From: the human T2T-CHM13v2.0 reference genome, Homo sapiens
DNA: 64,000 bases
Assembly: GCA_009914755.4 (NCBI GenBank)
Contig: CP086569.2
Span: 28,736,001-28,800,000 of the forward strand
Direction of reading: 5' to 3'
Under the pieces are notes generated by a model. That model ran no database searches. It had not been told where the DNA came from and worked only from the letters and a program-made list of their open reading frames with translations. The position numbers and the translations under genes are program-made. Below are positions 1 to 64,000 of this stretch, piece after piece. How positions within the stretch are numbered: the stretch's first letter is position 1; every line of letters begins with the position of its first letter.

Positions 1-150
1 TATTATTCCATTCCATTCAATTCCATTCCAGATGATTCCATTCCATTCTATACCATTGCTCTCTGTTCCCTTCCATTCCATCTGTCTCCATTCCTTTCGT
101 TTCGATTCCTTTCCATTCCATTCCATTACATTTGATCCTATTTTATTAAA
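1..150 (+). repeat. 3' end of a ~3.56 kb HOR unit, truncated by the window edge
   Basis: Position 1 onward (tattattccattccattcaattccattccagatgattcc...) matches position 48957 onward exactly, i.e. the tail of unit 14 that precedes the unit-15 start at 49107. Confidence 0.8.
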
Positions 151-3100
151 TTGCATTCTATTCGAGTGATTTCCATTCGAGTCCTTTCCATTCGATTCCA
201 TTCCATTCTATTCCATTCCTTTGGATTCCATTCCATTCCCTTCCGTTCACATCAATTCCTTGCGATTCCATTACATTCGATTTCTTGCCATTCGATTCCA
301 TTCCTTTTGACTCCATTTCATTCGATTCCATTCCATTCCATTAATTTCCATTCCATTCGAGACCATTCCATTGCAGTCTTTTCCCTTCGAGTCCATTCCG
401 TTCGATTCCCTTCCATTCGATTCCATTCCATTGGAGTCCGTACCAGTCGAGTCCATTCTATTCCAGTCCATTAGTTTCGACTCCATTACATTCGAGTGCA
501 TTCCATTCCGTGGCTGTCCATTCCATTCCGTTTGATGCCATTCCATACGATTCCATTCAATTCGAGACCATTCTATTCCTGTCCATTCCTTGTGCTTCGA
601 TTCCATTTCACTCTAGTCCATTCCATTCCATTCAATTCCATTCGACTCTATTCCGTTCCATTCAATTCCATTCCATTCGATTCCATTTTTTTCGAGAACC
701 TTCCATTACACTCCCTTCCATTCCAGTGCATTCCATTCCAGTCTCTTCAGTTCGATTCCATTCCATTCGTTTCGATTCCTTTCCATTCCAGCCCATTCCA
801 TTCCATTCCATTCCTTTCCTTTCCGTTTCATTAGATTCCATTGCATTCCATTCCATTCAATTCAATTCCGTGCTATTCAATTTGATTCATATCCATTTAA
901 TTCCATTCCATTAGATTCCATTCCGTACGATTCCATTCCTTTGGAATCCATTCCATTGGAGTCCATTCACTTCCAGAACATTCCATTCCAGTCGAATCCA
1001 TTCGAGTACATTCCATTAAAGTTCATTACATTCTAATACATTCCATTCCATTGCATTCCATTCCATTCCATTCGATGCCATTCGATTCCATTCCATGCCA
1101 AATCATTGCATTCCTTTCCATTCCGTTCCTATCAATTCCATTCCATTCGATTTAGTTCGATTCTATTCACTTCCATTCCATTCGATTCCATTCCATTGGA
1201 GTCAATTCCTTTCGACACCCAGCCTTTCCAGTCAATGATTTTGGAGTCCATTTTTTTGCATTCCATTACATTCTATGACATTCGATTCCGTTTCATTGCA
1301 TTCCATTCCATACATTTTTATTCCATTCGAGACCGTAGCATTCCACTTTATTCCAGACCTGTCCATTACACTACATTCCCTTCCATTCCAATGAATTCCA
1401 TTCCATTCCAATCCATTCCTTTCCTTTCGCTTGCATTCCATTCTATTCCCTTCTACTGCATACAATTTCACTCCATTCGTTCCCATTCCATTCAATTCCA
1501 TTCCATTCAATTCCATTCCATTTGTTTCCATTCTCTTCGATTCCATTTCTTTATATTCCATGCCATTCGATTCCATTCTATTGGATTGCATGACTTTCGT
1601 GTTCATTCCATTCCAGACCATTCCATTTGACTCCATTCCTTTCGAGCCCTTTCAATTTGAGTCCATTCCTTTCCAGTCCATTTCACTCCAGTCCATTACT
1701 ATCCATTCCATACCATTCCATCCCATTCCATTAAATTCCATTCCATTCCATTCCATTCCATTCCATTGCATTCCATTCCATTCCATTCCATTGCACTGCA
1801 CTCCATTCCATTACATTCTACTCTATTTGAGTCGATTTTATTGCATTAGATTCTATTCCATTGGATTACTTTCCATTCGATTACATTCCATTAATGTACA
1901 TTCCATTCCAGTCAATTACATTCGAGTTCATTAGATTACATTCCAGTATATTCCATTCTATTTGATCCCATTCCTTTCAATTCCATTTCATTCGACTCCA
2001 TTATATTCGATTCCATTCCACTCGAATCCATTCCATTAGAGGACATTCCATTCCAATGCATTCCATTCCATTCCATAGCATTCCATTGCATTCGATTCCA
2101 TTCCATTTGATGCCATTCCATTTGATGCCATTCCATGACATTCCATTCCATTCGAGTCCATTCCGTTCCAATTCATTCCATTCCGTTTCATGAAATTCGA
2201 GTCCTTTCCAGTACATTTCATTCCAATCCCATCCAATCCAATCTACTCCATTCAATTCCTTTCCATTCCATTTGATTAGATTCCATTGATTTGATTCCAT
2301 TCAGTTTGATTCCATTCCGTGAAATTTCGTTCCATTCTATTCCATTGCATTACTTTCCATTCAATTCCATTCCATTTCATTTCAGTCCATTCGATTCCTT
2401 TCCTTTCGATTCAATTCCATTTGATTCCACTCCATTCTATGCGATTTCATTCCAATCGATTCAATTCCATTCGATGACATTCCTTTCGTTTCCATTCCAT
2501 TCGAGTCCATTCAATTTGAGTATTCGTGTCCATTCAATTCGAGTCCATTCCATTACCGTCTATTCTATTCCCTTCCATTCCTGTTGATTCAATTTCATTC
2601 CCTTCCATTCGATTCCTTTCCATTCAATTCCATTCCTTTCCATTCCATTCCATTCCTTCCCATTCCATGTGATTTCATTCCATTCCAGTCCATTATATTC
2701 GAGTCCACTCCACTCCATTCTATTACATTCAATTCCTTTTGAGTCCGTTCCATAACACTCCATTCATTTCGATTCCATTTCTTGCCAGTTTTCTTCCATT
2801 TTATTCCATTCCGTTCGATTCCCTTCCATTCGATTGCATTCCATTCGAATCCTTTCCATTCCATTTCATTCCATTCCTTTCTATTCCATTCCATTTCATT
2901 CGATTTGATTCCATTCTGTTCTATTCCATTCAATTCTTTTTCATTCCATTCGAATCCTTTCTATTGCAGTCCATTCCATTCGAGTCCATTCCAATCCCTT
3001 CCATTCCATTCCATTACAGTCCATTCCAATAGATTCCATTCCTTTGCCTTCCATTCGAATCCATTCCATTCTAGTCCATTCCATTTGAGTCAATTCCATT

Positions 3101-3713
3101 CCATTCCATTCTATTCCTTTCCAATCCATTCGATTCCATTCGATTCAATTCCATTTGATTCTCTTTCATTCTATTTTATTCCATGCCATTTGATTGCATT
3201 GCATTCCATTCCGTTTGATTCCAGTCCATTCAAGAAAGTTCCATTCCAGTCCATTGCTTTCCAGTCCATTCCATTCCACTCTAGTCTATTCCACTCCATT
3301 CCTTTCCATTCCATTCCATACTATTCTATTCCATTCCTTTGCATTCCGTTTGCAATCTATTCGAGTCCATTGCATCCAGTCCAATCCATTCGATTACATT
3401 CCTTTTGATTCCCTGCCAGTCGATTGCATTGCATACTAGACCATTCCAAACGAGTCCATTCCATTCTATCTCAAAACTTTCCATTCCACTCTGTTCGAGT
3501 CCATTCCATTCCAGTCCATTTAATTCAAGGGCATTCCATTCCATTCCATTCCATTCCATTTCATATTATTCCATTCCATTCAATTCCATTCCAGATGATT
3601 CCATTCCATTCTATACCATTGCTCTCTGTTCCATTCCATTCCATCTGTCTCCATTCCTTTCGTTTCGATTCCTTTCCATTCCATTCCATTACATTTGATC
3701 CTATTTTATTAAA
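151..3713 (+). repeat. HOR unit 1, 3563 bp, subtype 1 (AGACC at the HaeIII position, so no GGCC)
   Basis: Phased on the anchor ttgcattctattcgagtgatttccattcgagtcc at 151. The next anchor is at 3714. ORF-track peptides 151..474 and 1106..1630 recur in later units. Confidence 0.85.
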
Positions 3714-6700
3714 TTGCATTCTATTCGAGTGATTTCCATTCGAGTCCTTTCCATTCGATTCCATTCCATTCTATTCCATTCCTTTGGATTCCATTCCATT
3801 CCGTTCCGTTCACATCAATTCCTTGCGATTCCATTACATTCGATTTCTTGCCATTCGATTCCATTCCTTTTGACTCCATTTCATTCGATTCCATTCCATT
3901 CCATTAATTTCCATTCCATTCGAGACCTTTCCATTGCAGTCTTTTCCCTTCGAGTCCATTCCGTTCGATTCCCTTCCATTCGATTCCATTCCATTGGAGT
4001 CCGTACCAGTCGAGTCCATTCTATTCCAGTCCATTAGTTTCGACTCCATTGCATTCGAGTGCATTCCATTCCGTGGCTGTCCATTCCATTCCGTTTGATG
4101 CCATTCCATACGATTCCATTCAATTCGAGACCATTCTATTCCTGTCCATTCCTTGTGGTTCGATTCCATTTCACTCTAGTCCATTCCATTCCATTCAATT
4201 CCATTCGACTCTATTCCGTTCCATTCAATTCCATTCCATTCGATTCCATTTTTGTCGAGAACCTTCCATTACACTCCCTTCCATTCCAGTGCATTCCATT
4301 CCAGTCTCTTCAGTTCGATTCCATTCCATTCGTTTCGATTCCTTTCCATTCCAGCCCATTCCATTCCATTCCTTTCCTTTCCGTTTCATTAGATTCCATT
4401 GCATTCGATTCCATTCAATTCAATTCCATGCTATTCAATTTGATTCATTTCCATTTAATTCCATTCCATTAGATTCCATTCCGTACGATTCCATTCCTTT
4501 TGAATCCATTCCATTGGAGTCCATTCACTTCCAGAACATTCCATTCCAGTCGAATCCATTCGAGTACATTCCATTAAAGTTCATTAGATTCTAATACGTT
4601 CCATTCCATTGCATTCCATTCCATTCCATTCGATGCCATTCGATTCCATTCCGTGCCAAATCATTGCATTCCTTTCCATTCCGTTCCTATCAATTCCATT
4701 CCATTCGATTTAGTTCGATTCTATTCACTTCCACTCCATTCGATTCCATTCCATTGGAGTCAATTCCTTTCGACACCCAGCCTTTCCAGTCAATGATTTT
4801 GGATTCCATTTTTTTGCATTCCATTACATTCTATGACATTCGATTCCGTTTCATTGCATTCCATTCCATACATTTTTATTCCATTCGAGACCGTAGCATT
4901 CCACTTTATTCCAGGCCTGTCCATTACACTACATTCCCTTCCATTCCAATGAATTCCATTCCATTCCAATCCATTCCTTTCCTTTCGCTTGCATTCCATT
5001 CTATTCCCTTCTACTGCATACAATTTCACTCCATTCGTTCCCATTCCATTCAATTCCATTCCATTCAATTCCATTCCATTTGTTTCCATTCTCTTCGATT
5101 CCATTTCTTTATATTCCATGCCATTCGATTCCATTCTATTGGAATGCGTTACATTCGTGTTCATTCCATTCCAGACCATTCCATTTGACTCCATTCCTTT
5201 CGAGCCCTTTCAATTTGAGTCCATTCCTTTCCAGTCCATTTCACTCCAGTCCATTACTATCCATTGCATACCATTCCATCCCATTCCATTCCATTCCATT
5301 CCATTCCATTCCATTCCATTCCATTGCACTGCACTCCATTCCATTACATTCTACTCTATCTGAGTCGGTTTTATTGCATTAGATTCTATTCCATTGGATT
5401 ACTTTCCATTCGATTACATTCCATTCATGTACATTCCATTCCAGTCAATTACATTCGAGTTCATTACATTACATTCCAGTATATTCCATTCTATTCGATC
5501 CCATTCCTTTCAATTCCATTTCATTCGACTCCATTATATTCGATTCCATTCCACTCAAATCCATTCCATTAGAGGACATTCCATTCCAATGCATTCCATT
5601 CCATTCCATAACATTCCATTGCATTCGATTCCATTCCATTTGATGCCATTCCATGACATTCCATTCCATTCGAGTCCATTCCGTTCCAATTCATTCCATT
5701 CCATTTCATGAAATTCGAGTCCTTTCCAGTACATTTCATTCCAATCCCATCCAATCCAATCTACTCCATTCAATTCCTTTCCATTCCATTTGATTAGATT
5801 CCATTGATTTGATTCCATTCAGTTTGATTCCATTCCGTGAAATTTCGTTCCATTCTATTCCATTGCATTACTTTCCATTCAATTCCATTCCATTTCATTT
5901 CAGTCCATTCGCTTCCTTTCCTTTCGATTCAATTCCATTTGATTCCACTCCATTCTATGCGATTTCATTCCAATCGATTCAATTCCATTCGATGACATTC
6001 CTTTCGTTTCCATTCCATTCGAGTCCATTCAATTTGAGCATTCGTGTCCATTCTATTCGAGTCCATTCCATTTCCGTCTATTCTATTCCCTTCCATTCCT
6101 GTTGATTCAATTTCGTTCCCTTCCATTCGATTCCTTTCCATTCGATTCCATTCCTTTCCATTCCATTCCATTCGTTCCCATTCCATGTGATTTCATTCCA
6201 TTCCAGTCCATTATATTCGAGTCCACTCCACTCCATTCTATTACATTCAATTCCTTTTGAGTCCGTTCCATAACACTCCATTCATTTCGATTCCATTTCT
6301 TGCCAGTTTTCTTCCATTTTATTCCATTCCGTTCGATTCCATTCCATTCGATTGCATTCCATTCGAATCCTTTCCATTCCATTTCATTCCATTCCTTTCT
6401 ATTCCATTCCATTTCATTCGATTTGATTCCATTCTGTTCTATTCCATTCAATTCTTTTTCATTCCATTCGAATCCTTTCTATTGCAGTCCATTCCATTCG
6501 AGTCCATTCCAATCCCTTCCATTCCATTCCATTACAGTCCATTCCAATAGATTCCATTCCTTTGCCTTCCATTCGAATCCATTCCATTCTAGTCCATTCC
6601 ATTTGAGTCAATTCCATTCCATTCCATTCTATTCCTTTCCAATCCATTAGATTCCATTCGATTCAATTCCATTTGATTCTCTTTCATTCTATTTTATTCC

Positions 6701-7232
6701 ATGCCATTTGATTGCATTGCATTCCATTCCGTTTGATTCCAGTCCATTCAAGAAAGTTCCATTCCATTCCATTGCTTTCCAGTCCATTCCATTCCATTCT
6801 AGTCTATTCCACTCCATTCCTTTCCATTCCATTCCATACTATTCCATTCCATTCTTTTGCATTCCGTTTCCAATCTATTCGAGTCCATTGCATTCCAGTC
6901 CAGTCCATTCCATTACATTCCTTTTGATTCCCTGCCAGTCGATTGCATTGCATACTACACCATTCCAAACGAGTCCATTCCATTCTATCTCAACACTTTC
7001 CATTCCACTCTGTTCGAGTCCATTCCATTCCAGTCCATTTAATTCAAGGGCATTCCATTCCATTCCATTCCATTCCATTTCATATTATTCCATTCCATTC
7101 AATTCCATTCCAGATGATTCCATTCCATTCTATACCATTGCTCTCTGTTCCCTTCCATTCCATCTGTCTCCATTCCTTTCGTTTCGATTCCTTTCCATTC
7201 CATTCCATTACATTTGATCCTATTTTATTAAA
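3714..7232 (+). repeat. HOR unit 2, 3519 bp, subtype 2 (GGCC at 4914-4917)
   Basis: Anchor at 3714, next anchor at 7233. The 181-aa artefact ORF 4049..4594 is identical to 45868..46413 and 53005..53550. Confidence 0.85.
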
Positions 7233-9905
7233 TTGCATTCTATTCGAGTGATTTCCATTCGAGTCCTTTCCATTCGATTCCGTTCCATTCTATTCCATTC
7301 CTTTGGATTCCATTCCATTCCGTTCCGTTCACATCAATTCCTTGCGATTCCATTCCATTCGATTTCTTGCCATTCGATTCCATTCCTTTTGACTCCATTT
7401 CATTCGATTCCATTCCATTCCATTAATTTCCATTCCATTCGAGACCATTCCATTGCAGTCTTTTCCCTTCGAGTCCATTCCGTTCGATTCCCTTCCATTC
7501 GATTCCATTCCATTGGAGTCCGTACCAGTCGAGTCCATTCTATTCCAGTCCATTAGTTTCGACTCCATTACATTCGAGTGCATTCCATTCCGTGGCTGTC
7601 CATTCCATTCCGTTTGATGCCATTCCATACGATTCCATTCAATTCGAGACCATTCTATTCCTGTCCATTCCTTGTGCTTCGATTCCAATTCACTCTAGTC
7701 CATTCCATTCCATTCAATTCCATTCGACTCTATTCCGTTCCATTCAATTCCATTCCATTCGATTCCATTTTTTTCGAGAACCTTCCATTACACTCCCTTC
7801 CATTCCAGTGCATTCCATTCCAGTCTCTTCAGTTCGATTCCATTCCATTCGTTTCGATTCCTTTCCATTCCAGCCCATTCCATTCCATTCCATTCCTTTC
7901 CTTTCCGTTTCATTAGATTCCATTGCATTCCATTCCATTCAATTCAATTCCGTGCTATTCAATTTGATTCATATCCATTTAATTCCATTCCATTAGATTC
8001 CATTCCGTACGATTCCATTCCTTTGGAATCCATTCCAATGGAGTCCATTCACTTCCAGAACATTCCATTCCAGTCGAATCCATTCGAGTACATTCCATTA
8101 AAGTTCATTACATTCTAATACATTCCATTCCATTGCATTCCATTCCATTCCATTCGATGCCATTCGATTCCATTCCATGCCAAATCATTGCATTCCTTTC
8201 CATTCCGTTCCTATCAATTCCATTCCATTCGATTTAGTTCGATTCTATTCACTTCCATTCCATTCGATTCCATTCCATTGGAGTCAATTCCTTTCGACAC
8301 CCAGCCTTTCCAGTCAATGATTTTGGATTCCATTTTTTTGCATTCCATTACATTCTATGACATTCGATTCCGTTTCATTGCATTCCATTCCATACATTTT
8401 TATTCCATTCGAGACCGTAGCATTCCACTTTATTCCAGACCTGTCCATTACACTACATTCCCTTCCATTCCAATGAATTCCATTCCATTCCAATCCATTC
8501 CTTTCCTTTCGCTTGCATTCCATTCTATTCCCTTCTACTGCATACAATTTCACTCCATTCGTTCCCATTCCATTCAATTCCATTCCATTCAATTCCATTC
8601 CATTTGTTTCCATTCTCTTCGATTCCATTTCTTTATATTCCATGCCATTCGATTCCATTCTATTGAATTGCATTACTTTCGTGTTCATTCCATTCCAGAC
8701 CATTCCATTTGACTCCATTCTTTCGAGCCCTTTCAATTTGAGTCCATTCCTTTCCAGTCCATTTCACTCCAGTCCATTACTATCCATTCCATACCATTCC
8801 ATCCCATTCCATTAAATTCCATTCCATTCCATTCCATTCCATTGCATTCCATTCCATTCCATTCCATTGCACTGCACTCCATTCCATTACATTCTACTCT
8901 ATTTGAGTCGATTTTATTGCATTAGATTCTATTCCATTGGATTACTTTCCACTCGATTACATTCCATTCATGTACATTCCATTCCAGTCAATTACATTCG
9001 ACTTTGTTACATTGCACTCCAGTATATTCCATTCTATTCGATCCCATTCCTTTCCATTCCATTTCATTCCATTCCTTCTTATTCCATTCCGTTTCATTCG
9101 ATTTGATTCCATTCTGTTCTATTCCATTCAATTCTTTTTCATTCCATTCGAATCTTTCTATTGCAGTACATTCAATTCGAGTCCATTCCAATCCCTTCCA
9201 TTCCATTCCATTACAGTCCATTCCAATAGATTCTATTCTTTTGCCTTCCATTCGAATCCATTCCATTCTAGTCCATTCCATTTGAGTCAATTCCATTCCA
9301 TTCCATTCTATTCCTTTCCAATCCATTCGATTCCATTCGATTCAATTCCATTTGATTCTCTTTCATTCTATTTTATTCCATGCCATTTGATTGCATTGCA
9401 TTCCATTCCGTTTGATTCCAGTCCATTCAAGAAAGTTCCATTCCAGTCCATTGCTTTCGTGTCCATTCCATTCCACTCTAGTCTATTCCACTGCATTCCT
9501 TTCCATTCCATTCCATACTATTCCATTCCATTCCTTTGCATTCCGTTTGCAATCTATTCGAGTCCATTGCATTCCAGTCCAATCCATTCGATTACATTCC
9601 TTTTGATTCCCTGCCAGTCGATGCATTGCATATTAGACCATTCCAAAGGAGTCCATTCCATTCTATTTCAACACTTTCCATTCCAGTCTGTTCGAGTCCA
9701 TTCCATTCCAGTCCATTTAATTCAAGGGCATTCCATTCCATTCCATTCCATATCATATTATTCCATTCCATTCAATTCCATTCCAGATGATTCCATTCCA
9801 TTCTATACCATTGCTCTCTGTTCCATTCCATTCCATCTGTCTCCATTCCTTTCGTTTCGATTCCTTTCCATTCCATTCCATTACATTTCATCCTATTTTA
9901 TTAAA
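7233..9905 (+). repeat. HOR unit 3, only 2673 bp; chimeric unit with a recombination junction at ~9050-9075
   Basis: Anchor at 7233, next anchor at 9906. Up to ~9050 the sequence is identical to unit 17 (offset 48,956). After a stretch of cctttc[a/c]attccatttcattc microhomology, it continues with sequence that in unit 17 lies ~890 bp further on, and it now matches the unit 4/5 subfamily. Confidence 0.75.
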
Positions 9906-12900
9906 TTGCATTCTATTCGAGTGATTTCCATTCGAGTCCTTTCCATTCGATTCAATTCCATTCTATACCATTCCTTTGGATTCCATTCCATTCCGTTCCG
10001 TTCACATCCATTCCTTGCGATTCCATTACATTCGATTTCTTGCCATTCGATTCCATTCCTTTTGACTCCATTTCATTCGATTCCATTCCATTCCATTAAT
10101 TTCCATTCCATTCGAAACCTTTCCATTGCAGTCTTTTCACTTCGAGTCCATTCCGTTCGATTCCATTTCATTCGATTCCATTCCTTTGGAGTGCGTACCA
10201 GTCGAGTCCATTCTATTCCACTCCATTAGTTTCGACTCCATTGCATTCGAGTGCATTCAATTCCTTGGCTGTCCATTCCATTCCGTTTGATGCCATTCCA
10301 TAGGATTCCATTCAATTCGAGACCATTCTATTCCTGTCCATTCCTTGTGATTCGATTCCATTTCACTCTAGTCCATTCTATTCCATTCAATTCCATTCGA
10401 CTCTATTCCGTTCCATTCAATTAAATTCCATTCGATTCCATTTGTTTCGAGAACCTTCCATTACACTCCCTTCCATTCCAGTGCATTCCATTCCAGTCTC
10501 TTCAGTTCGATTCCATTCCATTCGTTTCGATTCCTTTCCATTCCAGCCCATTCCATTCCATTCCATTCCTTTCCTTTCCGTTTCATTAGATTCCATTGCG
10601 TTCGATTCCATTCAATTCAATTCCGTGCTATTCAGTTTGATTCCTTTCCATTTAATTCCATTCCATTAGATAACATTCCGTTCGATTCCATTCCTTTCGA
10701 ATCCATTCCATTGGAGTCCATTCACTTCCAGAACATTCCATTCCAGTCGAATCCATTCGAGTACATTCCATTAAAGTTCATTACATTCTAATACATTCCA
10801 TTCCATTGCATTCCATTCCATTCCATTCGATGCCATTCGATTCCATTCCATGCCAAATCATTCCATTCCTTTCCATTCCGTTCCGGTCAATTGCATTCCA
10901 TTCAATTTAGTTCGATTCTATTCACTTCCATTCCATTCGATTCCATTCCATTGGAGTCAATTCCTTTCGACACACAGTCTTTCCAGTCAATGACTTTGGA
11001 GTCCATTTTTTTGCATTCCATTACATTCTATGACATTCGATTCCGTTTCATTGCATTCCATTCCATACATTTTTATTCCATTCGAGACCGTAGCATTCCA
11101 GTTTATTCCAGGCCTGTCCATTACACTACATTCCCTTCCATTCCAATGAATTCCATTCCATTCTAATCCATTCCTTTCCTTTCGCTTGCATTCCATTCTA
11201 TTCTCTTCTATTCCATACAATTTCACTCCATTCGTTCCCATTCCATTCAATTCCATTCCATTCAATTCCATTCCATTTCTTTCCATTCTCTTCGATTCCA
11301 TTTCTTTATATTCCATGCCATTCGATTCCATTCCATTGGATTGCATTACATTCGAGTTCATTCCATTCCAGACCATTCCATTTGACTCCATTCCTTTCGA
11401 GCCCTTTCAATTTGAGTCCATTGCTTTCCAGTCCATTTCACTCCAGTCCATTCCTATCCATTCCATACCATTCCATCCCATTCCATTCCATTCCATTCCA
11501 CTCCATTGCATTCCATTCCATTCCATTCCATTGCACTGCATTCCATTCCATTACATTCTATTCCATTTGAGTCGATTTTATTGCATTAGATTCTATTCCA
11601 TTGGATTACTTTCCATTCGATTACATTCCATTCATGTACATTCCATTCCAGTCAATTACATTCGACTTCATTACATTACATGCTAGTATATTCCATTCTA
11701 TTCGATCCCATTCCTTTCAATTCCATTTCATTCGACTCCATTATATTCAATTCCATTCCACTCGAATCCATTCCATTAGAGGACATTTCATTCCAATACA
11801 TTCCATTCCATTCCATAACATTCCATTGCATTCGATTCCATTCCATTTGATGCCATTCCATGACTTTCCATTCCATTCGAGTCCATTGCATTCCAATTCA
11901 TTCCATTCCGTTTCATAAAGTTCGAATCCTTTCCATTCCATTGCATTCCAATCCGTTCCAATCCAATCTATTCCATTCAATTCCTTTCCATTCCATTTGA
12001 TTATATTCCATTGATTTGATTCCATTCAGTTTGATTCCATTCCGTGAAATTTCGTTCCATTCTATTCCATTGCATTACTTTCCATTCAATTCCATTCCAT
12101 TTCATTTCAGTCCATTCGCTTCCTTTCCTTTCGATTCAATTCTATTTGATTCCACTCCATTCTATGACATTTCATTCCAATCGATACAATTCCATTCGAT
12201 GATATTCCTTTCGTTTCCATTCTATTCGAGTCCATTCAATTTGAGCATTCGTGTCCATTCTATTCGAGTCCATTCCATTACAGTCTATTCTATTCCCTTC
12301 CATTCCTGTTGATTCAATTTCATTCCCTTCCATTTGATTCCTTTGCATTCGATTCCATTCCGTTCCATTCCATTCCATTCGTTCCCATTCCATGTGATTC
12401 CATTCCATTCCAGTCCATTATATTCGAGTCCACTCCACTCCATTCTATTACATTCCATTCCTTTTGAGTCCGTTCCATAACACTCCATTCATTTCGATTC
12501 CATTTATTGCCAGTTTGCTTCCATCTTATTCCATTCCGTTCGTTTCCATTCCATTCGATTGCATTCCATTCGATTGCATTCCATTCGAATCCTTTCCATT
12601 CCATTTCATTCCATTCCTTTCTATTCCATTCCATTTCATTCGATTTGATTCCATTCTGTTCTATTCCATTCAATTATTTTTCATTCCATTCGAATCCTTT
12701 CTATTGCAGTCCATTCCATTCGAGTCCATTCCAATCCCTTCCATTCCATTCCATTACAGTCCATTCCAATAGATTCTATTCCTTTGCCTTCCATTCGACT
12801 CCCTTCTATTCTAGTCCATTCCATTTGTGTCAATTCCATTCCATTCCATTCTATTCCTTTCCAATCCATTCGATTCCATTCGACTCAATTCCATTCGATT

Positions 12901-13449
12901 CTCTTTCATTCTATTTTATTCCATGCCATTTGATTGCATTGCATTCCATTCCGTTTGATTCCAGTCCATTCAAGAAAGTTCCATTCCAGTCCATTGCTTT
13001 CGAGTCCATTCCATTCCACTCTAGTCTATTCCACTCCATTTCTTTCCATTCCATTCCATACTATTCCATTCCATTCCTTTGCATTCCGTTTCTAATCTAT
13101 TCGAGTCGATTGCATTCCAGTCCAATCCATTCGATTACATTCCTTTTGATTCCCTGCCAGTCGATTGCATTGCATATTAGACCATTCCAAAGGAGTCCAT
13201 TCCATTCTATTTCAACACTTTCCATTCCACTCTGTTCGAGTCCATTCCATTCCAGTCCATTTAATTCAAGGGCATTCCATTCCATTCCATTCCATATCAT
13301 ATTATTCCATTCCATTCAATTCCATTCCAGATGATTCCATTCCATTCTATACCATTGCTCTCTGTTCCATTCCATTCCATCTGTCTCCATTCCTTTCGTT
13401 TCGATTCCTTTCCATTCCATTCCATTACATTTGATCCTATTTTACTAAA
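9906..13449 (+). repeat. HOR unit 4, 3544 bp, divergent subfamily (GGCC at 11111-11114)
   Basis: Anchor at 9906. It shares the subfamily variants RNLSIAVF and NSILYHSFG (ORF-track translations) with unit 5. Unit 4 and unit 5 both measure 3544 bp. Confidence 0.8.
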
Positions 13450-16400
13450 TTGCATTCTATTCGAGTGATTTCCATTCGAGTCCTTTCCATTCGATTCCAT
13501 TCCATTCTATACCATTCCTTTGGATTCCATTCCATTCCGTTCCGTTCACATCCATTCCTTGCGAATCCATTACATTCGATTTCTTGCCATTCGATTCCAT
13601 TCCTTTTGACTCCATTTCATTCGATTCCATTCCATTCCATTAATTTCCATTCCATTCGAAACCTTTCCATTGCAGTCTTTTCACTCCGAGTCCATTCCGT
13701 TCGATTCCATTCCATTCGATTCCATTCCATTGGAGTGCGTACCAGTCGAGTCCATTCTATTCCACTCCATTAGTTTCGACTCCATTGCATTCGAGTGCAT
13801 TCCATTCCTTGGCTGTCCATTCCATTCCGTTTGATGCCATTCCATACGATTCCATTCAATTCGAGACCATTCTATTCCTGTCCATTCCTTGTGATTCGAT
13901 TCCATTTCACTCTAATCCATTCCATTCCATTCAATTCCATTCGACTCTATTCCGTTCCATTCAATTAAATTCCATTCGATTCCATTTGTTTCGAGAACCT
14001 TCCATTACACTCCCTTCCATTCCAGTGCATTCCATTCCAGTCTCTTCAGTTCGATTCCATTCCATTCGTTTCGATTCCATTCCATTCCAGCCCATTCCAT
14101 TCCATTCCATTCCTTTCCTTTCCGTTTCATTAGATTCCACTGCGTTCGATTCCATTCAATTCAATTCTGTGCTATTCAGTTTGATTCCTTTCCATTTAAT
14201 TCCATTCCATTAGATAACATTCCGTTCGATTCCATTCCTTTCGAATCCATTCCATTGGAGTCCATTCACTTCCAGAACATTCCATTCCAGTCGAATCCAT
14301 TCGAGTACATTCCATTAAAGTTCATTACATTCTAATACATTCCATTCCATTGCATTCCATTCCATTCCATTCGATGCCATTCGATTCCATTCCATGCCAA
14401 ATCATTGCATTCCTTTCCATTCCGTTCCTGTCAATTGCATTCCATTCGATTTAGTTCGATTCTATTCACTTCCATTCCATTCGATTCCATTCCATTGGAG
14501 TCAATTCCTTTCGACACACAGTCTTTCCAGTCAATGACTTTGGAGCCCATTTTTTTGCATTCCATTACATTCTATGACATTCGATTCCGTTTCATTGCAT
14601 TCCATTCCATAAATTTTTATTCCATTCGAGACCGTAGCATTCCAGTTTATTCCAGCCCTGTCCATTACAATACATTCCCTTCCATTCCAATGAATTCCAT
14701 TCCATTCTAATCCATTCCTTTCCTTTCGCTTGCATTCCATTCTATTCTCTTCTATTCCATACAATTTCACTCCATTCGTTCCCATTCCATTCAAATCCAT
14801 TCCATTCAATTCCATTCCATTTCTTTCCATTCTCTTCGATTCCATTTCTTTATATTCCATGCCATTCGATTCCATTCCATTGGATTGCATTACATTCGAG
14901 TTCATTCCATTCCAGACCATTCCATTTGACTCCATTCCTTTCGAGCCCTTTCAATTTGAGTCCATTCCTTTCCAGTCCATTTCACTCCAGTCCATTCCTA
15001 TCCATTCCATACCATTCCATCCCATTCCATTCCATTCCATTCCACTCCATTGCATTCCATTCCATTCCATTCCATTGCACTGCATTCCATTCCATTACAT
15101 TCTATTCCATTTGAGTCGATTTTATTGCATTAGATTCTATTCCATTGGATTACTTTCCATTCGATTACATTCCATTCATGTACATTCCATTCCAGTCAAT
15201 TACATACGACTTCATTACATTACATGCTAGTATATTCCATTCTATTCGATCCCATTCCTTTCAATTCCATTTCATTCGACTCCATTATATTCAATTCCAT
15301 TCCACTCGAATCCATTCCATTAGAGGACATTTCATTCCAATACATTCCATTCCATTCCATAACATTCCATTGCATTCGATTCCATTCCATTTGATGCCAT
15401 TCCATGACATTCCATTCCATTCGAGTCCATTCCATTCCAATTCATTCCATTCCGTTTCATGAAATTCGAGTCCTTTCCATTCCATTGCATTCCAATCCCT
15501 TCCAATCCAATCTATTCCATTCAATTCCTTTCCATTCCATTTGATTATATTCCATTGATTTGATTCCATTCTGTTTGATTCCATTCCGAGAAATTTCGTT
15601 CCATTCTATTCCATTGCATTACTTTCCATTCAATTCCATTCCATTCCATTTCAGTCCATTCGCTTCCTTTCCTTTCGATTCAATTCCATTTGATTCCACT
15701 CCATTCTATACCATTTAATTCCAATCGATTCAATTCCATTCGATGGCATTCCTTTCGTTTCCATTCTATTCGAGTCCATTCAATTTGAGCCTTCGTGTCC
15801 ATTCTATTCGAGTCCATTCCATTACAGTCTATTCTATTCCCTTCCGTTCCCGTTGATTCAATTTCATTCCCTTCCATTCGATTCCTTTCCTTTCGATTCC
15901 ATTCCTTTCCATTCCATTACATTCGTTCCCATTCCACGTGATTCCATTCCATTCCAGTCCATTATATTCGAGTCCACTCCACTCCATTCTGTTACTTTCA
16001 ATTCCTTTTGAGTCCGTTCCATAACACTCCATTCATTTCGATTCCATTTCCTGCCAGTTTTCTTCCATTTTATTCCATTCCGTTCGATTCCATTCCATTC
16101 GATTGCATTCCATTCGATTACATTCCATTCGAATCCTTTCCATTCCATTTCATTCCATTCCTTTCTATTCCATTCCATTTCATTCGATTTGATTCCATTC
16201 TGTTCTATTCCATTCAATTCTTTTTCATTCCATTCGAATCCTTTCTATTGCAGTCCATTCCATTCGAGTCCATTCCAATCCCTTCCTTTCCATTCCATTA
16301 CAGTCCATTCCAATAGATTCTATTCCTTTGCCTTCCATTCGACTCCATTCCATTCTAGTCCATTCCATTTGAGTCAATTCCATTCCATTCCATTCTATTC

Positions 16401-16993
16401 CTTTCGAATCCATTCGATTCCATTCGATTCAATTCCATTTGATTCTCTTTCATTCTATTTTATTCCATGCCATTTGATTGCATTGCATTCCATTCCGTTT
16501 GATTCCAGTCCATTCAAGAAAGTTCCATTCCAGTCCATTGCTTTCGAGACCATTCCATTCCACTCTAGTCTATTCCACTCCATTCCTTTCCATTCCATTC
16601 CATACTTTTCCATTCCATTCCTTTGCATTCCGTTTCCAATCTATTCGAGTCCATTGCATTCCAGTCCAATCCATTCGATTACATTCCTTTTGATTCCCTG
16701 CCAGTCGATTGCATTGCATACTAGACCATTCCAAAGGAGTCCATTCCATTCTATTTCAACACTTTCCATTCCACTCTGTTCGAGTCCATTCCATTCCAGT
16801 CCATTTAATTTAAGGGCATTCCATTCCATTCCATTCCATTTCATATTATTCCATTCCATTCAATTCCATTCCAGATGATTCCATTCCATTCTATGCCATT
16901 GCTCTCTGTTCCATTCCATTACATCTGTCTCCATTCCTTTCGTTTCGATTCCTTTCCATTCCATTCCATTACATTTGATCCTATTTTATTAAA
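13450..16993 (+). repeat. HOR unit 5, 3544 bp, divergent subfamily (AGCCC at the HaeIII position)
   Basis: Anchor at 13450. ORFs 10987..11391 and 14531..14935 are near-identical at an offset of 3544. Confidence 0.8.
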
Positions 16994-19900
16994 TTTCATT
17001 CTATTCGAGTGATTTCCTTTCGAGTCCTTTCCATTCGATTCCATTCCATTCTATTCCATTCCTTTGGATTCCATTCCATTCCGTTCCGTTCACATCCATT
17101 CCTTGCGATTCCATTACATTGGATTTCTTGCCATTCGATTCCATTCCTTTTGACTCCATTTCATTCGATTCTATTCCATTCCATTAATTTCCATTCCATT
17201 CGAGACCTTTCCATTGCAGTCTTTTCACTTCGAGTCCATTCCGTTCGATACCATTCCATTCGATTCCATTCCATTGGAGTCCATACCAGTCGAGTCCATT
17301 CTATTCCAGTCCATTAGTTTCCACTCCATTGCATTCGAGTGCATTCCATTCCGTGGCTGTTGATTCCATTCCGTTTGATGCCATTCCATACGATTCCATT
17401 CAATTCGAGACCATTCTATTCCTGTCCATTCCTTGCGGTTCGATTCCATTTCACTCTAGTCCATTCCATTCCATTCAATTCCATTCGACTCTATTCCGTT
17501 CCATTCAATTCCATTCCATTCGATTCCATTTTTGTCGAGATCCTTCCATTACACTCCCTTCCATTCCAGTGCATTCCATTCCAGTCTCTTCAGTTCGATT
17601 CCATTCCATTCGTTTAGATTCCTTTCCATTCCAGCCCATTCCATTCCATTCCATTCCTTTCCTTTCCGTTTCATTAGATTCCATTGCATTCCATTCCATT
17701 CAATTCAATTCCGTGCTATTCAATTTGATTCACTTCCATTTAATTCCATTCCATTAGATTCCATTCCGTACGATTCCATTCCTTTTGAATCCATTCCATT
17801 GGAGTCCATTCACTTCCAGAACATTCCATTCCAGTCGAATCCATTCGAGTACATTCCATTAAAGTTCATTACATTCTAATACATTCCATTCCATTGCATT
17901 CCATTCCATTCCATTCGATGCCATTCGATTCCATTCCATGCCAAATCATTGCATTCCTTTCCATTCCGTTCCTATCAATTCCATTCCATTCGATTTAGTT
18001 CGATTCTATTCACTTCCATTCCATTCGATTCCATTCCATTGGAGTCAATTCCTTTCGACACCCAGCCTTTCCAGTCAATGATTTTGGATTCCATTTTTTT
18101 GCATTCCATTACATTCTATGACATTCGATTCCGTTTCATTGCATTCCATTCCATACATTTTTATTCCATTCGAGACCGTAGCATTCCACTTTATTCCAGG
18201 CCTGTCCATTACACTACATTCCCTTCCATTCCAATGAATTCCATTCCATTCCAATCCATTCCTTTCCTTTCGCTTGCATTCCATTCTATTCCCTTCTACT
18301 GCATACAATTTCACTCCATTCGTTCCCATTCCATTCAATTCCATTCCATTCAATTCCATTCCATTTGTTTCCATTCTCTTCGATTCCATTTCTTTATATT
18401 CCATGCCATTCGAATCCATTCTATTGGATTGCATTACATTCGTGTTCATTCCATTCCAGACCATTCCATTTGACTCCATTCCTTTCGAGCCCTTTCAATT
18501 TGAGTCCATTCCTTTCCAGTCCATTTCACTCCAGTCCATTACTATCCATTCCATCCCATTCCATACCATTCCATTCCATTCCATTCCATTCCATTCCATT
18601 CCATTCCATTCCATTGCATTCCATTCCAATCCATTCCATTGCACTGCACTCCATTCCATTACATTCTACTCTATCTGAGTCGGTTTTATTGCATTAGATT
18701 CTATTCCATTGGATTACTTTCCATTCGATTACATTCCATTCATGTACATTCCATTCCAGTCAATTACATTCGAGTTCATTACATTACATTCCAGTATATT
18801 CCATTGTATTCGATCCCATTCCTTTCAATTCCATTTCATTCGACTCCATTATATTCGATTCCATTCCACTCGAATCCTTTCCATTAGAGGACATTCCATT
18901 CCAGTGCATTCCATTCCATTCCATAGCATTCCATTGCATTCGATTCCATTCCATTTGATGCCATTCCATTTGATGCCATTCCATGACATTCCATTCCATT
19001 CGAGTCCATTCCGTTCCAATTCATTCCATTCCGTTTCATGAAATTCGAGTCCTTTCCAGTACATTTCATTCCAATCCCATCCAATCCCATCTACTCCATT
19101 CAATTCCTTTCCATTCCATTTGATTTGATTCCATTGACTTGATTCCATTCATTTTGATTCCATTCCTTGAAATTTCGTTCCATTCTATTCCATTGCATTA
19201 CTTTCCATTCCATTCCATTCCATTTCATTTCAGTCCATTCGCTTCCTTTCCTTTCGATTCAATTCCATTTGATTCCACTCCATTCTATGCGATTTCATTC
19301 CAATCGATTCAATTCCATTCGATGACATTCCTTTCGTTTCCATTCCATTCGAGTCCATTCAATTTGAGCATTCGTGTCCATTCTATTCGAGTCCATTCCA
19401 TTACCGTCTATTCTATTCCCTTCCATTCCTGTTGATTCAATTTCATTCCCTTCCATTCGATTCCTTTCCATTCGATTCCATTCCTTTCCATTCCATTCCA
19501 TTCGTTCCCATTCCATGTGATTTCATTCCATTCCAGTCCATTATATTCGAGTCCACTCCACTCCATTCTATTACATTCAATTCCTTTTGAGTCCGTTCCA
19601 TAACACTCCATTCATTTCGATTCCATTTCTTGCCAGTTTTCTTCCATTTTATTCCTTTCCGTTCGATTCCATTCCATTCGATTGCATTCCATTCGAATCC
19701 TTTCCATTCCATTTCATTCCATTCCTTTCTATTCCATTCCATTTCATTCGATTTGATTCCATTCTGTTCTATTCCATTCAATTCTTTTTCATTCCATTCG
19801 AATCCTTTCTATTGCAGTCCATTCCAATCCCTTCCATTCCATTCCATTACAGTCCATTCCAATAGATTCCATTCCTTTGCCTTCCATTCGAATCCATTCC

Positions 19901-20547
19901 ATTCTAGTCCATTCCATTTGAGTCAATTCCATTCCATTCCATTCTATTCCTTTCCAATCCATTCGATTCCATTCGATTCAATTCCATTTGATTCTCTTTC
20001 ATTCTATTTTATTCCATGCCATTTGATTGCATTGCATTCCATTCCGTTTGATTCCAGTCCATTCAAGAAAGTTCCATTCCAGTCCATTGCTTTCCAGTCC
20101 ATTCCATTCCACTCTAGTCTATTCCACTCCATTCCTTTCCATTCCATTCCATACTATTCCATTCCATTCCTTTGCATTCCGTTTCCAATCTATTCGAGTC
20201 CATTGCATTCCACTCCAATCCATTCGATTACATTCCTTTTGATTCCCTGCCAGTCGATTGCATTGCATACTACACCATTCCAAAGGAGTCCATTCCATTC
20301 TATCTCAAAACTTTCCATTCCACTCTGTTCGAGTCCATTCCATTCCAGTCCATTTAATTCAAGGGCATTCCATTCCATTCCATTCCATTCCATTTCATAT
20401 TATTCCATTCCATTCAATTCCATTCCAGATGATTCCATTCCATTCTATACCATTGCTCTCTGTTCCATTCCATTCCATCTGTCTCCATTCCTTTCGTTTC
20501 GATTCCTTTCCATTCCATTCCATTACATTTGATCCTATTTTATTAAA
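16994..20547 (+). repeat. HOR unit 6, 3554 bp (GGCC at 18199-18202)
   Basis: The anchor variant tttcattctattcgagtgatttcctttcgagtcc lies at 16994. The next anchor is at 20548. Confidence 0.8.
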
Positions 20548-23500
20548 TTGCATTCTATTCGAGTGATTTCCATTCGAGTCCTTTCCATTCGATTCCATTC
20601 CATTCTATTCCATTCCTTTGGATTCCATTCTATTCCGTTCCGTTCACATCAATTCCTTGCGATTCCATTACATTCGATTTCTTGCCATTCGATTCCATTC
20701 CTTTTGACTCCATTTCATTCGATTCCATTCCATTCCATTAATTTCCATTCCATTCGAGACCTTTCCATTGCAGTCTTTTCCCTTCGAGTCCATTCCGTTC
20801 GATTCCCTTCCATTCGATTCCATTCCATTGGAGTCTGTACCAGTCGAGTCCATTCTATTCCAGTCCATTAGTTTCGACTCCATTGCATTCGAGTGCATTC
20901 CATTCCGTGGCTGTCCATTCCATTCCGTTTGATGCCATTCCATACGATTCATTTCAATTCGAGACCATTCTATTCCTGTCCATTCCTTGTGGTTCGATTC
21001 CATTTCACTCTAGTCCATTCCATTCCATTCAATTCCATTCGACTCTATTCCGTTCCATTCAATTCCATTCCATTCGATTCCATTTTTTTCGAGAACCTTC
21101 CATTACACTCCCTTCCATTCCAGTGCATTCCATTCCAGTCTTTTCAGTTCGATTCCATTCCATTCGTTTCGATTCCTTTCCATTCCAGCCCATTCCATTC
21201 CATTCCATTCCTTTCCTTTCCGTTTCATTAGATTCCATTGCATTCCATTCCATTCAATTCAATTCCGTGCTATTCAATTTGATTCACTTCCATTTAATTC
21301 CATTCCATTAGATTCCATTCCGTACGATTCCATTCCTTTTGAATCCATTCCATTGGAGTCCATTCACTTCCAGAACATTCCATTCCAGTCGAATCCATTC
21401 GAGTACATTCCATTAAAGTTCATTACATTCTAATACATTCCATTCCATTGCATTGCATTCCATTCCATTCGATGCCATTCGATTCCATTCCATGCCAAAT
21501 CATTGCATTCCTTTCCATTCCGTTCCTATCAATTCCATTCCATTCGATTTAGTTCGATTCTATTCACTTCCATTCCATTCGATTCCATTCCATTGGAGTC
21601 AATTCCTTTCGACACCCAGCCTTTGCAGTCAATGATTTTGGATTCCATTTTTTTGCATTCCATTACATTCTATGACATTCGATTCCGTTTCATTGCATTC
21701 CATTCCATACATTTTTAGTCCATTCGAGACCGTAGCATTCCACTTTATTCCAGGCCTGTCCATTACACTACATTCCCTTCCATTCCAATGAATTCCATTC
21801 CATTCCAATCCATTCCTTTCCTTTCGCTTGCATTCCATTCTATTCCCTTCTACTGCATACAATTTCACTCATTCGTTCCCATTCCATTCAATTCCATTCC
21901 ATTCAATTCCATTCCATTTGTTTCCATTCTCTTCGATTCCATTTCTTTATATTCCATGCCATTCGATTCCATTCTATTGGATTGCATTACATTCGTGTTC
22001 ATTCCATTCCAGACCATTCCATTTGACTCCATTCCTTTCGAGCCCTTTCAATTTGAGTCCATTCCTTTCCAGTCCATTTCACTCCAGTCCATTACTATCC
22101 ATTCCATCCCATTCCATCCCATTCCATTCCATTCCATTCCATTCCATTCCATTCCGTTCCATTCCATTGCATTCCATTCCATTCCATTCCATTGCAGTGC
22201 ACTCCATTCCATTACATTCTACTCTATCTGAGTCGGTTTTATTGCATTAGATTCTATTCCATTGGATTACTTTCCATTCGATTACATTCCATTCATGTAC
22301 ATTCCATTCCAGTCAATTACATTCGAGTTCATTACATTACATTCCAGTATATTCCATTGTATTCGATCCCATTCCTTTCAATTCCATTTCATTCGACTCC
22401 ATTATATTCGATTCCATTCCACTCGAATCCATTCCATTAGAGGACATTCCATTCCAATGCATTCCATTCCATTCCATCACATTCCATTGCATTCGATTCC
22501 ATTCCATTTGATGCCATTCCATTTGATGCCATTCCATGACATTCCATTCCATTCGAGTCCATTCCGTTCCAATTCATTCCATTCCGTTTCATGAAATTCG
22601 AGTCCTTTCCAGTACATTTCATTCCAATCCCATCCAATCCAATCTACTCCATTCAATTCCTTTCCATTCCATTTGATTTGATTCCATTGATTTGATTCCA
22701 TTCAGTTTGATTCCATTCCGTGAAATTTCGTTCCATTCTATTCCATTGCATTACTTTCCATTCAATTCCATTCCATTTCATTTCAGTCCATTCGCTTCCT
22801 TTCCTTTCGATTCAATTCCATTTGATTCCACTCCATTCTATGCGATTTCATTCCAATCGATTCAATTCCATTGGATGACATTCCTTTCGTTTCCATTCCT
22901 TTCGAGTCCATTCAATTTGAGCATTCGTGTCCATTCTATTCGAGTCCATTCCATTACCGTCTATTCTATTCCCTTCCATTCCTGTTGATTCAATTTCATT
23001 CCCTTCCATTCGATTCCTTTCCATTCGATTCCATTCCTTTCCATTCCATTCCATTCGTTCCCATTCCATGTGATTTCATTCCATTCCAGTCCATTATATT
23101 CGAGTCCACTCCACTCCATTCTATTACATTCAATTCCTTTTGAGTCCGTTCCATAACACTCCATTCATTTCGATTCCATTTCTTGCCAGTTTTCTTCCAT
23201 TTTATTCCATTCCGTTCGATTCCATTCCATTCGATTGCATTCCATTCGAATCCTTTCCATTCCATTTCATTCCATTCCTTTCTATTCCATTCCATTTCAT
23301 TCGATTTGATTCCATTCTGCTCTATTCCATTCAATTCTTTTTCATTCCATTCGAATCCTTTCTATTGCAGTCCATTCCATTCGAGTCCATTCCAATCCCT
23401 TCCATTCCATTCCATTACAGTCCATTCCAATAGATTCCATTCCTTTGCCTTCCATTCGAATCCATTCCATTCTAGTCCATTCCATTTGAGTCAATTCCAT

Positions 23501-24115
23501 TCCATTCCATTCTATTCCTTTCCAATCCATTCGATTCCATTCGATTCAATTCCATTTGATTCTCTTTCATTCTATTTTATTCCATGCCATTTGATTGCAT
23601 TGCATTCCATTCCGTTGGATTCCAGTCCATTCAAGAAAGTTCCATTCCAGTCCATTGCTTTCCAGTCCATTCCATTCCACTCTAGTCTATTCCACTCCAT
23701 TCCTTTCCATTCCATTCCATACTATTCCATTCCATTCCTTTGCATTCCGTTTCCAATCTATTCGAGTCCATTGCATTCCAGTCCAATCCATTCCATTACA
23801 TTCCTTTTGATTCCCTGCCAGTCGATTGCATTGCATACTACACCATTCCAAAGGAGTCCATTCCATTCTATCTCAACACTTTCCATTCCACTCTGTTCGA
23901 GTCCATTCCATTCCAGTCCATTTAATTCAAGGGCATTCCATTCCATTCCATTCCATTCCATTTCATATTATTCCATTCCATTCAATTCCATTCCAGATGA
24001 TTCCATTCCATTCTATACCATTGCTCTCTGTTCCATTCCATTCCATCTGTCTCCATTCCTTTCGTTTCGATTCCTTTCCATTCCATTCCATTCCATTTGA
24101 TCCTATTTTATTAAG
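20548..24115 (+). repeat. HOR unit 7, 3568 bp (GGCC at 21753-21756)
   Basis: Anchor at 20548. It shares derived point changes with unit 8: tttttagtcc instead of tttttattcc at ~21712, and a 1-bp deletion giving cactcattcg at ~21868. Confidence 0.85.
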
Positions 24116-27100
24116 TTGCATTCTATTCGAGTGATTTCCATTCGAGTCCTTTCCATTCGATTCCATTCCATTCTATTCCATTCCTTTGGATTCCATTCCA
24201 TTCCGTTCCGTTCACATCAATTAATTGCGATTCCATTACATTCGATTTCTTGCCATTTGATTCCATTCCTTTTGACTCCATTTCATTCGATTCCATTCCA
24301 TTCCATTAATTTCCATTCCATTCGAGACCTTTCCATTGCAGTCTTTTCCCTTCGAGTCCATTCCGTTCGATTCCCTTCCATTCGATTCCATTCCATTGGA
24401 GTCCGTACCAGTCGAGTCCATTCTATTCCAGTCCATTAGTTTCGACTCCATTGCATTCGAGTGCATTCCATTCCGTGGCTGTCCATTCCATTCCGTTTGA
24501 TGCCATTCCATACGATTCCGTTCAATTCGAGACCATTCTATTCCTGTCCATTCCTTGTGGTTCGATTCCATTTCACTCTAGTCCATTCCATTCCATTCAA
24601 TTCCATTCGACTCTATTCCGTTCCATTCAATTCCATTCCATTCGATTCCATTTTTTTCGAGAACCTTCCATTACACTCCCTTCCATTCCAGTGCATTCCA
24701 TTCCAGTCTCTTCAGTTCGATTCCATTCCATTCGTTTCGATTCCTTTCCATTCCAGCCCATTCCATTCCATTCCATTCCTTTCCTTTCCGTTTCATTAGA
24801 TTCCATTGCATTCCATTCCATTCAATTCAATTCCGTGCTATTCAATTTGATTCACTTCCATTTAATTCCATTCCATTAGATTCCATTCCGTACGATTCCA
24901 TTCCTTTTGAATCCATTCCATTGGAGTCCATTCACTTCCAGAACATTCCATTCCAGTCGAATCCATTCGAGTACATTCCATTAAAGTTCATTACATTCTA
25001 ATACATTCCATTCCATTGCATTCCATTCCATTCCATTCGATGCCATTCGATTCCATTCCATGCCAAATCATTGCATTCCTTTCCATTCCGTTCCTATCAA
25101 TTCCATTCCATTCGATTTAGTTCGATTCTATTCACTTCCATTCCATTCGATTCCATTCCATTGGAGTCAATTCCTTTCGACACCCAGCCTTTCCAGTCAA
25201 TGATTTTGGATTCCATTTTTTTGCATTCCATTACATTCTATGACATTCGATTCCGTTTCATTGCATTCCATTCCATACATTTTTAGTCCATTCGAGACCG
25301 TAGCATTCCACTTTATTCCAGGCCTGTCCATTACACTACATTCCCTTCCATTCCAATGAATTCCATTCCATTCCAATCCATTCCTTTCCTTTCGCTTGCA
25401 TTCCATTCTATTCCCTTCTACTGCATACAATTTCACTCATTCGTTCCCATTCCATTCAATTCCATTCCATTCAATTCCATTCCATTTGTTTCCATTCTCT
25501 TCGATTCCATTTCTTTATATTCCATGCCATTCGAATCCATTCTATTGGATTGCATTACATTCGTGTTCATTCCATTCCAGACCATTCCATTTGACTCCAT
25601 TCCTTTCGAGCCCTTTCAATTTGAGTCCATTCCTTTCCAGTCCATTTCACTCCAGTCCATTACTATCCATTCCATCCCATTCCATCCCATTCCATTCCAT
25701 TCCATTCCATTCCATTCCATTCCATTCCGTTCCATTCCATTGCATTCCATTCCATTCCATTCCATTGCACTGCACTCCATTCCATTACATTCTACTCTAT
25801 CTGAGTCGGTTTTATTGCATTAGATTCTATTCCATTGGATTACTTTCCATTCGATTACATTCCATTCATGTACATTCCATTCCAGTCAATTACATTCGAG
25901 TTCATTACATTACATTCCAGTATATTCCATTGTATTCGATCCCATTCCTTTCAATTCCATTTCATTCGACTCCATTATATTCGATTCCATTCCACTCGAA
26001 TCCATTCCATTAGAGGACATTCCATTCCAATGCATTCCATTCCATTCCATCACATTCCATTGCATTCGATTCCATTCCATTTGATGCCATTCCATTTGAT
26101 GCCATTCCATGACATTCCATTCCATTCGAGTCCATTCCGTTCCAATTCATTCCATTCCGTTTCATGAAATTCGAGTCCTTTCCAGTACATTTCATTCCAA
26201 TCCCATCCAATCCAATCTACTCCATTCAATTCCTTTCCATTCCATTTGATTTGATTCCATTGATTTGATTCCATTCAGTTTGATTCCATTCCGTGAAATT
26301 TCGTTCCATTCTATTCCATTGCATTACTTTCCATTCAATTCCATTCCATTTCATTTCAGTCCATTCGCTTCCTTTCCTTTCGATTCAATTCCATTTGATT
26401 CCACTCCATTCTATGCGATTTCATTCCAATCGATTCAATTCCATTGGATGACATTCCTTTCGTTTCCATTCCTTTCGAGTCCATTCAATTTGAGCATTCG
26501 TGTCCATTCTATTCGAGTCCATTCCATTACCGTCTATTCTATTCCCTTCCATTCCTGTTGATTCAATTTCATTCCCTTCCATTCGATTCCTTTCCATTCG
26601 ATTCCATTCCTTTCCATTCCATTCCATTCGTTCCCATTCCATGTGATTTCATTCCATTCCAGTCCATTATATTCGAGTCCACTCCACTCCATTCTATTAC
26701 ATTCAATTCCTTTTGAGTCCGTTCCATAACACTCCATTCATTTCGATTCCATTTCTTGCCAGTTTTCTTCCATTTTATTCCATTCCGTTCGATTCCATTC
26801 CATTCGATTGCATTCCATTCGAATCCTTTCCATTCCATTTCATTCCATTCCTTTCTATTCCATTCCATTTCATTCGATTTGATTCCATTCTGTTCTATTC
26901 CATTCAATTCTTTTTCATTCCATTCGAATCCTTTCTATTGCAGTCCATTCCATTCGAGTCCATTCCAATCCCTTCCATTCCATTCCATTACAGTCCATTC
27001 CAATAGATTCCATTCCTTTGCCTTCCATTCGAATCCATTCCATTCTAGTCCATTCCATTTGAGTCAATTCCATTCCATTCCATTCTATTCCTTTCCAATC

Positions 27101-27688
27101 CATTCGATTCCATTCGATTCAATTCCATTTGATTCTCTTTCATTCTATTTTATTCCATGCCATTTGATTGCATTGCATTCCATTCCGTTGGATTCCAGTC
27201 CATTCAAGAAAGTTCCATTCCAGTCCATTGCTTTCCAGTCCATTCCATTCCACTCTAGTCTATTCCACTCCATTCCTTTCCATTCCATTCCATACTATTC
27301 CATTCCATTCCTTTGCATTCCGTTTCCAATCTATTCGAGTCCATTGCATTCCAGTCCAATCCATTCCATTACATTCCTTTTGATTCCCTGCCAGTCGATT
27401 GCATTGCATACTACACCATTCCAAAGGAGTCCATTCCATTCTATCTCAACACTTTCCATTCCACTCTGTTCGAGTCCATTCCATTCCAGTCCATTTAATT
27501 CAAGGGCATTCCATTCCATTCCATTCCATTCCATTTCATATTATTCCATTCCATTCAATTCCATTCCAGATGATTCCATTCCATTCTATACCATTGCTCT
27601 CTGTTCCATTCCATTCCATCTGTCTCCATTCCTTTCGTTTCGATTCCTTTCCATTCCATTCCATTCCATTTGATCCTATTTTATTAAG
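24116..27688 (+). repeat. HOR unit 8, 3573 bp (GGCC at 25321-25324)
   Basis: Anchor at 24116. The 305-aa artefact ORF 23183..24100 spans the unit 7/8 boundary region, and its copy 26756..27673 is identical at an offset of 3573. Confidence 0.85.
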
Positions 27689-30600
27689 TTGCATTCTATT
27701 CGAGTGATTTCCATTCGAGTCCTTTCCATTCGATTCCATTCCATTCTATTCCATTCCTTTGGATTCCATTCCATTCCGTTCCGTTCACATCAATTAATTG
27801 CGATTCCATTACATTCGATTTCTTGCCATTTGATTCCATTCCTTTTGACTCCATTTCATTCGATTCCATTCCATTCCATTAATTTCCATTCCATTCGAGA
27901 CCTTTCCATTGCAGTCTTTTCCCTTCGAGTCCATTCCGTTCGATTCCCTTCTATTCGATTCCATTCCATTGGAGTCCGTACCAGTCGAGTCCATTCTATT
28001 CCAGTCCATTAGTTTCGACTCCATTGCATTCGAGTGCATTCCATTCCGTGGCTGTCCATTCCATTCCGTTTGATGCCATTCCATACGATTCCATTCAATT
28101 CGAGACCATTCTATTCCTGTCCATTCCTTGCGGTTCGATTCCATTTCACTCTAGTCCATTCCATTCCATTCAATTCCATTCGACTCTATTCCGTTCCATT
28201 CAATTCCATTCCATTCGATTCCATTTTTTTCGAGAACCTTCCATTACACTCCCTTCCATTCCAGTGCATTCCATTCCAGTCTCTTCAGTTCGATTCCATT
28301 CCATTCGTTTAGATTCCTTTCCATTCCAGCCCATTCCATTCCATTCCATTCCTTTCCTTTCCGTTTCATTAGATTCCATTGCATTCCATTCCATTCAATT
28401 CAATTCCGTGCTATTCAATTTGATTCACTTCCATTTAATTCCATTCCATTAGATTCCATTCCGTACGATTCCATTCCTTTTGAATCCATTCCATTGGAGT
28501 CCATTCACTTCCAGAACATTCCATTCCAGTCGAATCCATTCGAGTACATTCCATTAAAGTTCATTACATTCTAATACATTCCATTCCATTGCATTCCATT
28601 CCATTCCATTCGATGCCATTCGATTCCATTCCATGCCAAATCATTGCATTCCTTTCCATTCCGTTCCTATCAATTCCATTCCATTCGATTTAGTTCGATT
28701 CTATTCACTTCCATTCCATTCGATTCCATTCCATTGGAGTCAATTCCTTTCGACACCCAGCCTTTGCAGTCAATGATTTTGGATTCCATTTTTTTGCATT
28801 CCATTACATTCTATGACATTCGATTCCGTTTCATTGCATTCCATTCCATACATTTTTATTCCATTCGAGACCGTAGCATTCCACTTTATTCCAGGCCTGT
28901 CCATTACACTACATTCCCTTCCATTCCAATGAATTCCATTCCATTCCAATCCATTCCTTTCCTTTCGCTTGCATTCCATTCTATTCCCTTCTACTGCATA
29001 CAATTTCACTCCATTCGTTCCCATTCCATTCAATTCCATTCCATTCAATTCCATTCCATTTGTTTCCATTCTCTTCGATTCCATTTCTTTATATTCCATG
29101 CCATTCGATTCCATTCTAATGGATTGCATTACATTCGTGTTCATTCCATTCCAGACCATTCCATTTGACTCCATTCCTTTCGAGCCCTTTCAATTTGAGT
29201 CCATTCCTTTCCAGTCCATTTCACTCCAGTCCATTACTATCCATTCCATACCATTCCATCCCATTCCATTCCATTCCATTCCATTCCATTCCATTCCATT
29301 CCATTGCATTCCATTCCATTCCATTCCATTGCACTGCACTCCATTCCATTACATTCTACTCTATCTGAGTCGGTTTTATTGCATTAGATTCTATTCCATT
29401 GGATTACTTTCCATTCGATTACATTCCATTCATGTACATTCCATTCCAGTCAATTACATTCGAGTTCATTACATTACATTCCAGTATATTCCATTGTATT
29501 CGATCCCATTCCTTTCAATTCCATTTCATTCGACTCCATTATATTCGATTCCATTCCACTCGAATCCATTCCATTAGAGGACATTCCATTCCAATGCATT
29601 CCATTCCATTCCATAACATTCCATTGCATTCGATTCCATTCCATTTGATGCCATTCCATTTGATGCCATTCCATGACATTCCATTCCATTCGAGTCCATT
29701 CCGTTCCAATTCATTCCATTCCTTTTCATGAAATTCGAGTCCTTTCCAGTACATTTCATTCCAATCCCATCCAATCCAATCTACTCCATTCAATTCCTTT
29801 CCATTCCATTTGATTAGATTCCATTGATTTGATTCCATTCAGTTTGATTCCATTCCGTGAAATTTCGTTCCATTCTATTCCATTGCATTACTTTCCATTC
29901 AATTCCATTCCATTTCATTTCAGTCCATTCGCTTCCTTTCCTTTCGATTCAATTCCATTTGATTCCACTCCATTCTATGCGATTTCATTCCAATCGATTC
30001 AATTCCATTCGATGACATTCCTTTCGTTTCCATTCCATTCGAGTCCATTCAATTTGAGCATTCGTGTCCATTCTATTCGAGTCCATTCCATTACCGTCTA
30101 TTCTATTCCCTTCCATTCCTGTTGATTCAATTTCATTCCCTTCTATTCGATTCCTTTCCATTCGATTCCATTCCTTTCCATTCCATTCCATTCGTTCCCA
30201 TTCCATCTGATTTCATTCCATTCCAGTCCATTATATTCGAGTCCACTCCACTCCATTCTATTACATTCAATTCCTTTTGAGTCCGTTCCATAACACTCCA
30301 TTAATTTCGATTCCATTTCTTGCCAGTTTTCTTCCATTTTATTCCATTCCGTTCGATTCCATTCCATTCGATTGCATTCCATTCGAATCCTTTCCATTCC
30401 ATTTCATTCCATTCCTTTCTATTCCATTCCATTTCATTCGATTTGATTCCATTCTGTTCTATTCCATTCAATTCTTTTTCATTCCATTCGAATCCTTTCT
30501 ATTGCAGTCCATTCCATTCGAGTCCATTCCAGTCCCTTCCATTCCATTCCATTACAGTCCATTGCAATAGATTCCATTCCTTTGCCTTCCATTCGAATCC

Positions 30601-31252
30601 ATTCCATTCTAGTCCATTCCATTTGAGTCAATTCCATTCCATTCCATTCTATTCCTTTCCAATCCATTCGATTCCATTCGATTCAATTCCATTTGATTCT
30701 CTTTCATTCTATTTTATTCCATGCCATTTGATTGCATTGCATTCCATTCCGTTTGATTCCAGTCCATTCAAGAAAGTTCCATTCCAGTCCATTGCTTTCC
30801 AGTCTATTCCATTCCACTCTAGTCTATTCCACTCCATTCCTTTCCATTCCATTCCATACTATTCCATTCCATTCCTTTGCATTCCGTTTCCAATCTATTC
30901 GAGTCCATTGCATTCCAGTCCAATCCATTCGATTACATTCCTTTTGATTCCCTGCCAGTCGATTGCATTGCATACTACACCATTCCAAAGGAGTCCATTC
31001 CATTCTATCTCAACACTTTCCATTCCACTCTGTTCGAGTCCATTCCATTCCAGTCCATTTAATTCAAGGGCATTCCATTCCATTCCATTCCATTCCATTT
31101 CATATTATTCCATTCCATTCAATTCCATTCCAGATGATTCCATTCCATTCTATACCATTGCTCTCTGTTCCATTCCATTCCATCTGTCTCCATTCCTTTC
31201 GTTTCGATTCCTTTCCATTCCATTCCATTACATTTGATCCTATTTTATTAAA
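27689..31252 (+). repeat. HOR unit 9, 3564 bp (GGCC at 28894-28897)
   Basis: Anchor at 27689. The artefact ORF 27689..28012 is identical to 24116..24439. Confidence 0.85.
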
Positions 31253-34200
31253 TTGCATTCTATTCGAGTGATTTCCATTCGAGTCCTTTCCATTCGATTC
31301 CATTCCATTCTATTCCATTCCTTTGGATTCCATTCCATTCCGTTCCGTTCACATCAATTCCTTGCGATTCCATTACATTCGATTTCTTGCCATTCGATTC
31401 CATTCCTTTTGACTCCATTTCATTCGATTCCATTCCATTCCATTAATTTCCATTCCATTCGAGACCTTTCCATTGCAGTCTTTTCCCTTCGAGTCCATTC
31501 CGTTCGATTCCCTTCCATTCGATTCCATTCCATTGGAGTCCGTACCAGTCGAGTCCATTCTATTCCAGTCCATTAGTTTCGACTCCATTGCATTCGAGTG
31601 CATTCCATTCCGTGGCTGTCCATTCCATTCCGTTTGATGCCATTCCATACGATTCCATTCAATTCGAGACCATTCTATTCCTGTCCATTCCTTGCGGTTC
31701 GATTCCATTTCACTCTAGTCCATTCCATTCCATTCAATTCCATTCGACTCTATTCCGTTCCATTCAATTCCATTCCATTCGATTCCATTTTTTTCGAGAA
31801 CCTTCCATTACACTCCCTTCCATTCCAGTGCATTCCATTCCAGTCTCTTCAGTTCGATTCCATTCCATTCGTTTAGATTCCTTTCCATTCCAGCCCATTC
31901 CATTCCATTCCATTCCTTTCCTTTCCGTTTCATTAGATTCCATTGCATTCCATTCCATTCAATTCAATTCCGTGCTATTCAATTTGATTCACTTCCATTT
32001 AATTCCATTCCATTAGATTCCATTCCGTACGATTCCATTCCTTTTGAATCCATTCCATTGGAGTCCATTCACTTCCAGAACATTCCATTCCAGTCGAATC
32101 CATTCGAGTACATTCCATTAAAGTTCATTACATTCTAATACATTCCATTCCATTGCATTCCATTCCATTCCATTCGATGCCATTCGATTCCATTCCATGC
32201 CAAATCATTGCATTCCTTTCCATTCCGTTCCTATCAATTCCATTCCATTCGATTTAGTTCGATTCTATTCACTTCCATTCCATTCGATTCCATTCCATTG
32301 GAGTCAATTCCTTTCGACACCCAGCCTTTCCAGTCAATGATTTTGGATTCCATTTTGTTGCATTCCATTACATTCTATGACATTCGATTCCGTTTCATTG
32401 CATTCCATTCCATACATTTTTATTCCATTCGAGACCGTAGCATTCCACTTTATTCCAGGCCTGTCCATTACACTACATTCCCTTCCATTCCAATGAATTC
32501 CATTCCATTCCAATCCATTCCTTTCCTTTCGCTTGCATTCCATTCTATTCCCTTCTACTGCATACAATTTCACTCCATTCGTTCCCATTCCATTCAATTC
32601 CATTCCATTCAATTCCATTCCATTTGTTTCCATTCTCTTCGATTCCATTTCTTTATATTCCATGCCATTCGATTCCATTCTATTGGATTGCATTACATTC
32701 GTGTTCATTCCATTCCAGACCATTCCATTTGACTCCATTCCTTTCGAGCCCTTTCAATTTGAGTCCATTCCTTTCCAGTCCATTTCACTCCAGTCCATTA
32801 CTATCCATTCCATCCCATTCCATCCCATTCCATTCCATTCCATTCCATTCCATTCCATTCCATTCCATTCCATTTCATTCCATTCCATTCCATTCCATTG
32901 CACTGCACTCCATTCCATTACATTCTACTCTATCTGAGTCGGTTTAATTGCATTAGATTCTATTCCATTGGATTACTTTCCATTCGATTACATTCCATTC
33001 ATGTACATTCCATTCCAGTCAATTACATTCGAGTTCATTACATTACATTCCAGTATATTCCATTGTGTTCGATCCCATTCCTTTCAATTCCATTTCATTC
33101 GACTCCATTATATTCGATTCCATTCCACTCGAATCCATTCCATTAGAGGACATTCCATTCCAATGCATTCCATTCCATTCCATAACATTCCATTGCATTC
33201 GATTCCATTCCATTTGATGCCATTCCATTTGATGCCATTCCATGACATTCCATTCCATTCGAGTCCATTCCGTTCCAATTCATTCCATTCCGTTTCATGA
33301 AATTCGAGTCCTTTCCAGTACATTTCATTCCAATCCCATCCAATCCAATCTACTCCATTCAATTCCTTTCCATTCCATTTGATTAGATTCCATTGATTTG
33401 ATTCCATTCAGTTTGATTCCATTCCGTGAAATTTCGTTCCATTCTATTCCATTGCATTACTTTCCATTCAATTCCATTCCATTTCATTTCAGTCCATTCG
33501 CTTCCTTTCCTTTCGATTCAATTCCATTTGATTCCACTCCATTCTATGCGATTTCATTCCAATCGATTCAATTCCATTGGATGACATTCCTTTCGTTTCC
33601 ATTCCTTTCGAGTCCATTCAATTTGAGCATTCGTGTCCATTCTATTCGAGTCCATTCCATTACCGTCTATTCTATTCCCTTCCATTCCTGTTGATTCAAT
33701 TTCATTCCCTTCCATTCGATTCCTTTCCATTCGATTCCATTCCTTTCCATTCCATTCCATTCGTTCCCATTCCATGTGATTTCATTCCATTCCAGTCCAT
33801 TATATTCGAGTCCACTCCACTCCATTCTATTACATTCAATTCCTTTGGAGTCCGTTCCATAACACTCCATTCATTTCGATTCCATTTCTTGCCAGTTTTC
33901 TTCCATTTTATTCCATTCCGTTCGATTCCATTCCATTCGATTGCATTCCATTCGAATCCTTTCCATTCCATTTCATTCCATTCCTTTCTATTCCATTCCA
34001 TTTCATTCGATTTGATTCCATTCTGTTCTATTCCATTCAATTCTTTTTCATTCCATTCGAATCCTTTCTATTGCAGTCCATTCCATTCGAGTCCATTCCA
34101 ATCCCTTCCATTCCATTCCATTACAGACCATTCCAATAGATTCCGTTCCTTTGCCTTCCATTCGAATCCATTCCATTCTAGTCCATTCCATTTGAGTCAA

Positions 34201-34806
34201 TTCCATTCCATTCCATTCTATTCCTTTCCAATCCATTCGATTCCATTCGATTCAATTCCATTTGATTCTCTTTCATTCTATTTTATTCCATGCCATTTGA
34301 TTGCATTGCATTCCATTCCGTTTGATTCCAGTCCATTCAAGAAAGTTCCATTCCAGTCCATTGCTTTCCAGTCCATTCCATTCCACTCTAGTCTATTCCA
34401 CTCCATTCCTTTCCATTCCATTCCATACTATTCCATTCCGTTTCCAATCTATTCGAGTCCATTGCATTCCAGTCCAATCCATTCGATTACATTCCTTTTG
34501 ATTCCCTGCCAGTCGATTGCATTGCATACTACACCATTCCAAAGGAGTCCATTCCATTCTATCTCAACACTTTCCATTCCACTCTGTTCGAGTCCATTCC
34601 ATTCCAGTCCGTTTAATTCAAGGGCATTCCATTCCATTCCATTCCATTCCATTTCATATTATTCCATTCCATTCAATTCCATTCCAGATGATTCCATTCC
34701 ATTCTATACCATTGCTCTCTGTTCCATTCCATTCCATCTGTCTCCATTCCTTTCGTTTCGATTCCTTTCCATTCCATTCCATTCCATTTGATCCTATTTT
34801 ATTAAG
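31253..34806 (+). repeat. HOR unit 10, 3554 bp (GGCC at 32458-32461)
   Basis: Anchor at 31253. It carries two private 15-bp (3 x pentamer) deletions, seen as missing FLCIP and HSFAF in ORFs 33577..34791 and 34301..34501. Confidence 0.85.
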
Positions 34807-37800
34807 TTGCATTCTATTCGAGTGATTTCCATTCGAGTCCTTTCCATTCGATTCCATTCCATTCTATTCCATTCCTTTGGATTCCATTCCATTCCGTTCC
34901 GTTCACATCAATTCCTTGCGATTCCATTACATTCGATTTCTTGCCATTCGATTCCATTCCTTTTGACTCCATTTCATTCGATTCCATTCCATTCCATTAA
35001 TTTCCATTCCATTCGAGACCTTTCCATTGCAGTCTTTTCCCTTCGAGTCCATTCCGTTCGAATCCCTTCCATTCGATTCCATTCCATTGGAGTCCGTACC
35101 AGTCGAGTCCATTCTATTCCAGTCCATAAGTTTCGACTCCGTTGCATTCGAGTGCATTCCATTCCGTGGCTGTCCATTCCATTCCGTTTGATGCCATTCC
35201 ATACGATTCCATTCAATTCGAGACCATTCTATTCCTGTCCATTCCTTGTGGTTTGATTCCATTTCACTCTAGTCCATTCCATTCCATTCAATTCCATTCG
35301 ACTCTATTCCGTTCCATTCAATTCCATTCCATTCGATTCCATTTTTTTCGAGAACCTTCCATTACACTCCCTTCCATTCCAGTGCATTCCATTCCAGTCT
35401 CTTCAGTTCGATTCCATTCCATTCGTTTCGATTCCTTTCCATTCCAGCCCATTCCATTCCATTCCATTCCTTTCCTTTCCGTTTCATTAGATTCCATTGC
35501 ATTCCATTCCATTCAATTCAATTCCGTGCTATTCAATTTGATTCCTTTGCATTTAATTCCATTCCATTAGATTCCATTCCGTTCGATTCCATTCCTTTCG
35601 AATCCATTCCATTGGAGTCCATTCACTTCCAGAACATTCCATTTCAGTCGAATCAATTCGAGTACATTCCATTAATGTTCATTACATTCTAATACATTCC
35701 ATTCCATTGCATTCCATTCCATTCCATTCGATGCCATTCGATTCCATTCCGTGCCAAATGATTGCATTCCTTTCCATTCCGTTCCTATCAATTCCATTCC
35801 ATTCGATTTAGTTCGATTCTATTCACTTCCATTCCATTCGATTCCATTCCATTGGAGTCAATTCCTTTCGACACCCAGCCTTTCCAGTCAATGATTTTGG
35901 ATTCCATTTTTTTGCATTCCATTACATTCTATGACATTCGATTCCGTTTCATTGCATTCCATTCCATACATTTTTATTCCATTCGAGACCGTAGCATTCC
36001 ACTTTATTCCAGGCCTGTCCATTACACTACATTCCCTTCCATTCCAATGAATTCCATTCCATTCCAATCCATTCCTTTCCTTTGGCTTGCATTCCATTCT
36101 ATTCCCTTCTACTGCATACAATTTCACTCCATTCGTTCCCATTCCATTCAATTCCATTCCATTCAATTCCATTCCATTTGTTTCCATTCTCTTCGATTCC
36201 ATTTCTTTATATTCCATGACATTCGATTCCATTCTATTGGATTGCATTACATTCGTGTTCATTCCATTCCAGACCATTCCATTTGACTCCATTCCTTTCG
36301 AGCCCTTTCAATTTGAGTCCATTCCTTTCCAGTCCATTTCACTCCAGTCCATTACTATCCATTCCATACCATTCCATCCCATTCCATCCCATTCCATTCC
36401 ATTCCATTCCATTCCATTCCATTCCATTCCATTCCATTCCATTCAATTGCATTCCATTCCATTCCATTCCATTGCACTGCACTCCATTCCATTACATTCT
36501 ACTCTATCTGAGTTGATTTTATTGCATTAGATTATATTCCATTGGATTATTTTCCATTCGATTACATTCCATTCATATACATTCCATTCCAGTCAATTAC
36601 ATTCGAGTTCATTACATTACATTCCAGTATATTCCATTGTATTCGATCCCATTCCTTTCAATTCCATTTCATTCGACTCCATTATATTCGATTTCATTCC
36701 ACTCGAATCCATTCCATTAGAGGACATTCCATTCCAATGCATTCCATTCCATTCCATAGCATTCCATTGCATTCGATTCCATTCCATTTGATGCCATTCC
36801 ATTTGATGCCATTCCATGACATTCCATTCCATTCGAGTCCATTCCGTTCCAATTCATTCCATTCCGTTTCATGAAATTCGAGTCCTTTCCAGTACATTTC
36901 ATTCCAATCCCATCCAATCCAATCTACTCCATTCAATTCCTTTCCATTCCATTTGATTTGATTCCATTGATTTGATTCCATTCAGTTTGATTCCATTCCG
37001 TGAAATTTCGTTCCATTCTATTCCATTGCATTACTTTCCATTCAATTCCATTCCATTTCATTTCAGTCCATTCGCTTCCTTTCCTTTCGATTCAATTCCA
37101 TTTGATTCCACTCCATTCTATGCGATTTCATTCCAATCGATTCAATTCCATTCGATGACATTCCTTTCGTTTCCATTCCATTCGAGTCCATTCAATTTGA
37201 GCATTCGTGTCCATTCTATTCGAGTCCATTCCATTACCGTCTATTCTATTCCCTTCCATTCCTGTTGATTCAATTTCATTCCCTTCCATTCGATTCCTTT
37301 CCATTCGATTCCATTCCTTTCCATTCCATTCCATTCGTTCCCATTCCATGTGATTTCATTCCATTCCAGTCCATTATATTCGAGTCCACTCCACTCCATT
37401 CTATTACATTCAATTCCTTTTGAGTCCGTTCCATAACACTCCATTCATTTCGATTCCATTTCTTGCCAGTTTTCTTCCATTTTATTCCATTCCGTTCGAT
37501 TCCATTCCATTCGATTGCATTCCATTCGAATCCTTTCCATTCCATTTCATTCCATTCCTTTCTATTCCATTCCATTTCATTCGATTTGATTCCATTCTGT
37601 TCTATTCCATTCAATTCTTTTTCATTCCATTCGAATCCTTTCTATTGCAGTCCATTCCATTCGAGTCCATTCCAATCCCTTCCATTCCATTCCATTACAG
37701 TCCATTCCAATAGATTCCATTCCTTTGCCTTCCATTCGAATCCATTCCATTCTAGTCCATTCCATTTGAGTCAATTCCATTCCATTCCATTCTATTCCTT

Positions 37801-38389
37801 TCCAATCCATTCGATTCAATTCCATTTGATTCTCTTTCATTCTATTTTATTCCATGCCATTGATTGCATTGCATTCCATTCCGTTTGATTCCAGTCCATT
37901 CAAGAAAGTTCCATTCCAGTCCATTGCTTTCCAGTCCATTCCATTCCACTCTAGTCTATTCCACTCCATTCCTTTCCATTCCATTCCATACTATTCCATT
38001 CCATTCCTTTGCATTCCGTTTCCAATCTATTCGAGTCCATTGCATTCCAGTCCAATCCATTCCATTACATTCCTTTTGATTCCCTGCCAGTCGATTGCAT
38101 TGCATACTACACCATTCCAAAGGAGTCCATTCCATTCTATCTCAACACTTTCCATTCCACTCTGTTCGAGTCCATTCCATTCCAGTCCATTTAATTCAAG
38201 GGCATTCCATTCCATTCCATTCCATTCAATTCCATTTCATATTATTCCATTCCATTCAATTCCATTCCAGATGATTCCATTCCATTCTATACCATTGCTC
38301 TCTGTTCCCTTCCATTCCATCTGTCTCCATTCCTTTCGTTTCGATTCCTTTCCATTCCATTCCATTACATTTGATCCTATTTTATTAAA
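34807..38389 (+). repeat. HOR unit 11, 3583 bp (GGCC at 36012-36015)
   Basis: Anchor at 34807, next anchor at 38390. Confidence 0.85.
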
Positions 38390-41300
38390 TTGCATTCTAT
38401 TCGAGTGATTTCCATTCGAGTCCTTTCCATTCGATTCCATTCCATTCTATTCCATTCCTTTGGATTCCATTCCATTCCCTTCCGTTCACATCAATTCCTT
38501 GCGATTCCATTACATTCGATTTCTTGCCATTCGATTCCATTCCTTTTGACTCCATTTCATTCGATTCCATTCCATTCCATTAATTTCCATTCCATTCGAG
38601 ACCATTCCATTGCAGTCTTTTCCCTTCGAGTCCATTCCGTTCGATTCCCTTCCATTCGATTCCATTCCATTGGAGTCCGTACCAGTCGAGTCCATTCTAT
38701 TCCAGTCCATTAGTTTCGACTCCATTACATTCGAGTGCATTCCATTCCGTGGCTGTCCATTCCATTCCGTTTGATGCCATTCCATATGATTCCATTCAAT
38801 TCGAGACCATTCTATTCCTGTCCATTCCTTGTGCTTCGATTCCATTTCACTCTAGTCCATTCCATTCCATTCAATTCCATTCGACTCTATTCCGTTCCAT
38901 TCAATTCCATTCCATTCGATTCCATTTTTTTCGAGAACCTTCCATTACACTCCCTTCCATTCCAGTGCATTCCATTCCAGTCTCTTCAGTTCGATTCCAT
39001 TCCATTCGTTTCGATTCCTTTCCATTCCAGCCCATTCCATTCCATTCCATTCCTTTCCTTTCCGTTTCATTAGATTCCATTGCATTCCATTCCATTCAAT
39101 TCAATTCCGTGCTATTCAATTTGATTCATATCCATTTAATTCCATTCCATTAGATTCCATTCCGTACGATTCCATTCCTTTGGAATCCATTCCATTGGAG
39201 TCCATTCACTTCCAGAACATTCCATTCCAGTCGAATCCATTCGAGTACATTCCATTAAAGTTCATTACATTCTAATACATTCCATTCCATTGCATTCCAT
39301 TCCATTCCATTCGATGCCATTCGATTCCATTCCATGCCAAATCATTGCATTCCTTTCCATTCCGTTCCTATCAATTCCATTCCATTCGATTTAGTTCGAT
39401 TCTATTCACTTCCATTCCATTCGATTCCATTCCATTGGAGTCAATTCCTTTCGACACCCAGCCTTTCCAGTCAATGATTTTGGAGTCCATTTTTTTGCAT
39501 TCCATTACATTCTATGACATTCGATTCCGTTTCATTGCATTCCATTCCATACATTTTTATTCCATTCGAGACCGTAGCATTCCACTTTATTCCAGACCTG
39601 TCCATTACACTACATTCCCTTCCATTCCAATGAATTCCATTCCATTCCAATCCATTCCTTTCCTTTCGCTTGCATTCCATTCTATTCCCTTCTACTGCAT
39701 ACAATTTCACTCCATTCGTTCCCATTCCATTCAATTCCATTCCATTCAATTCCATTCCATTTGTTTCCATTCTCTTCGATTCCATTTCTTTATATTCCAT
39801 GCCATTCGATTCCATTCTATTGGATTGCATTACATTCGTGTTCATTCCATTCCAGACCATTCCATTTGACTCCATTCCTTTCGAGCCCTTTCAATTTGAG
39901 TCCATTCCTTTCCAGTCCAGTTCACTCCAGTCCATTACTATCCATTCCATACCATTCCATCCCATTCCATTCCATTCCATTCCATTCCATTCCATTCCAT
40001 TCCATTGCATTCAATTCCATTCCATTCCATTGCACTGCACTCCATTCCATTACATTCTACTCTATCTGAGTCGGTTTTATTGCATTAGATTCTATTCCAT
40101 TGGATTACTTTCCATTCGATTACATTCCATTCATGTACATTCCATTCCAGTCAATTACATTCGAGTTCATTACATTACATTCCAGTATATTCCATTCTAT
40201 TCGATCCCATTCCTTTCAATTCCATTTCATTCGACTCCATTATATTCGATTCCATTCCACTCGAATCCATTCCATTAGAGGACATTCCATTCCAATGCAT
40301 TCCATTCCATTCCATAACATTCCATTGCATTCGATTCCATTCCATTTGATGCCATTCCATTTGATGCCATTCCATGACATTCCATTCCATTCGAGTCCAT
40401 TCCGTTCCAATTCATTCCATTCCGTTTCATGAAATTCGAGTCCTTTCCAGTACATTTCATTCCAATCCCATCCAATCCAATCTACTCCATTCAATTCCTT
40501 TCCATTCCATTTGATTAGATTCCATTGATTTGATTCCATTCAGTTTGATTCCATTCCGTGAAATTTCGTTCCATTCTATTCCATTGCATTACTTTCCATT
40601 CAATTCCATTCCATTTCATTTCAGTCCATTCGCTTCCTTTCCTTTCGATTCAATTCCATTTGATTCCACTCCATTCTATGCGATTTCATTCCAATCGATT
40701 CAATTCCATTCGATGACATTCCTTTCGTTTCCATTCCATTCGAGTCCATTCAATTTGAGCATTCGTGTCCATTCTATTCGAGTCCATTCCATTTCCGTCT
40801 ATTCTATTCCCTTCCATTCCTGTTGATTCAATTTCATTCCCTTCCATTCGATTCCTTTCCATTCGATTCCATTCCTTTCCATTCCATTCCATTCGTTCCC
40901 ATTCCATGTGATTTCATTCCATTCCAGTCCATTATATTCGAGTCCACTCCACTCCATTCTATTACATTCAATTCCTTTTGAGTCCGTTCCATAACACTCC
41001 ATTCATTTCGCTTCCATTTCTTGCCAGTTTGCTTCCATTTTATTCCATTCCGTTCGATTCCATTCCATTCGATTGCATTCCATTCGAATCCTTTCCATTC
41101 CATTTCATTCCATTCCTTTCTATTCCATTCCATTTCATTCGATTTGATTCCATTCTGTTCTATTCCATTCAATTCTTTTTCATTCCATTCGAATCCTTTC
41201 TATTGCAGTCCATTCCGTTCGAGTCCATTCCAATCCCTTCCATTCCATTCCATTACAGTCCATTCCAATAGATTCCATTCCTTTGCCTTCCATTCGAATC

Positions 41301-41968
41301 CATTCCATTCTAGTCCATTCCATTTGAGTCAATTCCATTCCATTCCATTCTATTCCTTTCCAATCCATTAGATTCCATTCGATTCAATTCCATTTGATTC
41401 TCTTTCATTCTATTTTATTCCATGCCATTTGATTGCATTGCATTCCATTCCGTTTGATTCCAGTCCATTCAAGAAAGTTCCATTCCAGTCCATTGCTTTC
41501 CAGTCCATTCCATTCCATTCTAGTCTATTCCACTCCATTCCTTTCCATTCCATTCCATACTATTCCATTCCATTCTTTTGCATTCCGTTTCCAATCTATT
41601 CGAGTCCATTGCATTCCAGTCCAGTCCATTCCATTACATTCCTTTTGATTCCCTGCCAGTCGATTGCATTGCATACTACACCATTCCAAAGGAGTCCATT
41701 CCATTCTATCTCAACACTTTCCATTCCACTCTGTTCGAGTCCATTCCATTCCAGTCCATTTAATTCAAGGGCATTCCATTCCATTCCATTCCATTCCATT
41801 CCATTCCATTCCATTTCATATTATTCCATTCCATTCAATTCCATTCCAGATGATTCCATTCCATTCTATACCATTGCTCTCTGTTCCCTTCCATTCCATC
41901 TGTCTCCATTCCTTTCGTTTCGATTCCTTTCCATTCCATTCCATTACATTTGATCCTATTTTATTAAA
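38390..41968 (+). repeat. HOR unit 12, 3579 bp, subtype 1 (no GGCC)
   Basis: Anchor at 38390. The first ~345 bp are identical to units 1 and 15 (artefact ORF 38390..38713 = 151..474 = 49107..49430). Confidence 0.85.
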
Positions 41969-44900
41969 TTGCATTCTATTCGAGTGATTTCCATTCGAGT
42001 CCTTTCCATTCGATTCCATTCCATTCTATTCCATTCCTTTGGATTCCATTCCATTCCCTTCCGTTCACATCAATTCCTTGCGATTCCATTACATTCGATT
42101 TCTTGCCATTCGATTCCATTCCTTTTGACTCCATTTCATTCGATTCCATTCCATTCCATTAATTTCCATTCCATTCGAGACCATTCCATTGCAGTCTTTT
42201 CCCTTCGAGTCCATTCCGTTCGATTCCCTTCCATTCGATTCCATTCCATTGGAGTCCGTACCAGTCGAGTCCATTCTATTCCAGTCCATTAGTTTCGACT
42301 CCATTACATTCGAGTGCATTCCATTCCGTGGCTGTCCATTCCATTCCGTTTGATGCCATTCCATACGATTCCATTCAATTCGAGACCATTCTATTCCTGT
42401 CCATTCCTTGTGCTTCGATTCCATTTCACTCTGGTCCATTCCATTCCATTCAATTCCATTCGACTCTATTCCGTTCCATTCAATTCCATTCCATTCGATT
42501 CCATTTTTTTCGAGAACCTTCCATTACACTCCCTTCCATTCCAGTGCATTCCATTCCAGTCTCTTCAGTTCGATTCCATTCCATTCGTTTCGATTCCTTT
42601 CCATTCCAGCCCATTCCATTCCATTCCATTCCTTTCCTTTCCGTTTCATTAGATTCCATTGCATTCCATTCCATTCAATTCAATTCCGTGCTATTCAATT
42701 TGATTCATATCCATTTAATTCCATTCCATTAGATTCCATTCCGTACGATTCCATTCCTTTGGAATCCATTCCATTGGAGTCCATTCACTTCCAGAACATT
42801 CCATTCCAGTCGAATCCATTCGAGTACATTCCATTAAAGTTCATTACATTCTAATACATTCCATTCCATTGCATTCCATTCCATTCCATTCGATGCCATT
42901 CGATTCCATTCCATGCCAAATCATTGCATTCCTTTCCATTCCGTTCCTATCAATTCCATTCCATTCGATTTAGTTCGATTCTATTCACTTCCATTCCATT
43001 CGATTCCATTCCATTGGAGTCAATTCCTTTCGACACCCAGCCTTTCCAGTCAATGATTTTGGAGTCCATTTTTTTGCATTCCATTACATTCTATGACATT
43101 CGATTCCGTTTCATTGCATTCCATTCCATACATTTTTATTCCATTCGAGACCGTAGCATTCCACTTTATTCCAGACCTGTCCATTACACTACATTCCCTT
43201 CCATTCCAATGAATTCCATTCCATTCCAATCCATTCCTTTCCTTTCGCTTGCATTCCATTCTATTCCCTTCTACTGCATACAATTTCACTCCATTCGTTC
43301 CCATTCCATTCAATTCCATTCCATTCAATTCCATTCCATTTGTTTCCATTCTCTTCGATTCCATTTCTTTATATTCCATGCCATTCGATTCCATTCTATT
43401 GGATTGCATGACTTTCGTGTTCATTCCATTCCAGACCATTCCATTTGACTCCATTCCTTTCGAGCCCTTTCAATTTGAGTCCATTCCTTTCCAGTCCATT
43501 TCACTCCAGTCCATTACTATCCATTCCATACCATTCCATCCCATTCCATTAAATTCCATTCCATTCCATTCCATTCCATTCCATTGCATTCCATTCCATT
43601 CCATTCCATTGCACTGCACTCCATTCCATTACATTCTACTCTATTTGAGTCGATTTTATTGCATTAGATTCTATTCCATTGGATTACTTTCCATTCGATT
43701 ACATTCCATTCATGTACATTCCATTCCAGTCAATTACATTCGAGTTCATTACATTACATTCCAGTATATTCCATTGTATTCGATCCCATTCCTTTCAATT
43801 CCATTTCATTCGACTCCATTATATTCGATTCCATTCCACTCGAATCCATTCCATTAGAGGACATTCCATTCCAATGCATTCCATTCCATTCCATAGCATT
43901 CCGTTGCATTCGATTCCATTCCATTTGATGCCATTCCATTTGATGCCATTCCATGACATTCTATTCCATTCGAGTCCATTCCGTTCCAATTCATTCCATT
44001 CCGTTTCATGAAATTCGAGTCCTTTCCAGTACATTTCATTCCAATCCCATCCAATCCAATCTACTCCATTCAATTCCTTTCCATTCCATTTGATTAGATT
44101 CCATTGATTTGATTCCATTCAGTTTGATTCCATTCCGTGAAATTTCGTTCCATTCTATTCCATTGCATTACTTTCCATTCAATTCCATTCCATTTCATTT
44201 CAGTCCATTCGATTCCTTTCCTTTCGATTCAATTCCATTTGATTCCACTCCATTCTATGCGATTTCATTCCAATCGATTCAATTCCATTCGATGACATTC
44301 CTTTCGTTTCCATTCCATTCGAGTCCATTCAATTTGAGTATTCGTGTCCATTCAATTCGAGTCCATTCCATTACCGTCTATTCTATTCCCTTCCATTCCT
44401 GTTGATTCAATTTCATTCCCTTCCATTCGATTCCTTTCCATTCAATTCCATTCCTTTCCATTCCATTCCATTCCTTCCCATTCCATGTGATTTCATTCCA
44501 TTCCAGTCCATTATATTCGAGTCCACTCCACTCCATTCTATTACATTCAATTCCTTTTGAGTCCGTTCCATAACACTCCATTCATTTCGATTCCATTTCT
44601 TGCCAGTTTTCTTCCATTTTATTCCATTCCGTTCGATTCCATTCCATTCGATTGCATTCCATTCGAATCCTTTCCATTCCATTTCATTCCATTCCTTTCT
44701 ATTCCATTCCATTTCATTCGATTTGATTCCATTCTGTTCTATTCCATTCAATTCTTTTTCATTCCATTCGAATCCTTTCTATTGCAGTCCATTCCATTCG
44801 AGTCCATTCCAATCCCTTCCATTCCATTCCATTACAGTCCATTCCAATAGATTCCATTCCTTTGCCTTCCATTCGAATCCATTCCATTCTAGTCCATTCC

Positions 44901-45532
44901 ATTTGAGTCAATTCCATTCCATTCCATTCTATTCCTTTCCAATCCATTCGATTCCATTCGATTCAATTCCATTTGATTCTCTTTCATTCTATTTTATTCC
45001 ATGCCATTTGATTGCATTGCATTCCATTCCGTTTGATTCCAGTCCATTCAAGAAAGTTCCATTCCTGTCCATTTCTTTCCAGTCCATTCCATTCCACTCT
45101 AGTCTATTCCACTCCATTCCTTTCCATTCCATTCCATACTATTCCATTCCATTCCTTTGCATTCCGTTTGCAATCTATTCGAGTCCATTGCATTCCAGTC
45201 CAATCCATTCGATTACATTCCTTTTGATTCCCTGCCAGTCGATTGCATTGCATACTAGACCATTCCAAACGAGTCCATTCCATTCTATCTCAAAACTTTC
45301 CATTCCACTCTGTTCGAGTCCATTCCATTCCAGTCCATTTAATTCAAGGGCATTCCATTCCATTCCATTCCATTCCATTTCATATTATTCCATTCCATTC
45401 AATTCCATTCCAGATGATTCCATTCCATTCTATACCATTGCTCTCTGTTCCATTCCATTCCATCTGTCTCCATTCCTTTCGTTTCGATTCCTTTCCATTC
45501 CATTCCATTACATTTGATCCTATTTTATTAAA
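41969..45532 (+). repeat. HOR unit 13, 3564 bp, subtype 1 (no GGCC)
   Basis: Anchor at 41969. It is near-identical to unit 15 at an offset of 7138 (e.g. 42924..43448 = 50062..50586). Confidence 0.85.
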
Positions 45533-48500
45533 TTGCATTCTATTCGAGTGATTTCCATTCGAGTCCTTTCCATTCGATTCCATTCCATTCTATTCCATTC
45601 CTTTGGATTCCATTCCATTCCGTTCCGTTCACATCAATTCCTTGCGATTCCATTACATTCGATTTCTTGCCATTCGATTCCATTCCTTTTGACTCCATTT
45701 CATTCGATTCCATTCCATTCCATTAATTTCCATTCCATTCGAGACCTTTCCATTGCAGTCTTTTCCCTTCGAGTCCATTCCTTTCGATTCCCTTCCATTC
45801 GATTCCATTCCATTGGAGTCCGTACCAGTCGAGTCCATTCTATTCCAGTCCATTAGTTTCGACTCCATTGCATTCGAGTGCATTCCATTCCGTGGCTGTC
45901 CATTCCATTCCGTTTGATGCCATTCCATACGATTCCATTCAATTCGAGACCATTCTATTCCTGTCCATTCCTTGTGGTTCGATTCCATTTCACTCTAGTC
46001 CATTCCATTCCATTCAATTCCATTCGACTCTATTCCGTTCCATTCAATTCCATTCCATTCGATTCCATTTTTGTCGAGAACCTTCCATTACACTCCCTTC
46101 CATTCCAGTGCATTCCATTCCAGTCTCTTCAGTTCGATTCCATTCCATTCGTTTCGATTCCTTTCCATTCCAGCCCATTCCATTCCATTCCTTTCCTTTC
46201 CGTTTCATTAGATTCCATTGCATTCGATTCCATTCAATTCAATTCCATGCTATTCAATTTGATTCATTTCCATTTAATTCCATTCCATTAGATTCCATTC
46301 CGTACGATTCCATTCCTTTTGAATCCATTCCATTGGAGTCCATTCACTTCCAGAACATTCCATTCCAGTCGAATCCATTCGAGTACATTCCATTAAAGTT
46401 CATTAGATTCTAATACGTTCCATTCCATTGCATTCCATTCCATTCCATTCGATGCCATTCGATTCCATTCCGTGCCAAATCATTGCATTCCTTTCCATTC
46501 CGTTCCTATCAATTCCATTCCATTCGATTTAGTTCGATTCTATTCACTTCCACTCCATTCGATTCCATTCCATTGGAGTCAATTCCTTTCGACACCCAGC
46601 CTTTCCAGTCAATGATTTTGGATTCCATTTTTTTGCATTCCATTACATTCTATGACATTCGATTCCGTTTCATTGCATTCCATTCCATACATTTTTATTC
46701 CATTCGAGACCGTAGCATTCCACTTTATTCCAGGCCTGTCCATTACACTACATTCCCTTCCATTCCAATGAATTCCATTCCATTCCAATCCATTCCTTTC
46801 CTTTCGCTTGCATTCCATTCTATTCCCTTCTACTGCATACAATTTCACTCCATTCGTTCCCATTCCATTCAATTCCATTCCATTCAATTCCATTCCATTT
46901 GTTTCCATTCTCTTCGATTCCATTTCTTTATATTCCATGCCATTCGATTCCATTCTATTGGATTGCATTACATTCGTGTTCATTCCATTCCAGACCATTC
47001 CATTTGACTCCATTCCTTTCGAGCCCTTTCAATTTGAGTCCATTCCTTTCCAGTCCAGTTCACTCCAGTCCATTACTATCCATTCCATACCATTCCATCC
47101 CATTCCATTCCATTCCATTCCATTCCATTCCATTCCATTCCATTGCATTCAATTCCATTCCATTCCATTGCACTGCACTCCATTCCATTACATTCTACTC
47201 TATCTGAGTCGGTTTTATTGCATTAGATTCTATTCCATTGGATTACTTTCCATTCGATTACATTCCATTCATGTACATTCCATTCCAGTCAATTACATTC
47301 GAGTTCATTACATTACATTCCAGTATATTCCATTCTATTCGATCCCATTCCTTTCAATTCCATTTCATTCGACTCCATTATATTCGATTCCATTCCACTC
47401 GAATCCATTCCATTAGAGGACATTCCATTCCAATGCATTCCATTCCATTCCATAACATTCCATTGCATTCGATTCCATTCCATTTGATGCCATTCCATTT
47501 GATGCCATTCCATGACATTCCATTCCATTCGAGTCCATTCCGTTCCAATTCATTCCATTCCGTTTCATGAAATTCGAGTCCTTTCCAGTACATTTCATTC
47601 CAATCCCATCCAATCCAATCTACTCCATTCAATTCCTTTCCATTCCATTTGATTAGATTCCATTGATTTGATTCCATTCAGTTTGATTCCATTCCGTGAA
47701 ATTTCGTTCCATTCTATTCCATTGCATTACTTTCCATTCAATTCCATTCCATTTCATTTCAGTCCATTCGCTTCCTTTCCTTTCGATTCAATTCCATTTG
47801 ATTCCACTCCATTCTATGCGATTTCATTCCAATCGATTCAATTCCATTCGATGACATTCCTTTCGTTTCCATTCCATTCGAGTCCATTCAATTTGAGCAT
47901 TCGTGTCCATTCTATTCGAGTCCATTCCATTTCCGTCTATTCTATTCCCTTCCATTCCTGTTGATTCAATTTCATTCCCTTCCATTCGATTCCTTTCCAT
48001 TCGATTCCATTCCTTTCCATTCCATTCCATTCGTTCCCATTCCATGTGATTTCATTCCATTCCAGTCCATTATATTCGAGTCCACTCCACTCCATTCTAT
48101 TACATTCAATTCCTTTTGAGTCCGTTCCATAACACTCCATTCATTTCGCTTCCATTTCTTGCCAGTTTGCTTCCATTTTATTCCATTCCGTTCGATTCCA
48201 TTCCATTCGATTGCATTCCATTCGAATCCTTTCCATTCCATTTCATTCCATTCCTTTCTATTCCATTCCATTTCATTCGATTTGATTCCATTCTGTTCTA
48301 TTCCATTCAATTCTTTTTCATTCCATTCGAATCCTTTCTATTGCAGTCCATTCCGTTCGAGTCCATTCCAATCCCTTCCATTCCATTCCATTACAGTCCA
48401 TTCCAATAGATTCCATTCCTTTGCCTTCCATTCGAATCCATTCCATTCTAGTCCATTCCATTTGAGTCAATTCCATTCCATTCCATTCTATTCCTTTCCA

Positions 48501-49106
48501 ATCCATTAGATTCCATTCGATTCAATTCCATTTGATTCTCTTTCATTCTATTTTATTCCATGCCATTTGATTGCATTGCATTCCATTCCGTTTGATTCCA
48601 GTCCATTCAAGAAAGTTCCATTCCAGTCCATTGCTTTCCAGTCCATTCCATTCCATTCTAGTCTATTCCACTCCATTCCTTTCCATTCCATTCCATACTA
48701 TTCCATTCCATTCTTTTGCATTCCGTTTCCAATCTATTCGAGTCCATTGCATTCCAGTCCAGTCCATTCCATTACATTCCTTTTGATTCCCTGCCAGTCG
48801 ATTGCATTGCATACTACACCATTCCAAAGGAGTCCATTCCATTCTATCTCAACACTTTCCATTCCACTCTGTTCGAGTCCATTCCATTCCAGTCCATTTA
48901 ATTCAAGGGCATTCCATTCCATTCCATTCCATTCCATTCCATTCCATTCCATTTCATATTATTCCATTCCATTCAATTCCATTCCAGATGATTCCATTCC
49001 ATTCTATACCATTGCTCTCTGTTCCCTTCCATTCCATCTGTCTCCATTCCTTTCGTTTCGATTCCTTTCCATTCCATTCCATTACATTTGATCCTATTTT
49101 ATTAAA
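45533..49106 (+). repeat. HOR unit 14, 3574 bp, subtype 2 (GGCC at 46733-46736)
   Basis: Anchor at 45533. It is near-identical to unit 16 at an offset of 7137, and in part to unit 12 at an offset of 7138. Confidence 0.85.
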
Positions 49107-52100
49107 TTGCATTCTATTCGAGTGATTTCCATTCGAGTCCTTTCCATTCGATTCCATTCCATTCTATTCCATTCCTTTGGATTCCATTCCATTCCCTTCC
49201 GTTCACATCAATTCCTTGCGATTCCATTACATTCGATTTCTTGCCATTCGATTCCATTCCTTTTGACTCCATTTCATTCGATTCCATTCCATTCCATTAA
49301 TTTCCATTCCATTCGAGACCATTCCATTGCAGTCTTTTCCCTTCGAGTCCATTCCGTTCGATTCCCTTCCATTCGATTCCATTCCATTGGAGTCCGTACC
49401 AGTCGAGTCCATTCTATTCCAGTCCATTAGTTTCGACTCCATTACATTCGAGTGCATTCCATTCCGTGGCTGTCCATTCCATTCCGTTTGATGCCATTCC
49501 ATACGATTCCATTCAATTCGAGACCATTCTATTCCTGTCCATTCCTTGTGCTTCGATTCCATTTCACTCTAGTCCATTCCATTCCATTCAATTCCATTCG
49601 ACTCTATTCCGTTCCATTCAATTCCATTCCATTCGATTCCATTTTTTTCGAGAACCTTCCATTACACTCCCTTCCATTCCAGTGCATTCCATTCCAGTCT
49701 CTTCAGTTCGATTCCATTCCATTCGTTTCGATTCCTTTCCATTCCAGCCCATTCCATTCCATTCCATTCCTTTCCTTTCCGTTTCATTAGATTCCATTGC
49801 ATTCCATTCCATTCAATTCAATTCCGTGCTATTCAATTTGATTCATATCCATTTAATTCCATTCCATTAGATTCCATTCCGTACGATTCCATTCCTTTGG
49901 AATCCATTCCATTGGAGTCCATTCACTTCCAGAACATTCCATTCCAGTCGAATCCATTCGAGTACATTCCATTAAAGTTCATTACATTCTAATACATTCC
50001 ATTCCATTGCATTCCATTCCATTCCATTCGATGCCATTCGATTCCATTCCATGCCAAATCATTGCATTCCTTTCCATTCCGTTCCTATCAATTCCATTCC
50101 ATTCGATTTAGTTCGATTCTATTCACTTCCATTCCATTCGATTCCATTCCATTGGAGTCAATTCCTTTCGACACCCAGCCTTTCCAGTCAATGATTTTGG
50201 AGTCCATTTTTTTGCATTCCATTACATTCTATGACATTCGATTCCGTTTCATTGCATTCCATTCCATACATTTTTATTCCATTCGAGACCGTAGCATTCC
50301 ACTTTATTCCAGACCTGTCCATTACACTACATTCCCTTCCATTCCAATGAATTCCATTCCATTCCAATCCATTCCTTTCCTTTCGCTTGCATTCCATTCT
50401 ATTCCCTTCTACTGCATACAATTTCACTCCATTCGTTCCCATTCCATTCAATTCCATTCCATTCAATTCCATTCCATTTGTTTCCATTCTCTTCGATTCC
50501 ATTTCTTTATATTCCATGCCATTCGATTCCATTCTATTGGATTGCATGACTTTCGTGTTCATTCCATTCCAGACCATTCCATTTGACTCCATTCCTTTCG
50601 AGCCCTTTCAATTTGAGTCCATTCCTTTCCAGTCCATTTCACTCCAGTCCATTACTATCCATTCCATACCATTCCATCCCATTCCATTAAATTCCATTCC
50701 ATTCCATTCCATTCCATTCCATTGCATTCCATTCCATTCCATTCCATTGCACTGCACTCCATTCCATTACATTCTACTCTATTTGAGTCGATTTTATTGC
50801 ATTAGATTCTATTCCATTGGATTACTTTCCATTCGATTACATTCCATTAATGTACATTCCATTCCAGTCAATTACATTCGAGTTCATTAGATTACATTCC
50901 AGTATATTCCATTCTATTTGATCCCATTCCTTTCAATTCCATTTCATTCGACTCCATTATATTCGATTCCATTCCACTCGAATCCATTCCATTAGAGGAC
51001 ATTCCATTCCAATGCATTCCATTCCATTCCATAGCATTCCATTGCATTCGATTCCATTCCATTTGATGCCATTCCATTTGATGCCATTCCATGACATTCC
51101 ATTCCATTCGAGTCCATTCCGTTCCAATTCATTCCATTCCGTTTCATGAAATTCGAGTCCTTTCCAGTACATTTCATTCCAATCCCATCCAATCCAATCT
51201 ACTCCATTCAATTCCTTTCCATTCCATTTGATTAGATTCCATTGATTTGATTCCATTCAGTTTGATTCCATTCCGTGAAATTTCGTTCCATTCTATTCCA
51301 TTGCATTACTTTCCATTCAATTCCATTCCATTTCATTTCAGTCCATTCGATTCCTTTCCTTTCGATTCAATTCCATTTGATTCCACTCCATTCTATGCGA
51401 TTTCATTCCAATCGATTCAATTCCATTCGATGACATTCCTTTCGTTTCCATTCCATTCGAGTCCATTCAATTTGAGTATTCGTGTCCATTCAATTCGAGT
51501 CCATTCCATTACCGTCTATTCTATTCCCTTCCATTCCTGTTGATTCAATTTCATTCCCTTCCATTCGATTCCTTTCCATTCAATTCCATTCCTTTCCATT
51601 CCATTCCATTCCTTCCCATTCCATGTGATTTCATTCCATTCCAGTCCATTATATTCGAGTCCACTCCACTCCATTCTATTACATTCAATTCCTTTTGAGT
51701 CCGTTCCATAACACTCCATTCATTTCGATTCCATTTCTTGCCAGTTTTCTTCCATTTTATTCCATTCCGTTCGATTCCCTTCCATTCGATTGCATTCCAT
51801 TCGAATCCTTTCCATTCCATTTCATTCCATTCCTTTCTATTCCATTCCATTTCATTCGATTTGATTCCATTCTGTTCTATTCCATTCAATTCTTTTTCAT
51901 TCCATTCGAATCCTTTCTATTGCAGTCCATTCCATTCGAGTCCATTCCAATCCCTTCCATTCCATTCCATTACAGTCCATTCCAATAGATTCCATTCCTT
52001 TGCCTTCCATTCGAATCCATTCCATTCTAGTCCATTCCATTTGAGTCAATTCCATTCCATTCCATTCTATTCCTTTCCAATCCATTCGATTCCATTCGAT

Positions 52101-52669
52101 TCAATTCCATTTGATTCTCTTTCATTCTATTTTATTCCATGCCATTTGATTGCATTGCATTCCATTCCGTTTGATTCCAGTCCATTCAAGAAAGTTCCAT
52201 TCCAGTCCATTGCTTTCCAGTCCATTCCATTCCACTCTAGTCTATTCCACTCCATTCCTTTCCATTCCATTCCATACTATTCTATTCCATTCCTTTGCAT
52301 TCCGTTTGCAATCTATTCGAGTCCATTGCATCCAGTCCAATCCATTCGATTACATTCCTTTTGATTCCCTGCCAGTCGATTGCATTGCATACTAGACCAT
52401 TCCAAACGAGTCCATTCCATTCTATCTCAAAACTTTCCATTCCACTCTGTTCGAGTCCATTCCATTCCAGTCCATTTAATTCAAGGGCATTCCATTCCAT
52501 TCCATTCCATTCCATTTCATATTATTCCATTCCATTCAATTCCATTCCAGATGATTCCATTCCATTCTATACCATTGCTCTCTGTTCCATTCCATTCCAT
52601 CTGTCTCCATTCCTTTCGTTTCGATTCCTTTCCATTCCATTCCATTACATTTGATCCTATTTTATTAAA
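49107..52669 (+). repeat. HOR unit 15, 3563 bp, subtype 1; copy of unit 1 at an offset of 48,956
   Basis: Anchor at 49107. Every ORF-track artefact in unit 1 recurs with identical length and translation at +48,956. Confidence 0.85.
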
Positions 52670-55600
52670 TTGCATTCTATTCGAGTGATTTCCATTCGAG
52701 TCCTTTCCATTCGATTCCATTCCATTCTATTCCATTCCTTTGGATTCCATTCCATTCCGTTCCGTTCACATCAATTCCTTGCGATTCCATTACATTCGAT
52801 TTCTTGCCATTCGATTCCATTCCTTTTGACTCCATTTCATTCGATTCCATTCCATTCCATTAATTTCCATTCCATTCGAGACCTTTCCATTGCAGTCTTT
52901 TCCCTTCGAGTCCATTCCGTTCGATTCCCTTCCATTCGATTCCATTCCATTGGAGTCCGTACCAGTCGAGTCCATTCTATTCCAGTCCATTAGTTTCGAC
53001 TCCATTGCATTCGAGTGCATTCCATTCCGTGGCTGTCCATTCCATTCCGTTTGATGCCATTCCATACGATTCCATTCAATTCGAGACCATTCTATTCCTG
53101 TCCATTCCTTGTGGTTCGATTCCATTTCACTCTAGTCCATTCCATTCCATTCAATTCCATTCGACTCTATTCCGTTCCATTCAATTCCATTCCATTCGAT
53201 TCCATTTTTGTCGAGAACCTTCCATTACACTCCCTTCCATTCCAGTGCATTCCATTCCAGTCTCTTCAGTTCGATTCCATTCCATTCGTTTCGATTCCTT
53301 TCCATTCCAGCCCATTCCATTCCATTCCTTTCCTTTCCGTTTCATTAGATTCCATTGCATTCGATTCCATTCAATTCAATTCCATGCTATTCAATTTGAT
53401 TCATTTCCATTTAATTCCATTCCATTAGATTCCATTCCGTACGATTCCATTCCTTTTGAATCCATTCCATTGGAGTCCATTCACTTCCAGAACATTCCAT
53501 TCCAGTCGAATCCATTCGAGTACATTCCATTAAAGTTCATTAGATTCTAATACGTTCCATTCCATTGCATTCCATTCCATTCCATTCGATGCCATTCGAT
53601 TCCATTCCGTGCCAAATCATTGCATTCCTTTCCATTCCGTTCCTATCAATTCCATTCCATTCGATTTAGTTCGATTCTATTCACTTCCACTCCATTCGAT
53701 TCCATTCCATTGGAGTCAATTCCTTTCGACACCCAGCCTTTCCAGTCAATGATTTTGGATTCCATTTTTTTGCATTCCATTACATTCTATGACATTCGAT
53801 TCCGTTTCATTGCATTCCATTCCATACATTTTTATTCCATTCGAGACCGTAGCATTCCACTTTATTCCAGGCCTGTCCATTACACTACATTCCCTTCCAT
53901 TCCAATGAATTCCATTCCATTCCAATCCATTCCTTTCCTTTCGCTTGCATTCCATTCTATTCCCTTCTACTGCATACAATTTCACTCCATTCGTTCCCAT
54001 TCCATTCAATTCCATTCCATTCAATTCCATTCCATTTGTTTCCATTCTCTTCGATTCCATTTCTTTATATTCCATGCCATTCGATTCCATTCTATTGGAA
54101 TGCGTTACATTCGTGTTCATTCCATTCCAGACCATTCCATTTGACTCCATTCCTTTCGAGCCCTTTCAATTTGAGTCCATTCCTTTCCAGTCCATTTCAC
54201 TCCAGTCCATTACTATCCATTGCATACCATTCCATCCCATTCCATTCCATTCCATTCCATTCCATTCCATTCCATTCCATTGCACTGCACTCCATTCCAT
54301 TACATTCTACTCTATCTGAGTCGGTTTTATTGCATTAGATTCTATTCCATTGGATTACTTTCCATTCGATTACATTCCATTCATGTACATTCCATTCCAG
54401 TCAATTACATTCGAGTTCATTACATTACATTCCAGTATATTCCATTCTATTCGATCCCATTCCTTTCAATTCCATTTCATTCGACTCCATTATATTCGAT
54501 TCCATTCCACTCAAATCCATTCCATTAGAGGACATTCCATTCCAATGCATTCCATTCCATTCCATAACATTCCATTGCATTCGATTCCATTCCATTTGAT
54601 GCCATTCCATGACATTCCATTCCATTCGAGTCCATTCCGTTCCAATTCATTCCATTCCATTTCATGAAATTCGAGTCCTTTCCAGTACATTTCATTCCAA
54701 TCCCATCCAATCCAATCTACTCCATTCAATTCCTTTCCATTCCATTTGATTAGATTCCATTGATTTGATTCCATTCAGTTTGATTCCATTCCGTGAAATT
54801 TCGTTCCATTCTATTCCATTGCATTACTTTCCATTCAATTCCATTCCATTTCATTTCAGTCCATTCGCTTCCTTTCCTTTCGATTCAATTCCATTTGATT
54901 CCACTCCATTCTATGCGATTTCATTCCAATCGATTCAATTCCATTCGATGACATTCCTTTCGTTTCCATTCCATTCGAGTCCATTCAATTTGAGCATTCG
55001 TGTCCATTCTATTCGAGTCCATTCCATTTCCGTCTATTCTATTCCCTTCCATTCCTGTTGATTCAATTTCGTTCCCTTCCATTCGATTCCTTTCCATTCG
55101 ATTCCATTCCTTTCCATTCCATTCCATTCGTTCCCATTCCATGTGATTTCATTCCATTCCAGTCCATTATATTCGAGTCCACTCCACTCCATTCTATTAC
55201 ATTCAATTCCTTTTGAGTCCGTTCCATAACACTCCATTCATTTCGATTCCATTTCTTGCCAGTTTTCTTCCATTTTATTCCATTCCGTTCGATTCCATTC
55301 CATTCGATTGCATTCCATTCGAATCCTTTCCATTCCATTTCATTCCATTCCTTTCTATTCCATTCCATTTCATTCGATTTGATTCCATTCTGTTCTATTC
55401 CATTCAATTCTTTTTCATTCCATTCGAATCCTTTCTATTGCAGTCCATTCCATTCGAGTCCATTCCAATCCCTTCCATTCCATTCCATTACAGTCCATTC
55501 CAATAGATTCCATTCCTTTGCCTTCCATTCGAATCCATTCCATTCTAGTCCATTCCATTTGAGTCAATTCCATTCCATTCCATTCTATTCCTTTCCAATC

Positions 55601-56188
55601 CATTAGATTCCATTCGATTCAATTCCATTTGATTCTCTTTCATTCTATTTTATTCCATGCCATTTGATTGCATTGCATTCCATTCCGTTTGATTCCAGTC
55701 CATTCAAGAAAGTTCCATTCCATTCCATTGCTTTCCAGTCCATTCCATTCCATTCTAGTCTATTCCACTCCATTCCTTTCCATTCCATTCCATACTATTC
55801 CATTCCATTCTTTTGCATTCCGTTTCCAATCTATTCGAGTCCATTGCATTCCAGTCCAGTCCATTCCATTACATTCCTTTTGATTCCCTGCCAGTCGATT
55901 GCATTGCATACTACACCATTCCAAACGAGTCCATTCCATTCTATCTCAACACTTTCCATTCCACTCTGTTCGAGTCCATTCCATTCCAGTCCATTTAATT
56001 CAAGGGCATTCCATTCCATTCCATTCCATTCCATTTCATATTATTCCATTCCATTCAATTCCATTCCAGATGATTCCATTCCATTCTATACCATTGCTCT
56101 CTGTTCCCTTCCATTCCATCTGTCTCCATTCCTTTCGTTTCGATTCCTTTCCATTCCATTCCATTACATTTGATCCTATTTTATTAAA
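52670..56188 (+). repeat. HOR unit 16, 3519 bp, subtype 2 (GGCC at 53870-53873); copy of unit 2
   Basis: Anchor at 52670. It has the same length (3519 bp) as unit 2, and 53005..53550 = 4049..4594. Confidence 0.85.
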
Positions 56189-59100
56189 TTGCATTCTATT
56201 CGAGTGATTTCCATTCGAGTCCTTTCCATTCGATTCCGTTCCATTCTATTCCATTCCTTTGGATTCCATTCCATTCCGTTCCGTTCACATCAATTCCTTG
56301 CGATTCCATTCCATTCGATTTCTTGCCATTCGATTCCATTCCTTTTGACTCCATTTCATTCGATTCCATTCCATTCCATTAATTTCCATTCCATTCGAGA
56401 CCATTCCATTGCAGTCTTTTCCCTTCGAGTCCATTCCGTTCGATTCCCTTCCATTCGATTCCATTCCATTGGAGTCCGTACCAGTCGAGTCCATTCTATT
56501 CCAGTCCATTAGTTTCGACTCCATTACATTCGAGTGCATTCCATTCCGTGGCTGTCCATTCCATTCCGTTTGATGCCATTCCATACGATTCCATTCAATT
56601 CGAGACCATTCTATTCCTGTCCATTCCTTGTGCTTCGATTCCAATTCACTCTAGTCCATTCCATTCCATTCAATTCCATTCGACTCTATTCCGTTCCATT
56701 CAATTCCATTCCATTCGATTCCATTTTTTTCGAGAACCTTCCATTACACTCCCTTCCATTCCAGTGCATTCCATTCCAGTCTCTTCAGTTCGATTCCATT
56801 CCATTCGTTTCGATTCCTTTCCATTCCAGCCCATTCCATTCCATTCCATTCCTTTCCTTTCCGTTTCATTAGATTCCATTGCATTCCATTCCATTCAATT
56901 CAATTCCGTGCTATTCAATTTGATTCATATCCATTTAATTCCATTCCATTAGATTCCATTCCGTACGATTCCATTCCTTTGGAATCCATTCCAATGGAGT
57001 CCATTCACTTCCAGAACATTCCATTCCAGTCGAATCCATTCGAGTACATTCCATTAAAGTTCATTACATTCTAATACATTCCATTCCATTGCATTCCATT
57101 CCATTCCATTCGATGCCATTCGATTCCATTCCATGCCAAATCATTGCATTCCTTTCCATTCCGTTCCTATCAATTCCATTCCATTCGATTTAGTTCGATT
57201 CTATTCACTTCCATTCCATTCGATTCCATTCCATTGGAGTCAATTCCTTTCGACACCCAGCCTTTCCAGTCAATGATTTTGGATTCCATTTTTTTGCATT
57301 CCATTACATTCTATGACATTCGATTCCGTTTCATTGCATTCCATTCCATACATTTTTATTCCATTCGAGACCGTAGCATTCCACTTTATTCCAGACCTGT
57401 CCATTACACTACATTCCCTTCCATTCCAATGAATTCCATTCCATTCCAATCCATTCCTTTCCTTTCGCTTGCATTCCATTCTATTCCCTTCTACTGCATA
57501 CAATTTCACTCCATTCGTTCCCATTCCATTCAATTCCATTCCATTCAATTCCATTCCATTTGTTTCCATTCTCTTCGATTCCATTTCTTTATATTCCATG
57601 CCATTCGATTCCATTCTATTGAATTGCATTACTTTCGTGTTCATTCCATTCCAGACCATTCCATTTGACTCCATTCTTTCGAGCCCTTTCAATTTGAGTC
57701 CATTCCTTTCCAGTCCATTTCACTCCAGTCCATTACTATCCATTCCATACCATTCCATCCCATTCCATTAAATTCCATTCCATTCCATTCCATTCCATTG
57801 CATTCCATTCCATTCCATTCCATTGCACTGCACTCCATTCCATTACATTCTACTCTATTTGAGTCGATTTTATTGCATTAGATTCTATTCCATTGGATTA
57901 CTTTCCATTCGATTACATTCCATTCATGTACATTCCATTCCAGTCAATTACATTCGAGTTCATTACATTACATTCCAGTATATTCCATTCTATTCGATCC
58001 CATTCCTTTCAATTCCATTTCATTCGACTCCATTATATTCGATTCCATTCCACTCGAATCCATTCCATTAGAGGACATTCCATTCCAATGCATTCCATTC
58101 CATTCCATAGCATTCCATTGCATTCGATTCCATTCCATTTGATGCCATTCCATTTGATGCCATTCCATGACATTCCATTCCATTCGAGTCCATTCCGTTC
58201 CAATTCATTCCATTCCGTTTCATGAAATTCGAGTCCTTTCCAGTACATTTCATTCCAATCCCATCCAATCCAATCTACTCCATTCAATTCCTTTCCATTC
58301 CATTTGATTAGATTCCATTGATTTGATTCCATTCAGTTTGATTCCATTCCGTGAAATTTCGTTCCATTCTATTCCATTGCATTACTTTCCATTCAATTCC
58401 ATTCCATTTCATTTCAGTCCATTCGCTTCCTTTCCTTTCGATTCAATTCCATTTGATTCCACTCCATTCTATGCGATTTCATTCCAATCGATTCAATTCC
58501 ATTCGATGACATTCCTTTCGTTTCCATTCCATTCGAGTCCATTCAATTTGAGCATTCGTGTCCATTCTATTCGAGTCCATTCCATTTCCGTCTATTCTAT
58601 TCCCTTCCATTCCTGTTGATTCAATTTCGTTCCCTTCCATTCGATTCCTTTCCATTCGATTCCATTCCTTTCCATTCCATTCCATTCGTTCCCATTCCAT
58701 GTGATTTCATTCCATTCCAGTCCATTATATTCGAGTCCACTCCACTCCATTCTATTACATTCAATTCCTTTTGAGTCCGTTCCATAACACTCCATTCATT
58801 TCGATTCCATTTCTTGCCAGTTTTCTTCCATTTTATTCCATTCCGTTCGATTCCATTCCATTCGATTGCATTCCATTCGAATCCTTTCCATTCCATTTCA
58901 TTCCATTCCTTTCTATTCCATTCCATTTCATTCGATTTGATTCCATTCTGTTCTATTCCATTCAATTCTTTTTCATTCCATTCGAATCCTTTCTATTGCA
59001 GTCCATTCCATTCGAGTCCATTCCAATCCCTTCCATTCCATTCCATTACAGTCCATTCCAATAGATTCCATTCCTTTGCCTTCCATTCAAATCCATTCCA

Positions 59101-59746
59101 TTCTAGTCCATTCCATTTGAGTCAATTCCATTCCATTCCATTCTATTCCTTTCCAATCCATTCGATTCCATTCGATTCAATTCCATTTGATTCTCTTTCA
59201 TTCCATTTTATTCCATGCCATTTGATTGCATTGCATTCCATTCCGTTTGATTCCAGTCCATTCAAGAAAGTTCCATTCCATTCCATTGCTTTCCAGTCCA
59301 TTCCATTCCATTCTAGTCTATTCCACTCCATTCCTTTCCATTCCATTCCATACTATTCCATTCCATTCTTTTGCATTCCGTTTCCAATCTATTCGAGTCC
59401 ATTGCATTCCAGTCCAGTCCATTCCATTACATTCCTTTTGATTCCCTGCCAGTCGATTGCATTGCATACTACACCATTCCAAACGAGTCCATTCCATTCT
59501 ATCTCAACACTTTCCATTCCACTCTGTTCGAGTCCATTCCATTCCAGTCCATTTAATTCAAGGGCATTCCATTCCATTCCATTCCATTCCATTTCATATT
59601 ATTCCATTCCATTCAATTCCATTCCAGATGATTCCATTCCATTCTATACCATTGCTCTCTGTTCCATTCCATTCCATCTGTCTCCATTCCTTTCGTTTCG
59701 ATTCCTTTCCATTCCATTCCATTACATTTGATCCTATTTTATTAAA
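56189..59746 (+). repeat. HOR unit 17, 3558 bp, subtype 1; full-length counterpart of truncated unit 3
   Basis: Anchor at 56189. It is identical to unit 3 up to ~58006, then retains the ~885 bp that unit 3 lacks. Confidence 0.85.
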
Positions 59747-62503
59747 TTGCATTCTATTCGAGTGATTTCCATTCGAGTCCTTTCCATTCGATTCCATTCC
59801 ATTCTATTCCATTCCTTTGGATTCCATTCCATTCCGTTCCGTTCACATCAATTCCTTGCGATTCCATTACATGCGATTTCTTGCCATTCGATTCCATTCC
59901 TTTTGACTCCATTTCATTCGATTCCATTCCATTCCATTAATTTCCATTCCATTCGAGACCTTTCCATTGCAGTCTTTTCCCTTCGAGTCCATTCCGTTCG
60001 ATTCCCTTCCATTGGAGTCCGTACCAGTCTAGTCCATTCTATTCCAGTCCATTAGTTTCGACTCCATTGCATTCGAGTGCATTCCATTCCGTGGCTGTCC
60101 ATTCCATTCCGTTTGATGCCATTCCATACGATTCCATTCAATTCGAGACCATTCTATTCCTGTCCATTCCTTGTGGTTCGATTCCATTTTACTCTAGTCC
60201 ATTCCATTCCATTGAATTCCATTCGACTCTATTCCGTTCCATTCAATTCCATTCCATTCGATTCCATTTTTTTCGAGAACCTTCCATTACACTCCCTTCC
60301 ATTCCAGTGCATTCCATTCCAGTCTCTTCAGTTCTATTCCATTCCATTCGTTTCGATTCCATTCCACTCCAGCCCATTCCATTCCATTCCATTCCTTTCT
60401 TTCCGTTTCATTAGATTCCATTGCATTCAATTCCATTCAATTCAATTCCGTGCTATTCAATTTGATTCCTTTCCATTTAATTCCATAGCATTAGATTCCA
60501 TTCCGTTCGATTCCATTCCATTTGATGCCATTCCATTTGATGCCATTCCGTGACATTCCATTCCATTCGAGTCCATTCCGTTCCAATTCATTCCATTCCG
60601 TTTCATGAAATTCGAGTCCTTTCCAGTACATTTCATTCCAATCCCATCCAGTCCAATCTATTCCATTCAATTCCTTTCCCTTCCATTTGATTATATTCCA
60701 TTGATTTGATTCCATTCAGTTTGATTCCATTCCGTGAAATTTCGTTCCATTCTATTCCATTGCATTACTTTCCATTCAATTCCATTCCATTTCATTTCAG
60801 TCCATTCGCTTCCTTTCCTTTCGATTCAATTCCATTTGATTCCACTCCATTCTATGCGATTTCATTCCAATCGATTCAATTCCATTCGATGACATTCCTT
60901 TCGTTTCCATTCCATTCGAGTCCATTCAATTTGAGCATTCGTGTCCATTCTATTCGAGTCCATTCCATTACCGTCTATTCTATTCCCTTCCATTCCTGTT
61001 GATTCAATTTCATTCCCTTCCATTCAATTCCTTTCCATTCGATTCCATTCCTTTCCATTCCATTCCATTCGTTCCCATTCCATGTGATTTCATTCCATTC
61101 CAGTCCATTATATTCGAGTCCACTCCACTCCATTCTATTACATTCAATTCCTCATGAGTCCGTTCCATAACACTCCATGCATTTCGATTCCATTTCTTGC
61201 CAGTTTTCTTCCATTTTATTCCATTCCGTTCGATTCCATTCCATTCGATTGCATTCCATTCGATTGCATACCATTCGAATCCTTTCCATTCCTTTCTATT
61301 CCATTCCATTTCATTCGATTTGATTCCATTGTGTTCTATTCCATTCAATTCTTTTTCATTCCATTCGAATCGTTTCTATTGCAGTCCATTCCATTCGAGT
61401 CCATTCCAATCCCTTCCATCCATTCCATTACAGTCCATTCCAATAGATTCCACTCCTTTGCCTTCCATTCGAATCCATTCCATTCTAGTCCATTCCATTT
61501 GAGTCAATTCCATTCCATTCCATTCTATTCCTTTCCAATCCATTCGATTCCATTCGATTCAATTCCATTTGATTCTCTTTCATTCTATTTTATTCCATGC
61601 CATTTGATTGCATTGCATTCCATTCCGTTTGATTCCAGTCCATTCAAGAAAGTTCCATTCCAGTCCATTGCTTTCGAGTCCATTCCATTCCACTCTAGTC
61701 TATTCCACTCCATTCCTTTCCATTCCATTCCATACTATTCCATTCCATTCCTTTGCATTCCGTTTCCAATCTATTCGAGTCCATTCCAATCCCTTCCATC
61801 CATTCCATTACAGTCCATTCCAATAGATTCCACTCCTTTGCCTTCCATTCGAATCCATTCCATTCTGGTCCATTCCATTTGAGTCAATTCCATTCCATTC
61901 CATTCTATTCCTTTCCAATCCATTCGATTCCATTCGATTCAATTCCATTTAATTCTCTTTCATTCTATTTTATTCCATGCCATTTGATTGCATTGCATTC
62001 CATTCCGTTTGATTCCAGTCCATTCAAGAAAGTTCCATTCCAGTCCATTGCTTTCGAGTCCATTCCATTCCACTGTAGTCTATTCCACTCCATTCCTTTC
62101 CATTCCATTCCATACTATTCCATTCCATTCCTTTGTATTCCGTTTCCAATCTATTCGAGTCCATTACATTCCAGTCCAATCCATTCGATTACATTCCTCT
62201 TGATTCCCTGCCAGTCGATTGCATTGCATACTAGACCATTCCAAAGGAGTCCATTCCATTCTATTTCAACACTTTCCATTCCACTCTGTTCGAGTCCATT
62301 CCATTCCAGTCCATTTAATTCAAGGGCATTCCATTCCATTCCATTCCATTTCATATTATTCTATTCCATTCAATTCCATTCCAGATGATTCCATTCCATT
62401 CTATACCATTGCTCTCTGTTCCATTCCATTCCATCTGTCTCCATTCCTTTCGTTTCGATTCCTTTCCATTCCATTCCATTACATTTGATCCTATTTTATT
62501 AAA
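59747..62503 (+). repeat. HOR unit 18, 2757 bp rearranged variant unit
   Basis: Anchor at 59747. Relative to unit 17 it has a 15-bp deletion (cgattccattccatt lost at ~60010), a jump at ~60510 over the ~1.16 kb of the canonical unit that separates the two flanks, and an internal 380-bp tandem duplication (61397-61776 / 61777-62156). Confidence 0.8.
61397..62156 (+). repeat. 380-bp intra-unit tandem duplication (two copies: 61397-61776 and 61777-62156)
   Basis: The string gagtccattccaatcccttccatccattccattacagtccattccaatagattccactcctttgccttccattcgaatccattccattct... starts at 61397 and again at 61777. The 242-aa and 211-aa artefact ORFs 61154..61882 and 61753..62388 share a long identical peptide stretch because of it. 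Confidence 0.8.
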
Positions 62504-64000
62504 TTGCATTCTATTCGAGTGATTTCCATTCGAGTCCTTTCCATTCGATTCCATTCCATTCTATTCCATTCCTTTGGATTCCATTCCATTCCGTTCCGTT
62601 CACATCAATTCCTTGCGATTCCATTACATTCGATTTCTTGCCATTCGATTCCATTCCTTTTGACTCCATTTCATTCGATTCCATTCCATTCCATTAATTT
62701 CCATTCCATTCGAGACCTTTCCATTGCAGTCTTTTCCCTTCGAGTCCATTCCGTTCGATTCCCTTCCATTGGAGTCCGTACCAGTCGAGTCCATTCTATT
62801 CCAGTCCATTAGTTTCGACTCCATTGCATTCGAGTGCATTCCATTCCGTGGCTGTCCATTCCATTCCGTTTGATGCCATTCCATACGATTCCATTCAATT
62901 CGAGACCATTCTATTCCTGTCCATTCCTTGTGGTTCGATTCCATTTTACTCTAGTCCATTCCATTCCATTGAATTCCATTCGACTCTATTCCGTTCCATT
63001 CAATTCCATTCCATTCGATTCCATTTTTTTCGAGAACCTTCCATTACACTCCCTTCCATTCCAGTGCATTCCATTCCAGTCTCTTCAGTTCTATTCCATT
63101 CCATTCGTTTCGATTCCATTCCTCTCCAGCCCATTCCATTCCATTCCATTCCTTTCTTTCCGTTTCATTAGATTCCATTGCATTCAATTCCATTCAATTC
63201 AATTCCGTGCTATTCAATTTGATTCCTTTCCATTTAATTCCATAGCATTAGATTCCATTCCGTTCGATTCCATTCCATTTGATGCCATTCCATTTGATGT
63301 CATTCCGTGACATTCCATTCCATTCGAGTCCATTCCGTTCCAATTCATTCCATTCCGTTTCATGAAATTCGAGTCCTTTCCAGTACATTTCATTCCAATC
63401 CCAACCAGTCCAATCTATTCCATTCAATTCCTTTCCCTTCCATTTGATTATATTCCATTGATTTGATTCCATTCAGTTTGATTCCATTCCGTGAAATTTC
63501 GTTCCATTCTATTCCATTGCATTACTTTCCATTCAATTCCATTCCATTTCATTTCTGTCCATTCGCTTCCTTTCCTTTCGATTCAATTCCATTTGATTCC
63601 ACTCCATTCTATGCGATTTCATTGCAATCAATTCAATTCCATTCGATGACATTCCTTTCGTTTCCATTCCATTCGAGTCCATTCAATTTGAGCATTCGTG
63701 TCCATTCTATTCGAGTCCATTCCATTACCGTCTATTCTATTCCCTTCCATTCCTGTTGATTCAATTTCATTCCCTTCCATTCAATTCCTTTCCATTCGAT
63801 TCCATTCCTTTCCATTCCATTCCATTCGTTCCCATTCCATGTGATTTCATTCCATTCCAGTGCATTATATTTGAGTCCACTCCACTCCATTCTATTACAT
63901 TCAATTCCTCATGAGTCCGTTCCATAACACTCCCTGCATTTCGATTCCATTTCTTGCCAGTTTTCTTCCATTTTATTGCATTCCGTTCGATTCCATTCCA
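62504..64000 (+). repeat. HOR unit 19 (partial, cut by window end), second copy of the 2757-bp variant unit
   Basis: Anchor at 62504. It shows the same 15-bp deletion (cccttccattggagtcc at ~62765) and the same ~1.16 kb deletion junction (~63265). ORFs 62834..63310 and 63248..63472 mirror 60077..60553 and 60491..60715. Confidence 0.8.

What the first reader, a model, noticed from the sequence alone, without database searches (positions are those of the whole stretch)
1..58006. Long-range near-identical duplicate blocks exactly 48,956 bp apart
Seen in sequence: positions 1-~9050 and 48957-~58006 are essentially identical, yet many units between them differ. Every ORF-track artefact in the first block recurs at +48,956 with identical length and translation, for example 1106..1630 = 50062..50586 and 2782..3408 = 51738..52364, including the truncated 208-aa variant. 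The block spans unit 1 (3563 bp), unit 2 (3519 bp) and the first part of unit 3. Identity ends precisely at the recombination junction at ~9050.

Inference: this points to a very recent multi-unit (~49 kb, ~14-unit) segmental duplication or unequal sister-chromatid exchange within the array, or alternatively to an assembly collapse or expansion artefact.
Basis: seen in the sequence. Interest (0 to 1): 0.6.

Follow-up and report, generated by a model that had tools for sequence, protein, structure and literature searches.

The report
Recent 14-unit duplication in Y satellite
Two stretches of at least 8,951 bases, 48,956 bases apart in a human Y-chromosome-type DYZ1 satellite array, are letter-for-letter identical; this is the expected footprint of a recent multi-unit duplication by unequal exchange, a process already documented for this satellite, so it is real but ordinary.

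Summary
Window 1-8951 equals 48957-57907 with zero mismatches. The next longest perfect run anywhere in the window is 2,836 bp, and the next best long alignment is 99.43% identical.

The window is pure (ATTCC)n satellite with a ~3.56 kb higher-order unit, 38.7% GC and 1 CpG per 35 bp. These are the published properties of human Y DYZ1/HSat3A6.

The offset is 14 units in register, less one 855-bp deletion. One detail needs correcting:
- Perfect identity ends at 8951, not ~9050.
- 8952-9047 stays in register but carries 6 substitutions.
- The out-of-register junction lies at 9048-9054.

The block touches the window's left edge, so its true length is unknown.

The simplest reading is one in-register unequal sister-chromatid exchange. 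It would have made a 48,956-bp tandem duplication (second copy 8952-57907) with its novel joint at 8951/8952. On the published Yq12 mutation rate it is no older than about 430 generations.

Long-tract repair copying and an assembly or consensus artefact cannot be excluded from the window alone. Such duplications are already described for Yq12, so interest is low.

The parts
1..8951 (+). Copy 1 of the perfect block. It holds the 3' 2,499 bp of one unit, one full 3,518-bp unit and the first 2,934 bp of a third. It is cut on the left by the window edge.
   Evidence: 0 mismatches to 48957-57907; unit map.
48957..57907 (+). Copy 2 of the perfect block (units u14 3' part, u15, u16 up to phase 2934).
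8952..9047 (+). A 96-bp stretch still in register with copy 2 but carrying 6 substitutions. Five are private to this copy (8952, 9005, 9006, 9014, 9017). One (9002) is shared only with the two diverged units downstream. The joint 8951/8952 is the right-hand limit of the exchange.
   Evidence: Ungapped alignment; alignment of all phase-equivalent segments; private-substitution list.
9048..9054 (+). Out-of-register junction J2. Unit phase ~3037 is joined to phase ~366 through the 7-bp microhomology TCCTTTC (about 22 bp if imperfect matches count). 855 bp of a unit pair is missing.
   Evidence: BLAST to a reference unit: 6018-9069 = phase 1-3058 and 9048-12222 = phase 351-3562. Alignment to 12590-12873. 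The junction 49-mer is unique in the window.
9055..15768 (+). Two diverged units (u3p, u4). They are 96.1-96.9% identical to the other full-length units and 98.1% to each other.
8952..57907 (+). Candidate duplicated segment D, 48,956 bp, equal to 14 units minus the 855-bp deletion. Under the tandem model this is the complete second copy, and 1-8951 is the tail of the first.
   Evidence: Inference. Not testable inside the window.
57908..58531 (+). Canonical continuation of the last unit of copy 2. It shows what the unit looks like where no junction intervenes.
   Evidence: 54974-58529 aligns to reference phase 1-3562 at 98.7%. Tile 58001 is 99.8% to 50925-51424.
37806..54284 (+). Zone of older two-unit (~7.14 kb) near-identical repeats that overlaps copy 2. 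It serves as the yardstick for ordinary recent duplication in this array.
   Evidence: 37806-47147 vs 44953-54284 is 99.43% identical. Perfect run of 2,836 bp at offset 7,138.

Best explanation
The window lies inside a DYZ1 (HSat3A6) array of the human Y long-arm heterochromatin type: tandem ~3.56 kb units built from ATTCC pentamers.

The two perfect blocks are the visible part of a recent multi-unit duplication made by recombination between misaligned copies of the array. The simplest single event is an unequal sister-chromatid exchange in register with the 3.56 kb unit but displaced by 14 units. The crossover took place just left of 8952, between a u16-type unit and an older, diverged unit.

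The product is a 48,956-bp direct tandem duplication. Its second copy is 8952-57907 and its first copy ends at 8951. The window happens to begin inside that first copy.

Shown:
- perfect identity over 8,951 bp;
- direct orientation;
- an in-register joint;
- a 14-unit displacement;
- outlier status against every other unit pair.

Inferred:
- that the identity continues leftwards for the full 48,956 bp;
- that the exchange was between sister chromatids;
- the age.
For: Identity of the satellite:
- Pentamer array with 15-nt and 100-nt sub-periods and a ~3.56 kb super-period.
- GC 38.7% and 1 CpG per 35.3 bp, with HaeIII sites 3,554-3,573 bp apart. Hallast et al. report 38% GC, 1 CpG/35 bp and 3,569-bp HaeIII fragments for DYZ1.
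- 45 independent public contigs, including human gut metagenome assemblies, are mostly 96-99.6% identical to window units.

Duplication:
- 0 differences in 8,951 bp, against 99.43% for the next best long pair.
- The same diagonal is kept for a further 118 bp at 94% identity, so the joint is in register.
- (48,956 + 855)/14 = 3,557.9 bp per unit.
- Uniform strand skew across the window, so there is no inversion.

Mechanism is known for this region:
[quoted passage not shown] It also reports sister-chromatid exchanges in Yq12 in ~15% of Strand-seq libraries.
- Pedigree data show about one de novo unit-scale structural change in Yq12 per transmission.

Age (inference): with the published Yq12 rate of 3.86e-7 per bp per generation, zero differences in 2 x 8,951 bp gives a 95% upper bound of ~434 generations.

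Logical point (inference): the sequence runs block -> 8952..48956 -> block -> 57908... A linear haploid chromosome therefore needs two copies of the block if both exits from it are real.
Against: - Only 8,951 of the proposed 48,956 bp can be compared. The left 40 kb of the first copy lies outside the window.
- The partner unit at the joint looks about 5-6% diverged over the 96 bp that remain. That is a poor substrate for homologous exchange unless its lost left part was more similar.
- A second junction (855-bp deletion) and a cluster of private substitutions sit within 140 bp of the joint (8 observed against 1.27 expected). A single clean crossover does not predict either.
- Perfect identity is also what a false duplication or an over-smoothed consensus would give.
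- Neither junction sequence was found in independent public data.
Confidence: 0.5

Rival explanations
1. Non-tandem patch. A long tract of at least 8,951 bp was copied from the u14-u16 region into a homologous position 14 units away, by break-induced replication or long-tract gene conversion. It overwrote older diverged units up to 8951. Identity would then stop somewhere left of the window, well short of 48,956 bp.
For: - The right end of the tract is in register, as a homology-guided copy would be.
- The patch abuts diverged units (9055-15768, ~96.5%). That is the picture expected when a homogenising copy runs into old sequence.
- Interlocus gene conversion is documented in Yq12: 29% of de novo SNVs have identical non-orthologous donors, and 17% of events are called conversion.
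Against: - The conversion events reported in those pedigrees are SNV-scale; a tract of at least 9 kb would be far longer (own knowledge for typical tract lengths).
- It needs two homology-guided ends, where one crossover suffices for the tandem model.
- Nothing in the window requires it.
Confidence: 0.17
2. Assembly or consensus artefact. Either a loop in the assembly graph was traversed once too often, or two truly similar but not identical loci were given one shared consensus. Either way the perfect identity, or the second copy itself, would not be in the genome.
For: - Exactly zero differences over 8,951 bp, in an array whose other recent duplicates differ by ~0.6%.
- Yq12 is hard to assemble: only 84 Yq12 assemblies are described as QC-passing in a set of 142 Y assemblies.
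- Substitutions private to this copy cluster at the end of the block, as might occur at a mis-join.
Against: - The window runs continuously from the block into 8952..48956 and back into the block, then out to 57908... Two occurrences of the block are therefore needed unless a junction is chimeric (inference).
- There are no Ns.
- All differences at the joint are substitutions, not the indels typical of long-read consensus error (the error profile is own knowledge).
- Real duplications of this kind are well documented in Yq12.
Confidence: 0.18
3. One complex replicative event (template switching of the MMBIR/BIR type) produced three things together: the long copy, the 855-bp out-of-register jump through 7 bp of microhomology, and the nearby substitutions through error-prone synthesis.
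For: - Two junctions lie 97 bp apart, and the second uses only 7 bp of perfect microhomology.
- 8 private substitutions fall in 140 bp around the junctions, against 1.27 expected. This is the second-densest cluster in the window.
- The 24-mer carrying four of the private substitutions, plus the 9002 variant, is unique in the window. It is absent from 47 independent copies of that segment.
Against: - 'Private' is judged against only 16 other distinct units in the window and 47 outside fragments, out of thousands of DYZ1 units per Y.
- Other diverged units also show substitution clusters (5-6 per 140 bp).
- Position 9002 shares its variant with the neighbouring diverged units. That points to an old diverged unit rather than fresh errors.
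- Microhomology of this length is trivial in a pentamer satellite.
Confidence: 0.1

Closest known systems
Iterative tandem duplications in human Yq12 (DYZ1/DYZ2) described in the T2T-Y assembly (Rhie et al., bioRxiv 10.1101/2022.12.01.518724)
   Same: Same satellite type. Direct, multi-unit, high-identity duplications attributed to unequal exchange, with sister-chromatid exchange observed in the region.
   Different: Those highlighted are up to 5 Mb and span whole DYZ1 and DYZ2 blocks. This one is ~49 kb (14 units) inside a single DYZ1 array, and only 9 kb of it is visible here.
Within-array homogenisation of DYZ1/DYZ2, with diverged units left at array edges (Hallast et al., bioRxiv 10.1101/2022.12.01.518658)
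   Same: Here too, highly similar units (98-99.6%) sit beside diverged ones (96.5%) and length variants. The paper gives a unit size range of 1,165-3,608 bp, with 95% above 3 kb. The 2,383-bp and 2,755-bp units here belong to the rare short class.
   Different: The paper reports the pattern statistically, not individual breakpoints. Whether this window lies near an array edge is unknown.
The ~80 kb duplication in the DYZ19 array shared by haplogroup QR Y chromosomes, dated to ~36,000 years (Hallast et al.)
   Same: A single, datable, tens-of-kb tandem duplication inside a Y satellite array.
   Different: Different satellite family. That event was dated on a phylogeny, whereas here only an upper bound from zero differences is available.
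De novo unit-scale structural changes and interlocus gene conversion in Yq12 in a four-generation pedigree (Porubsky et al., PMC12240836)
   Same: The same region and the same class of process, observed directly. It supplies the mutation rate used for the age bound.
   Different: The observed de novo events were 2.4-4.8 kb (one or two DYZ2 units), not 14 DYZ1 units.

Membership tests
Human Y DYZ1 / HSat3A6 satellite | Built from the pentamer ATTCC/CATTC on one strand | tested here: met
   4,304 ATTCC against 8 GGAAT on the + strand. TRF gives a 15-nt period array over 5-63908. GC skew is about -0.57 throughout.
Human Y DYZ1 / HSat3A6 satellite | Nested higher-order unit of ~3.5-3.6 kb, with a HaeIII ladder near 3.56 kb | tested here: met
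   Twelve full-length units of 3,542-3,577 bp, plus 3,516-bp variants. GGCC spacing is 3,554-3,573 bp where consecutive units keep the site. The literature value is 3,569 bp.
Human Y DYZ1 / HSat3A6 satellite | Composition of 38% GC and about 1 CpG per 35 bp | tested here: met
   38.7% GC and 1 CpG per 35.3 bp, against the published values.
Human Y DYZ1 / HSat3A6 satellite | Sequence identity to the published DYZ1 consensus, and location on Yq12 | not testable with these tools
   No human genome or DYZ1 consensus is held. Indirect support only: 45 public contigs are mostly 96-99.6% identical. They include ones labelled human gut metagenome and short contaminant contigs in bacterial assemblies, which is the contamination pattern the T2T-Y paper describes.
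Tandem duplication by in-register unequal exchange | Copies in direct orientation, displaced by a whole number of repeat units | tested here: met
   Same strand; 14 units once the 855-bp deletion is allowed for.
Tandem duplication by in-register unequal exchange | A single novel joint, with homologous, in-register sequence on both sides | tested here: met
   The diagonal is unchanged across 8951/8952, with 111 of 118 matches over the next 118 bp.
Tandem duplication by in-register unequal exchange | Identity extends over the whole period (duplicated length equals spacing, 48,956 bp) | not testable with these tools
   The first copy would begin ~40 kb left of the window. Exact-protein look-ups aimed at finding a flanking contig returned nothing.
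False duplication (assembly artefact) | Single-copy read depth and no reads spanning each copy into unique flanks | not testable with these tools
   No reads are available. Only the indirect path argument, and the absence of Ns or indel-type errors.

The most novel reading that the evidence does not exclude
The end of the perfect block may be a complex breakpoint made in one replicative repair event. Its features are an in-register switch, then 96 bp carrying 5 private substitutions, then a 7-bp-microhomology jump that deletes 855 bp, then 3 more private substitutions. If so, at least some multi-unit expansions in Y heterochromatin arise by error-prone template switching (BIR/MMBIR-like) rather than by classical unequal crossing-over, and they leave a mutational scar that could be searched for array-wide.
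Probability: 0.1. Interest if true: 0.4.

Novelty: already known. Interest (0 to 1): 0.12.

Why it matters
On its own it matters little. It is one more instance of the unequal-exchange turnover already shown for Yq12 satellites.

Its practical uses are modest:
- The joint at 8951/8952 and the junction at 9048-9054 are unique sequence markers in an otherwise featureless array. They could be used to check the assembly with long reads and to date the event on the Y phylogeny.
- The substitution cluster at the breakpoint is a small, testable hint about the repair mechanism behind array expansion.

Tried and rejected
1. A loose 21-mer anchor to delimit units matched everywhere, and a fuzzy regex timed out. 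I replaced them with BLAST to a reference unit.
2. Concatemer or circular-contig artefact: rejected. Identity at offset 48,956 would then continue across the whole 15,044-bp overlap, but it stops at 8951.
3. An older 49-kb super-period: rejected. The sequences following the two blocks are not each other's closest relatives (9055-15044 against 58011-64000). Only one ~600-bp segment around 62,000 resembles 9,500, 13,000 and 16,500, at ~98%.
4. The short units at the right end as the DYZ18/DYZ1 hybrid '2.7 kbp' repeat of Hallast et al.: rejected. All parts of 58532-63669 align to ordinary DYZ1 phases at 96-98%.
5. Coding or RNA function of the recurring ORFs: rejected. There were no Rfam hits. 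Pfam gave only sub-threshold pentapeptide and extensin matches, as expected from translating a 15-nt period.
6. Independent confirmation of the junctions: the variant 24-mer was absent from metagenome contigs and the J2 42-mer was absent from genome contigs. Exact-product look-ups for two window ORFs were empty. These results are uninformative rather than negative, because the collections hold only a few dozen DYZ1 fragments.
Full report
**What the window is**

The 64 kb is one uninterrupted, single-orientation satellite.
- Base counts are T 25,893, C 19,442, A 13,301 and G 5,364.
- GC skew is about -0.57 in every 2-kb bin.
- There are 4,304 ATTCC against 8 GGAAT.
- Tandem Repeats Finder reports one array over 5-63908 with 15-nt and 100-nt periods.

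BLAST of one unit (26474-30035) against the window gives a ~3.56 kb higher-order unit repeated head to tail. GC is 38.7%, CpG density is 1 per 35.3 bp, and HaeIII sites are 3,554-3,573 bp apart where neighbouring units keep them.

These are the published properties of human Y-chromosome DYZ1 (HSat3A6): ~3.5-3.6 kb nested repeats of a CATTC pentamer, 38% GC, 1 CpG per 35 bp and predominant HaeIII fragments of 3,569 bp.

A degenerate 24-mer from the unit retrieved 38 metagenome contigs and 7 contigs in 'bacterial' assemblies. Most are 96-99.6% identical to window units, and some are labelled human gut metagenome. This matches the human Y satellite contamination described in the T2T-Y paper. I could not compare the window with a human genome or a DYZ1 consensus, so the chromosomal assignment rests on these properties.

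**The observation**

At offset 48,956 there is no mismatch between 1-8951 and 48957-57907. The first is at 8952. Over all diagonals the longest perfect run is this one, at 8,951 bp. The next is 2,836 bp at offset 7,138.

Ordinary unit pairs are 97.4-99.6% identical. The next best long alignment is 37806-47147 against 44953-54284, at 99.43% with 41 mismatches and 12 gap positions. At that divergence the chance of an unbroken 8,951 bp is about 7e-23.

These ORFs are translation artefacts of a 15-nt period: there were no Rfam hits and only sub-threshold pentapeptide-repeat and extensin matches in Pfam.

The run begins at base 1, so it is truncated by the window and 8,951 bp is a minimum.

**Anatomy of the end of identity**

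There are in fact two separate features.
- **An in-register joint.** Perfect identity stops at 8951/8952 while the two sequences stay on the same diagonal. The next 118 bp match at 111 positions. Against every phase-equivalent segment in the window, five of the substitutions are private to this copy (8952, 9005, 9006, 9014, 9017). One (9002) is shared only with the two diverged units that follow.
- **An out-of-register junction.** At 9048-9054 the unit jumps from phase ~3037 to phase ~366 through the microhomology TCCTTTC, losing 855 bp. The apparent seventh mismatch at 9055 belongs to the phase-366 template.

Downstream lie two diverged units (9055-15768). They are ~96.5% identical to the rest and 98.1% to each other. 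Copy 2, by contrast, simply continues as a canonical unit (57908-58531).

**Geometry**

(48,956 + 855)/14 = 3,557.9 bp. The two blocks are therefore displaced by exactly 14 units in register, once the 855-bp deletion is allowed for. Both are on the same strand.

**Most likely mechanism**

One in-register unequal exchange between misaligned sister chromatids would fit the data. The crossover would lie just left of 8952, between a u16-type unit and an older diverged unit. It would create a 48,956-bp direct tandem duplication with these features:
- the second copy is 8952-57907;
- the first copy ends at 8951;
- the novel joint is 8951/8952;
- the original continuation is retained after 57907.

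That is exactly the layout seen. It predicts that the 40 kb left of the window equals 8952-48956.

The mechanism is the accepted one for this region. [quoted passage not shown] Hallast et al. describe homogenised array interiors with diverged units toward the edges. Pedigree work finds about one unit-scale de novo structural change per Y transmission.

**Age (inference)**

I used the Yq12 rate of 3.86e-7 per bp per generation. Zero differences across 2 x 8,951 bp then gives a 95% upper bound of ~434 generations. A rate ten-fold lower, as for Y euchromatin, would raise the bound ten-fold. Ongoing conversion between the copies would make this the age of the last homogenisation rather than of the duplication.

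The event is at least ~17 times younger, in divergence terms, than the neighbouring 7.1-kb duplications (under 0.034% against 0.57%).

**Rivals**

- **Non-tandem patch.** A long copied tract (break-induced replication or long-tract conversion) overwrote older units up to 8951. It gives the same right-hand joint and differs only in what lies left of the window.
- **Assembly or consensus artefact.** Exact identity is what a false duplication would show, and Yq12 assemblies often fail quality control. Against this, the window reads block -> 8952..48956 -> block -> 57908.... A linear haploid chromosome needs the block twice unless one junction is chimeric. There are no Ns, and the differences at the joint are all substitutions. 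What could still be wrong is the number of copies of the 49-kb period, or the exactness of the identity.
- **A single complex replicative event.** This is suggested by two junctions 97 bp apart and by 8 private substitutions in 140 bp against 1.27 expected, the second-densest cluster in the window. The evidence is thin. 'Private' is judged against 16 distinct units here and 47 fragments elsewhere. Other diverged units show smaller clusters too. The shared variant at 9002 points to an old diverged unit.

**External checks that gave nothing**

- The variant 24-mer (8999-9022) was absent from the metagenome collection.
- The J2 42-mer was absent from the genome collection.
- Exact-product look-ups for the junction-spanning 430-aa ORF and the 208-aa ORF found no contig.

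The collections hold only a few dozen DYZ1 fragments, so these results do not bear on whether the junctions are real.

**Comparison with what is known, and verdict**

The satellite meets every DYZ1 criterion I could test. The duplication meets the testable criteria of an in-register unequal-exchange product: direct orientation, a whole-unit displacement and a single homologous joint. The decisive criterion, identity across the full period, lies outside the window.

Multi-unit, near-perfect duplications are a described and expected feature of Yq12 and of satellite arrays in general. The finding is real and correctly read in outline, needs a ~100-bp correction at its boundary, and is not novel. 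Interest is low. The only mildly unusual element is the compound, substitution-rich breakpoint.

Noticed in passing
window 9048-9054 (context 9043-9091): Out-of-register junction inside a unit. Phase ~3037 is joined to phase ~366 through the 7-bp microhomology TCCTTTC, deleting 855 bp. The 49-mer across it is unique in the window, even allowing 3 mismatches.
   Followed up: yes
window 8952-9091: Eight substitutions private to this copy fall within 140 bp around the two junctions, against 1.27 expected from the neighbouring diverged units. The cause is unresolved: an old diverged remnant, mutagenic repair, or consensus error.
   Followed up: partly
window 9055-15768: Two adjacent units are clearly more diverged than the others (~96.5% to other units, 98.1% to each other). 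They are embedded between much more homogeneous units.
   Followed up: partly
window 37806-54284: A local two-unit (~7.14 kb) super-repeat at 99.43% identity, including a 2,836-bp perfect run (39597-42432 = 46735-49570). It is an older round of duplication that overlaps copy 2 of the perfect block.
   Followed up: partly
window 58532-63669: Two short variant units. 58532-60914 (2,383 bp) is phase 1-2004 joined to phase 3139-3558, an internal deletion of ~1.16 kb. 60915-63669 (2,755 bp) has the same deletion plus a 380-bp internal tandem duplication (61385-62197, 96% between copies). A third unit starts at 63670. They are wholly DYZ1-like, not the DYZ18/DYZ1 hybrid '2.7 kbp' repeat.
   Followed up: yes
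window 61151-61290: The densest cluster of private substitutions in the window (11 in 140 bp, eight of them at alternate positions 61264-61283). It looks like a local pentamer-phase shift or an alignment artefact, but this was not examined.
   Followed up: no
window, GGCC sites 4914, 11111, 18199, 21753, 25321, 28894, 32458, 36012, 46733, 53870: The HaeIII site that defines the classical 3.56 kb ladder is present in every unit only between 18 and 36 kb. Elsewhere it is kept in every second or third unit, giving 6.2-10.7 kb fragments.
   Followed up: no
loci L039-L045 (e.g. L039 1-3637, L045 1-3604): Contigs deposited as bacterial genome sequence are 98-99.6% identical to window units over their full length. 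Examples are Actinomadura cremea JCM 3308, several Streptomyces and a Polyangiaceae MAG. This is human satellite contamination of public microbial assemblies.
   Followed up: partly
loci L006 and L015 (contigs BNJT01001888.1, 55,496 bp; BNJU01004413.1, 54,597 bp): Two ~55 kb metagenome contigs carry this satellite (97-98% to window units over the 6-12 kb held). They may be long-read assemblies of human Y heterochromatin. They could show how common long perfect repeats are in other individuals, but only part of each was retrievable.
   Followed up: no

What the first reader, a model, noticed from the sequence alone, without database searches (positions are those of the whole stretch)
8937..10229. 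Unit 3 is ~885 bp short: a recombination junction at ~9050-9075 joins two HOR subfamilies
Seen in sequence: unit 3 (7233-9905) is 2673 bp against ~3560 bp for other units. Up to ~9050 it is identical to unit 17. At the microhomology cctttc(a/c)attccatttcattc it jumps to sequence that in unit 17 lies ~890 bp further on. Past the junction it no longer matches unit 17 but carries unit 4/5 subfamily variants, for example ...DALHIRPFQRSPFHSISTLSIP... in 9536..9790.

The junction therefore marks both a deletion and the boundary of the 48,956-bp identical block. This points to an unequal crossover between misaligned units of two subfamilies. The 430-aa ORF 8937..10229 in the track is a by-product of this junction.
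Basis: seen in the sequence. Interest (0 to 1): 0.5.

Follow-up and report, generated by a model that had tools for sequence, protein, structure and literature searches.

The report
Short hybrid unit in Y-chromosome satellite
One 2.7-kb copy in a human Y-chromosome DYZ1 satellite array lacks 878 bp and is spliced from two repeat lineages next to a recent ~49-kb duplication; this is real but is ordinary satellite-array turnover, and the long ORF across it is not a gene.

Summary
The window is human DYZ1 (HSat3A6), with a 3.56-kb higher-order unit. Unit 3 (7233-9905) is 2,673 bp long. It lacks the 878 bp that unit 17 has at 58004-58881. The clean junction is at 9047|9048, inside TCCTTTC (7 exact bases, 21 of 22 extended), which is the best motif pair within the unit. 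U3 is a hybrid: 7233-8951 is identical to U17, and 9048-9905 groups with U4/U5 (97.5% bootstrap).

- Identity with U17 stops at 8951, not at about 9050. Six mismatches lie at 8952-9017, and that 96-bp patch looks like diverged-lineage DNA.
- 48,956 bp is the spacing of the repeat. Only 8,951 identical bp are visible in the window.

The lineage switch and the deletion junction are therefore 96 bp apart. My preferred reading (about 0.5) is an older microhomology deletion in a diverged unit, followed by a recent in-register 14-unit exchange that ended just upstream of it. The single-event reading (about 0.25) needs roughly 5% local hypermutation.

The 430-aa ORF is spurious. Most of its extra length comes from a private TGA>TCA change at 9889. 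Interest is low because this kind of event is already known.

The parts
1..8951 (+). Copy 1 of the exact duplicate block (end of U0, U1, U2, left part of U3). It is truncated by the window start.
   Evidence: Zero mismatches against 48957-57907 at lag 48,956.
48957..57907 (+). Copy 2 of the exact duplicate block (end of U14, U15, U16, left part of U17).
   Evidence: The next most similar repeat in the window is only 99.66% identical (lag 7,138).
7233..9905 (+). U3, the short (2,673-bp) hybrid DYZ1 unit.
   Evidence: Unit segmentation and alignments.
7233..8951 (+). U3 left part, identical to U17. It carries all U17-private alleles and none of about 45 U4/U5-diagnostic alleles.
   Evidence: NJ bootstrap support for (U3,U17) is 100%.
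8952..9047 (+). 96-bp diverged patch between the end of the identical block and the deletion junction. It has 5 private variants plus 9002-C, which is shared with U4/U5 and with two public DYZ1 copies.
9048..9069 (+). Junction motif TCCTTTCCATTCCATTTCATTC. The exchange lies within the exact 7-bp TCCTTTC (9048-9054), and no bases are inserted.
   Evidence: The junction 41-mer is unique in the window and absent from public contigs.
9048..9905 (+). U3 right part, of the U4/U5-related lineage, with 12 private variants. Six of them lie within 127 bp of the junction.
58004..58881 (+). The 878-bp segment of U17 (also present in all other full units) that is missing from U3. The left motif is at 58004-58025 and the right motif at 58882-58903.
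9906..16993 (+). U4 and U5, a diverged DYZ1 sub-lineage. They are 96.3-96.8% identical to the main type, 97.9% to each other, and at most 96.3% to any public copy.
8937..10229 (+). Spurious 430-aa ORF. It is a translation of stop-poor pentamer repeats, and 67% of its residues are S, F, I, P or H.
9888..9890 (+). TCA codon where the other units listed have the TGA stop that ends their 300-305-aa ORFs. A private G>C change at 9889 lets the ORF read into U4.

Best explanation
I favour a two-step history inside a human DYZ1 (HSat3A6) array.

Step 1 (older). A unit of a diverged lineage related to U4/U5 lost 878 bp between two near-identical 22-bp motifs. The mechanism was microhomology-mediated: replication slippage, template switching, or MMEJ/SSA-type repair. 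This produced a 2.7-kb unit. DNA near the resulting heterology kept, or acquired, its own variants.

Step 2 (very recent). An in-register but 14-unit-staggered exchange occurred between sister chromatids, by unequal sister-chromatid exchange or break-induced copying. It paired U17 with this short unit and resolved about 100-150 bp upstream of the 878-bp heterology. That created a duplication with a 48,956-bp period (14 units, one of them short). It also replaced the short unit's left part with U17 sequence.

Shown: the anatomy, the two separate discontinuities, the lineage assignments and the microhomology.

Inferred: the order of events, the tandem nature of the duplication (its upstream copy lies outside the window), and the molecular pathway.
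For: - There are 0 mismatches in 8,951 bp and then 6 in the next 96 bp before the junction.
- The patch is 7.3% diverged from the main consensus, against 4.2-5.2% for U4/U5 and 1.0% for U17 in the same columns.
- 9002-C in the patch is a segregating lineage allele. It is present in U4, U5 and 2 of 45 independent public DYZ1 copies, on the same 9018/9020 background as U3.
- Trees place U3-left with U17 (100%) and U3-right with U4/U5 (97.5%).
- The flanks at the 878-bp offset are only 45-48% identical, so the deletion cannot be a homologous misaligned crossover.
- Every other multi-unit duplication visible in the window is in register, at lags 3,573, 7,138 and 41,818.
- Another microhomology-type length variant exists nearby (U18/U19, 2,757 bp), so short units do pre-exist in this array.
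- The literature describes Yq12 evolving by iterative tandem duplication and unequal exchange, with sister-chromatid exchanges observed.
Against: - The recent exchange must have resolved within about 100-150 bp of an older junction. That has roughly a 5% chance if the position were random. It is only partly excused by the idea that heterology blocks branch migration, or that gap repair places crossovers next to the gap.
- U3's private variants are concentrated on both sides of the junction: 11 of 17 lie within 8952-9174 (P = 3e-4). The excess is specific to U3 compared with U4/U5 in the same columns (Fisher P = 0.0016). A single mutagenic junction-forming event would also produce this pattern.
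- The ancestral short unit predicted about 49 kb upstream lies outside the window and could not be seen.
- No second copy of the junction was found anywhere.
Confidence: 0.5

Rival explanations
1. Single event. A replication-based template switch (FoSTeS/MMBIR-like), or an out-of-register exchange, went from U17 position 58003 back to a unit about 49 kb behind, using the TCCTTTC microhomology. This created the 48,956-bp tandem duplication and the apparent 878-bp deletion together. Error-prone synthesis, or a short conversion tract, then peppered about 130 bp on each side of the junction with substitutions.
For: - The junction has microhomology (7 exact bases, 21/22) and no inserted bases.
- The lag equals 14 units minus the deletion.
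- Private variants cluster on both sides of the junction, and the excess is specific to U3.
- The identity boundary coincides with the outer edge of the left cluster, so no positional coincidence is needed.
- Clustered de novo SNVs attributed to gene conversion are reported in Yq12 pedigrees.
Against: - It needs about 5% substitutions (11-12 changes in 223 bp). To my knowledge that is far denser than reported for error-prone replicative repair.
- One of the six left-flank changes (9002 G>C) reproduces an allele already segregating in the U4/U5 lineage and in public copies.
- None of the changes matches the paralogous 878-bp-offset sequence, so patchy repair of a misaligned heteroduplex is excluded.
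- No donor for a conversion tract exists in the window or in 125 kb of public DYZ1 sequence.
- All other duplications in the window are in register.
Confidence: 0.25
2. Duplication first, deletion later. An in-register 14-unit exchange produced a full-length hybrid U3, with the lineage switch at about 8951. An independent microhomology deletion of 878 bp then struck that same unit 96 bp downstream.
For: The two discontinuities are separate. Microhomology deletions evidently occur in this array, as U18/U19 show.
Against: - It requires a second rare event within 96 bp of the first, in the short time during which 8,951 bp accumulated no difference.
- It does not explain the junction-centred excess of private variants.
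Confidence: 0.08
3. Assembly artefact. The short unit, or the exact 9-kb identity at 49-kb spacing, results from a collapse or mis-join in a satellite assembly.
For: Perfectly identical blocks of 9 kb or more in satellites are where assemblers err. No read data are available here.
Against: - A collapse or mis-join recombines existing sequence. U3 carries 17 variants and a junction found nowhere else in the window, so distinct reads must underlie it.
- The junction is clean and lies at the best microhomology in the unit.
Confidence: 0.05

Closest known systems
DYZ1 / HSat3A6 satellite of human Yq12 (3.56-kb HaeIII repeat)
   Same: - CATTC/ATTCC pentamer base and a 3,519-3,583-bp higher-order unit.
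- About 38-39% GC.
- HaeIII site spacing of 3,554-3,573 bp.
- The example HSat3A6-specific 24-mer occurs 32 times in the window.
- U17 is 99.2% identical to human-contaminant DYZ1 contigs (papers).
   Different: Nothing at the family level. U3 is a length variant, U4/U5 are a diverged sub-lineage, and U18/U19 are a 2,757-bp variant unit.
Multi-unit tandem duplication by unequal sister-chromatid exchange in satellite arrays, as described for Yq12 in the T2T-Y paper
   Same: - Direct-orientation, 100% identical copies at a spacing of about 14 units.
- A hybrid unit at the boundary.
- Older in-register duplications elsewhere in the same array.
   Different: - The period is not a whole number of full units, because one included unit is 878 bp short.
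- Only 8,951 bp of the upstream copy is visible, so tandem adjacency is not shown.
Microhomology-mediated deletion or template switching (replication slippage, MMEJ, FoSTeS/MMBIR)
   Same: - A clean junction inside 7 bp of exact microhomology (21/22 extended).
- No extended flanking homology.
- A local cluster of substitutions near the junction.
   Different: - There are no templated insertions or multiple switches.
- The substitution density of about 5% is far above what I recall being reported for MMBIR junctions.
- The pathway cannot be identified from sequence alone.
The '2.7 kbp repeat' of the Yq11/Yq12 transition (Hallast et al., 43 Y assemblies)
   Same: It is a DYZ1-derived unit of about 2.7 kb. 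U3 is 2,673 bp and U18/U19 are 2,757 bp.
   Different: - That repeat is reported as 23% DYZ18-derived and forms its own array.
- U3 is a solitary, wholly DYZ1 unit with a different deletion.

Membership tests
DYZ1 / HSat3A6 (human Y HSat3) | Derived from tandem CATTC/ATTCC pentamers | tested here: met
   TRF finds a 15-bp ATTCC x3 consensus across 5-63908. The strand composition is strongly skewed.
DYZ1 / HSat3A6 (human Y HSat3) | Nested higher-order unit of about 3.56-3.6 kb | tested here: met
   16 units of 3,519-3,583 bp that are 96-100% identical in register. The literature gives about 3.6 kb, with 3,569-bp HaeIII fragments.
DYZ1 / HSat3A6 (human Y HSat3) | Subfamily-specific 24-mers (Altemose 2014, Table 1) | tested here: met
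   The HSat3A6 24-mer TCGTTTCGATTCCTTTCCATTCCA occurs 32 times. The example 24-mers of 12 other HSat2/3 subfamilies occur 0 times.
DYZ1 / HSat3A6 (human Y HSat3) | One HaeIII (GGCC) site per unit | tested here: inconclusive
   GGCC occurs at the same unit position in 10 of 17 units, spaced 3,554-3,573 bp apart. It is lost in the others.
DYZ1 / HSat3A6 (human Y HSat3) | Located in Yq12 of the human Y chromosome | not testable with these tools
   No human genome is searchable here. There is only indirect support: 99.2% identity to DYZ1 contaminant contigs, some from human gut metagenomes.
Tandem duplication by unequal (staggered) exchange | Two direct copies of near-100% identity with a hybrid unit at the joint | tested here: met
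   1-8951 equals 48957-57907 exactly. U3 is a hybrid by tree and by site typing.
Tandem duplication by unequal (staggered) exchange | Copy length equals the period (copies are adjacent) | not testable with these tools
   Copy 1 would start about 40 kb upstream of the window.
Homologous misaligned (out-of-register) crossover as the origin of the 878-bp deletion | Extended homology between the two misaligned sites | tested here: not met
   Identity at the 878-bp offset is 45-48% over the 108 bp to the left. Around the motif it is 64% over +/-100 bp and 58% over +/-200 bp, which is no better than many other offsets.
Microhomology-mediated deletion / template switch | Short exact homology at a clean junction | tested here: met
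   TCCTTTC (7 bp) within a 21/22 match, which is the best partner site in the unit. No bases are inserted.
Error-prone replicative repair (MMBIR-type) | De novo point mutations flanking the junction | tested here: inconclusive
   A cluster of 11 private variants lies within 8952-9174. They cannot be told apart from inherited lineage variants, and one neighbouring change (9002-C) is a known lineage allele.
Protein-coding gene (ORF 8937-10229) | Similarity to a protein family, non-repetitive composition, and conservation of the frame in other units | tested here: not met
   - There is no Pfam hit above threshold (14.9 bits against a cut-off of 105).
- 67% of residues are S, F, I, P or H.
- The other units listed end the frame at a TGA that U3 lost at 9889.

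The most novel reading that the evidence does not exclude
One replication-based template switch created both the 49-kb tandem duplication and the 878-bp out-of-register joint. It left a footprint of about 5% substitutions within about 130 bp on both sides. That would be a natural example of junction-associated hypermutation in human constitutive heterochromatin, at a density well above that reported for MMBIR-type CNV junctions.
Probability: 0.2. Interest if true: 0.45.

Novelty: new member of a known kind. Interest (0 to 1): 0.15.

Why it matters
The finding is a clean, base-resolved example of how DYZ1 arrays turn over. It shows a microhomology deletion that makes a unit-length variant, and a very recent multi-unit duplication whose exchange point lies next to that heterology. 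Such junctions are unique markers in otherwise intractable satellite DNA. They could be used to anchor reads, validate Yq12 assemblies and date array rearrangements on the Y haplogroup tree. The finding does not change the accepted picture, in which Yq12 evolves by unequal exchange, iterative duplication and gene conversion. It also shows that long ORFs in this satellite are artefacts of stop-poor pentamer repeats.

Tried and rejected
- **Second copy of the junction or a donor for U3's variants in the window.** BLAST of 8940-9180 and of sub-segments found none. U18/U19 do not carry the variants either.
- **Junction 41-mer in metagenome contigs.** 0 hits.
- **Degenerate patch pattern in metagenome and GTDB genome contigs.** This returned 43 DNA stretches with human DYZ1 sequence. 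None had the U3-type patch, the junction, or any of 17 U3-private 21-mers. The sample is only about 125 kb, roughly 35 units, so absence is weak evidence.
- **Patchy mismatch repair of a misaligned heteroduplex as the source of the private alleles.** Rejected, because none of the alleles tested at the 878-bp offset (the six left-flank sites and three right-flank private sites) equals the base there.
- **Extended intra-unit paralogy at the 878-bp offset.** Rejected.
- **U3 as a copy of the 2,757-bp variant unit at the 3' end.** Rejected. U18/U19 lack U12 positions 808-1929 and carry a 380-bp duplication, while U3 lacks about 1,830-2,710.
- **ORF as a gene.** Rejected.
- **A failed script.** A first fuzzy-regex unit finder timed out and was replaced by BLAST.
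Full report
**What the window is**

The whole 64-kb window is one satellite. TRF reports an ATTCC-type array from 5 to 63908. GC content is 38-39% and the strand skew is strong. In-register BLAST and MAFFT define 17 consecutive units, U1-U17. Their starts are 151, 3714, 7233, 9906, 13450, 16994, 20548, 24116, 27689, 31253, 34807, 38390, 41969, 45533, 49107, 52670 and 56189, and U17 ends at 59746. Unit lengths are 3,519-3,583 bp, except for U3.

GGCC (HaeIII) sites recur 3,554-3,573 bp apart in 10 of the units. The example HSat3A6-specific 24-mer from Altemose et al. 2014 (PMC4022460, Table 1) occurs 32 times. The 24-mers listed for 12 other HSat2/3 subfamilies never occur. U17 is 99.2% identical to DYZ1-like contigs that sit as human contamination in metagenome assemblies.

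This matches the published description of DYZ1/HSat3A6 of Yq12. That description gives nested repeats of about 3.6 kb derived from CATTC, 38% GC, and 3,569-bp HaeIII fragments (10.1101/2022.12.01.518724 and 10.1101/2022.12.01.518658). I could not test chromosomal location.

**Checking the observation**

U3 (7233-9905) is 2,673 bp long. Both the multiple alignment and the global pairwise alignments give the same picture:
- U3 7233-9047 aligns to U17 56189-58003.
- U17 58004-58881 (878 bp) has no counterpart in U3.
- U3 9048-9905 aligns to U17 58882-59746.

The remaining 7 bp of the 885-bp length deficit are small indels.

In full units, the left breakpoint reads TCCTTTCAATTCCATTTCATTCGAC. The right breakpoint reads TCCTTTCCATTCCATTTCATTCCAT. 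U3 has the right-hand C at 9055, so the switch lies inside TCCTTTC (9048-9054). No bases are inserted. The right site is the single best match (21/22) to the left site anywhere in the unit. Homology does not extend beyond the motif. The 108 bp to the left are 45-48% identical at the 878-bp offset, and windows of +/-100-200 bp are no better than many other offsets. The junction therefore rests on microhomology, and long misaligned homology played no part.

**The duplicate block**

At a lag of 48,956 bp, window 1-8951 equals 48957-57907 without a single mismatch. The next best repeat in the window is 99.66% identical. It is a two-unit duplication at lag 7,138.

48,956 bp is the spacing, equal to 14 units of which one is short. 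It is not the visible length of the block. The block runs off the 5' end of the window, so I cannot show that it is a full tandem duplication.

Zero differences in 8,951 bp give a 95% upper bound of 3.4e-4 differences per bp. Two assumed mutation rates give rough ages:
- At about 3e-8 per bp per generation (my own knowledge of the euchromatic Y rate), the block is younger than about 5,600 generations.
- At a rate I derived crudely from the Yq12 de novo counts in the 2026 preprint, it is younger than about 700 generations.

**The correction that matters**

Identity with U17 does not run up to the junction. The first mismatches are at 8952, 9002, 9005, 9006, 9014 and 9017. Six mismatches fall in the last 96 bp after none in 8,951 bp, which has P of about 1e-12 if placement were uniform.

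In these 96 columns U3 is 7.3% from the main-type consensus. U4 and U5 are 4.2% and 5.2% from it, and U17 is 1.0%. One of the six changes, 9002-C, is the U4/U5 allele. It also occurs in 2 of 45 independent public DYZ1 copies (L001, L012), on the same main-type 9018/9020 background as U3. Those two copies carry many other U4/5-type alleles. The other five changes are private to U3.

So there are two discontinuities. The first is a lineage switch and block end at 8951|8952. Using U4/U5 as a proxy for the lost left part, the switch lies somewhere in 8901-8952. The second is the deletion junction at 9047|9048.

**Hybrid nature**

- Left of 8951, U3 carries every U17-private allele and none of about 45 U4/U5-diagnostic alleles.
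- Right of the junction, it shares 4 of 5 U4/U5-diagnostic alleles, including the 5-bp deletion at 9728.
- It also shares two alleles found only in U4 (9633, 9752).
- It has 12 private variants in this part.
- NJ bootstrap support is 100% for (U3,U17) on the left and 97.5% for (U3,U4,U5) on the right.

'Joins two HOR subfamilies' is therefore correct. U4/U5 themselves form a rare lineage. They are 96.3-96.8% identical to the other units and at most 96.3% identical to any of the public copies.

**The cluster of private variants**

Of U3's 17 private variants between 8952 and 9905, 11 lie within 8952-9174, on both sides of the junction (binomial P = 3e-4). The excess is specific to U3. In the same columns U4 and U5 together have 2 private sites near the junction against 16 far from it, while U3 has 11 against 6 (Fisher P = 0.0016).

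These variants have no donor in the window, in U18/U19, or in about 125 kb of public DYZ1 contigs. None of those tested equals the base at the 878-bp-offset paralogous position. That rules out patchy repair of a misaligned heteroduplex.

**Interpretation**

The data fit best with two events.

First came an older microhomology-mediated 878-bp deletion in a unit of the diverged, U4/U5-related lineage. DNA next to the resulting heterology then either escaped later homogenisation or was mutated during the repair.

Second came a very recent in-register exchange staggered by 14 units. It paired U17 with that short unit and resolved just upstream of the heterology. This gave the 48,956-bp period and overwrote the short unit's left part with U17 sequence.

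Several points favour this reading:
- The patch between the two discontinuities has diverged-lineage character.
- 9002-C is a lineage allele.
- There is no homology to support a misaligned crossover.
- All other duplications in the window are in register.
- Another length-variant unit exists nearby.

Its weakness is that the recent exchange must end within about 100-150 bp of the old junction. That is about 5% by chance. It becomes more likely if heterology blocks branch migration, or if gap repair places crossovers next to the gap, but that is inference.

The main rival is a single template-switch or out-of-register event with error-prone synthesis. It explains the coincidence and the junction-centred cluster naturally. 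However, it needs about 5% substitutions over 223 bp and a chance hit on a known lineage allele.

I put the two-step model at about 0.5, the single event at about 0.25, deletion after duplication at about 0.08, and an assembly artefact at about 0.05. The artefact is unlikely because a collapse cannot invent 17 unique variants and a unique clean junction. The sequence about 49 kb upstream of U3, which lies outside the window, would decide among these.

**The ORF**

ORF 8937-10229 (430 aa, TTG start) is real as a string but is not a gene.
- The + strand is stop-poor, with 16 stop trinucleotides per 1,000 positions against 40 on the - strand.
- 67% of the residues are S, F, I, P or H.
- Pfam gives nothing above threshold.
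- Seven other units carry 275-305-aa ORFs in the equivalent region. The six checked end at a TGA 15 bp before the unit end.
- U3 has TCA at that position, because of the private G>C at 9889. The frame therefore runs 113 codons into U4.
- The junction contributes only 37 in-frame upstream codons.

The statement that the ORF is 'a by-product of this junction' is thus only partly right.

**Comparison with what is known, and novelty**

The T2T-Y paper describes recent iterative tandem duplications in Yq12. It calls them consistent with unequal exchange and reports sister-chromatid exchanges there. Small indels in DYZ1 units are documented (PMC3925983). The 2026 population preprint reports frequent de novo SNVs and conversion-like clusters in Yq12.

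This locus is a specific, well-resolved instance of those processes. It is a new member of a known kind and of low general interest. Its practical value is as a unique marker for assembly validation and for dating rearrangements.

Noticed in passing
window 59747-64000: Regular DYZ1 units stop at 59746. U18 (59747-62503, 2,757 bp) and the start of U19 (62504-64000, 99.2% identical to U18) are a different variant unit. It consists of U12 positions 1-807, then 1930-3249, then 2829-3579. That is a deletion of about 1.1 kb plus a 380-bp internal tandem duplication (61393-61785 and 61773-62165, 99% identical). It might be related to the '2.7 kbp repeat' of the Yq11/Yq12 transition described by Hallast et al., or it may be a local variant patch.
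   Followed up: partly
window 9906-16993: U4 and U5 form a diverged sub-lineage. They are 96.3-96.8% identical to the other units and 97.9% to each other. Their best match to any of about 35 public DYZ1 units is 96.3%, whereas main-type units reach 99.2%. Some of their diagnostic alleles recur in U18 and in the public contigs L001 and L012, so they may be older alleles.
   Followed up: partly
window 39037-45193 vs 46175-52331; 1-3375 vs 41819-45193: Older in-register duplications are visible. One is a two-unit (7,138-bp lag) duplication at 99.66% identity. U1/U2 also resemble U13/U14 at 99.7%. Together with the 100% identical block at 48,956 bp, these show layered multi-unit amplification within the array.
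   Followed up: partly
L038-L043 (genome contigs): Six contigs in bacterial genome assemblies and MAGs carry human DYZ1 sequence, presumably as male human DNA contamination. The records are Actinomadura cremea JCM 3308, Senimuribacter sp. DSM 106208, Actinacidiphila cocklensis DSM 42063, Streptomyces sp. DH5, Streptomyces sp. NPDC050549 and a Polyangiaceae MAG.
   Followed up: no
window, GGCC sites at 4914, 11111, 18199, 21753, 25321, 28894, 32458, 36012, 46733, 53870: The HaeIII site that classically defines the 3.56-kb DYZ1 fragment is present in only 10 of the 17 units. A HaeIII digest of this stretch would therefore also give fragments of about 6.2, 7.1 and 10.7 kb.
   Followed up: no
window 3714-7232 (U2) and 52670-56188 (U16); 34807-38389 (U11): Full units differ in length by multiples of about 5 bp, from 3,519 to 3,583 bp, because of small pentamer-scale indels. 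An example is a 15-bp insertion shared by U4 and U5 near alignment columns 2711-2725.
   Followed up: no
L006 (BNJT01001888.1, 55.5 kb) and L014 (BNJU01004413.1, 54.6 kb): Two metagenome contigs of about 55 kb appear to be long DYZ1 arrays. Their units are about 97% identical to the window's, with many small gaps, which may reflect a noisy assembly. Only 11.8 kb and 5.9 kb of them were fetched.
   Followed up: no
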